Part shown: piece by piece, positions 1 through 64,000 of the stretch
How positions within the stretch are numbered: the first letter of the stretch is position 1
Layout: each line of letters opens with the position of its first letter
Source: Mytilus californianus
Taxonomy: Eukaryota
Direction: 5' to 3'
NCBI RefSeq assembly: GCF_021869535.1
Contig: NW_026262734.1
Coordinates: forward strand, 27,032,001-27,096,000
DNA: 64,000 bases
The notes under the pieces: model-generated
Databases searched by the model: none
What the model saw: only the letters and a program-made list of their open reading frames with translations
Told to the model about the DNA's origin: nothing
Program-made: the position numbers and the translations under genes

Positions 1-1414
1 CGGCGAATTTAATATCATCAAACTAAAACAAGAATATAAAATATGATTTGTCTTATTAAAAAAATGGTTGATTTTGGAGTCATTGAATGGATTTCATATT
101 TTGATTGCTTAATATGCGTTTTTCTTTTGATGCATATCACTTTGTAATCTTTTCCCGTCATAATATGTGGGAAAATGGCAAGTATATATAATGTTTGCAT
201 GTATAAAACACTCAGTGAGACAGTATCATTATACCAAACAAACACATTAATTAAGAATTTAGGTACAAACTCAATACAGAACTCAAGAAACATCAATGAA
301 CACTAAAAGCAAATATAGTCTAAGACCAATAAAACGACATGATAGTCTTAAACATGAACAATTCAAAATAGATTTATAATCATCTATTGAGGTATTCCAA
401 AATCTAAGCAGATATGAGATTCAAGTATTTTATAAACACATTTAGATTTCAGATTCTTGTTTTCATTACATGTCGGAATATGTGAATAAGAATTTGTTAT
501 GAGAATAAAATGAAAACCTTACTACGAAACAATTATTTATACCTTGATTATTATACACTAACAAGTCACTCTAGCGACTTGTTGTAAACATTTTTAGTAG
601 AGTACACCACAGATCATGGTTAACGTCCAAAAAGCCGTCCAAGTAGATTTTGATCATAACTCTTTAATTTATTAAATAGTAATGTCAATGTTTAACTAGC
701 GACTGAACATAATGAATTAAGAATGTAAAATAAAGCTTCTTTGTAACTCTTGTTATGGACAGACTTCTCAATTTTTCGAAATCTGAACGCAAACATAGCA
801 TTAATGGTCAGATCTTTGCTTTATTAATGGACACTTCTGAGAGCAGCAAATGCATAGCATCACTTCAACTGAAAACAGAAAATAAGTAAAATCAGTTCAT
901 CATTCATATACAACAAAAATCTTAAAATAGAAGCGGGGAGTGAATAGATAACCATTTTTAATCAAAATGTTTCACAAGACGTTATTGATACGTAGCTTTG
1001 GAAGGGAGCATTAATTTCATATTAGTATTGCTTATTTGTTGTACTTTTTTTTCGTTGTACCGATTTTTAATCTATGATTTTTTTTTATTCTAAATAACTA
1101 TAAAATGTATTAAAATTTGGACCTTCGACATGAAAATTCGCAATTCCTGACAATTAAGTTCGTAAATGAACACAATGATCACACATCGCAACGATCGGGA
1201 TTCGAACTCACAACATAAGACTTGACAGGATAGATGAACTACTTATACCAATCGGGCGTTGAGGCCACATAATGAGATCAAGACAGTCCCCTGCAACTTC
1301 CAGAAAGAAAGAGAGAGAAGATAAAGGTAAAAAAAAAATGAAAATTGAAAATCATAGTAACAGGGAGACGATTATATATGAAAGCAATAGCGATGTGTAA
1401 TATTTACCTGTAAT

Positions 1415-4400
1415 TCAGAAACCAATGTCTGATCCTGGTTTTCGTTCATCTGGTTGAAACATGTCATTTTCATACCCAGCATTAGAGTATAACTGTGAAT
1501 AAGTATCGCCTACTAAAATTTAAAAATGTCAGATTGAATCACTGTTGACAATTTCATGAATATTTAAAACTATTTGGAACATAAACTGTAATTATTCCTA
1601 ACAACCGATACTACATATCATGTGAGTTTTAAGAACCAAGATACACTAAAAAAACATCTTAAAGATGATTCATTTTTTTTGCGATCAAAAATATCATAAA
1701 TTGGGTAGTAATTACTCGTACGGCGATCTATAGTTGCTAACATATATGTCATTTGGTCTCTGAGGAAAGTTGTCTTATTGGCAATCATACCGCATATCCT
1801 TATTTTATTTATTTTTTTAATTCAAGAATATCACCAATCAGGTACATTATTTTTTTTCACTCCAGAATATCATAAATTGAGTAATTATTTACGGTATAAT
1901 TTCCTATTAGCTTATCACCGTCAAGCTGCTGAACAATTATAAAGTCATTCTGTTCAGTATTTATTTCAGAAAAGTGTGACGAAAACATTTGTTCACATTC
2001 AAAATGTCGACAAATTCAAAGTATCGGCAATCAGGAAGTGGGTGTTGTACTGATCAAATATCCGCTCACACTTTATAGCTCATAATCGTCAAGCTGATGA
2101 TTAAATATGAAGTCATTTTGTTTAGTACTTCTAGATAAATGTGTGACGAAAAATTTCATTTAACATATTGAAATATTTCAAGGATCGGCTAACATGTGGG
2201 TCTTACAGATCCGAAAAATGCTCACACGTTAAAACTCATGTGTGTCAAGCAGATGACTAAGTATAATTTTCTGTTTTTGGACACTGAAGAAAACAATTTG
2301 CTCTATATGCTATAAAGGCCCTATTTCAGCCATTTTTTTAGTAAAAGCAACATAATTTTGAATAGTTTATGACAATCATCAACATCATGGGTACCACTAG
2401 TAAAGCAAAAACTGCTTACCCTCTGGAGGACCGAGTTACTCCCCGTTGTGTTTGTGTATTGCTTAGTCTTTTGGTTTTCTATGCAGTATTTTGTGGACTA
2501 TTTTTTATTTGTTAAGTCTTTTTTTTCTTTTATTGTCTGTCTTTCTTCGACTTATGATATTTTGAATTCCCTCATGGAATATCTCCCCTTTTTAATTTCT
2601 CCTGAAAATCAATTACATGTCCTGTGGAGCAGCCTACGTGAAATAGATATTTAGTTTGTTTATACCATAACAGAATGTTTATTTTTATAATTAAATTGAA
2701 TTCCTACCTCTATCATCCGTTTCCTCCTTCATACTTTCTTTTTCTTCCTCCCGTTGAAATTGAAACAGAAGCACTAACTTTCTAATTGGCAAGCATATTA
2801 AAAGTGCTGTTGCATTAAAGAAATTTGCCATGGCTACAGTTGCATCTCTGTATGGCGGGCCAGCATTTGTAGAGACAACCATCCAAACAAGAAAACAGCC
2901 GGCCGTGCAAATACACGACACAAAGATCCATCTGGATTCAAAATAGTTACTTTCACTGTCCCATGCAAGAGCAGCAAATACGGCAGTAAGAATGACGATA
3001 AATATTACTAATATCATAGACATGATCAAGGCAATATCGTATCTGTCTACTGGATCACACCACATCCAATCATTAATCATACTGTCCGACTGACGACTGG
3101 CAGACGGGTGTTCTAATATCAGCCATTCTATTGGAATAATGAGTTGTATGCAAACGATTCCAAGAGCACTCATAAAGAGGGAGCATGTACTAGTAAGACC
3201 GTTATATTTTCGAGGGCTGTACTCGGCGTTAATAAAACGCCAGTTGTCAATGGCTTTAACCAAAAGTGCAGCAAATACAATTGAATATACAACGCCCATC
3301 ATAAAACGTCTCACTCCACACGTGGCAGTAGATGCTGGTAAAAAGAATGCAAAGTTTATTGCATAGATTCCTAAAATTCCAATAAGCATCATGAATCCAA
3401 GTACTGTCGTGCCGCCCCTTACCGGATATGCAACCAAGAAATATGCAAAGACGAAAATGCCAATAAGTAACCCAACACAGGTAGGCACAGCTGTGGCAAT
3501 TGCCCAAATTGGCCATGTATAATGCAGAGTATATTCCACGGTACCATATTCAGTTTCAGTTTTATCATAATACAAATAGTTACGCGGTTCCATTTCCTTT
3601 GTCCGGTTCGAAGTCTGTGCTTGTGGCTGGATATTAAAAATTGAAGTATCGCAATTACAAAATCCGCCAACTGGACATTGAGAAGTAAAGCTGTCGGATT
3701 TAAAGCTGTCGTAAGAGGACATCGAAACTGCATTGTCACCTAAAACAGTACCAACCTACAAAAAAATAAAGAAAGGTCAAACTTACATTTCTTTTATTTA
3801 ATGGACTAAACTTCCAGGCAATTTAAAAAAAAATTAATAAGCCCAACGTGACATGTGGAAAGGAGAAAACTATCAATTTGTCAACATAAGACACAATTTG
3901 ATGTAACAGTTAAGCACACTTAAGGGAAAACTCAAGCACTAACCAAGTATTTTATCTTTCTTGATTTACCTTCATCAGGAACGCTCAAAATAATGAAAAT
4001 TGAGAATGCTTAAGTACTTAAAAACGCAGTAGATTGATAAATAAAAGGGAACAAACTATTGGAAAAATAAGAGATACCAAAGGGACATTTAAACAAACAA
4101 GTCGAAAGTTAAAATGACAACGCCAAGGCACAAAACGAACCCCACCAAAATCCTGGGATGATCTCAGGTGCTCAAAGTTTGAGGTTTTTCTGGTACTATG
4201 GGAACATTTCAGTCAACTAAAAAGTACTTGATAAAGTGATTTCCAAACAAAAACCAATTACCTAAAGGGTACTCAGAATATATGGCGCCATGGGAAATTA
4301 TAGACCTATTAGAATTATAAAGTTAATGATTTTACAATTTAAGAGATGTAGAAGATAGAAGTCTGACATATATATGGAACCTCAACTTTAACAGGTATAC

Positions 4401-7400
4401 TGTAAAACAAGTATACTTTTCACGAGCTACTTTCAGTAGCAGAAATTAATGCGAATGTAAATCATTCCGATAAGATCAAACTCGAATCTTTCGTGCAAAT
4501 AATATCTCAATAAAAGTATCAAAACGCAAAAAAAAAAATGCCGCGATGTCTGTTTGGATGGCCTAAACCATAAAGGAAAAAATGAATCAACGAAAATAAG
4601 TTAGTTTACAGTATTCAAATTTCTTTACAATTAAGATTGTAAACAATGAAAGCCTACTAAATATTCTTTCACTCACCTGTTTATACATAAAAGATCCAGA
4701 ATCCTTTACATAGTTGTTGATTGTATATCCAACATCCCAATAACGGTCTGAATTAAAGTTTAAATTGAAACCGTCAGCTATACCATATTCGGTTTCCAAC
4801 AATTTTTGGAAAAGTAAATCCCAGTTATTCTGTGTTTCAAAGCATTCACGAAATGTTGATAGTGCAGAGCAGCGTTCGTTTCTAGTTTTTTCGATTGCAG
4901 AAGCAGCCGCATATGTTGCTGCAATTGTTGTGTATACAAAATGATCGTCAATTTTCAACATAGCTTTTGTAATTGTTTCACTTTTTGAACAGAGCGGGTA
5001 CTGATTCATCACAACTTGAGCATCTGAAAGCTGACATTTGTGAATTGTCTGGTAGAATTCTTCAAACCAATCATCAGGAATGTTTTTACGGTTATAATAG
5101 GACAAATCAGTTAAGTAATTATCGAAACCGGTAACAGAAGTTTGACGAAGACCAATAGTGATTGATCCAATCACCTCGTTTTCAAAGCCTTCTACAACAT
5201 TCAGTGATGTTCCCCATATGTCTGTGCCAATCCAAATAAATCTATCTAGCACACCAAGGTCTTTTGCCGCTTGCAAAATTGGCCTAGGTTCTAAAGTAAT
5301 AAGAACTATTGCATTTGCTCCTTGTTGAGCGATAAGTTGTTCAACGACTGACTTAGCTTCATTTCCATCAGTTGGATAGGAAATTCCAACGGAGAAACCG
5401 ATACAAACGCCATTTTGATTGGCTTGTTTTTCAAGTTCATTAGCACCAGAAACACCATATGTTTCACGAGAATAAACTACGGAAACGTATGTCCAGTTTC
5501 TTTGGTAAAGTATTTCGGAAATAACTTTCATTTGTATGTTGTCCGGAGGTACAGTTCTTGCAAAGTATGGATATTCCGACTGATCGCTTAGAGAAACGGA
5601 CGAAGCCATAGAGCCAATAAGAGGAATCTTAAATGGTGCAAGTACTCTGTTTGCCGCCATGACGTTAGTTGATATAGTAGTGATAACACCCCCTATCGTT
5701 GAATTATTTATCACATAGTTCCCAAAATTGGATACGGTATTACATAAAGATCCGGACGAAAGTAAATTGTACAAATCTTGATCTATTCGAAGACTATTGG
5801 TGCACGTATCAAGAAGTATACCATGCAAGTCAAACGGCGAATTCGATAATCGCTGAATCGAGAAGAAAAATGACAGACCTCGGTAGAAATCTTCCATATT
5901 TAAACGTCCGCAGCGATAAGGATCTGTTCCTTGAGCATGAATGGGTAATACTGCGACAAGTGTTGCCGCGTTTGGATTGGTCGGATCGGTTGATTTGTCA
6001 AACATATACCGATTTGTGGTGTACCGAAGAGTTGGACATTCGGAACAAGCATCGGCGCGATTGCAGCTTCCGTCCCACAGAGGCGAATAGCTATCAACTA
6101 CCAATTTGTTGTCACTAGAATAGGTTCCAATCTGTATAAAAAATAAAATACAAGGATGCTAAGCTAGAGAAAAAGCAGCTATATATTTTGCTTACTACTA
6201 GAACTGCGATTTGTAAGGTTGATTTTTTTTAGTTTTCACCACAAAATTAAAAATCAAATTTTCATGCAAACATCATGCAAAAACAGTGTTATTGTAATAA
6301 ATTACGTTAAAGGATACTTTAAACCAAAATTATTTCTATTAATGTCTGAAATATCTTCATATATGTCATACAAATTGTCCTAAGTCGTCCTTTTTACTAT
6401 ATTTGACGAACCTACTTAAAACTTGTGATAAGGTCAGTTCAAGGGAAAGGCTTTTATAAAAACTCACTTTTTTAATTTGTTGGCATTAAGCTCAAGAATT
6501 ACACACAAGATATTCTACTCAAGGATTGAATGATATGTATATGAATCTTGTTTATGGAAATCAGTATATAAAAGAATACGTGTTTATTTATTAAAATGTA
6601 AACGACACACCTTTATTTTGAAATGAGCAATTTGGAATTTTTGAATAATTATACATTGTCTACCTGACATTACATTTTTTCCTAAATACTTTATACTTAT
6701 ATAGTAATGTAATCATGGTGAGTCCAATGTATAAATTAACATTAAATTAAGCAATAAAACTAGATTTTTTAGGGGAAATGGTATAAAAGATCACTTCAAA
6801 TGTAAAATGACAAACAAATGGTCAATTTCGATGAAATTTTTACTTGTTTATTCGTAATATTTCATTCGAGGCAACTACATCAGAAAAAGAACAAAGCTGA
6901 CTTGTGACAAGTCATCGGGTATCTTTCGATGAATAGAGGCCGTACTTTTAAAGTAAATTACATAAATGAAATCCTTAAAAAGTAAGAACTACGCAAGCAG
7001 AATTCCACTATAATAAGTAAAGAGAATCATCGGAAACTATCGTGTATATAGTAATTATTTTTTGGAATTCAAGATTGCAAGACCTCTATTTTAAGCTCTG
7101 ATTTTAAGCCATGCGTAGATATAACCTTCTACCTTAGTGGAAAGGAAAGGGTGATATCTTACCTTTTTGTAGTAATATGCCAATTTATCACCTTCCATCC
7201 TTGTTGATAATGAATACATTTGGTATCCTTTATTGCCATCCCGTTTGTCTGTGAATGTAAACTCGGATCCGGTCGGATCACTGAAATTAGCCTTTAAAAT
7301 GTTTTCCATTAGAATATCCCTACGGTTTGCTTCATTTCGGAACTTCTCGCAAACAGTTGAATAATCCTCTCCACAGACCCGTTTCAATGCAGAGTCAATG

Positions 7401-10400
7401 CCAATGGCAGCAGCATATACAGCATTGATTACGTGAAGAATGCCCGGATCCTGAATGTAATTTCGTTGTGAAATAACTACTTCTGACAAAGATGCGCACT
7501 GAACTGGATGTCGACCATCTGGAACCGTAAGATAACAATCTACCATTTCTTCATAAAACGCTGGAAACCAAGGGTTCTGAGGATAGTTTCCAGGAGATTT
7601 CGTGCTCAAATACGTATCAAAATCACCAATATCAGTCGATTCTAATGACCAAGTAACTGCGTCGATGGCAAGGTCTTCTACACCAGAAAGAATATCTAAA
7701 TTGTTTCCCCATGTCTCTGTACCTAGGAACTTAAATTTACCAATGGCAGAAGGATTTCGTCTGATTGCTTGAAATAATGTATTTATGTACCCAGTGTCTG
7801 CAAATATTACCACAGTATTAGCAGTTGGTTTCTTGAGTATAGCAGACACCACTTCATTTGAACTTTCACGTGTTGCTGTGCCATTATCCGGAAACTGGAT
7901 CATCTGACCAATACATATTTTATTTTCTCTAGCGAGATTAGAAAATGCCATCGACCCAAGTCGTCCGTAATTATTCGGAGAGTATACAACTTGAACGTAA
8001 CGTATATCAAAATTGTCCAAAAATCGTATCATAGATTCGGCTTGGTTGTCATCTGCAGGAACAGAACGCATGAAGTACGGATACTTATCCTTGTTCGATA
8101 AAGCCATGCTAGTCGAAGCGTAACTTATCTGTGGTATTTTCAGAGATTTTGCAATTCTGGCTAAATACAATGAACTGTCACTTGAATACCCTGCAATGTA
8201 TGCACTAATATCATCCGGATTTATTGTCTCTCCATTCTTCGTTAGTGAAATTATACCGTTGTGTATATCGGACACTGTATATCCCGTTTTTATAGCGCTC
8301 TCACATGAATCCAACCCAACTCCACCAAGTTTAATGTTCTTCAGAACATTAGCAAATGGTCCTTCTTTATCATTAACTTTACTAATGGCATAATGAAATG
8401 CTTCAAGAAGTTGAAACCCATGAAGGGTCTTGATATTTCCACATGAGAATGTATTTATATCGTTATTGTGTACGTCAAACACCCCTACAAATATAAAATG
8501 TACCATGTGACAAATTTTCATTAAATATAATGATACACATGAAAGAAACTATAGCAGTTAAATGATTGATACATTGTTTTCAAACATCCATTATATACAG
8601 AATATGCAGCATGAGAGAATAATAAATCAAAAATTTAAGTTCTGTCTACAGATGAAGAGGGAAAAAATTTGACTGTTCTTGAAAGAAAAGATGGTATGTA
8701 AGATATGCCGAATGTTGTCTTGCATTATGTCCCCTACGAGTCCCTCTTGTATTGTAAGGAGTTTTTAAGCATGCAGATATCATGACACTCTAACAAAACA
8801 AAACTCATCAAAAATACTAGGTAAATAATTTTGTACGCCAAACGCGCGTTTCGTCTTCGAAAGACTTATAAATAACGCTCGAATCAAAACTGCTAATGGG
8901 CCAAATCAAGTACGAAGTTGAAGAGGATTGAGGACCCAAAATTTAGAAATATTCCGCCAAATACAGCTATATATGGTGAAACGAGGTATAAACAAAAACG
9001 TCCCAATTTCGACCGGCTGTTGAAAGGCAAAATAAATTAACCTCTAAGCACGGGTCTTACTACCGCACAAGAAAAGAATACTTCCTGTATTATGGGTATA
9101 ACCCTTGTCGTATCCCTTTTTCTAGTACCTTATATGTTTACAAATGATATGCAATGATTCTTTCTTAAAAGTCCTTTCTAATATAATATAACGAAAAGAT
9201 TAGAGCTTAATTTTTTCAAGTCAATTCGTTCTGAGGGAGTTGTATCCTTAGTTTTAGTACAATCGTATAACATATAAACGAAAAGTTAACAATATGAAAG
9301 TATCAATTATATTATACATCATACCTCCAATCAAAATATCACCCGGTATATAAGAGAATTCCATCTGTGTGTTTACACATTCAGTACAGGGAGCATTACA
9401 ACGCGACTGAGTTCCGGGGAACAAGTTAACTAATGAGTTATCTGAAATCTGCAGAGATGCACCAGCGAACTCTCCTACCTGTAAAAACATATCTGATATT
9501 ACGAAACAAAGATATATACAGAAAGGGCACATATAAACGGTCATGCAGTTATCATTTCAAATGTGCATCTTTTTTTTCTGTCATTATTTTTAAATACAAA
9601 TAAACTCATCATAGATACCAGGATAAAAAAGACGACGCGCGTTTCGTCTACAAAAGACTCATCAGTGACGCTCGAATCTAAAAAAGTTAAAAAAAGGCCA
9701 AATAAAGTACAAAATTGAAGAGCATTGAGGACCAAAATTCCTAAAAGTTTTGCCAAGTGCACATATAATAAAGATAACACTGTATATGCGTCTAAAGCGT
9801 CTAACACGCTTTTCTGGATTTACCTTCGTCAGGAACCCCAAAACCCCCAAACAATGAAAGCCATTGATGTATAAGATCGAAAACTTGAGGAGCTATATAA
9901 CCAGTTTACTTCATTCGATAATACTGCAACATCCTTCCATAGGCAGATAATAGTTTACAATGGAATCGTTTTATGTGTTTTGCAAGAAAAGCACATACAC
10001 ATGGACTTCGGTAAAATTATAATGCGAAAAAAACAATAAAGTTAAAATAAATCCTTTCCATTACATTTTTTTTTCTTTCAAGCTCAATAGTTTATTCTTC
10101 AAAATTGACTTCAGAATTCTAAAGTAGTGCATAGAAATTTTGAAATCAATGCCAATGGTACAGTTGGTTTTATGAGGCAAATCAAGAGTGGTGCAACCGA
10201 TGCACTGCAATCAAGATAAAGGCTATAACGATCCCTTTAGGCACACATAAAATTATTCAATATACTTAGTTGTTTAGGATATTTACCGTTTTTAATGTGG
10301 ATCCATCATAATAAATCAGGTTCATTCCGGTATTACCCTCTCTATTCATAAAGCGGAAAGTGAAATCAGATGGATCTTTAAATGTCGTCGTTTCCATCTT

Positions 10401-13400
10401 TTCCATAATGACATTATTGACGTTGTCCATCGTCAGGAAATTATTGCAAACATCTGTGTAAGCCGGTCCACATTTCTCTTTCAATGTAGCATCAAGTGCG
10501 GCAGTGAAAGAGTAAACAGCATTGATGGTTGGAATCACATAGTTATCTTGTGTAATGGCTGCTGACCATGCTGCCACAGTTTGAATATTGCTACATTGTA
10601 CACCATGCCTGTAGTGCAACAGAAAAAATATTTCAAAATTGCAAAAAAAGGTTTGTGATTAATTTCATAAACAAATTAATTATCAAATCGCAAAAAAATA
10701 ACTGATTTTAAAAATGTTTATTGTGTATCTCAAATACAATATCGGTACAGACTTTGTCAATTGCAAGGCATATATGTTCGATGTATGCATGAGAACATAT
10801 AATTACAGGAACTCTGTCTATGAATAACAATTGAAAATAAAGACACCTAAAACATTATTTAACTTTCGCAGCATTTTCCCCATTAGTTTATTTTAATATT
10901 GCTTTTCATAATTGCATCAAAGAACTAACACGTGCCATTGTTATCAATCATTTTGCCATTAACATTTCCATAATCAACCTTGACGATGCGGTGTGTCGAA
11001 CACATTTTCTATGACATTGACAGCACGTAATAAGCTTTATTTTTCATACAATGACTATTTTTTTGGACTGGTAATCGTTTTGTATTACTTGAAACATCCC
11101 GAGAATACAATCCGACAAACTTAAATGTTTCGATTTTGGAAATAGTTATTGCACAGTTCTTGACTGATATGAACTACGGTTGCAACTTCCACATGAAAAA
11201 ATGATATTTCTTTTTAAAGTGCATTATGTATAATTAGTCTTCGGCTGCCTGAACTTTTGTTTTTAAGCGTTCCTGGTAATTGTAAATTTAACTATAAAGA
11301 AAAGGTAAAAGTCAAAACGTTATCCCGTAGACATAAAGGTTTTTTTTAGTAGTAGTTTATTGGTGTGTAAACTCGGTCGACTCCCTTTTAAATTGAAAAA
11401 AAGTCCGCAGGACTGTATGATAAGTATATCAGCATCAGTGAAAGGCCGCGTATTCAAAACCATGTTATCCGTAAAATTTACGTTATTTCATTTATAATTC
11501 GAATAAACACACTGAAAAAAATGTCCGGATCAAACATTTCATTTAAAACTTTCAGAACTCTTTCAAATGCGTAGAAAACCGTTTAACGTCATGAAACAAG
11601 TTTAAACACGTAAAAACATTTTGGTTATCATGACGCTCAGCATTGAACCATACTCACATGTAGAAATTGGGCAAATCACATCCAAGTATGTTCATGTAAT
11701 ATTCCATCAGGAAAGGGTTGGTCGTAATGCTGGAGGTCAGTGGGAGATTTCTTATAAAATCCATATACTTGTTGATAACTGAGGTTTTGATATTTAAAAA
11801 GAACGATTTCCCGCCATTTGTTCCAAGTCCTTGCGCAATAGACATAAAAGGCATGGGTGAAATGACAACTATGTTTGCAGCAGCTGAGTGTTTCGCTTTT
11901 TCTTGATAAAATTTAGTGGTATGAGGTCCATTTGTCCATATTACAACAACATGAGTAGTAGATGCAACAACAGATTGTATTACTTGTGTCATGTTGGTGG
12001 TTGAATCTATTTTATGAGAGGATAGGATGCAAACGCCTTCTTGGTTTGCAACAGCGGTAAAAGTTTCCAATCCACCTTTTCCATATTCCTCATCACTGTA
12101 AAGTACAGTCACATACCGGAAATTCAAAGCTTTTGCAAGTTTTGCCATAGCAACCGACAAGGTTACGTCACCTTGAATCGTTCTAAAAAATGTAGGATAG
12201 TCATCTTTATTTGTCAAACTATTGCTTGTAGCAAGAGGACTGATTAACGGAATGTTTAACGGCTTAACAACTTCATTTACTTCTATGGCCGATCTAGTGT
12301 TGTCTGTAACCCATGCGCGAACTTTAGATACTGTAATATTGTCATGTTCGTCGACAGGCAAAAGTCCCGAATATAACGAAGATAATACATCGAATCGTCT
12401 GCTTTCAACGTTACAGTGGTCCAAAATGAGAGCTCCAAGCTTGACATTTTTCAAATCAACTGGTGACATTTTTGAATTTACTTGATCGACGGCATACATC
12501 ATGGCGGCTGCAAACTGAAATCCATTAACAGTTCTCAAATCTCCACAGACATAAGGATTAGAAGTGCTCACATCGTGAATTCCAAATATACCACCTATTT
12601 CTACATCTCCTGGAATGTAAGCATATTCTCCTGGGTTATAGACATATGAACACTGAGCACAGCGTCCCTCACAGACGGATTTGAATGTGCCACTAGTAAG
12701 TCCAGGTGGTAGTTGTACTGGTAAATTGAACTGGTCTGACAGTCGTCCTTGTTCTGTACTAAACTTTCCTATCTGTTTGAAGAAAAATATAAACATCGTT
12801 ATAATGTAATATGTTACCACTTCGTCTTCTTCAGAGGTAAATGTTGTCATCTGAATTTACTTTTCAAGTATCCTTTAATGTTATACGTCAATAAGTTTTG
12901 CTTGTATATGCAAATCATAACATCCTAAAACATAAAGTCTTGTACTGGTATGCCACATAAAGTTTCAAAAGATGTGTATATCTAGTGTAATGTATGGATG
13001 TATTTGCTTTAGTAACATTTAGCTTATCCGTTATAATTCATGTTACTGCATTATATTTTATTTTTTGTTTGATTAAAATAGTAAAAGTTCTGTAGGTTTG
13101 ATGATTTCATTTACTTAGGTTGTAGCTTAATTAGTCTATATTAGTAGTGTTTATCATTAGTATTTTCTATTTAACTGAAAGGTTATTTTTTTAGTAAAAG
13201 TGAATTAGAGTAAAAAGTTTGTAGAAACAATTTGTCATTTGAAAATAATATGTTTAATGCCAGTGGCAAATAGTTCATGCATATTTAGAGAGACATTTGA
13301 TTTTTTAAATTAGAGCCGACTTTGTATTATTATATTGTAAATTACTGATTTATCTATAAGTGTTTAATGCTTTTGGTTGTGAATTGAATCTGCATGACCA

Positions 13401-16400
13401 TAATCCGTATAAAGAATCGTCCAAGCAGCCTAAAAGAATGCCTCAGGTAGATTCCTATTTCATTGGAATTGAATGCTCGTTTAAATATCGATAGTTTATA
13501 ATGATGAAAGAGGTAGCTGTATCCTTATTTTCATTGAAAACGGCAGGGGGGAAAAGAAGGCTTTTATCAGAACTATTTGTAATCTTTCCTGAAATATTTA
13601 GAATATTGTTGCGATTGCAAGATCCAAAATTATATGCACCTACGCCGATGGTTAAAATATCCATGTCGACATTGTAATAATTATAGAGGTACACTAAAAA
13701 AAAACTTTTAAAACGATAATTATCTTTCAATAAGCATGGGAACAGATTAATGCAATTACGAATACCGTTTTTCTCTTAAATAAAAGTTAGCTTAACTTGT
13801 ATTATCTTATTAGTTGGCACTATAAATTGGGTATTTATAAAAGTACTGTGGGCTGGAAGCCTGTTTTTGTACATGAACCTTGGTTTGATTTGATTCTTTG
13901 CCTTATTTCAACTGGATATCCTCCTAAGCTTTCGAAATAGACATGAAACTTGCATTCAATATCCATTCATTCTATCCATGTCAAGTTTGCATTAAAAATT
14001 TGCAAGATATTGCATTTACACAAGTACGAACTATATTACTAGTATACTGTTTGGTACTTTAGTTGTATACATAGTTTCGTTTAGACAGAAAGTCAAGGCT
14101 ACTAATTCGGTTCACAGTTGAATATTGTAGTTCGTGTTTCCATGGTACGTAAAATATTGAATTAGCTAGTTCGGTTATGCAAGAAGTATACTACTTTTCA
14201 TGTTAAACATAAACTAATGCAACATTCGTGGCATACACCCATAGTCCGCTATACTAACTTTACTAACCTGAATGAAGCCTGACCCTTGATAGTTGAAGAT
14301 GTCAAAGTCTTGCATCCCTTCCATTCCTTCTACCTTGAAGATACTACTGATCTCGGCCACAAATGAAATGTTGTTAAATATTGACTTTAAACTGTTTGAA
14401 ACAGATTCCCCAGAACGGAAAGCAGAACAGACACCATTATAATTGTTACCACATATCGATTTTAAGGATTTGTCCAAAGCATGTGCTGACAGGTAGACCG
14501 AATTGATCATATTGCCAATGAAAGCATTTGGAATATATTCAGCAGCAGCAGTAATACTGGAAGATCCACACGGGTTTGTGTATTTGCCTCTATTTTCCGC
14601 AACGATATAACAATTATAGAGTTCCTCGTACCATTCGGAAAAGCCTGGAATGTCATTTGCTTGCCGGGGATTAATACTATTGAGCCAAGTCTCAAAGGAA
14701 CTCAAAGAATATAGCTGTGGTTGAAATGACACAAAGCCAGGAGCATATTCCTCGTATCCCACAAACATCTGACTGTACCAGCCATCGGTACCGACGAACA
14801 CATAGTCTTTAGACCAAGAAATAGCCTTTAAAGCTTGCAATAGTAGTTTTTTGTCGTCGCCACCTATAAATAGAACAACTACACGAGCTTGTGATTGTTG
14901 TCTTATGCTATTTAATATTTCAGCTATTGTGCCATCAGTTCCCGTTTCATAAGATGCTCCGATACAAATGTGTCCTTCTACTGCGGCCTGTCTTAGATCT
15001 TTAATAGCCCTTCGACCGTAGTCACCAGGAGAGTTAATAGTCTGAATAAAGGACCAACCATTTTTAATGAAAAATTGTGTCATAGCAATTGCCTGCTTGG
15101 CATCAGACGGAATAACCCGAGCAAAATTTGGATATTTCATTTTGTCACTTAACGTTGATGCCGTGGCAGATATACCAAGTTCTTGAATATCAAAAGCCTT
15201 CATTGCGTCTGTAAACAGCATGGTCTGTGTACTTGTAAGAGCCGAAGTTATTATTTTTATGGCATTAGGATCTACAATGCGACCTCTCTTATCTCGCACA
15301 ACTTGAATTTCAGCCAATATATTGTTGAAAAACATTGTACCAGTTTGTTGGCTATTACAAACATCGACAATCAATCCTCCTAAATTAACACCATTCAATA
15401 GTGTTGGAAATTTAGTTTTAACTGTTTGTACGGCATAATAAAAAGCAACAGCGAAAGCCATGTGTAGCTCGTTAACGTCTCCACACGATAATGGTTCATT
15501 TCCGGCAGCATGACCTCTAACAACCCCTGCAATAACCAGGTCTCCTGGCATATACATGAATTCTACAGTATTTCGTGGTATTACACAACGCCCACATCCT
15601 TCAGCTGGACAAGGTGAGGTCGGGAGTGAGGTCAGAAGAGAGTTTCTGTTGTTGTCGTACATTTTTATTTCGGTCAGTGACAAAGCTAGTTGACCATTTT
15701 CGTATCGTCCTACCTATTAAATATGAATAAAAAGAATACTTTATGAGAGAATACGTTCAAGTATGTATTAAAAATAAATTTTGTATATAAGGCATTCAAA
15801 CTGATATGATTTCTGGTCACAAGCTTGCAAATTTAGGTTTGTTTGTTATGTTTTCCTAAGTCATACTTTCTCGTGGTGAGCATATGATTACAAGTTTTAT
15901 CACATATGTGTTACAAATTTTTTTTATAGTTAGTTATGTAATAAATAAATTAAAACATGACCCTTTTCCATATCGGCCCGGGCATAATCTCTCGGGTTGA
16001 GCCTTGTGTTGATAAGGGAGTTTCCATATGATACCAGTGCAGAAATGAAGGAGGACCTTTATAATTCTGTAATTGTTATTCCTTTTATGTTTTCTTGTTA
16101 TTAATAATAATAATACTTTTATTACAAAAGCAGGAACAGCGTATAGGATATATAAATTCATTATGCATATCACAAGCACAGAACTATAATGAAATTTTAA
16201 ACACGTTTTTTAAGATTAAATCACTCTTATACATAGTACAATAATAAGTATAACGCAGAGTATGACATACATAAAATTGTTCAAAATTAGCAGTAATATT
16301 TTAATCTCGTAGTTTCTCTTCTTATTTTAAGTATTTACTAAGATTGTTTAGTTCTTTGATATTTTGTACAGATAACAATTGTATCAATTGGTAAGTAGAG

Positions 16401-19400
16401 AGGTGTTCTAATAATATTTTTGGATATATTGTTCTCTAATGTCAACATATTTATTACATTCTAATAAAATTGAAACTCGTCTTCAATTGATCTTGTACTA
16501 CAATAAGTAAAAGAAAAAGCCTTGTAGACGGTTCTTGCTTACTTTTTATTAAATTAAATAAAACTAACATTTTTATATACCAGTAGCACAAAATTTGAGA
16601 GAAACAAGATATAAATATATGGGAAATTACAAATATACTAAACTTCAAACCAAACATTTAAAAAAGTGACCCTTCTGAACTACTGAGCCTAGCCTCGGTT
16701 TGAGATGGGATTTGTATTGCTCTTTTTCTGTGTTGTGTTTTGAGGACTGTTGTCTTTTAAGTTTTGTTTTGGGGGGTTTTGTTTTGTAATGATGTTCGTC
16801 TATAATTTAAAAAAAATACTGAAGAATTTGGAATTAATCTTCTTTTTTTAATTTCAAGTCACTTATAATGATAATGTAAATACATATATATTTGCGATCA
16901 TAAAAGAAATACTTCTTACTTACAGACTGGACGATTAGAAAATGACTACCATATTCTTGAAGTGACCTTTTCTAAAGAAAGAGTGTGCACTAAGGTGCAA
17001 AATTTATTGGGGGTTTTCTGTGCCTGGTGATACATCTTACCTCGTGGAAGTCGAATGCTGTTGATTTGTCATTATAATTCCAAATTGTAAAATCTTCAGT
17101 TATGAAATCACCATTCTCGTCAAAAGCAACACGTTTACCACTCAGACTTGGCACATTATCTGATGTTGAAAACTGTAAACATACAAGGAAAATTTTACAC
17201 ACATTTAAAATTCTAAATACGTAAGAACAACGGATAGTTATTGTTCGAATGGAGAGCCTTGGGAGGAAACATTATACTAACATTAATTGATATTACAAAG
17301 TGTTTCAAATGATGATTCTGAGTTCAAATGATGATTCTGAAATCATTAATTTTTTTTTAATTTTTATTTGGGCATTTTTGTAATTGTAAGCAAGCTATTG
17401 CTTGACCACCTTTTAAAAGAAGATTATTCTAAATTGAATGCAATCATCTTGACTCTGTTCTTTTTGTATATACATTTAATCTGTGATGAATTTGAGTTTA
17501 ACTTTGCTCTTTTGATGTATCATTCATTCTCATTAAATAACAAATAGAGAAAATTACCGTAAAATCTACATCCTTCAAATACTTGTGAAAGTCTGATGTT
17601 GTCAAAGCCTGTAGTGATGGGCATATTCCTGAGAATGATGTTCCACATCGATCTTCTTGTGCTTTTCGAAGGGCCTTTGCATAAGCGAACACAGCCATGA
17701 TAGTTCTGTCTACAAAAGCATTCTGTCTGAAGTCATTACGCCTCTGGTTTGTCGTCTTGGTAATACAGTTTGTATAATTGGAATAGGGTAAGTATGTTAC
17801 ACCTGGTAACTTGCATTGATATTGTGTCATGTACCAGTTTGCTAGCCATGGATTTTCTGTAGGAGCTAAAACTTCGTTCAGATTTATAAAATAATCCCTA
17901 AACTGTGTTACTAACGTTGCACGTGGCATGACGGCTATTGCACCTCGTGCAATGTTTGAATATGTTTCCTGCATTAAATTCATGTCGGTGACCATCCACT
18001 GAATGCTTCGAATACCAGGTGTGCTACCAATAGTGTCTAAAGCTTGGAATAGAGTCTTTGCCTCGTTATAGGACCCAAAAAAGAGAGCAACATCTGTGTC
18101 ATATTTCGGAAGACTTGTCAATTGCGCTGCATACTGGGAAACAGAGCCGCTGCTTGGAACGGACAACGCTTTAGTAATACATATATCATTTTCCATAGCT
18201 TGTTTCACCATGGTTTCGTATCCACTGTTGCCATAGATACTTGATGTATAAACTGCCATAACTCTTTTCCAGTTCATTTGTTTCAAAACTTCAATCATTG
18301 CCTGTAAATATAAAGATATAATGCTGGAGTCTGTTACGGCGACAGATGTTATTAAATTTTAGAACTTTGACAACAATGAAAATTAAACTTTGAAGTTTCT
18401 CGGCAAAACAGGCCATAGAAAATATTGGTAAAGCTATTCCCCATGTATTTGTCTGCTCAAACGTTTGACTCTGGGCATTTCTTTCGAAACTTGATGCAAA
18501 AGTGCACTTCGATTCACCAAGTTCAGTATGTTAATACTTTAAATTATCATGATCATGGAACAATGTTAATTACTACTAATGGACAAGAAGAAGTTTGGCA
18601 CTACATATCTTATTTCATATTTAAGCATACGTAAATTGTTATCTATTAAAAACATTGATTTCTATGTTTCAAATAATTTAACGGGGGATTGATAAGAAAT
18701 TACAACAATTTAGCAAAGAATTCATATACCGGTTTCAAGAAAAACAGACTCAAGAATTTATAGCAACCAATATATTTATGTCAAAGAAAAGTGGAATCCC
18801 GAAGACTTCAGAATTTATTTAAATAACTAAGGTTTATTTTGTTAAATGTTTTACTAGAAATGACCTGCTATTTTCTGTTGCATAAATAACCTACCTTGGC
18901 TTGAGCTCTTGATGACGGTGAAGTCCTCAGAAAATAAGGATACTTAGCAGTGTCACTGAGCGCAGTGGACATTGCTCTTGGTGACAAAACAGAAGCTGGT
19001 AATTTTCCCGCCATTTCAGCGACTGCAGTTGTTGTCCAGCTTGACAGTGGTCCAAGGAAACCTTGAAAATGAAGCAATACAAGTCTTTTTGTGTTTTTTA
19101 ATGTATTTAGTGTTTATGTGCAATAATTAAAGCACGACATTTTTTTAGAAAATGAAGGCCAACATCTGAGAATTATCAATAGCAAATTTCATGTCCGACA
19201 AATGGTCCAGTAATACCAAGAAAATATTCGAATTTAAAAGAGATTTAGGATTAGAAATAAGCTGCATGTCTGACATGTTATTGTTTTTAACAAATAAGTT
19301 GTAAAGTTTGTTTTGTTGGTGTTTAACGCCACTTTCAGCAAAATTGGCTATATCTAGCAACAATTTGTGGATGAAGCCGGCCTGAGTACACGGGAGAACC

Positions 19401-22400
19401 ACCGAATATCGGCAAGAGAAGTGGCATTACGGCCTTGTCAATCAAGATCGAGCTGGGTTCGAAATCACGACCTCAGACTGTTGACAGGCTAGTAATAACT
19501 TTAAATGAACTACACAAATTAGATAAAAGACATTTAATTGAATATGAAATTATATGTATTTAATATAAAGGAGGGGAGATATACTACAGCTGCAAACTTT
19601 CCTTATAATGATAATGTGTTAAACTTACCAAGGTACAGTTGGTTAGACTGTGTAGTACATGAGTACTGACCAGTAGTCAGACGAGAGTAGAAATCTTGGG
19701 CATACTTCAAAGCTAATACTTCCGATGAACAAGTGTCATAGGCTTTCATCCCTGTGAACAAAAAGATTTTTTTTTAATCACACTATGAAGAAGTATATTT
19801 CTATATTAAAAGATTAACATTACCATTGTTATAACTTGCCTTTTAATATAAAATGTGTTATCCTGTAGAAATTATAGAAAAATACATGATTAATACCAAC
19901 TTAAGCATGTAGATAATACATAAAAAGATAACAATAGTTACACAAATATTGGAAGGTACAGTGTTTCTAAACAGTTGACGGTTATGTTAAGGTAGTATCA
20001 ATTATCGATTTCATTGTATTTATCGGACGTATCATGCAATAATGATTCCAAGAGTGCCTCCCCGTGCTTCAGGTTTATGCTCTTATAATATACTAGATTA
20101 TGGAGAGTGTGTCCGAGCGAGAACTTCTCTATGTTCATTACTTAAGGAATATTTATCAAAAAGTAGTATTTCACATTCAGCCCCATTCTTCTATTTAGTC
20201 AGACGTCAGTCGCTACCCTGATATACCCTATCTTTTGTGTTATTTGTCGGGTAATTTATGACGGATAGCGTTTGACGTCTTTAGCCGAACAGTTTTATCA
20301 TATTCACATAATTCAATTTATTGTGTGCTGGTTCATATTCTGGACGCCAGTCTTTGCTCCTTTCTAATAAAATCCACATAACAAAATACAAATATGAAGC
20401 TTAGAAATGGAAAAATATTAAATACTAAACTCGTTCAAAGGGTATCTACACGTCTCAATCTTCAAAATCGCTTATCTAAAAATACTACCATTGCTAACAT
20501 TTTTAACAATAAAAATCGTGGTTACCCTTCTATCGATAAGTGTCATGCCAAAAAATGACTTACATGTCCCCGTCTTTCCACCAACAATACGGTAAGGTCC
20601 ACGTTTAATGGTCGCACATTTTCTTTAAATTTTGAAACTGATATAACTTGAAAAACAAACAGTATTATTTATTTACTCACATGAAACAAACCGGGATGCG
20701 GTATTCAGTACGTAGGTGAAACTGGACGATATTTATCTAAACGCACGCAAGAACACCTGTATCGTTTTAAAAGACCCAATAAATTCAAAAGTATCATTTA
20801 TCAACATCTTAAAAAGCACAATTATCCTATTAAATATTTAACAGTTCAACCTTTAGAAGTAGTAAATAAGCAGCCTGGTGAATCTCATTCAAAGTTTGTA
20901 CGATCACGGAAAATAATTGAATTAAATTGGATTAAAAAATTACAGACAGTCTACCCTCTCGGTCTTAATAATATCATGGGAATTGGTAATATATCAACAA
21001 CCGATTCTGTTAACATTTTGGATATAGTTTCTAAAACTGTTCGTAAAAACCGTTCTCATGGGCGTAGAAAAAATCGCAATCAAAGAAAATTTCGGACCAA
21101 CCATACAAATATTTCGGACCTAATTTCTATTTCAAAAAACAACGGCAGACATTATCTATTAACCAAGCTCTGTTCTTTACCTATAAATAAATTAAATAAA
21201 ATTTTAGAGGATTGCAACACAATTTCATATTGCAGTCCTAAGTATGAAATCGTTTAAATTATAATGGCATATTGTTATTCTAAACTGTTTCCCAAAATTG
21301 ATCGCCCTGAAGATCATAAAAAACATTTTATTAAAATAAAGTATGTCAATAAAGGTTTTGATTTTGTAAATATTGCCGGTATTTTTAACGACCATTCTGT
21401 TAAAGAACAAATTCCTGGATATTTTGATATTACTGAACTCCCTCTTATTTGTTATATTTACAAGAAATCTACCCGTAAATTTGTGTTTAATTATAGCCAA
21501 GTCTGTAAAGATGTAAATATCAGTGAAAATACACCTCCGTCATGTAATTGTAGTAATTCCGAATACACTTATGGCCCCATTTCCCATGTTATAACAGGAG
21601 ACCTTAACATCGTTCGCGACCGAGAGTTAAAATCATTCCTCAGTAAAGGACCTAAATATCGTCCCCCGTCAATTATTAATTGGAATGAGTGTCGTAATTT
21701 CATCCACGACTCACTTCGTGCTTACTGTTTGAAATGGATAAAACGGGAAAAAGCTGACAAAAAATCTTTGCACTCTTTTTTTAATTCAGTAATGAAGATA
21801 GTTGATATACGTATACAACATTTTAAAGAACATTTTACTCTTAACAACAACCATAAAAATCCTATTTCTCGTATCAAACATAAACTAAAAGAACTAGCCA
21901 AGGAATTTGTTTTTGTCCCGGCGGATAAAGCTGCTAATAATATCATTATAGTTTGACGTAAATTTTACATTGAGGTTCTGCAAAAGGAAATCACGAATTC
22001 ACCAACATTCCAACTGAGTTCATTTTCAGAAAACGATATCTGTAACAAACATAAACTATTAGCTACTTCTTTACAAGCAGAACCAAATACAATGAAAGTA
22101 CCAACTATGTACTGGCTTCCGAGCTACACAAATCACCTTACAAATATAGATTTATTTCGTCTTCAAGTCATTGTTCCACTACTAAATTGTCTATTCTACT
22201 TACTAGTACACTTGGTACAATCAAAAACCTGATAATAAATTGTTCAAATAAGGCCTTTGAAAATAGTGGAATTAACTACTTTTGGAGTGTCAAAAACTCG
22301 TTGGAAGTACTTGATAAATTGCATGCATATATTGGTGATTTTGAATCTGTTCAAAGTTTTGATTTTTCTACCCTATATACCACTTTGCCTCATATTCTTA

Positions 22401-25400
22401 TTAAGAAAAAATTCACACACCTAATTAAATGGGCATTTAAAAAGTCGGAATGCGAATACATATGTTCAAACTCTTTTAGGTCATTTTTTAGTAGCAACAA
22501 ACATAAGAACTATGTCAATTGGACATGCTTTGATACTATATCTGCCCTTGAATTTTTACTTGATAACATTTTTGTTCGCTTTGGAGATTCCGTATATCGT
22601 CAAGTTATCGGAATTCCAATGGGGACTAACTGTGCACCACTTATTGCGGACCTGTTTTTGTATTGTTATGAGTTACAATTTATGACTAAAATCAGCAAAG
22701 ACCCATCGAAACAACATCTGATACAAAAATTTAACAATACTTTTAGATATTTGGATGATATATTGGCTCTCAATAATGACGACTTCAGTATGTATACTAA
22801 AGAAATTTATCCTGTTGAACTTACTTTAAATAAAGCTAATACTAACAATGACCACTGTCCTTTCCTCGATCTTGATATCTATATCATTAACGGGAAGCTT
22901 AATACAAACATTTATGATAAAAGAGATGATTTTTCATTTCCTATCGTTAATTATCCATTTTTAGATGGTGACGTTCCCTTGTCACAATCTTATGATGTTT
23001 ATATATCTCAACTTGTACGATTCGCTCGTGTATGTAACAACGTATTAGATTTTAGCGAGAGAAATTTATGTATTACTGAAAAATTATTACACCAGGGTTT
23101 TCGATATCATAAACTAGTCAAAACATTTACTAAATTTTATCATCGGTATAAGGATATCATTCGTAAATATAACTCAACATGCAGACATCTTAACGTTCGG
23201 GTATTTTACATCCAATCTTTTATGGTAATATTCTTTACAAAGCACAAAAATGTCAGTATTCACCTCAAAAGCTAACAAAACATTTAAACAGACTTATTAA
23301 GAAGGGATATAGTTACGATACTGTTGTCAGGTCATTAAAGATTGCATATTTTGGCTTTAATAATGATTCACTTATAGGGTCTTTGCATCGGAATTAAACA
23401 TATTTATTCTAAAACCAGTTGTTGGCATGACACGGGTTATGTTCTCCTCATATATTTTATGATGGTATAATACTAAACCCCTAACAGGAGGGATTGTGCC
23501 TGATATTCATATGATGAAAACATAATCTTTCAATCAGTTTAATTGAGGTCTGGAGCTGGCATGTCAGTAACTGCTAGTAGTCTGTTGTTATTTATGTATT
23601 ATTGTCATTTTGTTTATTTTCTTTTGTTTCCTATTCTGACATCGGACTCGGACTTCTCTTAAACTGAGTTTTACTGTGCGTACTGTTGTACGTTTGTTTT
23701 TTCTACATTGGCTAGAGGTATAGGGGAAGGGTTGAGATCTCAAAAAACATGTTTAACCCCGCCGCATTTTTGCGCCTGTCCCAAGTCAGGAGCCTCTGGC
23801 CTTTGTTAGTCTTGTATCATTTTTAATTTTAGTTTCTTGTGTATAATTTGGAGTTTAGTATGACGTCCATTATCACTGAACTAGTATACATATTTGTTTA
23901 GGGGCCAGCTGAAGGACGCCTCCGGTTGAGGGAGTTTCTCGCTGCATTGAAGACCCATTGGTGGCCTTCGGCTGTTGTCTGCTCTATGGGGTCGGGTTGT
24001 TGTCTCTTTGACACATTCCCCATTTCCATTCTCAATTTTATTATATATATATTTTCTTATACATTTTTTATTACATTTGATATAGTTTCAACATAATAAT
24101 TTCTGAAGCAACTTTTAAAAGTCACTATTCTAGGGCAACAGTTTTAGAGATTTTGGCGACAATGATATGTTGATTTTACTGACTAATCCATCATGTACAT
24201 CATGCCAGTGAGCAGTTGCTTGTATCTGATCTGATTTGTAATTAATAGTAATGACACGCTCACATTATTGAAGACAAATGTGCAGTTGTTCGGTAATGGA
24301 CTGTTTTCGTCGGACAACAGCTGATTTATTTTACACTAAGACCTAGTCTTTGGCTTCTGGTAACAGTTCGGGCAAACAAAATAAAGCCTGTGTGCCAATT
24401 CAATAACTGTACAACTCATGAAAACTCAGTTTTGAAATACTAGATTATTATTTCATTTTCCGTATCAAATTTCTTTTAAGAAGATCCTTGCATTGTATAA
24501 ATACCTTAAAATCATGGCAAACATCCTATGAATTATATTTTCGACTTACCTAACTTGACACCAGGTACGATAGCGTTGGTGTTAACTTTCTGTAATGCCC
24601 ATCTAGCTGCTTCGTAAACTTGAATCAGTTCTGTAAAAATCATTCAAATGTAAGTTCTATGAATCTTTTGTAAATTGGATCAGTTTATTTCTGCCTAAAA
24701 CTTTTTTCATGCAATCATCAATTGAGTAATAAACCCTTGCAAAAACTTTGAAGTGTCCGTAGGACACGGGTTGGCATATTGCAAAAAAGTAAAATAACAA
24801 ACCGAACTCCAAGGAAAATTCAAAACGGAAAGTCCATTATCAAATGGCAAAATCAAAAGCTCAAATACATCAAACGAACGGAAAACAACTGTCATTTACT
24901 TGACTTCTCAGGCATTTCCTTATGTAGAAAATGGAGGATTAAACCTGATTTTATAGCTATAGCTCAACTTCTCAAAGTTTGACAGTCGCATAGAATTCCA
25001 TTATATTTATAACAATGTGTGAGCAAAACAAACAGTCATAATAGGTAACAAAATATACAAAAAAAGTCATTACAACATATAGAAAAACTTTATATTCCAC
25101 AACAAACAAAAAACAATCCGAAAATTTTACAGAGAAAAGTTACAGTATGATTATTAAAATTAATTTTTTTCTCAGTAAAGACCTTTGTGGGGCTCTCCAC
25201 ATGCATATCCACCAAGAATTGACGTTCTCATCTCAAATAATCCACCAATCACAGCATTTGCCCCGGTCATTTGTACATCTACAGAAGAGCGTGTGTCGGA
25301 GCAAGTCTGTCTCACCAGTGTTTGGGCAGAACATATTGCTGCTACTAACACTGTCGACAATATATATACCCTGAAAGTCAAATATCAACATTAATATAAT

Positions 25401-28400
25401 AACCATACAAAAACTAAGAATGAATTTAATTTGTATTGTAGAGGAAGAAGATTATATTTACCATGAAAAATCAAATAATGGACATAAAAAAACTAAGGAT
25501 GACTTTTATTTGTTTGTAGAGGAAGACGAGCACGTGTGTCTGAATGAGTCAGCTGTCTCACCAGGGTCTGGGCAGAATAGATTGCTGCCACCAACAGTGT
25601 CGACAATATATTACCCTGACTTGAAGTCAAATTTCAGCTTCAACATAATGCACATAGAAAACCTTAAGGGTGGTTTTGAAATGTTTTAGAGGAAGACAAA
25701 CTTCAGGAAACAAGTGAAATTCATGACCAATTGGAAAACCAATGAATCTGACTTTAATATTGTATGGATTGATAGTAGATCTTTATAAATTTTCTACGTC
25801 TGAAGCGCTTTTCTGGATTTACTTTAATCAGGAAAGCTCAATTTAAAAAAAAATGAAAGCCAAGGATGTATAAAAACTTGAAGAGCTATACGACAAAATA
25901 AGCATAAAAACAATTGCCAAAATCATCTAGGCACACGGCCTGATAATTTAACAGCGCCTTTTTGATTGTCTGAAGCAAGATTTTGACAGCCAACTGGGTA
26001 GTTTAGTTAAAAGTTCAAGTTATAGATATATGGTTCAAAATTTTAGTTTACAATATTAACCAATACCAGTTGTTTATAAGACGTGTAAAAATCATTCAAA
26101 TGTAAGTTCTATGAATCTTTTGTAAATTGGATCAATTTCAGTTTATTTCTGCCTAAAACTTTTTTCATGCAAGTACTCTCAGTTCTGTACTTAGTGTATT
26201 TTTGTTGTAAGGGATGAGGGATGGATATATCCCCTGCCACGTCCTGTCTGTGTTTTTGTTTGATGTTTTTGTTTGTATCAATCTGATGAGTTAAGCCTTT
26301 TTCGACTGATTTTTATAGTTTGTTCTTATGTTGTGCTGTTACACCACTGTCTCAGGTTAGGGGAGGGTTGAGCGCTCACAAACATGTTTAACCCGACACA
26401 TTCTGTATATTCCTGTCCCAAGTCAGTAGCCTGTAGTTCAGTGGTTTTCGTTGGTTGACGTCTGTTATATTTGTTTTTCGTATATTGTTTTTTTATGAAT
26501 TAGGCCATTAGTTTTCTCAATTGAATTGATTCATATTTTTCATGTCGGGCCTTTTATAGCCGACTATACGGTATGGGTTTTTCTCATTGTCGAAGCCCGT
26601 ACGGTTGCCTATAATTGCTTACATCCACTTTATTTGAACTTTGGTGGATAGTTGTCTCGTTGGCAATCATACCACATCTCCTTATTTTTATATCTGTAGG
26701 TTTTGTAAGGATAACATTGTGGATGAGATACATTTCATTTTAAAATGTCGCACTTATCAAGGCCTTAGATCTTATTTTATCAAACCTTATTATTGGAGAA
26801 AACCTTCTATGTATAGATACCCGGTATATACAATTAAAGAGTTCGAGTAATCTTAGAGAGCTATGTAATTTGGGTAAATTCATATTTAGTGCCTAAAAAT
26901 GTTTTAATATGTTTCATACTTACTTCTGATATTCTATGTATACTATGTGTAGTTTATATGTTGTAAGTCTGTAATTGTTAAGACTTTGGTAAATTCATAA
27001 GCCTGAACAGATTAAAATAAGCAAGGTTGCTTGTTTCTGGATCCAATTGTTTCTAATGTATTATCTTTTATATATTATCATGATTTGATTTATTGAATAA
27101 AATATTATTTAAACCAAGCCTGACAACATTGTAGTTGGGAGTTCGAACCCCGCTTGTAGCAGGTGCGTTCGACTCCGATCTTATTTGACAAGGATTGCCA
27201 GCTTTCCTGCCGAAGATCGGCGGTTCTCTCGAGGCACTCCGACTCCCTCCGCCAATAAAAAAGGACTGACCGCCAAAATATAGCCAATATTGATGAAAGT
27301 GGCGTTAAACACCAACAATCAATCCGAAAAAATATAAGTTCAGCTAGGTCTGTCTATAGGAGCCAAAGCTTTGATTTTTCTGTGTTCCCTGTTTGTAAAG
27401 CTTTCTCTTGCATTGGAATTCTTGGTCGGGCATTGTGTTAAACGTAAGTTGATTTGGTATCCTCTGTTTCATTATTTCCCGAAAAAACAGTGTTTCCGTA
27501 GTTTTATATATGTATTGATTCATTGTAATATTTGGTCCTTATGAGTGTGATATGCAATCATAAATAAGATAAGCATTATTTCTATAGACAGATTTGAAAT
27601 TGTAGTAAAAAGAATTTTAATGAAGGTAAAGAAATGTTCATGCTGTCAAGAAAACTTTTTTTTTTAAGATTTTAACCGCTACAACAGTTTTGTTAAATAT
27701 TGATGAATTTTGGTTGAATTTAAAGTCACAAAATAATTATACACATTTGATGACCTTCTTGGTAAGTTTTGTAGAATGTGTCACTTTTGAGATGCTTTAA
27801 TACTCCCAAACCATTTGTTATGGGCAAAAGAAATAGTGAATAGAGAAAAATGAGCAAACTATATAAAGAATAGATAATGATGGGATACAAAAGTATAAAG
27901 AAAAACTGGAGAAAAAAAAGAATTAGGTGATGCAATACTGATTACAGAAATGAACAATGTACAGAATTAAGAAATCATCTAATCACAGAAAAGGTTAATA
28001 ATAAAAACATTTTCAAGCGTTATTTTTAAACATCAAGAAAAAATTCCATCAAATCTAGAAAATACAGATTTAAATTAAGTTTCAAGTTGATTGGACTTCA
28101 ACTTCATCAAAAACTACCTTGACCAAAAACTTTAACCTGAAGCGGTACAGACGGACGAACGGACGCACAGACCGAAAAACATAATGCCCCTCTACTATCG
28201 TAGGTGGGGCATAACAAGAATTAGGAGATGCAATACTGATTACAGAAATGAACGATGTACAGAATTAAGAAATCATCTAATCACAGAAAAGGTTAATAAT
28301 AAAAACATTTTCAAGCGTTATTTTTAAACATAAAGAAAAATTTCCTTCAAATCTAGAAAATACAGATTCAAATTAAGTTTCAAGTTGATTGGACTTCAAC

Positions 28401-29515
28401 TTCATCAAAAACTATCTTGACCAAAAACTTTAACCTGAAGCGGGACAGACGGACGGACGGACGAACGGACGCACAGACCGAAAAACATAATGCCCCTCTA
28501 CTATCGTAGGTGGGGCATAAAAAGAATAAGGTCATGCAATGCTGGTTACAGAAATGAACGATGTACAGAATTAAGAAATCATCTAATCACAGAAAAGGTT
28601 AATAATAAAAACATTTTCAAGCGTTATTTTTAAACATAAAGAAAAATTTCCTTCAAATCTAGAAAATACAGATTAAGGACCCCACTATCCAGACCCTCAT
28701 ATATGAGAAGCTTCAATGGTTGCATCGACGTGAGACTTCTATGGCATAACTTTCTCAGAACAACAATAGTGCTTCAACTTAAAGTGTCATAATTGTTTAA
28801 GGGTCCTCAAAATCTAGTAACTTTCTTTTTATGGCGAGTTTGCAATTTCAGTAACTGTAAAAATGGCTTTAGGTGAAATTAATCAACTGTTTTGGTTGTC
28901 AGCTGTGAAGATTAAAACACCGTACACTCTGCTGTGCCTAAATACTATCTAAATTTAAATATTCATTAATGATATAACTTTATATCATTGTTTTGTACTT
29001 TTATCTGCCAATTATATGTATTATTATTTTTTTTTTTTTAATTTTAAAAGGTGGATTATTTATTTTTTATATGGTTAAGCTTTGATTTATGCTTAATCGA
29101 AAACCGAATAAGGAGCTATATTGACGTCTCTAAAATCTCCCATTTTCCAATTAACAATCAGGTACCCAGAAAAGTTGCATACCAAGAATGCTTTAGCTTT
29201 TTATTTACAAGTAATTATTTGCACTTTGTAATCGTTCCCCCTAATTCCAAATATTTTTAATGTAAATTTATATCAGATTGGAGTAAGTGGTCACAACCTC
29301 TATAAAGTTTTGAATGTAACGATTTGCATTAATCAATCGGATCATTAAAAGATAATTAATATTTTAAAATTTCAAACAGAACTTGTTTTAAACAAACTGA
29401 AAATTAATCAACAACGAAAGACTACACCCGGTGTAAACATTGACATCGTGGAACAAGTAAAAGCGTATTTACGTATAATTCGAATGCTATGATCAGATCT
29501 TATAACTTACCTCAT
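1415..29515 (-). CDS. Giant class C (mGluR/CaSR-like) GPCR: signal peptide, five tandem Venus-flytrap (ANF-receptor) domains and a 7TM domain; ~2798 aa, 15 coding exons
   Basis: Exons read on the minus strand: 29515-29511 (ATGAG), 25370-25183, 24630-24550, 19751-19629, 19061-18895, 18301-17558, 17172-17041, 15713-14268, 12772-11658, 10608-10287, 9478-9325, 8484-7163, 6131-4677, 3755-2708, 1509-1415 (TGA). All junctions are GT-AG with matching phases; total 8397 nt. The N-terminus MRVYILSTVLVAAICSA is signal-like. Each module carries VFT motifs (PGD-x-x-IGG, LGG-x-x-LD-x-C, S-x-x-LSDK-x-x-YPYF-x-R, YG, GTD-x-W, I-x-AVY). The exon at 3755-2708 encodes seven hydrophobic segments with class C motifs (TCGVRRF, LLVK, NYFESRWI). 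Confidence 0.9.
2708..3755 (-). CDS. Exon 14 of the class C GPCR: last 3-Cys linker plus 7TM (7tm_3-like) domain
   Basis: ORF track 2691..3722. TM1 IWAIATAVPTCVGLLIGIFVFAYF, TM3 TCGVRRFMMGVVYSIVFAALLVK and TM6 NYFESRWIFVSCICT align by eye to the mGluR TM pattern. Acceptor at 3756, donor at 2707. Confidence 0.9.
9610..9850 (-). repeat. Dispersed repeat with a Penelope-type hammerhead-like core; more decayed copies at ~8830-8965 and ~25790-25925
   Basis: The minus strand reads gcgtca-CTGATGA-gtct tttgt agac-GAAA-cgcgcGTC; the flanking aagttgaagagcattgaggacc block is shared with the 8830 copy. Confidence 0.55.
20394..23397 (+). pseudogene. Disrupted ~1000-codon EN-RT ORF of the Naiad-type element, with four putative selenocysteine TGA codons
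   Basis: One frame runs 20394-~22122, with TGA at 20556, 20649, 20682 and 21954 and one TAA at 21255. There are 1-bp deletions near 22122 (restoring one base gives PKLHKSPYKYRFI) and near 23191 (restoring gives HLIRSGILHPIFYGN). Terminal TAA ends at 23397. Confidence 0.82.
23437..23525 (+). promoter_or_regulatory. SECIS element (form 2-like) in the 3' UTR of the retroelement
   Basis: ATGA-T core at 23459-23463. Helix II GGTATAAT (23464-71) pairs with ATTGTGCC (23493-500). Unpaired AAA at 23475-77, then an apical mini-stem (cccct/aggaggg). 3' core TGAT at 23501-04. Helix I: tcatat/atatga and ttatgtt/aacataa. Starts 40 nt after the ORF stop. Confidence 0.8.
25517..25640 (-). pseudogene. Degenerate duplicate of the 5' part of GPCR exon 2 (signal-peptide exon)
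   Basis: cag|ggtaatatattgtcgacactgttggtggcagcaatctattctgcccagaccctggtgagacag versus the real exon cag|ggtatatatattgtcgacagtgttagtagcagcaatatgttctgcccaaacactggtgagacag. A 1-bp deletion leads to an early TGA. Confidence 0.7.
27105..27325 (+). mobile_element. tRNA-derived SINE; related fragments on the minus strand at ~19310-19500 and ~41715-41910
   Basis: B-box-like gttcgaacccc, central ggttctctcgaggcactccgactccctcc domain, tail aaagtggcgttaaacaccaacaatcaatc. Confidence 0.6.
27919..28676. repeat. ~300-bp tandem repeat, 2.5 copies, each full unit carrying a (ggac)n / cccctctactatcgtaggtgggg module
   Basis: Units start at 27919, 28217 and 28523. The periods of 298 and 306 differ by two ggac units. 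Confidence 0.85.
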
Positions 29516-32500
29516 TTTGATAAAGGTGCCTTCTGCTGGCCCTTCTTCATACGAACTAATTATCCCTTAGCTGGAGATCCCGACCCCTATATGATAATAC
29601 GGGTTGCCCTACCCTGTGTATTGAAATTATACAGTTTATTCCAAGTCAACCGTATGCTAAATTCACATTTTATTTTTAGAATATAATCAATAGCTTAAAT
29701 GGGAAGTCTTTCAAATATTAAAAAACTGGTTCTGCTAGTTTTACCTGAGATTTACCTGAAGAAGGCGTGGCCAACAGATATGTTAAAATTTTCCGTACAA
29801 CGAGCGATAACTCTACTGGCATTTAAGGTAAAAATTATTTTCCGTATGTGGTATCAATTTCATTTAGATTTATTAATTTCTCACTAATATTTCGATATAA
29901 CGTGTTTTAAAAGTTAAACTTGAATGCCACCATAATCAACTGTAAATTGGGGTTTCATTCATAGTTTTTTATTAATTCAAATAATATTTTTATGAAGTAA
30001 ATTTTCACTTAAACTGAGATTGTCAGTATCTTCAGAGTTATTCTTTGAAATCTGATCAAATCTGGTGAGAATCTTTGCAGAAATGTCACAGTTATTACTG
30101 AGATTAAGTCTTCAGAAGGATTACCTTAAATTATGTTGGATTAGTAAGACACGTTTAGAATACTCTTCCATCGTTTCTTTTAGGCCAAGAAAATCAAATA
30201 TTATTTCACTGGCAATGGATATATACATGAACGTTTCGCTTTGGCGGTTCTAGACCCCACAGTTCTTGGGTTTTATTTTGTTTTTTATCTTACGTAAAGA
30301 TCGACAAAATTATCTCTAGAAACCACTTTCCACCAGTCCCAGTGGAATCCGTTAGCCCCTTCCCCCTTTTAAAACTTTCGGTTAGTTTAAAAGTCTTTAA
30401 CATTTATTTTTAAAATAATACAGTTACGTAGTCATGACTAGTACTCCGATACTTAATAAATCGGCATGGTATCATCGGCAGTTAATTCAAATACGATTAT
30501 TCCTCAATATAATTAAAATATAAATGCGGATCCAGGATTTTGAAAAAGGGCGGGCGGGACACCCAAACCAATCTTGGAGTGGGACATGTAAAATGTATAT
30601 ACCTTAACCATGAATGTTGCTCCATAAGGGAGGGCCCTGGCACCCTGCCCCCCTCCCCCTGATTTTTATAGTGAGTGTTACTGTACAAATTCTTGATCTG
30701 TGATTTTGCTACAAAGAGTGTGTGAGTTACGAATGATCATAACTTTAATCGTATTGGGTCGTCCTTGAAGTAAGTGGGTACAAAGTTGTTTTTGTCAACA
30801 TTTGAGGATCGCTATTCACCTGAAGATTGTTAAATACTGCAGATCAGGCATAATGCATATACAATGAATGTAAAATATCATATATACAATGTAAGATGGT
30901 AGAAAGATCTTAACAATTTACTCGAAGACCATACTCTCCAGCAAAAAAGTCAGCATAGATCCTGCAATATGTGAGTTAACTGAGCTAAACAAAGAAAAAG
31001 CTTGGTGTGCTTGGACGATATACAAATAAAATATACACAGAAAGAAAATATGAAAATTAAATTGTATATTGTATCTAACTTCTGTATCCAAAAAATCAAG
31101 ATAGACGTTAAAAGTTTTCCATCTTATAAGTTTAAACCATCGTCTCGTCGATATGAATGAAAAATTAGTAGTTTAGGGAAATTACAGACGGTGCCTCGAT
31201 GTATATGATAGTTGCCAATTTTGTCAATTGGGCTGGTTGACGATGACATGCATGTATTTTCTACCTTGTAGAGAGACTTAAAAATCTTTATGGACAATTT
31301 TCGATCTTATCTAAGAACACTTAGCAGATGCATTTATTAATCTGGATATTAACAAATGCAGATATTTTATTTACTTAAATTGATTTTGTGAACAGTTGGT
31401 AAATTATGTGTTCAATGCAAATGGATGATATTTTTTCTTAAAGCTGACTTGTATCAATGTGCCGCGTGTTCAAGAGCTAATGCATTCACATGGCTTCCTT
31501 CGTCAACTTAAAAAAGAACCTTTTCTTTTTTTTTACCGAACTTGGTGGTTGGAATGTTTTCTTAGAGTTTTTTGTTGTATCTTGGTTCCTTTTCAATAAC
31601 CACCATGGCCGGAACGTCTAAGAAATGGAAGCCTTAGTAAGGGTAACATGCAAGTAATTGTCTTTATGATGTTCATATTGAGAAAATCTGAAAGATGTGG
31701 GGGAAAATGCACAAAAAAAGCAAGATTTACCTGCTGTCAAGCAGTATTATCAGATGATTCCTTATTGGAGTCTGACAAAACTAAGAATTTCAGCACATCA
31801 AGTTTGCAAATAGAAACTGATAGAAACCAGGGTACCCCTTAGACTTTGTGGGTAGTGTGGCTCATGTGAGGTAGAGGATGAGATACACTTTCTCCTATAC
31901 AATGCACAAAATTTAACGACTAGCTACACTGTCAACGTATAAGTGTTCCGCTTAACAGAAGTTCCATGGATACTTTGTTTTTAACAATGTCATAATATCT
32001 GGTCCTGGTGGAACAAATATTGTATACCCTTTATTCCGTAAGGAAACAAATACTGTAATATTTGTTCCAGTGGTAATTATATTACAGAAAATGTCTTCCA
32101 CTTGGAACTTATATTATGAAGGAACTTCTATTTCGTGACAATTCAACTTGTATCTTTGCTAACCATGTTGGAACCACCCTTTATCCTCGGTTGGAACCCC
32201 CTTTTAAAAATGGCTGAATCCGCCCCTGCTGGGACTAATATATATTGTATTAGTCCCAGTTTTGGTTAATGACATGTGAGGAAATATCAGTATTAAAACC
32301 TGGGACTATTATACTAGTATAATAGTCCCAGTTAAAACATATGAATAATCTTGTGTGTCACTGTAGATAGTTTAATGCTTTAATGAATTGCTAAAACAAA
32401 ATAAAGTTTCTGTGCCGCATATGTAGTGTTTTAGTCGCCTGTTGTAACAGCTTTAGTTAAACTCATGTTAATTGTTATTTTTTTTTATATATATGCCTAT

Positions 32501-34153
32501 TCAAAATTAAATTTGATTACAAAGTTACTTTCTTTTATGGAAATTTTGGAAAATTACTTGTGTGTATACTAAATACTTTGAAACCGGCCTTTAGTATGCA
32601 AGTTGCTTGAATTTCCGGAAAGTTAACTTCTCTCGGCAGTTGGAATGGTGATTAGATTATTGATATTGAGTCTATTTTTTATCATTACCTAACACCGGAT
32701 CGCTTATTACACAGAATATTTATTTAACACTGAGTATGTGAATCTATTTTGTTTATTCAAAAAAGTGCAGTCAAAGTAACGACTAATACTTTTGAATAAG
32801 TAAGTACGAGGACAAAATCATTGAAAATGATATTGTTTTTTGTCTCGGGTCATTTTTTAGGTCGTTATACAATGTACTTGTTGACGTTTCATCATTTCAT
32901 GATATTTAATTGTTAGATTTTGTTAGGGGATTCGATGTTTGCTATTTCATATATTAAGATCTATCTCTCAACATACAAATTTGGGTGCAGACTTAATTCC
33001 AGCTGGGGTTATCCCCTACCCATATAGGATAGTATAGTATATTTCATAAGAAAATCGTAAAAATACTACCCATTGCCTTCGTGAAATATGCAACCCATTA
33101 ATATATTCAAATCAAACCAAATCAAATAATTTTATTGTTGTAAATTCTAATACATGAATACCAGCTGACATTTACAAAATATAAATAAAAAAAATAAACA
33201 AAGACATATTTTCTCAATGATAAGAGACACATATTTTATATCTACATTGATTTGATTTTTCAGTAAGTTGACCCATACCAGCAGCACGTCTGTTTACACC
33301 TTTATATATTGGAAGAGACCCCCTGTGTTTCTCTAAAACTGGTTGCTCTGTCAGTCATGATCACCAAAAATCAGTTAGGTTAACCAATTTCAAGTGGAGT
33401 GAAGTGGTGGTCTTGATGTCTGACTAAAATTTTTGTGATGTTTTTATCCTTTTTTAGGCTTTCTGGTATTTAATATAGCTCCTACATTTAATTAGTAAAT
33501 CACAATGTATATCAATATTTGATTGGTCGTAATTACAAAAAAAGATCGTTAAAAAATTGTGATGTTCTCAGATCAATTCATTAAGATATGAACTGATCAT
33601 TGCTATTGGTAATCTTGTATACATGTTTAGGATTTAGAGTCCACAGCAGCTTTTTTGATTTGATTGAAAAGAAAGGATATGTATGGTACATAAAATTCAT
33701 GACACAAAATCACTACATACATTTGAAAAAAAAAGCAAAGAAACAGCTTTGATCTTTGCTAATCTTTATTATCTTCTTGTCTGTTTTTTTGTTTTTTTTA
33801 ATTCCTAGCTTTTGCAATATTCTTAAGTAACTTTTGTAGTATTTTGTTCATAATTTTCCAACTTTTAAGTGAAATTATTGCTTTAAGTTTGTGAACACTT
33901 CTCCTTTGGTGGATCAACAAAAGTCTAGGATGCTGAAGATTATTTGCCGTAATCTTGCTAGCTTCTAAAAAAAATCAGGATGCTAGATTGCTAAAAGACT
34001 TTTGTGAAAAATGACATTTTATGTCAATGTCAAAATTGCATGAATGGTGCCCAGAACAATAATAACAGGCCCTCTTGGAAAGAAAGAGGATAATTACATT
34101 GTTACCCTCAGTTAAAAGCTACATGTATCCATGTTGCTAGAATCTAAATTTAT

Positions 34154-35974
34154 TAGGGATGTCAACGAGTACTCAAGTACTCGAGTATCGCTCGGTAGTA
34201 CCGAGTATCGAATACCAAAATAAGACTCAACTAATCGGTTTTCTGCCAGAATGTTGTTGCCTTTTTAAAGAAAAAAATATTTTTTTGAGAGCGTCTCCCG
34301 GGAAATTAAATATTAATCAAAATTAATCAAAATTAAAATACGTTTCGAATGTTTGCGTTTAATTGTCATTTAAAATTCCCTCGAACAGAGGTAGGCTATG
34401 CACAAGAGCACCGTTCCAAGGTCTACACTTTTAGCTAATCTTGTCTTAGTCATTCTACCACCTCTGTACCGCCAGAGCAAACATTTTTATCAGCAGAACT
34501 GTTAGTTACGTAACAAAGTTGATTAATCGACTCGTCCCCGAAAAAGTTGACAAGATAATATATCTAAATCAGAACAAATTCGTTGCACCCTGTTTCAACC
34601 CTCAGAAAATGGTTAAATTCTAATCAAAATCCCTTTGTTGATCATTAAATGTGTTTCTTTACCATTCCCAAATACTGTTGTTTGAGTAATCAATTTTCTA
34701 TATATATTTATTAATTAATTGTTTAGATTATTGTCAGTTTACATAATTAGTACATGTAGTAAATGAGCTATTAGTTATGGTATACAATTCCTGGGACTAT
34801 CATCTAGTCCTAGGTAATAATGTTTAGGGTTTTACATCCATAAGACAACTCCCCACAATCCGTAAATTGGGTATAATTTTGAATGAATGCATCTTTATTC
34901 TCACAAACCAAATACATAGTTACAATGAAGATAATATATTACATTGATACAAATGTTAATAATATAGCACATGTGAAATACAAATGACTGTTATATAATA
35001 TTATATTATATATTTGGACAAAAGATAAAAAAAACATATACTAGTAGTTGTTTTTAACCAGGAGGATAGACTTTCACAGAAATAGATTTAATAAATCTAC
35101 AAAGTTTCTTAAGGTGATGATGATGGGAGTTTTTAATGACCTTTACTGGCTATACAGCCCTCGCATGGTCGGATTCTTAAGGTGGCTCGGGTGTCTTCCT
35201 CCATCTTGGATTCTGAAGTAGCAGATAACGTTGGTCTAGATCTTTGATTAAATGTGCAAATTTTGAGAGTAGTATGCAATTTATGTGTAAGACTTTTGAT
35301 ATAATTATAGAAAATTGTATGTTTTATCATAATTATTGCTGTAATTTCTCAAAAACACCTTATGTGTGTTTGATTAACTTATTTTCAACTTTGCCAAATA
35401 AGGGGAGATAACTCTGATAAAGTCATTTTTATAATAGAAAGTGTTGTGAATTTACCTATTTTAATCTGTAGCAAGAAAACAAGTTCGATGACCCCATTTA
35501 TTCTTTTTCTTATCTGAAAGCATGTTATAAGAGCTATCTTCTCACATTATATCTTAAAATTCTATCAGGTAGTTTTCTTTTTATCACACAAAATTTGATT
35601 TTCCATGCATTATCTATACAAAATCTGACAATTTTGCACTACCTGTAGCATGAAAAAAAGACCGGTGACTCATACTTTTTATTATATTTTTGAAAAAAGC
35701 ATGATAAATACTTCATTTTGACAAGTTATTAAAAAATTCTATCAATTTTAATTAAGACGCCCTAGCCACCTTAAGCTCAACACAATTTCGGGTTGAACAT
35801 ACTTGTTTGAATTTAATAACATTTATATTATTATTACAATATTGTGGTAAGTATTTGCTTCTTTTATCTTTGTTTTTCCATTTTGTAGATGTTTTTCTGA
35901 GCGAGTACTCGAGTATTGTTCGGTAAATCCAACGAGTACTCGATTAGTAAATCTTCACCGAGTTGACATCCCTA
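34154..35974. mobile_element. Non-autonomous hAT-type DNA transposon
   Basis: Perfect 13-bp TIRs tagggatgtcaac / gttgacatcccta. Perfect 8-bp target-site duplication aaatttat (34146-53 and 35975-82). Subterminal gagtactcgag motifs at both ends. Confidence 0.85.
35181..35770. mobile_element. MITE with TTAA target-site duplication (Kolobok/piggyBac-type target), nested in the hAT element
   Basis: ttaa|ggtggctcgggtgtc ... gacgccctagccacc|ttaa; the TIRs match at 13/15 positions. Confidence 0.75.
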
Positions 35975-36024
35975 AAATTTATCATTTATGCAAATATCAT
36001 ATTTAATTTTAGAAGAAAAGCATC

Positions 36025-39000
36025 ATGTCTTCAAATAAATCCAATGGAGTTGTCCCAGGAGAGGAGGCCATGCCGATCAATGTGGATGATACAGAATATA
36101 AGAGATTGTATGAACTACCAACTATGCGATACAGCAATATTGTAATCCTAATAGTTACTGTTGATACCATTGTTTCTATTGCATTATGGGTAACAGGTAA
36201 ACATTTATGGTTTAGTATGCCACTTATATATAAATTATCAGTTAGTAATTTTCCTTCATCTACTTACACTACAGCTCAGGTGGATTTTGCTTTGTCCACA
36301 CGCCAACAGGCTGAGTGGGCACCAGGTGGGCAAAATTTCTAGCTTGTCCACTCTGCCCACCCATTTTGAATCAAAAGACTTGCAAGTACAATCAATTGAA
36401 AAAAGCAGATAAGCATTTATAATCAATATTTTTACAAGAAAAAAAAGAGAATATAGCTAGAGTGGTCACAGGTGGGCTGTCCACTGAGGGCAGGTGGAAA
36501 AAGCAAAATCCACAAGGGCTGTTGTGTATATTGGAAATGTACCATATGTTTGATAAATATTTAGAGTGAATGATATGTGGGCAAACATCAGTGATTAACC
36601 AACAAAAAATGACATAAGCAAGTGTTATGAGTAAAAAGGATAACAGAAATAATAGAAAATATTGCATAACAGACAAATTATCTAATCAACCAACATATGA
36701 TCATCCAAATCCCCAATAAAACAGATGAAGTCACATGCTAACAAAGACAAACAACAACAAAAACACATAGTCCATGTAGTCCGACATGGTTGAAGGCACT
36801 AAATGGGGCAGGGTTTAACTAGTTTATATTTCTAACATTTTAGTCTCCATACTACAAATGTATACAAAATGTATGTCTAAAATAATGATTTGGTTTGTTA
36901 AACAAATGCAGATAACATAAACCACCACAACAAAAGGATTGAATGGCAGAACTGTAAAATAATTGATTATCATGATTATCATAGAGAAATTTCATTTTCC
37001 AGGAGGCAAAACAAAGTATTTTGTTGACAACATAACAGATTTCCATCTAACAGAATCAGTTTTTGACTTAGTATTGGTGGCAGCTGGTAAAATAATATTT
37101 TACGTAACACTGCTGGCATTTCTGGAGACTTCCTCATTCAGACAGATAGATAATCCATATGATTTTGCCTTAACTCAGAAAATAAAAGTTTTACATGTGA
37201 TACTGATCATCTTCAGTCTTGTAGTTTTTGGATTCACTGTGACTAAAGGTGGATTTGTACTATACAAATTTATAAATGACTCCTCTTATACTAAAATGCA
37301 TGCAGAGTACAATGCTCTGGTCATATCAGCTGTGTGTTTTAGTTTGATAGAATTCATTGCATCTGTACTTAGCTTTGGAGCAATGAGATCACTGAAGGTG
37401 ATTCGGATTACCCGCAGATTTAATGATCAGGGTGTTGAGATTGATGATGAAGGGAAAGCCATTCTGAAGAAAGTTAGCCTTAAAAGACTCTTCCTGTTAG
37501 CTAAACCTGTAAGTCATTGTAATGGAATATCTAAAATCACTGAATAGTAATTTTTAAGAGTAAAAATAATTTCCAAACTTAACTTCATTAACTGTACTAA
37601 GGGAAACTATTCAATCTAAAAAATTATCAAAATCTCATGTTACATCATGTGAATGATTTTTCAGAGCTTATTCATAGAAATCTTTTCAATAGACATAATA
37701 GAAGTCACAAAAAATATAACATACAATGTAGTCCATTGTCCTTGACCTAATTTACATGGATCATTGATTCAATCATAATCAGTAAAGCAGGTCAAACATA
37801 TCAACATGTGCTCTCAGATTTGTGTAAAGTAGTCTCTGTATTGCAATTTAAGTTATTTTTACTATAATAGTATAATATAATAATTATATATAAAGTCATT
37901 AGTGTATCATTATTGAAAAAAGACAGTAAACATTTACCTAAAATGTACATGTACAATATACCAACTCCCTGAATTGCTTATGTTTAATTTTATCAGATTT
38001 TAATATGCTAAATCTATGTGTAAAAAGTAAGGCTGTGTTATAGAATTAAATGTCAAAGTTTTTTCTACAGGAATGGGGAATTATAGCTGGGGGATCTATA
38101 GCTTTAGTAGGATCAAGCGGCAGCCAGATGGCAGCACCATTGTTCTTTGGTAAGGTTGTAGATGCTGCACAGACAGATATGGGTAAGTACAAAAGGTCAT
38201 AGGGTTTTACTATAATGCCATATAAAAGATATGTGCCCAATTCTTCTCTTGAAAAATAAAAACTTTTGCATTAGTAAAGAAAAAATAATTTTTACAGTTA
38301 CAGTTGTGACCACAACAGTCTATTGTAAATTTAGAAATTATGGCGATGTTTTATTAATGCAAAAAATGTGACAGTATCAGGTTTGCAATAATAAAAAATC
38401 ACTTAATTAGGTCTCACATTTTTACCAGTATTTAGTGATTTACAAAAATAAATGCACACATCAATTTCTGAATTTACAGTATTTAAGGATGGTGGTCCTC
38501 CACCATTGAATTTCTAACCCCACAATTGGATTTCATTACCACTCTTTATTTTCTCTTTCAATTTTGAAATCTCATAAGAGAAGTATGAAAATAATTCAAA
38601 ATTAGTATAATATTGAGTGACTATACATGTAATTCAGTTTTGAATTTTTGTCATTAAATTAAGGTACACAAACACACATATGCAATGTAAAGTATCGCAA
38701 AAGGTTAAAACTTGATTACTGTTTTCAACAGTTGAAATGATTATTTTATAACCATCACTCTTGAAAATTTATCTGTGGTAATACCCTGCCTGCCTCAGTA
38801 ACTGGATTTTTTTACTGATCTGTACACCTGTCCATTCCTCTGTCTGTCTCATGTCATGTTGAAATTTTGGTTTAATGTAGTTTATTTTTTGGTTAAGTGT
38901 AGCTTGTGGTCACATCAAATTGAAACTTAGTACATATGATTATTGCGAAGTGATCAAATTATAATATACATGATATATATGAGCAAACTTCCATGGTTAA

Positions 39001-42000
39001 CTGAACATGGAAATGTGATAGTGTAAATGGGCAATGTATCCTTATCACATATTCTTGTTTTTCTTTTTTTTATGCCCCTGCCAAAGCGGGGGGGGGGGGG
39101 GGGGGGGACATTAAGTTTTACCCTTGTCCGTCCGTACGTCCCAAAATTGGTTTCTGTTCTCTAACTAAAGTTTGCCTCAACCAAATGTTATCAAACTTAT
39201 ACACAATGCTTATGACCTCAAAACACAGATCAAGTTTGAATTTTGGTGGCGTCACTTTAACCGTTCTAGAGTTATGCTCCTTTATATAAATGGAAAAATT
39301 GCAAAATTTTTCATTTCTGTTCTCTAACTTAAGTTTGCCTCATTTAAATGTTATGAAACTTATACACAATGCTTATTACCACAATACACAGATCAAGTTT
39401 GAATTTTGGTGGAGTCACATTTACTGTTCTAGAATTATTCCCCTTTACAAATGGAAAAATTGCTAAATTTTTCATTTTTTTTCTAAAAATATCAATGTCA
39501 TTATTCAAGTAATTTTTAAAATTGGAGTTATCTTCCTTTGTCCATGATTATAGTTGAATCAACTACAATCAATGCTTTATACAATGCAATGTTTAATTTT
39601 GCCTTCCATTGATAAAACACAGATCAAGTTGAATTTGGTTAGTGTCACTTTAACCATTATTGAGTTATGCCCCTTTATAAATCGAAAAATTGCAAAATTT
39701 TTAGTTTCCATTCTGTAACTTAAGTTTGCCCCAACCAAACATTATAAAACCTATACACAATACTCATTACCACAAAACTAAGATCAAGTACAAATTTTTT
39801 GTTTCCGTTCTCTAACTTTAGTTTGCCTCAACCAAATGTTATGAAACTTATACACAATGCTTATTACTACATAATACATTTAAGTACGAAATTCGGTGGC
39901 GTCACTTTTACCATTCTTGAGTTATGCCCCTTTATAAACATAAAAATTGCTGAATTTTTCTTTTCTTTTCTCTAACATTAGTTTGTCTCAACCAAATGTT
40001 ATAAAACTTATACACAATGCTTATTACCACAAAACTCAGATCAAGATCAAATTTGGGTAGCGTCACTTTTACCGTTCTTTTAAAGATATTTAATGTGTGT
40101 TTTTATATTACCTTCTTTTTTGCAGCGGAGCTTACAAGACTTGTGATTATTCTTGTGATTATATATGTGATTGGATCAATCTTAGCCTTCTTTAGATCAT
40201 GGTTGTTTACATTGGCTGGACAAAGTTTTGTGGCCAGGTTGAGAAAGAAATTGTTTGCCCAGATCATAGAGCAAGAAGTTGCTTTCTTTGATGAGAATAG
40301 GTTAGTAAAAATCATATAAATAGCTTATATATGTAGGACTCAGAGGTGCGATGGGGACGCTGAAGTGCGATGGTCAGGCTGAAGTGCGATGGTCTCTGCC
40401 GAAGTGCGATGGTCTATCTTACTCATGATGGCTAGTTTAAAATCTACAGATTATTATGAGAAGTACATGTAGATTTTTTTAAAAAGTTAAAATATAAATC
40501 TACAAATGTCACACTCCATTGTACGTAAAAAGGAACCTTTTTTTCAAAAATCACTATAGAAGGTTAACTTTTCCCTATCCACCAATGCCCCCCCCCCCCC
40601 CGTTCCTTGCTTTATTTAAAGTTTATAAGCCCTTATCAACTTTGAATCATGGAAAACTGCTTCTAACATACAAATTGACATCTACATCGACATAAAAAGC
40701 ATTGAAAATGTAGTTAGTTTTGACCATAGCACTTCAGCGTTACTACCATCATACTTCGGCGTATAGCTATCAACAAGATAGCGTCACAATGCCACCATCG
40801 CACTTCACCGTGACCAAAAAAGCACTTCAGCGTCAAACCATTGCACCTCAGCCTGACCATCGCAGTTCGGAGGACCATCACGGTTCAGAGTCCTACATAT
40901 ACAAAAATGTATATGGTAAATTAAACAAAAATTGTTTAATCAATGTTAAAAATGTACTAAATTATTGACAATGAAGAACAAAGGTTTAAACACTGTGTTA
41001 TACCTATGAATAAAAGGAATTGCAGGAGTTAGGTCAGCAAGCAGACATCCAATGGCAAAAATAGCCAAAAGATATCTAGCGAGCAACATACTGTCTCAAA
41101 CAAGTGACAAATGGCTTATACAGAGACATGTCAATGGCTATCGATAAGTATCGAGAATAGTGGAGAGATCAATATAATATTTATTCATATTTGATGCTGT
41201 ATTGTCTTAAGCACAAATGGTTTTATAAATTTCATCTTAATTAAATGGAAATAATGAAAGCCTTAGTATGATTTATTATAATTTAATTGTAGAACAGGAG
41301 AATTGTGTAATAGATTGGCCTCTGACACTCAAGTTTTACAGAATGCTGCAACTGTAAGTAATGCTTTGTTTTTGTATAATGCCAGTTTCTTTCAAACTTT
41401 CAAACTGATTCATTAAGCACCATGTTGATCTTTTGATAGCATACTATTCTTAGGTAGTGGTCACCAGATTTTAAATCTAGTATTTAATGCTTTTTTGCTA
41501 AGCATGCATCATGTTGAATGAAGAGTGAAGACTGGTCTGCTTAATGTGTCTGATATATTTGTGAGTAAGCTGACATGTTGTTCCATGGAATTTTACAGTG
41601 TGATTGAAAATGTTTCAAGTCAAGTACAAAAAAGGGAAACATAAATATATCTCATCAAAAATTTTCTGGATTATTGTTATTAGATGCTACTTACAGCACT
41701 ATATTGTTGCGGCCAGTTTTTATTCGTAGAGAACGCCAGAATGCCTGGACAGAACCATCGACCTTTGCAGGAAAACTGGCAATCCTAGTCAATTAAAATC
41801 GTAGTCAAAAGCACCTGCTAAATGCGGGTTTGAACTCACAACCTCAGCATTGACAGGTTAGTGATTGCTGTAGATGAACTACTTAGACAACCCAGCCACC
41901 AAGGCCCAGAATAATCGTGGAATATTTCACTGAATATCAAACATAAATGCATCAATTTGTACAGGAGATCATAATAGAACCACTGTTGCGAAAACATACT

Positions 42001-45000
42001 TCAAAAGACAATCACAATAATCTTAAAATAAACATTACCTGTAATTTTATAGATAATATGATATATGTTGCTAAAAGAAATGTTTCATGGTATAACCAAC
42101 AATAAGACAGATGAGCATAATAGGTGATCTGACAAGGACAGAAAGGGCATATAATACGGTTATCTTAACGAGTTCCAAAATTAGTGCATAAAATATGTAT
42201 ATAAGCTCATAGCCAGATCATATATTTGAATACACCCTTTATGCTTTATCATTCATATACAAAGTGAAGTCATAGATTTCCATTTTACTTTCTTTCAGGT
42301 TAACATATCTATGTTGGTGAGATATATATTCCAGTTGGTTGGGTCCTTAGGTTTTATGTTTTACCTGAATGCTGCCTTGACAGGTGTATTGTTAGCTGTT
42401 GTTCCTTTTGTTTCTATTTCAGCTGTGAGATATGGTAAGATCTATATTTTATAATTGTTGTGTATAGAAAATGTATTTATCTATCATTACTGTACTGTAT
42501 TTTATTTTTGTGGATCAACAAAAATTGGTATTTTGTCAGATATTTGATTTCATGGCTAATAAACATAATCTGCAAACAAGCCTTTGGAAATTTTTATTTT
42601 GTGGTTATCCCTTAACCTAGAAATCAATAGAAATAAGTATCCCACAAATAAAATGAATCCATAGAAATAAGTATACTACAAATTAAATGAATCCACAGAA
42701 AATCCTGCTACTTACATTGAATAGTACAACTTGTACAAGATTTTTTAGTAGTTTAAGATGTAGAGTTGGTGGCCAATATTCATCGTGGACATATTTTTGC
42801 TTTTATAAGATTTTCCTCTGGAAAAGTAGCGTGCTTTTTCCTGTCGCACAATATGATCTTTACCGTACATAAAACAATTATGAATCGGTAAATTCATCTT
42901 CAAAAAGTTGAGACATATACACAGCATGTCGATCTGAAAAAAATTATGTTGTAGACTGTATTATGTCGAAGCAACGACCCAAAATAAAAAGGACCGATAT
43001 TGGATGATTAGGGGAGATAATTCTACCTCTAAAATAAGTCAAGTGTATCAGTATATAAAATTTACTTGTACAGGTATACTGTCTGACTTATACAGAAAAA
43101 TCAAAATTTGATAGAAATAAATAAAAGACTAATGATTTAGATGTAAGCTGGTCATATTAATTATGAAAAGGATTGAAATATTTATTGAACAATGGTGTTA
43201 TAAATATATACATATATATATGTTTCTTTTAGGAAAATTTGTGCAGAAAATGCAGAAGAAATTTCAGGATAAGTTAGGAGATGCAGGAACTGTTGCCGAG
43301 GAGACGTTGTCAAGTGTCAGGACAGTAAGGTCATTTTCTGGAGAACCAAAAACTGTAAACAACTATGGAAAAGAAATTGATGAAAGTTACGATATTGGCA
43401 AGAAACTTGCATTAGCTTCAGGTAGGATTGATATGTTATCTAAAATTAACTCAGGGATAGTTTTGTTTTGCATGAGTTCATACTGAAGATAAAGAGATCT
43501 TTGAAAATGTAAGATTTTTTTGTATAGGAGGGAATGAGGATTTAATCAATGTCTGTATTTGATCAGTTGATGTCTAAAACTGAAGGTCAAAATAGTCTTC
43601 TGTTTTGGGGGGGGGGGGGGGGGGGGAAATGTCTTATGATTGTTTTTGTTTATTTACCGATCTTGTTTTAAATGAATCTTAATCATAAATATTCATGGTT
43701 TTGAATTGATCTTGGTGGTTTACATGCATCTCATTGTGAATTTTCCCTTAATATTTTTTTTACTATTAAAAAATACCTTCGTGTTGACCCAATCTGATGA
43801 ACATATTACTTTATCAGAATATATAATGTTATTTTACAGGTGGTTTCCAAGGTCTGATTGGTTTATTGGCACAGGGTGCTATAGCTTTATGTTTGTGGTA
43901 TGGTGGTAAACTGGTCTACGATGAAGCACATGGTAAACATACAGGACTGACTCCTGGTGTGCTAACATGTAAGTACTTACACTTACTTTTAATAACTTAT
44001 AAGTTGAATAGGTATTTCTTACACCAACTCCGGGTGTGTTTACATGTAAGCTAGGTGAAAAGGTGTTTCTCTACTCAAAATTACATACATTAATTCTTAG
44101 TTTACTTATGTGTAAGATAGATGAAAAAAGTAATTCTTACATAAAATTACATACACAACTGACTTCTGCTGTACTGACCTGTCAATTATATGGAAAGGGT
44201 ATTTTTTACACATTTTTAAACACATAAACATGAATATCTGACTCCTGGTGTACTAATAAGTAAATTAGTCTGAAAAGGTCATATCATTTACTAGCATTCC
44301 TGATGAAGGTAACCCCAGAAAAGCGCATCGAACACATGAAATTTATGTTGTTTTCAATTTTTTTTACAAAATTTTTCAAAGATTGATCACCAGGTTCAAG
44401 CTTTATGTATTCATACATTCATGGAATGTAGATTAAGTTAATATAAGTCTGACATTCTCTTTAAATACCAGTGGCATTATCTTTCAACCATTGACTAGAT
44501 GCTCTTTGATTTTTCAGCATTTCTGTTGTACACTTTGCAAGTAGCCATGGCCTTTGCTCTGATGTCCTCGTTGTATGGAGATTTCATGTCAGTAAGTATT
44601 GTCGCATGGAAAGATTTTCATAAACATTTCAGGATAATAGAGAGACATACTTAAAGCTATGGAAAAGATTTTAAGGAATACAGACCATTTAGTTTATAAA
44701 ATAGTGTGTGGAGTATTCAAATAATTACAACACACTCCATTCATATATGATATTAAAATGAGGAGTTGTGTTATAATATCCAGTAAGACAACAAACTACA
44801 TGTCACCATTAATCCTTCAACAATGAGCAAAACCAACAAAAGTTTAGCGAGCTATAAAAGTCCCCAAATCTGATACAGATCTCCAGAATAACTGTGTCTG
44901 CATGATAACTAAAAAAACAATCAAAAACCCAATCCATTTGATAATTTCAGCATTCAAAAACCAAATTCATGTAATAGTGAACACAATTATATGTCAAAAC

Positions 45001-48000
45001 TATGTGTTCCAACCCTTCTAGTCACTGTTGAGTGTGTTATTTACAGAGATTGTTGCCACATAATCAATCTTTGTTGCCACATAATCAATCTTTTTTTGTA
45101 ATTTTAGGAAATCTACTTTCGTTCTAAAATTAGATTATCCAATCAAATTACTGATCTGGGTTGATATTTTTAAATCACTTGATCCTTGCTTAAAATTATT
45201 GTATTCTCTGTACATAAAAGAGACCATCTAATAAAAACCACAAGAGAATTGGTGAAAAGATAAAAGGTTTATGTTTAAAAAAAGTTAGCAAAATGTATAC
45301 CATAAAGTACTACAGTTGGTTCATAGACTTTTGTCTTGCAGGCCTTAGGAGCATCAACAAGAATATTTGGTTTGTTAGAAAGGACACCTGGTATTCAAAA
45401 TGTAAATGGATTGGTACCTGCACAACTGACTGGAAGTAAGTGATTTTTATATTCTGACTTTCTAATTAATAAACAAGTCCCTACTTACCGCATTTTTGCG
45501 CCTGTCCCAAGTCAGGAGCCTTCTGGCCTTTGTTAGTCTTGTATGTTTTTTTAATTTTAGTTCCTTTATATGTTTTGGAGTTTAGTGTGACGTCAAATTT
45601 CACTGAACCAGCTGAGGATCACCTCCGGGTGTGGGATTTTCTCGCTGCGTTGAAGACCCATTGGTGGCCTTCGGCTGTTGTCTGCTCTTTGGTCGGGTTG
45701 CTGTCTCTTTGACATATTCCCCATTTCCATTCTCAATTTTTTAGTACAGTGTAACATATCAATTCTTTCTCAGGCAAATAACTACCAGATTTTTCCATGG
45801 AAAGTGGAATTACAGCAGAAACCATTCATGTGTTTATCAATGTAACTTGTAACAAGGCCTTAAATTTGATCAAGAGCTTTTATCACATTATTTAGAAGGT
45901 CTTCTGATAGAAATCCCGTTTTTTATTTGTGTTTGTACAACTGGTTGTAGGGCTGGTTGCTCCGGTTGTTTCCTTGCTATAACTTATGGCCCGTTTAACC
46001 AATGCTTTTCAAATTTTAATATGTTGTTGGTGATGACAAAATTGAGGTACTAGAAATTTTTACTCTGCCATTTAGGAGTTAAGGTCGCTAACTGATTGGA
46101 AAATAGTACTTTACATCAATCTGTTCAATAACTTGAGAAATGTATGACCAATGCTTTTCAAATTTGATTAATTTGTTACAAATATCAAAATTGAGATCAA
46201 GAGACAAACCAGTGTAAATCAGAAGATTTTATTTAAAAATAATCTGAGATCTGCCTCCACAGTTTTGATTTAAATTTATGTCCCTTGGCACATTCAGGTT
46301 GTGGGGTATATTATCATGCCACAATGACACCTTGTGACCTCAACTCCTTTTAGTCAGAAAATTCTCATACTTGTTAGGAGTGTTTGCCATCATGTGTAGT
46401 TGTCCATATTATACAGTCATTATGATTTGACAATTTTTAGGGGTAAGATGTGGATCAATTTCTACTATTTCCTTAACATAATATCAATTAAACAAACTCG
46501 ATCCGGTAATTGAAAATAAAGAGCTTTTAGTAAAGATTTTAAGTGAGCATATAGCCAGTCTAAAACCCAAGTTATTTTCTTAAGTGTTTAAATAGTCTTA
46601 TTAAGTCATTTCAATGTAAAAAAAAATGTTTTTCTGGTACAAATCACAATGTATTGTTATGTGTGTATACATGCCATACATGTCATACTGCCCATCAAGG
46701 GCACTTGGTTGGAATAATAGATAAATATTCTTTCTATAATCTAGTAGCTTTTAAAATGAGTTACTTAAATATCTATATGTATATGTTTTTTAGGAGTTCA
46801 GTTCAAGAATGTTTGTTTTACATATCCTTCTAGACCAGAATCAGAGGTTCTAAAGGTAAGCATCTATTAATATTCCGCAGAAGTACACGAGTCATCCCTG
46901 TTTTATGTTCTCTCAAATTCAGATAAATCATGTGGACATTGTTGTAATTTACAGAGTAAAGTACTGAGTTGTCTACTCAGCCATGATCAAATATTCGGAT
47001 TATAAAAGTTCACACATTTCAACTTTAGATTCTGATTTATATTTGAATGCAACTTCCTCATGACATAGGAATTCAAAAAGTTTTAAGATTAAATTTTACA
47101 CTACTTTCTATTATTCTATATGCATTTAAACTGGTTCTGACCAATTTCGATAATTTTTGATTCACCACACTTTGATTAAATTTGTTGTTTGTATTTTCTC
47201 ACCATATCTTTTCAGAATATTGTACTTGGCAATCTACTTTAAATCAATAGAGAAACAGGATCTACCACTTAACCCAATTTGATCACAATATTTATCCTCT
47301 CTCAAAAGTTTCCCTAACTATTTATTTGGCTACATTTAAGAGATAACTGTATTGTATTTGAAGCTTTGCGGACGTCCATCGGTAGTTTTACTGTCGCAAA
47401 TTTAGTTTACCTGGCGACGTGTAGCAGAGACAGGTAAACGGGTATTTGCGACAGTAAAACTACCGATGGACGTCCGCAAAGCTTCAAATACAATACAGTT
47501 ATCTCTATTCTAATGCAAAACAAGTACATAATTCAATTTCAATCAATATTTCAGTGTAAAATTCTCATTAAAGAAAATTTGCGAAAAGATGTTATCTTCT
47601 TTGGCCCCAAAACTAGGTGACTTCATAGGTATGCTTCCGGCGTCAAACGTAAACACCGGGCGTTTTCTGGCTTCTTGGCCGCTTCAGAATGTAATAGAAT
47701 TTGATAAAAAGATTTCTAGGTGCAACATGTGAGTTTTTTTGCAATTCCGCAATTCAAAATGTCGGCCTCCTTAGTTGCAGACAAGGAGATAGAGAATTTT
47801 ACGCTTACTGTCATCCAATCAGAACCATTGATACAAAATAATTGCATTAGAATTCGTAATAAATCAGGTGGTTTGGTAAAATCTGTATTTCTATCGACAC
47901 CCCTTAACATTTTGCTGTCTATTTCTAGAGTATATGCTTCACAGTAGAACCAGGAGAAATGGTAGCTTTAGTTGGACCATCAGGGGGAGGTAAATCTACC

Positions 48001-51000
48001 ATTGTCAACATGATTGAGAGATTTTATGATCCTAGTGAAGGAACAATATACTTAGGTATGTAGAAACATTTTAATTAACTTTACACATATATATACAGTG
48101 AAAATATAATTGGAGTTTTTTAAGATATTCACATATTGACAATTCATTATTTTTATTTAAAATGACGGCTCAGGAAATATAAAACACAGACAGGGAATAC
48201 AAGTCTGTATCTACTGTGAAGATCCTGAATAACCATGCCATTTTACTTCTTCTATAAATACAATATTCATTTTTATGTCTCTTGCAACATAACTATCTTT
48301 GTCCAATGGATACATTCTCCATTTATTTTATTTTATGCCCATTCAAGCACAATGTATCAACAAAATTTATAAGATGACATCCATTGTATATTCTTTACTT
48401 TATTGAAAAGGGTATTAATCTGATCATCTAAGATTAGTAAAACTTAAACAAAAATATGCAATGCTATTTATTTAGATGACTATGACTTGAAAGAATTAGA
48501 TCCTCAGTGGTTTAGGAAGAAGATATCTATGGTCAGCCAGGAACCAACGTTATTTGCCTGCTCCATTAAAGAAAACATTGCCTTTGGTGTCAATGCTGAT
48601 ATCAGTGAGGTATGTGGAATACATTTTGTAATAATTTGTTTATTTGTAGGAGAAAACCTCACTAATGGAGTGCTATGACACTTCTATATAGAAATATTTA
48701 TTGACCTGTTTGATCAGTATATACAATGTATCAGCAGATCTAGGGTTGAGGAAAATAGGGGTGTAATTTTGTAATTATACCCCCGGTTTAAAAAAGTGGG
48801 GGTATACTGTTTTACCTCTGTCTGTCTGTCTGTTTGTCCATACACGATTTTATGTCCAATAAAGAGCTGTGCCATGTGCTCCTGATACGCCCATCGCTTT
48901 TTCAATCAATCAAGATCCATAATGAGTTATTTTCCAAAAACTGGAAATTCCACCCATTTTTATGAATAAAATCCCATAACTAGGAAACGTATAATCTAAA
49001 ATTTATAAAAATGGAAGGGAGCTTACATCAATAAATATAAACAAATCACCAAAGTTTTCTGAAATTTTGTTAAAGCATTTTTGAGTTATTGTCCAACATT
49101 TTGACAATGGACAGACGGATAGAAGGACAGATGGACAGACAATGGTACACTGTAAACAGATGTAAAAAAATGAAGTTAATTTCCTATCAAAAAAGGGGGG
49201 GCATAAGCCCTCAGTACAGTCCACCTGAATCCGCAACTAACGACACCCCTTTTTTTTTTGTCAGTAACTTATACAATTATATGCTATGGTACGTTTATCC
49301 TTTCTTTTTTTGCCAACATTATCTTTGAAACTCATTTGTAGATGATTATTTTTATTTCTTCACATTTTTATACGACCGCAAAAAAATTTGTGGTCGTATA
49401 TTGGTATGACGTTGGCGTCGTCGTCGTCGTCCGAAGACACATTGGTTTTCGCACTCTAACTTATGTTTAAGTGAATGGATCTCTATGAAATTTTACCATA
49501 AGGTTCAATACCACAAAAGGAAGGTTGGGATTGATTTTGGGGGTTATGGTACCAACAGTTAAGGAATTAGGGGCCAAAAAGGGGCCAAAAATAAGCATTT
49601 TTGTAACTTCCAGACATAACTTGTGTGTTAGTGTATGGATCTCTCTGACATTGTACCACAAGGTTCCATATCACAAAGGGAATGCTGGGATTGATTTTGG
49701 GGGTAATTGCCTCAAAATTTTAGGAATTAGGGGCTAAAAAAGGGGCAAAAAACAAGCATTTTTCTAGTTTCATGACAAAAACTTGTGTGTAAGTCTATAG
49801 ATCTTTCTGAAATTGTACTACAAGGTTCCATATCTCAAAGGGAAAGCTGGAATTGAGTTTGGGGGTAATTGCCCAAAACGTTTAGGAATAAGGGGCCAAA
49901 AAGGGGCCAAAAATAAGCATTTTTCTAGTTTCCAGACAATAACTTGTGTTCAAGTGTATGGATCTCTCTGAAATTGTACTGCAAGGTTCCATATCACAAA
50001 GGGAATGTTTGGATTGATTTTGGGGGTAATTGTCTCAAAATTTTACGAATTAGGGGCCAAAAAAGGGGCAAAAAAAAGCATTTTTCTAGTTTCATGACAA
50101 TAACTTGTGTGTAAGTCTATGGATCTTTCTGAAATTGTACCACTAGGTTCCATATCACAAAGGGAAAGCTGGAATTGAGTTTGGGGGTAATTGCCCAAAA
50201 CGTTTAAGAATAAGGGGCCAAAAGGGGGCCAAAAATAAGCATGTTTCTAGTTTCCAGACAATAACTTGTGTTCAAGTGTATGGATCTCTCTGAAATTATA
50301 CTGCAAGGTACCATACCACAAAGGGAAGGCTGGGATTGATTTTGGGGGTAATTGCCTCAAAATTTTAGAAATAAGGGGCCAAAAAGGGGCAAAAAACAAG
50401 CATGTTTCTAGTTTCAGGACAATAACTTGTGTGTAAGTGTATGGATCTTTATGAAATTGTACTACAAGGTTCCATATCACAAAGGGAAAGCTGGGTTTGA
50501 GATTGGGGGTAATTGTCCTAAATGTTTAGGAATATGGGGCCAAAAAGGGGACAAAAAACAAGCATTTTTCTAGTTTCCAGACAATAACTTGTGTTCAAGT
50601 GTATGGATCTCTATGAAATTGTACTGCAAGGTACCAAACCACAAAGGGAAGGCTGGGATTGAGTTCAGGGGTGATGAATCATAAGGGGGTTCAAAAAATT
50701 TTGGGGGGGGGGATTTTTTTTTTCTTTAAAATTTTCCATTTTAAATTGGTTATTTCTGATTTATATATAAAAGCAAATAATAATGATATGGTTTGAATAG
50801 GTAAATTAAAAAATTTAAGTTCTTAGACTACATTCATTCTGTGTCAGAAACCTGTGCTGTGTCAAATATTTAATCACAATCCAAATTCAGTGCTGTATCA
50901 AGCTTGAATGTTGTGTCCATACTTGCCCGAACAGTTCAGGGTTCGACCTCTGCGGTCGTATCAAGCTGCGCCCAGCGGAGCATTTTATTCAATTTTTAAT

Positions 51001-54000
51001 AGAAAAGATAGTAGGACTACCTTCACCACCTGGTGTTTAATATTATGAACATATTTGAATCACCATTCAATACTGTTAATTCAGAAATTTGTGTATGTGT
51101 TTATTATTTGGACTGTTGAAAAATCTACACAAATGTGAGATTGATTAATGCAATTTCAGGAAACGTTGCATACAAACGATGCTATCAAAATTTAAAATGC
51201 ACATTTTTATTTATTTTTTTTACACCTATTCTTTAGCAATTTTGCCATAATAGAAACTTAACAAATATTTCTTAATTACGGTATGTTGAAATTGTCATTC
51301 AATGGTTGTTTTTGTTGATGTGAGAAATTTGTGCTTTAATATTGACGAATTGTATTAAATAATGATTTATTATTTAGGTAGAAGCAGCTGCTAAGCAGGC
51401 TAATGCCCACGAGTTTATACAGACATTTGAGAAGGGCTATGATACCTTGGTAGGAGAGAGAGGTGTCAGGTTGTCAGGGGGACAGAAACAAAGAATTGCC
51501 ATAGCTAGAGCACTTATTATGAATCCTAAACTTCTTCTGTTAGACGAGGTATGGAATAAGTTATTGTTGTTAACTGAGGACAGGGTGCATTAATAGCATT
51601 TTTTGTAACAAATAAATCAATATATAAATAACACATAGCTGAGAGGGTGATATAGCAGTTTATTACCCCGAGAAAACATTGTCAACTGAGGGAAGCCAAG
51701 GTCGACAAGGTCTTTTTAAGGGTAACAATCTGCTTTTATCACCCTCTTAGATATGTGTTATTAAATTTATTATACTGAATGTCCTGTTATTACTGTCTAT
51801 TAAATTTCAAATTCAAAGTAATAAACTGACGTCTTGTACATACCAACCATCTGTATTTAATAAAGCACACACTTGATCAAGCGTCTTTGTAAAGAGTAAT
51901 AGAGTATTTGCCATGGGATAGAGTAAATTATTTCCCTCCTAGTAACCAATCAAAATCTAGCATTTTGACATGAAGTATAATAATAAAAAAAAAAAAATGA
52001 TGAGTACTACTGTTACTTTACCACATAACAAAAAGTTGTTTTTGGCATGTTAGTTTGCATCATAAGGGCCTTACTTATAATTTTGAGATGTTTACACCAA
52101 TCTTTATTGCATCACTTTTAAATCTTTTTTATAGCATGCATGTTTCTGTTTATACCATAGGCTACCAGTGCATTAGATGCTGAAAGTGAACATTTAGTAC
52201 AAGAAGCTATAGACAGAGCTATGAAGAGTAGAACAGTTATTGTTATAGCACATAGATTATCTACAGTCAGGAATGCTTCTAAGGTAAAGGCAGTATAGCA
52301 GTCAATATACAGTTTAAAAAAAAGGTTTTTACCAGATCCATTTTTGTCGAGCCTGGGACTTTTGTCACAAAAGCGAGACATAGCTATCCTACATTCTGTT
52401 GTCCGTGTCGTCGTTTGTGGCGGCGGTGGCGGCGTCCACAAATATTCACCCTATGGTTCAAGTTTTTGAAATTTTAATAACTTTCTTAAACTATCCTGGA
52501 TTTCTACCAAACTTGGACAGAAGCTTGTTTATGATCATAAGATAGTATCCAGAAGGAAATTTTGTAAAATAAAAACCTGTTTATCCGTATTTTACTTTTA
52601 AATGGACTTAGTTTTTCTGCCAGTTAACATTACATTCACTCTTTGGTTAAAGTTTTTAAAATTTTATTAACTTTCTCAAACTATCCTGGATTTCTACCAA
52701 ACTTGGACAGAAGCTTGTTTATGATCATAAGATAGTATCCAGAAGGAAATTTTGTAAAAATCTATTTCCTGTTTTTCCGTATTTTACTTATAAATGGACT
52801 TAGTTTGGCTGCCAGTTAACATTACATTCACTCTTTGGTTAAAGTTTTAAAATTTTAATAACTTTCTTAAACTATCTTGGATTTGTATCAAACTTGGACA
52901 GAAGCTTGTTTATGATCAAAAGCTAGTATCTAGAAGGAAATTTTGTAAAACTTTATTTCCTGTTTTTCCATATATTACTTATAAATGGACTTAGTTTTTC
53001 TTTCAGTTAACATTACATACAGTCTGCAGTTAAAGTTTTTAAAACATTTATTAGATTCATAAACCATCCTGGATTTTTACCAATAAAATTGAGAATGGAA
53101 ATGGGGAATGTGTCAAAGAGACAACAACCCGACTATAGAACAGACAACAGCAGACTTGGACAGAAGCTTCTTACAATCAAAAGATAGTATCTAGAGGAAA
53201 ATTTTTAATAATTTTTTCCCCATTTTTGTTGAGCCTGCGACTAACATCAAAAGTAGGCAAGGCACTGGGTTCAGTGGAACCCTTACAAATTTTTATACTA
53301 TTTTTCTATCCAACATCATTTTCAAGATTTAGAACCAGCTGTGATGTCACTGCAATATTGATTTTAGTTCTTTTAATTTCAATTGTGACTGATTTCTAAA
53401 TCATAGAGGATTGGATGAATTAATGGGTGTTTAATCTTCAGTGAGCAATCTTCTTAGTTTAGTCAGCCAAAAAACACATTTTTAAAATGCAATATAACTA
53501 TGAACTTTGCATTGCATTAGTGCAGATTTTTAATGTGTTAAATTACAAGGGTCCTTATGAAGAAATCATTCCTGACATGTGTATATTATTCTAAATCAAA
53601 ACCGTCCTGGCCTTTTCATTTACTCCTGTCAGCTACATTCAATTCTCTTATTTATCATCCCCTTTTGAAACACACTTATTTCATGCATATTTGACAGGAA
53701 GAAATTTGATATTAGAACTTTTTTTTTATTTCAGGACATGTTAAATTCCCTTTATTAAATATATACTGATAGTTATACATGAGCAAACACATTCAAATAG
53801 TTTTAGTTTCATACAACAATAGTTCACATTATATTTATTTATATACTTTTTAGGTAATAGTAATAGACAAAGGCAGTATTGCAGAGAATGGAACACACGA
53901 TGAACTGATCGCTAAAGGTGGTGTCTATAAGAAGCTTGTATTACGACAGTTAACAGCTGGTTCTAGGTCAGAGCCTATCAATGACACAAATGAAGACAGC

Positions 54001-54006
54001 AGTTGA
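36025..54006 (+). CDS. ABCB-subfamily half transporter (TAP/ABCB9/ABCB10 group) with an extra N-terminal hydrophobic domain; ~805 aa, 16 coding exons
   Basis: Exons 36025-36196, 37003-37508, 38071-38182, 40126-40300, 41293-41353, 42299-42434, 43233-43421, 43840-43968, 44518-44591, 45342-45435, 46794-46855, 47929-48055, 48476-48609, 51378-51548, 52161-52283, 53854-54006. All GT-AG and phase-consistent, 2418 nt. Motifs: FFDENRTGEL-x-NRL-x-SDT, Walker [10 protein letters not shown]-loop SQEP, signature LSGGQKQR, Walker B/D-loop LLLLDEATSALD, H-loop IAHRL. Confidence 0.92.
39070..40080 (+). mobile_element. HINE-like element with internal tandem repeats (aagtttgcctcaaccaaatgttat unit)
   Basis: Begins ttttatgcccc...poly-G...gtccgtccgtacgtcc, followed by five to six diverged copies of a 120-180 bp unit. 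Appears 3'-truncated. Confidence 0.55.
40329..40900. mobile_element. MITE with TIRs and inverted subterminal ~20-bp repeats
   Basis: atatgtaggactc ... gagtcctacatat termini. gaagtgcgatggtc repeats on the left are mirrored by gaccatcgcacttc-like repeats on the right. Confidence 0.7.
45483..45742 (+). mobile_element. 5'-truncated copy of the 3' tail of the Naiad-type element
   Basis: Near-identical to 23760-24040 (ccgcatttttgcgcctgtcccaagtcaggagc ... ccccatttccattctcaatttt). Confidence 0.8.
47339..47506. repeat. Foldback inverted repeat (MITE-like), ~63-bp perfect arms
   Basis: agagataactgtattgtatttgaagctttgcggacgtccatcggtagttttactgtcgcaaat is followed ~42 nt later by its exact reverse complement. 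The loop holds a further gtttacctg/caggtaaac pair. Confidence 0.9.
49366..50988 (+). mobile_element. Helentron/HINE-like non-autonomous element with an internal ~161-bp satellite array
   Basis: 5' ttttatacgaccgca with a short hairpin and (gtc)n microsatellite. About 7.5 tandem units (gtgtatggatc-type motif at 49631, 49793, 49954, 50115, 50276, 50437, 50599). 3' sub-TIR tgcggtcgtat (50951-61), then a GC-rich imperfect hairpin and a T-rich end. Confidence 0.7.
52320..53275 (+). mobile_element. HINE-like element with a ~190-bp internal tandem repeat
   Basis: tttttgtcgagcctg near the 5' end, a (gtc/ggc)n stretch, units at ~52491, 52681, 52872 and 53064, and a related tttttgttgagcctg plus gggttc..gaaccc hairpin at the 3' end. 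Confidence 0.55.
53084..53153 (-). mobile_element. 70-bp extreme 3' fragment of the Naiad-type element, inserted into a satellite unit
   Basis: Reverse complement of the 23970-24040 tail; it splits the repeat word accaa|acttggacag. Confidence 0.8.
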
Positions 54007-57000
54007 TGAAAAATGAACTTATGATTGTTATTTGTTTTTAATTAACATGTTTTTTTTAAGTATTAGTGTGCCAGGAAAGTCTAAATTAGCCAAGAACTTT
54101 AATCATATCATGACTTAAAAAAACATTTAAACATTAAATTATATGTATTTAAATACAGGAAGAAAAATTGGCATGGGTAACACTACATGCCCTGGCCACC
54201 AAAAAGGCATGAAAAAAAAAACACTTCTCTAAATCCTTTAATAATATGAATGGCGTCATAAAGAAGACATGTAGAAGAATGAAATTATCAGTTCAAAGAT
54301 TTTATAGAAAGTTTAAGTTGTTACCTATATATATATATGTCTGTGCTGGATTCAAATTGGGGTGTAGAGATTGGCAAAATAATATTTTTTGGCATGGAGT
54401 TGTCATAAAAAATTTTGCCTCGCTATGCTCGCCACTATTTTCACTTTTTATGTCTCCTTTCCTCAAACTCCGGATTAGCTCCTGTATACAGCCATGTAAT
54501 CCTAAGTGAATTATGAATTGATAGATACATATCACATAATTTCGAAAATGTTGGAAGGGTTATTGTTTAAATATAGATTTTCATTATTTATTTTTAATTT
54601 GATTTAATCCTTAGTTATTGTAAAGTTTTAATCATTAATGTGTTGTCAATTGTTTTAAAATGAAAAAAGCATCCATCACAGGTTATTTTAAAAAATCATG
54701 ACATATTTAATTTATAAACTTTTAAACTGGAATGCATTAGGATTATTTTTATTAATAACTGTGTGTGAAATAGTGTATTATATGTATTTGGTGTGTAAAA
54801 TCATGCACAATATTTCTTGTAAAGGCATATTAAGATACACATTGTACTAGATATATAAAACACATATAAAGTATACACTTATTTTTTTAAAGGTACTAGT
54901 ATCTAAAAGGTCATAATTCTTTCTTTGTGATTTTGTTTATACACTGTTGCAACAAACTCCCTTTTATATGGTCACACCTTGAGCAGAAAAAATGCTTTTG
55001 TCTTTAATCATCTTTAACGTATAGTAGGAGTCGATTCATGTCTGGGTTTGGATTTGAAGAAATTTGTCTCTTATGAACACTTTAGCGTAACAAATAAGAG
55101 GAATAACTTCTTAAGAAGAAAGCCTTATTTAAAGAGGGGTTATTGTAGTAGGGATAATTATTTGAATTTTTACAAGTGCATCATGGGTTTTAAAGGATCA
55201 TTTGCATCCAATGTGAGTTGACAAACTGCTGTCCAGGATGCCCCTTGTTCAACATGTTCAAGGTGTTTTGTGCAACATTTTCATTTTGTTCTGTATAAAA
55301 GATCAAATTAGTTTTTGCTCATCGTTTAAGGAAAGATTCTATTGTATGATCTCTTATGTGCACATATCCTACTTTTATGTTGTGAAGCAATGTTGTTTAC
55401 ATTAGACAATCTAGTTTTTATACACGGGCATTGTTTTTAAATATATTTTCCATATAAGAATCATGCAAAAGGTAATTAATGGGTGGAAAGCCTACACATG
55501 ATTTCTTTTATACATGCATTTTTATGTAGGATATAAAAGTACATGTATGTTGAAATTCATGTATGGGTGTTGCTCATTGTTGAAGACTGTAAGGTGACCT
55601 ATAATTGCTTAAATCCATGTTATTGAACTCTATTTGATAATTGTCTTGTTGGCAATCATACCACATTTTCTTATTTTATGTATATTATTTTTATACAGAC
55701 TCTTTGCCAGGTGAGGTATAATTTCTATAGAATGCATTATAAAACTCATGCTGAGGGAGATAACTCCAATAATATCCTATATAATCTATTGTAAAATGTT
55801 ATCAACTGTTAGTCCTAGTAAGGCAGTAAATGGAAGATATTACTCATTCCATTAATCAGCATCCATCTTGCAACTGATGGACAAAAAATAGACATTTGTA
55901 GCCTTCATGCCATATATCATAAAATTTCCATTTTGCATGATTCTTATATGTACTACTTCTTAAGTAAAACAGCCAGTATCTTAATTCTGTGATAATATCT
56001 ATTGTTTTTAGTTTTGTTGTAAAATATTAAAAATGATACATCACAAAACTTTGTATTACTTTATGCTATTAACAGAGTTGTGTGGAGAGCTTTTTAATTT
56101 CAAAAATATCTTCTTTACAAGCAATTTTTGTCATTTCCAGGGATGCATCATGAGAAGTGATCAACCATAACAATTTAAATTATAATAAATGAATTTCAAA
56201 AACTGTCAAACATAGAAGAATTTTACAATCTTTTGCTCGAGTGTGTATTTCAATTTAAATAGCTTTGGAAAATATGATTAAAAGATAATTCCAAATTATT
56301 TATTAAGTAAATTTGAAGTATTAAAAACATAATATCCAGTGTCAGGTATAACATACATTTCCAGGTTGTTTTCATGTAAATGTCTAGATAACAATGCCAT
56401 TCTTTGTATTGGACTTGCATGCCCAGTCAAAGTGCTAGCTTATAAGAAAATATAATAATATCTTATAAGATAAGATAATAGTCCACCGTACATTTAGATA
56501 TTATTCTGACTCCCAGCTTACAAGTCTGCTCTTTAATTTCTCACCAGAAAGGAAATGGTTTTTGGTGAGGTTTGTGTTGCTCACTCTTTACACTATGTTG
56601 TGTTTTGTATACTGTTGTTTGTCTTATGGTAATTTTTCGTTTTTTGCCCTGGCATTGTCAGTTTGTTTTTGACTTATGAGTTTGATTATCTCCTAGGTAT
56701 CTTTTGCCTTTCTTTCATGAAATTTTTTATTGTTATGTAGTTAATTCATGTCATTGATACCTATGGGATTTTAATCATTTGCTAACATTCAGAAATGGGA
56801 TTTTAATCATTTGCTAACATTCAGAAAAAGAAGACAAGTTTCTTGATACTTTTAATTCCTATAACAATTATAATAAATTTAAAACAACAACATATGGTAA
56901 ATAGAAATATAATAAACTCTATTAAAAATTTGGTTCATTATTAAAGTATATTATTTCATGACAATTAAGTAGCTTCTAAATATATAGTATTATAAAACAA

Positions 57001-57774
57001 CATCAATACAAAATAACACAGGTTGTTTATACATACACACTATAGCTGACTATAGTCAAGGTTTTGCTCATTGTTGAAGGCCATACAGAGACCTGTAGTT
57101 GCTTACATGCACATCACATGGATTTGGTGAATAGTTGTCAATAAAGAATAATTTGTATTAAATATAATAAATATAATACAATGCAATGCAATAAAGCCCA
57201 AATTTAGACTAGACAACAAAACTACTATTATGGAAATGAACGTCTCTTGAAATAGGCATAATGGAAAAGTGGGGACCTAATTGACCATAAGCAGTCTGTT
57301 ATGTTCAATAAAAATCTTAAAACAAAATAACAATAAACATAAAAAATATCACAGCATATTAATTTGGTATAATAAAGCCTCATGAACAGTGAAAAAGTTT
57401 AAAACTCTATCCTGATGTGCCATCTAAGGTTATTGTTGGAGAAATCAAGAAATTTACAAATATTTCAATAATATAAATATAAAAAAATATATTTTAATAG
57501 CTTTAGAATCAGTAGCCCTTTCTAGTCAATCTTGCAGAGTTTTATTTTTGCTTTTTCCAACCCTTTTTTTGTATATTATCTACGAGCTAAGAGAAGATAC
57601 AAGTTTTACACATTCACCATGATTTATATTAATTTTTTTAATAAATTCTACCAGGGCAAAAATTGGTTGGTTTACTGTATATAAATGATATAAATGTATA
57701 TTAACTTTAAATATGATATTCCTGTCTGTGTCACTAAACAAATTAGTTTTCATTAAGTATGTAATCACATTAAG

Positions 57775-58068
57775 GTTGATACAGTGTATCAATTATACAA
57801 CACAAAGATAGTTCATGGAGGGTGTTGATACAGTGTATCAATTATACAACACAAAGATAGTTCATGGAGGGTGTTGATACAGTGTATCAATTATACAACA
57901 CAAAGATGGTTCATGGAGGGTGTTGATACAGTGTATCAATTATACAACACAAATATAGTTCATGGAGGGTGTTAATACAATGTATCAATTATACAACACA
58001 AAGATAGTTCATGGAGGGTGTTGATAGAATGTATCAATTATACAACACAAAGAAAGGTGATGGAGGGT
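57775..58068. repeat. 49-bp minisatellite, 6 copies, each with an internal palindrome
   Basis: Unit gttgatacagtgtatcaattatacaacacaaagatagttcatggagggt starts at 57775, 57824 and onward; TTGATAC-agt-GTATCAA is an inverted repeat. Confidence 0.9.
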
Positions 58069-59131
58069 ATAAATGTTTTGACCCATCTGTTCGTCTGTCT
58101 CACTTTGTTGTCTCCTTGATTACACATTGATATTTGGATGAAAAAAAAAAGTAAATTTTAATAAGGGATTAATCATACCAAAACAAATAAATTGATAATA
58201 TGCTGCTGAGAAAAGTATAAATTGGGCAATCCAACAAAAGTTGCAGAAAGGATAAAATAATTTGTCTGATGATAAAGCTATGTTTGTAACATCTTGTAGT
58301 AAAGCATAATAAAAATAAAATTTCATATTCTCTAATTTGGTACAGAGTTGAGATTTATCTCTCTAAAAAAAAATTAATGACTAAAGCAAAAATTTTATGA
58401 AGGCTACTTCCCCACTTTGGATAATTTAATGGTAAACTCCTTGAAAAAAAAAGAAATAATGAAAAAGTGAGAATAAAACTTTTCCAATCTTGCAAATATT
58501 TTCATACAAAATTAAAAATACACATAACAAAATATCACAGTCATATATAAGTTTGGTACAAAGTAATGTTAAACATCAGCTATTATGTACCAAGGGATGA
58601 AATCTGGTAGCCCTTTGTAGGCATAAAAAGAGTTACCTCTTTATGTCATCGTCTGCGATTAAACTTGAATATTGTGAGGGTATGAATATGACAAAAAAAT
58701 ATAAGAGGTCTATATTGCATAGAAATTAAATTATAAATATAGATATCATTAGAAGCTCTTGTATAATAGATCAAAATAATGGACTATGCTATCATATGAT
58801 GCATGATGGTCTGGATTGGGTTTACAGAATAGAGAATAATGGGCCAAAACAATAACAAAAAATATAAGGAATCGAGAATAATGGGGTGCTAAAATATTTA
58901 GAATAGAGAAAAATGGCATAAAAAAATAAAGAATACAGAAATGAAGGACCCCCTTTCCAGATCCTCATGTACTGCAGGCATGTATTTCCCTGTCCTGGGT
59001 TGCCCCTCCTCTGAGATCGTGTGACAAAAGTGAAAAATGTATATACTATGAAGGTCATAACATGTTTTGTCAAATTACAATACTTAACTTTATAACAATG
59101 AAATATTCTAGCAAACATATCGTATGCATTG

Positions 59132-62100
59132 CTATTCATGTTCCAGTAAGTTTTTTCTAAGTATATCTTGTTCTTCTTCACTGAATCCAATGGAGACTAA
59201 ATAATCTTTTACTGAACCATACCTGGAATTGTTCAACTCAACAGTAATAATATAGAGGAGTATTTAGAAGGAGGTGCCTTATATTCAGTATCATTAAAAT
59301 ATCGACATATAATATTTTAAAATATTCAATATCCCCAAAACAATTTTGAGTACAGCAAATATCCCTTAAGTTTCAAAATGGGATATAGTCATGCTTAGAC
59401 ATTGGGAAAGATTTAAGCGCATAAACATATTATGAACAAAATATTTTGATTCCTTGGGTATAAAATATCCTTGTAAATAACAGCAGACAAAAAATTCTCC
59501 AGGATAAGATTTCTCTGACGTAAAATTGATTGGGGCAATGTAATATTTCTTTGTCAGTCATATGATGACTTTCAATAACACTTATTAAAATTAAGGTCTA
59601 CATTGTCATTGTTGTAATAACATTGTTACATAAGTCAAGAAACTAATGTCATTGTGGTATAAGTTATTTTCATTATTAGATGTATGATTATTCTACTGCA
59701 TCATGGATTTAATGATAACGAAACCAATTTAAAGTTATGAAAACCAGAGATATATATATAATTCTCGGTGAAAACTTACGTTTTATTTAAGTATTTTAAC
59801 AACATTCTCATGTTCTCTGGATTTGCATCACAGAACGATTTATCCCAGTAATATCTTTCAACAACCTCCTTAAATACTCGATCTCTGATTGGTAGAAGTC
59901 CTTCCTAAAGAATCAGAATGCAACATTACAAAGTTAACCATTAAAGTATATCAATCAGATGACATGGTATGGGGACACCGTTTAATGCACGATTGTATAC
60001 GTTTATTTCATTAACAATAATTTCGGACATATAGTTCTTCACTGCACAAATTTCATTGGAGGCAGTTTTCCTGTCATCCTCTTGCACAAAGAGATATGTA
60101 AGATTATTCTGTAAGAAGTCGTTTGCTACATGCCTTATTTAAGGTGTGGTCTTATGAATCTTGGGTACATGTCAAAATGCATATGCTGTGTATTTATATT
60201 ACTTTAACATTTTTCATGCTTGGAAATTCGTAATTGAATACTGAAATTTTGCATACATCGACGCTGGTCTATTATAAATATTACATTATTTGTTTGAAAG
60301 ATTTATTGTACAGTAGTAATATCTGCGTATGGCCAAGATCGGCTGAAATTCATAATTTTTATCGTCCTGAACATGCATCATTGCATGAAATATTTGCCAC
60401 TGGATGTTAAGCAACCAACAATCAATCAAACATAGTTTTCATATCATTCTCGCATGAAATGAATCCAAACCTCCATTCAACGTATGTATCACTTACGAAT
60501 TGCACATTTTCTTTTGCAATGACTAATTTTACGTCTCCCAGTCGAGTCTGCTTGTTAATGAATCAAGAAAGTTAAATTACTAATATATAGTCATATTTAA
60601 GCATGTACCTGTGATAGAGCATAATCTGTTATGATGTTTTCCTCAGTTTCTCCTAACACAGATAAAACTAATGCTGACAAAATACCCGTTCTGTCTTTGC
60701 CATGCGCACAGTTGATCATCGCAGGCATGTTATTTTTATCCGTTAAAAGTTTAAGTCCTGGAACATTTGAAAAACAACACCTTACAATTTCAGTTTGAAT
60801 GACATAAATATGAATAAAAAGATATATAGGGTTGCAAACATAAATGATACTGCAACCAACAACACAATGTAACCATGTGTGTTCGATCCCCGGCTCCGCC
60901 AAAACCCGAGACTTTTAGAGTCAAAATAATGTGTCAGGGTAGGCTGGCATGTCTTTCTGTGGACTGTTATCTTGTGAGCAAGCACTTTAAAATATCTGAC
61001 TAATCGTGTTGGTCTAGTTCAAAGCAGAGTATGTTAATATCTCATTGACATGTTATCGTCCTAAATATGAATGTAACATTTGCTGCTGGAAGTAAAGCAC
61101 CACAAATCAATCCGAAATATTAAGTTAACAAAAGACAACGACCTATGCGGTTCCCGACTGGGGTCAGGCATGTGCCAGTGTTAAACTTTTATTATTTTCC
61201 CACCTCAACCCTACCCTGTAAATCTTGATCAGTGGAATAACAAGTCATGAACTTCTGCCTACAATCATCGGTATTTGTCGTCCATTTGCTGTAACATTTT
61301 GAACTTCTCCCGGACCACTGTGGCAAAGTTATCTGCTTGGTGAGATCTAATATGATAGGTTTGTTCCTTGGCACTATTACGGGGTGTTTAACGACATTTA
61401 TTGGCACAATTTAGATGATCTACTGCTTGATCAATTGCAATCTCGGATGGAGTTTTTACAAAAAGTCGTCACCTTAGTTCTGATACAACAAAGTTAATAT
61501 GAACGTTGCCTCAGCAGGGGCTTAGTTCTCCACTGCAGCAAACTAATACGTTATTTCCTTCCAAGTTGTCTAACATATATCTCGATGTGCCCCGTGGTTG
61601 TCTTAATATATATTTGTATTGTTTTTGCACGCTTCAGTGTGATTGTCGGGCTAAATTATAACAGTAAAAGTTTGATTTCTTTGCCAGATTTATTTTATTG
61701 GCTCCATGGCTTTGTTCTTCAATTCACAGTTTTGGCGTGATCGTCAGTGCTCAAACCGGTACTAGGGGTCGTCTTAAACTTGAAGTGAGGTGAGAGTTTT
61801 TGCGCCATGTTGAAGGCCTCACAGTGACTTTGAGACGAAGAACAGCAATAAAAGCGCTGTTCCTTTGCTTTTTGTGTTTTTTGCTGTACAGGTACTGATT
61901 TTGTGTCCATGATGGATGGATACCCCATATCCTTTCTTTTCTATCAATATCATGAACCAATTAAAATCAATTATGTCAGAAACGTTTCTTGTGGTATACC
62001 TATTATGAGGCTAGAATTAAAGTCAATTGTCAGAAACGTTTCTTATAGTATACCTATTATTAGGCTAGATCCAGCGTCGTTGACTTAGTACCGATTGGAC

Positions 62101-63602
62101 AACAATTTCCAGAATGCTCACTATGCTGTAAAACGGGGTATTTTAATCTGCTGGAGAACCTCTAAACCATCTAAAACAATATTTGGCAGACAAAGAAACG
62201 CCCCTTGTATGAGTCGTGTATGGTACTTACTATTGTGTGGCAACATAGGTGCCGATCAACTTGTACTTTACTGACAGGAATTTGTTTTACATTGAGGCTA
62301 CAGTTTTAGAATTACTGAAATCAAATTCGAAAGAACAATTCCTTTATATCATATGTATACATAAGAGGTCTCTGGTTCGGTGTACAATTCTAAATAAAAG
62401 CAGGACCATGCAAAACAAATTACAAGACTTGCAGTAAGAGTACAGAATGCCGGATGAAGGAAGTGTTTAACGTCCTACACGCGGGAACCTAGCTGCATTA
62501 CTATAACACAGTTATTAGTAATCTCAGACAGGAAGTAGATATGTTACATGGCTAATGGGTTGTGAGAATCTAGAAGTTCTAAAACAACTATGTAATTTAA
62601 TAATCAGTCTCTGGACTGAGAGGGATAATATTATGTTAAAAAAAGTAAATAATGCCGGTTAACTGACCCAGTGAATCATTCATAGGCCAAATTTGAATTT
62701 TAAGGCACTAATGATATCCATAAACAGTAACGTTGAATATATGCCTCAACATTTCTATATGTTAAATATATATACCTATCTGGGGTTTTGCTTTTTCTTT
62801 TGTGTTTATTTTTTCTCTATTCTATATTTCAGTGTCATTATATATATATCATTGAGAATTAATAATAATCATTGTAATAAATTATTTGTAATTATACTGC
62901 TCTCTTAGGGCGTCCTTGATTGACAATAAAAATATTGTATTGTATTGTATTGTATATATATTTGTATTTGTATTCACCAATAGATTGACAACGATATCGA
63001 CATTACTTACCAGCACATAACCCTCCTCTGCTCATTTCAGCAATATCTACATAAGAAGCTGCTATCCCTTCACGATTTATAACTGTTACTGCAAATAAAC
63101 GCACGAAATTTTTAAAGCCCGTTCTAAATATGAAGTCAAATATTGCAATAAAAAGAGATATAAGTTGGATATACCACGGAGCTCTTTTGAATACTGTTGA
63201 TGTGTATTCACTAGTAAAGAAATTTATAAGAAAATGTTTCTGTTCCATAATTTCGGTTGCTGGCACCGTTGTCCTTTTTTTCTTTTTTCCATCAACGGCT
63301 TGGCAAATTACAGGTTCCTTTTGCTTGTAACGGTTGGATTTCGGTAGAACCACTTTGTATAGCTTATAATAGTTGTCGAGGACTTTGGATCCAGACGCTA
63401 TTTCATAATCTTTAGCCGATCTCAAATCAATAATGCATTTAATACCATGTTTCTTGAATTCTTCTAAGTCGAGAGGGTCCATAAGGTCAGGCCTAGATGA
63501 CCGGTAAATTGAGCCATGTCTTCCATTTCCCTGTTTTGATTTACCGTGACACAGAACTCTCCAATTGTGAATACACACCCTATCTGAATTTGCAGACGCC
63601 AT
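59132..63602 (-). CDS. Cys-based protein/lipid phosphatase of the MptpB/IphP (Y_phosphatase3-like) family; ~318 aa, 4 exons
   Basis: Exons 63602-63011, 60757-60609, 59904-59780, 59222-59132 (TAG), phase-consistent. Motifs: HNWR..G.IYRS, GIKCIIDLRS, P-loop INCAHGKDRTGIL, EENIITDYALS, and C-terminal YGSVKDYLVSIGF...LRKNLL. Confidence 0.85.
60870..61112 (+). mobile_element. Degenerate tRNA-headed SINE; a partial tail copy lies at ~60360-60428
   Basis: gttcgatcccgg B-box-like head; tail aaatatttgc..ctgga.gt.aagca.c.acaa.tcaatc shared between the two copies. Confidence 0.45.
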
Positions 63603-64000
63603 AATCAAATCAAAACGTAAAAGCTAGAGACCTTCCAGAGAGTGATAACTTACTTCCTTGGACAAGATTATTTTGAAGAAAAAGTACGAGATCTTCGAAC
63701 GTCAATAAACTGGTACGATTTGAGATTATTACGAGGAAGTACCTTTGGTTTGACAAGAAACCAGTAAATAACAGGTGCTTGTTCATTGAATTCCGGAACA
63801 TGGAATAACAAACATTCACTTTCTTGAACTTGAAGCTGTTGTCATGTCTTACAATGATTAGTGTGCCGAACAATAGTGATTCGGAGTCTTCTGACTCGAT
63901 GGAAGATATACAACTTAAACCTGTTCAACCTAAACCTCATCCCGCAAGACTCGTCAACACAGAAGTCCGAAGAAATGTATTTACACCTGTCACTCAGGGT

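What the first reader, a model, noticed from the sequence alone, without database searches (positions are those of the whole stretch)
1415..29515. Class C GPCR with five tandem Venus-flytrap domains on a single 7TM
Known class C GPCRs (mGluR, CaSR, T1R, GPRC6A, GABA-B) carry one VFT per chain. Here a phase-consistent ~2798-aa ORF has five complete, highly diverged VFT modules (480, 482, 479, 492 and 485 codons) in series before one 7TM. I know of no characterised receptor with this architecture. Hypothesis: a multi-ligand or avidity chemosensor that integrates several amino acids or ions in one polypeptide, or uses distal VFTs as ligand traps or adhesion/spacer units. The module count and splice chain are seen in the sequence; the function is inference.
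Basis: partly seen in the sequence, partly recalled or inferred. Interest (0 to 1): 0.88.

Follow-up and report, generated by a model that had tools for sequence, protein, structure and literature searches.

The report
Five-flytrap class C receptor gene
This mussel gene really does encode one giant receptor with five amino-acid-sensor ("Venus flytrap") domains in a row ahead of a single seven-helix membrane domain; the same unstudied design is conserved across molluscs, worms, brachiopods, echinoderms and horseshoe crabs.

Summary
Confirmed. On the minus strand, 15 GT-AG, phase-consistent exons (29515 to 1415) give one open frame of about 2799 aa: a signal peptide, five ANF_receptor/VFT modules of 480/482/479/492/485 codons, then one 7tm_3 domain. 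There is no NCD3G.

RNA contigs and stranded reads show the VFT4a-4b, VFT4-VFT5 and VFT5-7TM splices. Introns have no coverage. A sister species has a single 8893-nt spliced contig whose length fits the whole mRNA.

The window is Mytilus californianus LOC127711239. RefSeq isoform X2 matches my chain exactly through VFT1-4 but then uses a second, paralogous VFT5+7TM cassette that lies beyond the window. The locus therefore offers two alternative terminal cassettes.

Orthologues with five VFTs occur in all mollusc classes sampled, a nemertean, an annelid and a brachiopod. Four-VFT versions occur in hemichordates, echinoderms and chelicerates. Modules group by position, not by species, so the array is ancient.

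All parts are under purifying selection (dN/dS 0.05-0.16). Modules 2, 4 and 5 keep the full amino-acid-backbone-binding residue set.

Databases call these proteins "uncharacterized", and eight full-text searches found no description. The function remains inferred. I rate it a new architectural variant of class C GPCRs.

The parts
29511..29515 (-). Coding part of exon 1: ATG + AG, donor GTAAGT (Met, first two bases of Arg)
   Evidence: Sequence read. It matches the N-terminus 'MR' of RefSeq XP_052073189.1.
25183..25370 (-). Exon 2: signal peptide and start of VFT1
   Evidence: Acceptor, donor and phase. Hydrophobic segment at residues 3-21. Identical to P0162.
24550..24630 (-). Exon 3 (VFT1)
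19629..19751 (-). Exon 4 (VFT1). It carries the loop Cys that aligns with the inter-protomer disulfide Cys of mGluRs.
18895..19061 (-). Exon 5 (VFT1)
   Evidence: Pfam ANF_receptor hit on this ORF. Splice sites.
17558..18301 (-). Exon 6 (VFT1, lobe 2 and return to lobe 1)
   Evidence: Pfam ANF_receptor, E = 1.4e-16. Splice sites.
17041..17172 (-). Exon 7 (end of VFT1)
14268..15713 (-). Exon 8: three-Cys linker plus the whole of VFT2 (482 codons)
   Evidence: Pfam ANF_receptor, E = 4e-33. 100% identical to P0162 residues 481-962.
11658..12772 (-). Exon 9: linker plus most of VFT3
   Evidence: Pfam. Splice sites.
10287..10608 (-). Exon 10: end of VFT3
   Evidence: Identical to P0162.
9325..9478 (-). 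Exon 11: linker plus start of VFT4
   Evidence: Joint 8484|9325 seen in RNA contigs of X1, X2 and X5.
7163..8484 (-). Exon 12: VFT4 (the most conserved module)
   Evidence: Pfam ANF_receptor, E = 1.5e-45. mGluR7 ligand-binding domain, E = 1.7e-55. Joint 6131|7163 seen in contigs and in 3 raw reads.
4677..6131 (-). Exon 13: linker plus VFT5 (cassette a)
   Evidence: Pfam ANF_receptor, E = 5e-41. Joints on both sides seen in RNA.
2708..3755 (-). Exon 14: three-Cys stalk plus the seven-helix domain (cassette a)
   Evidence: Pfam 7tm_3, E = 2.2e-30, covering profile positions 6-249 of 251. Joint 3755|4677 in RNA. Conserved switch residues.
1415..1512 (-). Exon 15: C-terminal 32 aa and stop (cassette a)
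   Evidence: Phase-compatible acceptor. The encoded peptide is homologous to the C-tail of cassette b (tblastn E = 7e-6). It was not tested with reads.

Best explanation
Shown. This is one gene, Mytilus californianus LOC127711239. Its mRNA encodes a receptor of about 2799 aa: signal peptide, then five repeats of [VFT + three-Cys linker], then a class C seven-helix domain and a short tail. It belongs to an old, conserved and so far uncharacterised class C subfamily. Members have five VFTs in lophotrochozoans and four in ambulacrarians and chelicerates. In Mytilus, the last VFT, the 7TM and the tail exist as two tandem paralogous cassettes. Cassette a lies in the window and cassette b lies downstream. 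Each is spliced alternatively onto the shared VFT1-4.

Inferred mechanism. The receptor probably works as a disulfide-linked parallel dimer, like mGluR or CaSR. The loop cysteine that makes the inter-protomer bond in mGluRs is kept only in VFT1 and VFT5, so the dimer would be clamped at both ends. Every VFT keeps the lobe-2 cysteine that in mGluRs is bonded to the cysteine-rich domain, and every VFT is followed by a conserved three-Cys element. Each flytrap is therefore probably tethered to the next. VFT2, VFT4 and VFT5 keep the full residue set that holds the amino and carboxyl groups of an alpha-amino acid. VFT1 and VFT3 keep only part of it. None keeps the lysine that holds glutamate's side chain. 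I therefore read the protein as a multi-site sensor of amino acids or similar small molecules, not of glutamate specifically. Closure of several flytraps would be passed down the chain to VFT5 and on to a 7TM that retains the class C switch residues (K3.50, E6.35, W6.50).

Confidence. Architecture and single transcript: at least 0.95. Alternative cassettes: about 0.75. Mechanism: about 0.4.
For: Gene structure:
- Domains.
- Exon chain, phases and an uninterrupted frame.
- Topology.

RNA:
- Spliced joints 3755|4677, 6131|7163 and 8484|9325 appear in RNA contigs of two species.
- Three raw reads span 6131|7163. Coverage is exon-only and strand-specific.
- An 8893-nt contig in X5 runs 4450 nt past VFT4a. 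About 4318 nt are expected for VFT1-3.

Identity of the gene:
- 100% identical to RefSeq XP_052073189.1 through residue 1933, then a different VFT5+7TM at 48% and 63% identity.
- M. galloprovincialis DNA shows the order VFT1-4, cassette a, cassette b on one strand.
- An independent M. galloprovincialis gene model begins in the last 12 codons of VFT4 and continues into VFT5b.
- Cassettes a and b are sisters within the Mytilus lineage.

Family:
- Proteins of 2730-2890 aa with five matched stretches, and Logan contigs of about 9-10 kb encoding whole proteins.
- Four-VFT forms with 7tm_3 in Saccoglossus, a crinoid and Limulus.
- The module tree groups by position, with support of 96-100.

Functional signals:
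- dN/dS of 0.05-0.16 for every module.
- Binding-residue table. The role of mGluR1 Ser165 and the 8-residue motif are cited from PMC3703292.
- Cysteine pattern.
- 7TM motifs conserved in 35-39 of 39 family members.
- AF2 model with pLDDT 84.7, whose VFTs match mGluR structures at TM up to 0.90.
Against: - No ligand, G protein, tissue or phenotype is known for any member.
- Residue equivalences rest on sequence alignment, and the mGluR1 numbering is partly recalled from memory.
- Disulfide partners are inferred from conservation only.
- AF2 gave pTM 0.53 for VFT3+VFT4, so it does not support a fixed inter-module geometry. The chain may be flexible, which would weaken a rigid relay.
- The TM7 PKxY motif is altered (P-I-R-K-L).
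- Junctions upstream of exon 11 and the last junction were not tested with reads in this species.
- The VFT4-to-VFT5b splice rests on two annotation pipelines, not on reads I saw.
Confidence: 0.6

Rival explanations
1. Only the membrane-proximal VFT5 gates the 7TM, as the single VFT does in canonical class C receptors. VFT1-4 would then be a long stalk. It could work as a spacer, an adhesion or partner-binding arm, or a ligand trap that raises the local ligand concentration, rather than as allosterically coupled sensors.
For: AF2 gives well-folded modules but pTM of only 0.53, so no defined inter-module geometry. VFT1 and VFT3 have lost part of the amino-acid-binding set. Related proteins with two VFTs, a three-Cys element, a single TM helix and a long tail exist, which shows that this module also serves in non-GPCR surface proteins.
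Against: VFT4, which is not the proximal module, is the most conserved (61% identity to scallop, shortest branches) and keeps the full binding set. VFT2 keeps it too. The three-Cys linkers and the lobe-2 Cys are 96-100% conserved in all positions, as expected if movement must be transmitted. All modules have dN/dS of 0.16 or less.
Confidence: 0.27
2. The protein does not act as a ligand-activated G-protein-coupled receptor at all. It would be a scaffold or trans-cellular recognition molecule that merely uses a class C 7TM as its anchor, in the manner of GPR158/GPR179 or Drosophila BOSS.
For: The C-terminal tail is short and the PKxY motif is altered. The ectodomain is huge, about 2480 aa. No functional data exist.
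Against: K3.50, E6.35, W6.50, K7.51 and the TM3 Cys are conserved in 35-39 of 39 members from three superphyla. This fits a switching 7TM. The binding-site residues of three VFTs are retained.
Confidence: 0.1
3. The five VFT blocks are separate tandem genes or fragments that gene predictors, and the reader, have wrongly chained together. Fish V2R/OlfC arrays are wrongly fused in this way in some annotations.
For: Such fusions do exist. The Polypterus 'CASR, partial' models have 7-10 ANF domains with the 7tm_3 and NCD3G in the middle.
Against: Spliced RNA contigs and reads join VFT4a-4b-VFT5-7TM, and introns have zero depth. Internal modules have no start codon in context, no signal peptide and no 7TM of their own. 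All inter-module junctions are phase 0 and begin with the same [VI]G motif. Contigs of 8.8-10 kb in other species encode the entire protein. Modules are positionally orthologous across phyla.
Confidence: 0.02
4. The locus is a decaying pseudogene array.
For: The older M. galloprovincialis assembly has a one-base frame break inside VFT5a.
Against: The window has no stop or frameshift across 2799 codons. dN/dS is 0.05-0.16. The gene is expressed and spliced. The transcript contig of the sister species lies on VFT5a without gaps, so the frame break is probably an assembly error.
Confidence: 0.01

Closest known systems
Metabotropic glutamate receptors, and CaSR/GPRC6A/T1R-type class C GPCRs
   Same: The VFT fold matches: mGluR7 ligand-binding domain at E = 1.7e-55 and Foldseek TM up to 0.90 to mGluR1/2/5/8 VFTs. 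The 7tm_3 domain's best PDB matches are mGluR2/3. Shared features are the VFT disulfide cysteines, the lobe-2 Cys, the loop Cys (in VFT1 and VFT5), and K3.50, E6.35 and W6.50. The sequence at each VFT exit (VGxW/F...SxCxxxC) resembles the mGluR VFT-to-CRD transition (my reading of the sequence).
   Different: There are five VFTs per chain instead of one. There is no nine-cysteine NCD3G domain; a conserved three-Cys element follows each VFT instead. The glutamate side-chain lysine (K409 equivalent) is absent in all five modules. PKxY in TM7 is altered. Source names such as 'metabotropic glutamate receptor 3-like' or 'GRM7-like' are similarity labels, not orthology.
GABA-B receptors (class C without a cysteine-rich domain)
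   Same: A class C 7TM joined to a VFT without NCD3G (architecture summary in 10.1101/2025.04.15.649019).
   Different: GABA-B has one VFT per subunit and works as an obligate heterodimer. It did not appear among the PDB matches to this gene's VFT4 or 7TM.
BvgS-type bacterial sensor kinases with tandem periplasmic VFT domains
   Same: This is the described precedent for several flytraps in series on one receptor chain that forms a dimer (PMC4352136, found).
   Different: It is bacterial, has two VFTs of the periplasmic-binding-protein type, and outputs through a histidine kinase. No homology beyond the general fold class was tested here.
Fused gene models of tandem V2R/OlfC/CaSR-like arrays (e.g. 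Polypterus 'CASR protein, partial')
   Same: Many ANF_receptor hits in one predicted protein.
   Different: Those models have the 7tm_3 and NCD3G in the middle of the chain. They are concatenated complete receptors and so annotation artefacts. The family described here has one terminal 7TM, no NCD3G, and RNA support.
Two-VFT single-pass membrane proteins of lophotrochozoans (P0042, P0045, P0062, P0067 and others)
   Same: They are built from the same kind of VFT plus three-Cys element, and they are among the best matches to the profile of this gene's modules.
   Different: They have two VFTs, one TM helix and a long low-complexity cytoplasmic tail, with no 7tm_3. They too appear to be uncharacterised.

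Membership tests
Class C (glutamate-family) GPCR | Seven-helix domain of the 7tm_3 type | tested here: met
   Pfam PF00003, E = 2.2e-30, 106.6 bits against a cut-off of 33.5, profile positions 6-249 of 251. Seven hydrophobic segments. mGluR2 7TM at E = 3.8e-16.
Class C (glutamate-family) GPCR | Extracellular Venus-flytrap (ANF_receptor/LIVBP-like) ligand-binding domain | tested here: met
   Five PF01094 hits. The AF2 model matches mGluR VFT crystal structures at TM 0.82-0.90.
Class C (glutamate-family) GPCR | Conserved 7TM switch residues (TM3 Cys, K3.50, E6.35, W6.50, K7.51) | tested here: met
   Alignment to mGluR2. Conservation is 38/39, 35/39, 35/39, 39/39 and 38/39 across the family. Which residue is which in the generic numbering comes from my knowledge of mGluR structures.
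Class C (glutamate-family) GPCR | Constitutive dimer through the VFTs, covalent in mGluR and CaSR | tested here: inconclusive
   A Cys aligned with the mGluR inter-protomer loop Cys is 100% conserved in VFT1 and VFT5 and absent from VFT2-4 (the mGluR7 alignment is). No dimer was modelled or measured.
Class C (glutamate-family) GPCR | G-protein coupling on agonist binding | not testable with these tools
   Needs a cell assay.
mGluR/CaSR/T1R subgroup (VFT + NCD3G + 7TM) | Nine-cysteine NCD3G domain between VFT and 7TM | tested here: not met
   No PF07562 hit in the window's exons at E <= 0.01 or in the orthologues. Only three Cys lie between VFT5 and TM1.
Metabotropic glutamate receptor (as some sources name the orthologues) | Glutamate-specific contacts (the mGluR1 K409 equivalent binding the distal carboxylate) in addition to the backbone-binding set | tested here: not met
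   The K409-equivalent is F, F, Y, G and F in modules 1-5, and I in cassette b. The backbone set S/T/D/Y/D(E) is complete in modules 2, 4 and 5 only.
Multi-VFT class C receptors (the unnamed family defined here) | Four or five [VFT + three-Cys linker] units in series, one terminal 7tm_3, no NCD3G, and module-by-module orthology | tested here: met
   Each window module is nearest to the same-numbered module of scallop and other species, with clades supported at 96-100. The cassette tree follows bivalve phylogeny.

The most novel reading that the evidence does not exclude
An ancient bilaterian receptor class in which four or five disulfide-tethered flytraps form a serial allosteric chain. The chain would be clamped as a dimer at its first and last modules and would integrate several small-molecule ligands into one 7TM output. 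In mussels, one shared four-flytrap sensor array is alternatively spliced onto either of two different [VFT5 + 7TM + tail] signalling cassettes. That is a 'variable 3' cassette' gene organisation I do not know of for any GPCR.
Probability: 0.3. Interest if true: 0.88.

Novelty: new variant of a known kind. Interest (0 to 1): 0.72.

Why it matters
Class C GPCR activation is understood as one flytrap per subunit closing and re-orienting a dimer. The current survey of class C architectures I consulted lists only three types: ANF+NCD3G, ANF alone, and Cache+EGF.

A conserved receptor with four or five flytraps in series raises three questions:
- How is a conformational change carried over about 2400 extracellular residues?
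- Are several ligands integrated in one polypeptide?
- Why was the design kept for over half a billion years in protostomes and ambulacrarians, yet apparently not in chordates?

It also supplies natural material for multi-input biosensor design. It gives mussel, oyster and snail chemosensory biology a concrete candidate receptor. The paired terminal cassettes in Mytilus offer a natural experiment on swapping the signalling end of such a receptor.

Tried and rejected
- Separate tandem genes, pseudogene array, or assembly duplication: rejected. See the rival explanations.
- Sinanodonta protein P0002 (2798 aa) as the window's own product: rejected. It is only 43-53% identical.
- RefSeq isoform X2 as the exact product of the window: rejected for the last 865 residues, which come from cassette b.
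- The look-up of encoding contigs on P0162 found nothing on record, so I used the M. galloprovincialis model P0204 instead.
- Literature: eight full-text searches found no description of multi-VFT class C receptors. One search was badly framed and uninformative. Readings of the amphioxus and cephalopod GPCR surveys also found nothing. The library lacks most subscription journals, so this is absence of evidence only.
- Rfam on 1-30000: nothing.
- The two short, very deeply covered intronic spots are not related to each other.
- The AF2 two-module model did not resolve the inter-module geometry (pTM 0.53). Foldseek found no solved chain covering two modules.
- I could not submit the spliced cassette-a protein to the sequence tools, because it has no single reference.


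Full report
THE OBSERVATION

The gene lies on the minus strand. Pfam finds ANF_receptor (Venus-flytrap, VFT) domains on ORFs at 17498-19077, 14214-15683, 11654-12850, 7091-8521 and 4587-6104. It finds a complete 7tm_3 domain at 2691-3722 and no NCD3G.

I worked out splice sites and phases independently and got 15 GT-AG exons:
- Exon 1: 29515-29511 (ATGAG|GTAAGT).
- VFT1: 25370-25183, 24630-24550, 19751-19629, 19061-18895, 18301-17558 and 17172-17041.
- VFT2: 15713-14268.
- VFT3: 12772-11658 and 10608-10287.
- VFT4: 9478-9325 and 8484-7163.
- VFT5: 6131-4677.
- Stalk plus 7TM: 3755-2708.
- C-tail and stop: 1512-1415.

The joined frame has no stop.

Every inter-module junction is phase 0. Every following exon opens with [VI]-G-x-[FYV] and then a C-x(3-4)-C-x2-C element.

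Hydropathy shows a signal peptide, no membrane segment between modules, and seven helices at the C-terminal end. The five modules are only 24-28% identical to each other. They are therefore old duplicates, not an assembly artefact.

ONE TRANSCRIPT

RNA runs of the window's species (X1 and X2 as contigs; X21 as stranded raw reads) and of a close relative (X5) were laid on 3560-9559.
- The three predicted joints inside that stretch all appear as spliced contigs in X1, X2 and X5. They are 8484|9325, 6131|7163 and 3755|4677, each with CT..AC ends, which is GT..AG on the minus strand.
- Three independent raw reads show 6131|7163.
- Depth in the introns is zero, apart from two short repeats.
- X21 covers exons on one strand only, as expected for a minus-strand RNA.
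- In X5, one 8893-nt contig carries all three joints. It runs 4450 nt further upstream and 1315 nt further downstream. About 4318 nt are expected for VFT1-3, plus the 5' end. This fits a single mRNA for the whole protein.
- The remaining junctions in this species were not tested with reads, because the tool allowed one call. They are identical to the RefSeq model described next.

WHAT THE GENE IS

A profile of the five modules was searched against 1.84 billion representative proteins. At the top it returned proteins of 2730-2872 aa, each with five matched stretches. These come from scallop, a freshwater mussel, snails and a nemertean. Some come from Logan contigs of 9-10 kb that encode the entire protein.

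Pfam shows five ANF_receptor domains plus one terminal 7tm_3 and no NCD3G in these proteins.

A word-indexed search with the scallop protein listed 49 relatives. They cover bivalves, gastropods, a chiton, cephalopods, a nemertean and Capitella. Nearly all are named 'uncharacterized' or 'hypothetical'. A few are auto-named 'metabotropic glutamate receptor 3(-like)' or 'GRM7-like'.

One of them, XP_052073189.1, is Mytilus californianus LOC127711239 isoform X2 (2798 aa). It is 100% identical to my exon chain from residue 3 to residue 1933. The window is therefore this locus.

A SECOND TERMINAL CASSETTE

After VFT4, isoform X2 departs from the window.
- Its VFT5 is 48% identical to the window's, and its 7TM is 63% identical.
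- Genomic DNA of M. galloprovincialis (L001) shows the order VFT1-2-3-4, VFT5a-7TMa, VFT5b-7TMb on one strand. Cassette b starts about 4.8 kb after 7TMa. In the window, cassette b therefore lies beyond position 1.
- The reads prove that VFT4 is spliced to cassette a.
- The splice to cassette b is asserted by NCBI models in four Mytilus species.
- It is also asserted by an independent M. galloprovincialis model that starts in the last 12 codons of VFT4 and runs on into VFT5b. I did not see reads for it.
- Each cassette has its own homologous C-tail exon.
- In a tree of VFT5+7TM, a and b are sisters inside the mussel lineage (support 98). Cassette a has the shorter branch.
- The duplication is therefore lineage-specific, and the window holds the more conservative copy.

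AGE OF THE ARCHITECTURE

Four-VFT versions with a terminal 7tm_3 occur in Saccoglossus, a crinoid and Limulus. They also occur in another hemichordate, a second crinoid, a sea urchin and a sea cucumber. Lingula has about five modules. A mite and a nematode protein also match, but I did not check the nematode's 7TM. No chordate appeared in these searches, though their sensitivity is limited.

In a maximum-likelihood tree of 70 modules, modules group by position and not by species:
- All first modules form one clade across deuterostomes, chelicerates and lophotrochozoans (support 96).
- Lophotrochozoan module 5 groups with the last chelicerate module (support 97).
- Lophotrochozoan modules 2, 3 and 4 each form a clade (support 99) and together form one clade (support 100).

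The array therefore predates the mollusc-nemertean split, and its ends predate the protostome radiation. The ten-domain Polypterus 'CASR' models are a different thing. They are fused tandem receptors with the 7TM and NCD3G in the middle.

IS EVERY PART FUNCTIONAL?

Between M. californianus and M. galloprovincialis, dN/dS is 0.08, 0.10, 0.10, 0.16, 0.05 and 0.12 for VFT1-5a and 7TMa.

VFT4 aligns with the mGluR7 ligand-binding domain at E = 1.7e-55.

I used that alignment and a 131-module alignment to read the equivalents of mGluR1 Ser165/Thr188/Asp208/Tyr236/Asp318. These residues hold the alpha-carboxyl and alpha-amino groups. The role of Ser165 and the 8-residue motif of Acher and Bertrand are cited from PMC3703292. 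The other residue numbers come from my own knowledge. The window's modules read as follows:

| Module | S165 / T188 / D208 / Y236 / D318 equivalents |
|---|---|
| VFT1 | S / M / S / Y / D |
| VFT2 | S / T / D / Y / D |
| VFT3 | T / T / D / Y / M |
| VFT4 | S / T / D / Y / E |
| VFT5a | S / S / D / Y / D |

Three pockets are thus complete and two are degenerate. No module has the lysine that binds glutamate's distal carboxylate.

CYSTEINES

- The three linker Cys are 96-100% conserved ahead of modules 2-5. A three-Cys element also precedes TM1.
- The intradomain VFT cysteines and the lobe-2 Cys are invariant in all positions.
- A Cys in the lobe-1 loop aligns with the mGluR7 Cys of the inter-protomer disulfide loop. 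It is 100% conserved in modules 1 and 5 and absent from modules 2-4.
- In mGluRs the lobe-2 Cys is bonded to the cysteine-rich domain, and this bond is needed to couple VFT closure to the 7TM. This point is established knowledge and was not checked in a paper here.
- By analogy, each flytrap here would be tethered to the following linker, and the dimer would be clamped at both ends.

THE 7TM

Its best solved relatives are mGluR2 and mGluR3. Across 39 family members, conservation is as follows:
- TM3 Cys: 38 of 39
- K3.50: 35 of 39
- E6.35: 35 of 39
- W6.50: 39 of 39
- K7.51: 38 of 39

PKxY is changed to P-I-R-K-L.

STRUCTURE

AlphaFold2 on VFT3+VFT4, with 29 orthologues, gave pLDDT 84.7. Both flytraps were confidently folded. 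The linker was weaker (60-78) and pTM was 0.53. The relative orientation is therefore unresolved.

Foldseek matched one module at a time to mGluR1/2/5/8 VFT structures (TM up to 0.90, rmsd about 2.5-2.8 Å). It found no solved chain that covers two modules.

INTERPRETATION

Shown:
- One gene, one mRNA and one polypeptide with five VFTs and one 7TM.
- An ancient conserved family under purifying selection.
- A second terminal cassette in Mytilus.

Inferred:
- A disulfide-linked dimer.
- A multi-site sensor for amino-acid-like ligands, with module-to-module mechanical coupling down to a switching 7TM.

The main rival is that VFT1-4 are a stalk, adhesion arm or ligand trap, and that only VFT5 gates the 7TM. 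The low pTM and the degenerate pockets of VFT1 and VFT3 favour it. The top conservation and intact pocket of VFT4, and the conserved linkers, count against it.

NOVELTY

The sequences are public but carry no function. A recent survey of class C architectures lists only ANF+NCD3G, ANF alone, and Cache+EGF. Eight full-text searches and two targeted readings found no account of multi-VFT class C receptors. The nearest described precedent for flytraps in series is the bacterial kinase BvgS. I rate this a new architectural variant of a known receptor class. It is real and old, but not newly sequenced.

Noticed in passing
beyond window position 1 (downstream on the minus strand); L001:20424-23979: A second, paralogous VFT5+7TM(+tail) cassette follows the one in the window. 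RefSeq isoform X2 in four Mytilus species uses it. It is 48% (VFT5) and 63% (7TM) identical to the window's cassette and arose by duplication within the mussel lineage.
   Followed up: partly
window 25496-25633 (minus strand): A partial copy of the signal-peptide exon ('...ILSTLLVAAIYSAQTLVRQ...') lies about 250 bp upstream of the real exon 2 (25183-25370). It looks like a local tandem duplicate or pseudo-exon.
   Followed up: no
window 21264-23275 (+ strand), within the 4.8-kb intron between exons 3 and 4: Two long plus-strand ORFs, which by eye look like a retroelement (reverse-transcriptase-like) insertion, lie antisense to the receptor gene. Other first-stage notes (s1-320600, s1-320669) deal with it.
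   Followed up: no
window 3957-3990 and 8899-8943: Two short intronic stretches have very high depth in every RNA run (hundreds to over 1000, against 8-46 on the exons), with loose ends on both sides. They are pieces of abundant repeats or transcripts from elsewhere. They are unrelated to each other and have no Rfam match.
   Followed up: partly
P0042, P0045, P0062, P0067, P0070, P0082, P0104 and others; L002, L003: A related family of proteins of about 1100-1400 aa has two VFTs, a three-Cys element, a single TM helix and a long low-complexity cytoplasmic tail, with no 7tm_3. Several end in -ISRV. Examples were found in assemblies GCA_902652985.1 and GCA_001039355.2, which from memory are Pecten maximus and Lingula anatina.
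   Followed up: partly
L001:12346: The older M. galloprovincialis assembly has a one-base frame break inside VFT5a. The sister-species transcript contig lies on the window's VFT5a without gaps, so this is probably an assembly error.
   Followed up: partly
window exon structure, 29515-1415: VFT1 is split into seven exons, like ordinary class C genes. VFT2 and VFT5 are single exons, and VFT3 and VFT4 have two each. All module borders coincide with phase-0 introns, as expected if the array grew by exon-block duplication.
   Followed up: no
(orthologue lists): Gastropods (Haliotis, Patella, Littorina, Babylonia, Biomphalaria, Physella, Lymnaea, Nucella) and the nemertean Tubulanus each carry two paralogous five-VFT receptors, of about 2770 aa and about 2870-3045 aa. 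The bivalves sampled show one gene.
   Followed up: partly
window 36000-43500 (+ strand) and 60597-63608 (minus strand): The neighbouring ORFs look by eye like exons of an ABC-transporter-type membrane protein and of a phosphatase-like protein. No other class C receptor gene was seen in the rest of the window. I checked these with no tool beyond the ORF list.
   Followed up: no
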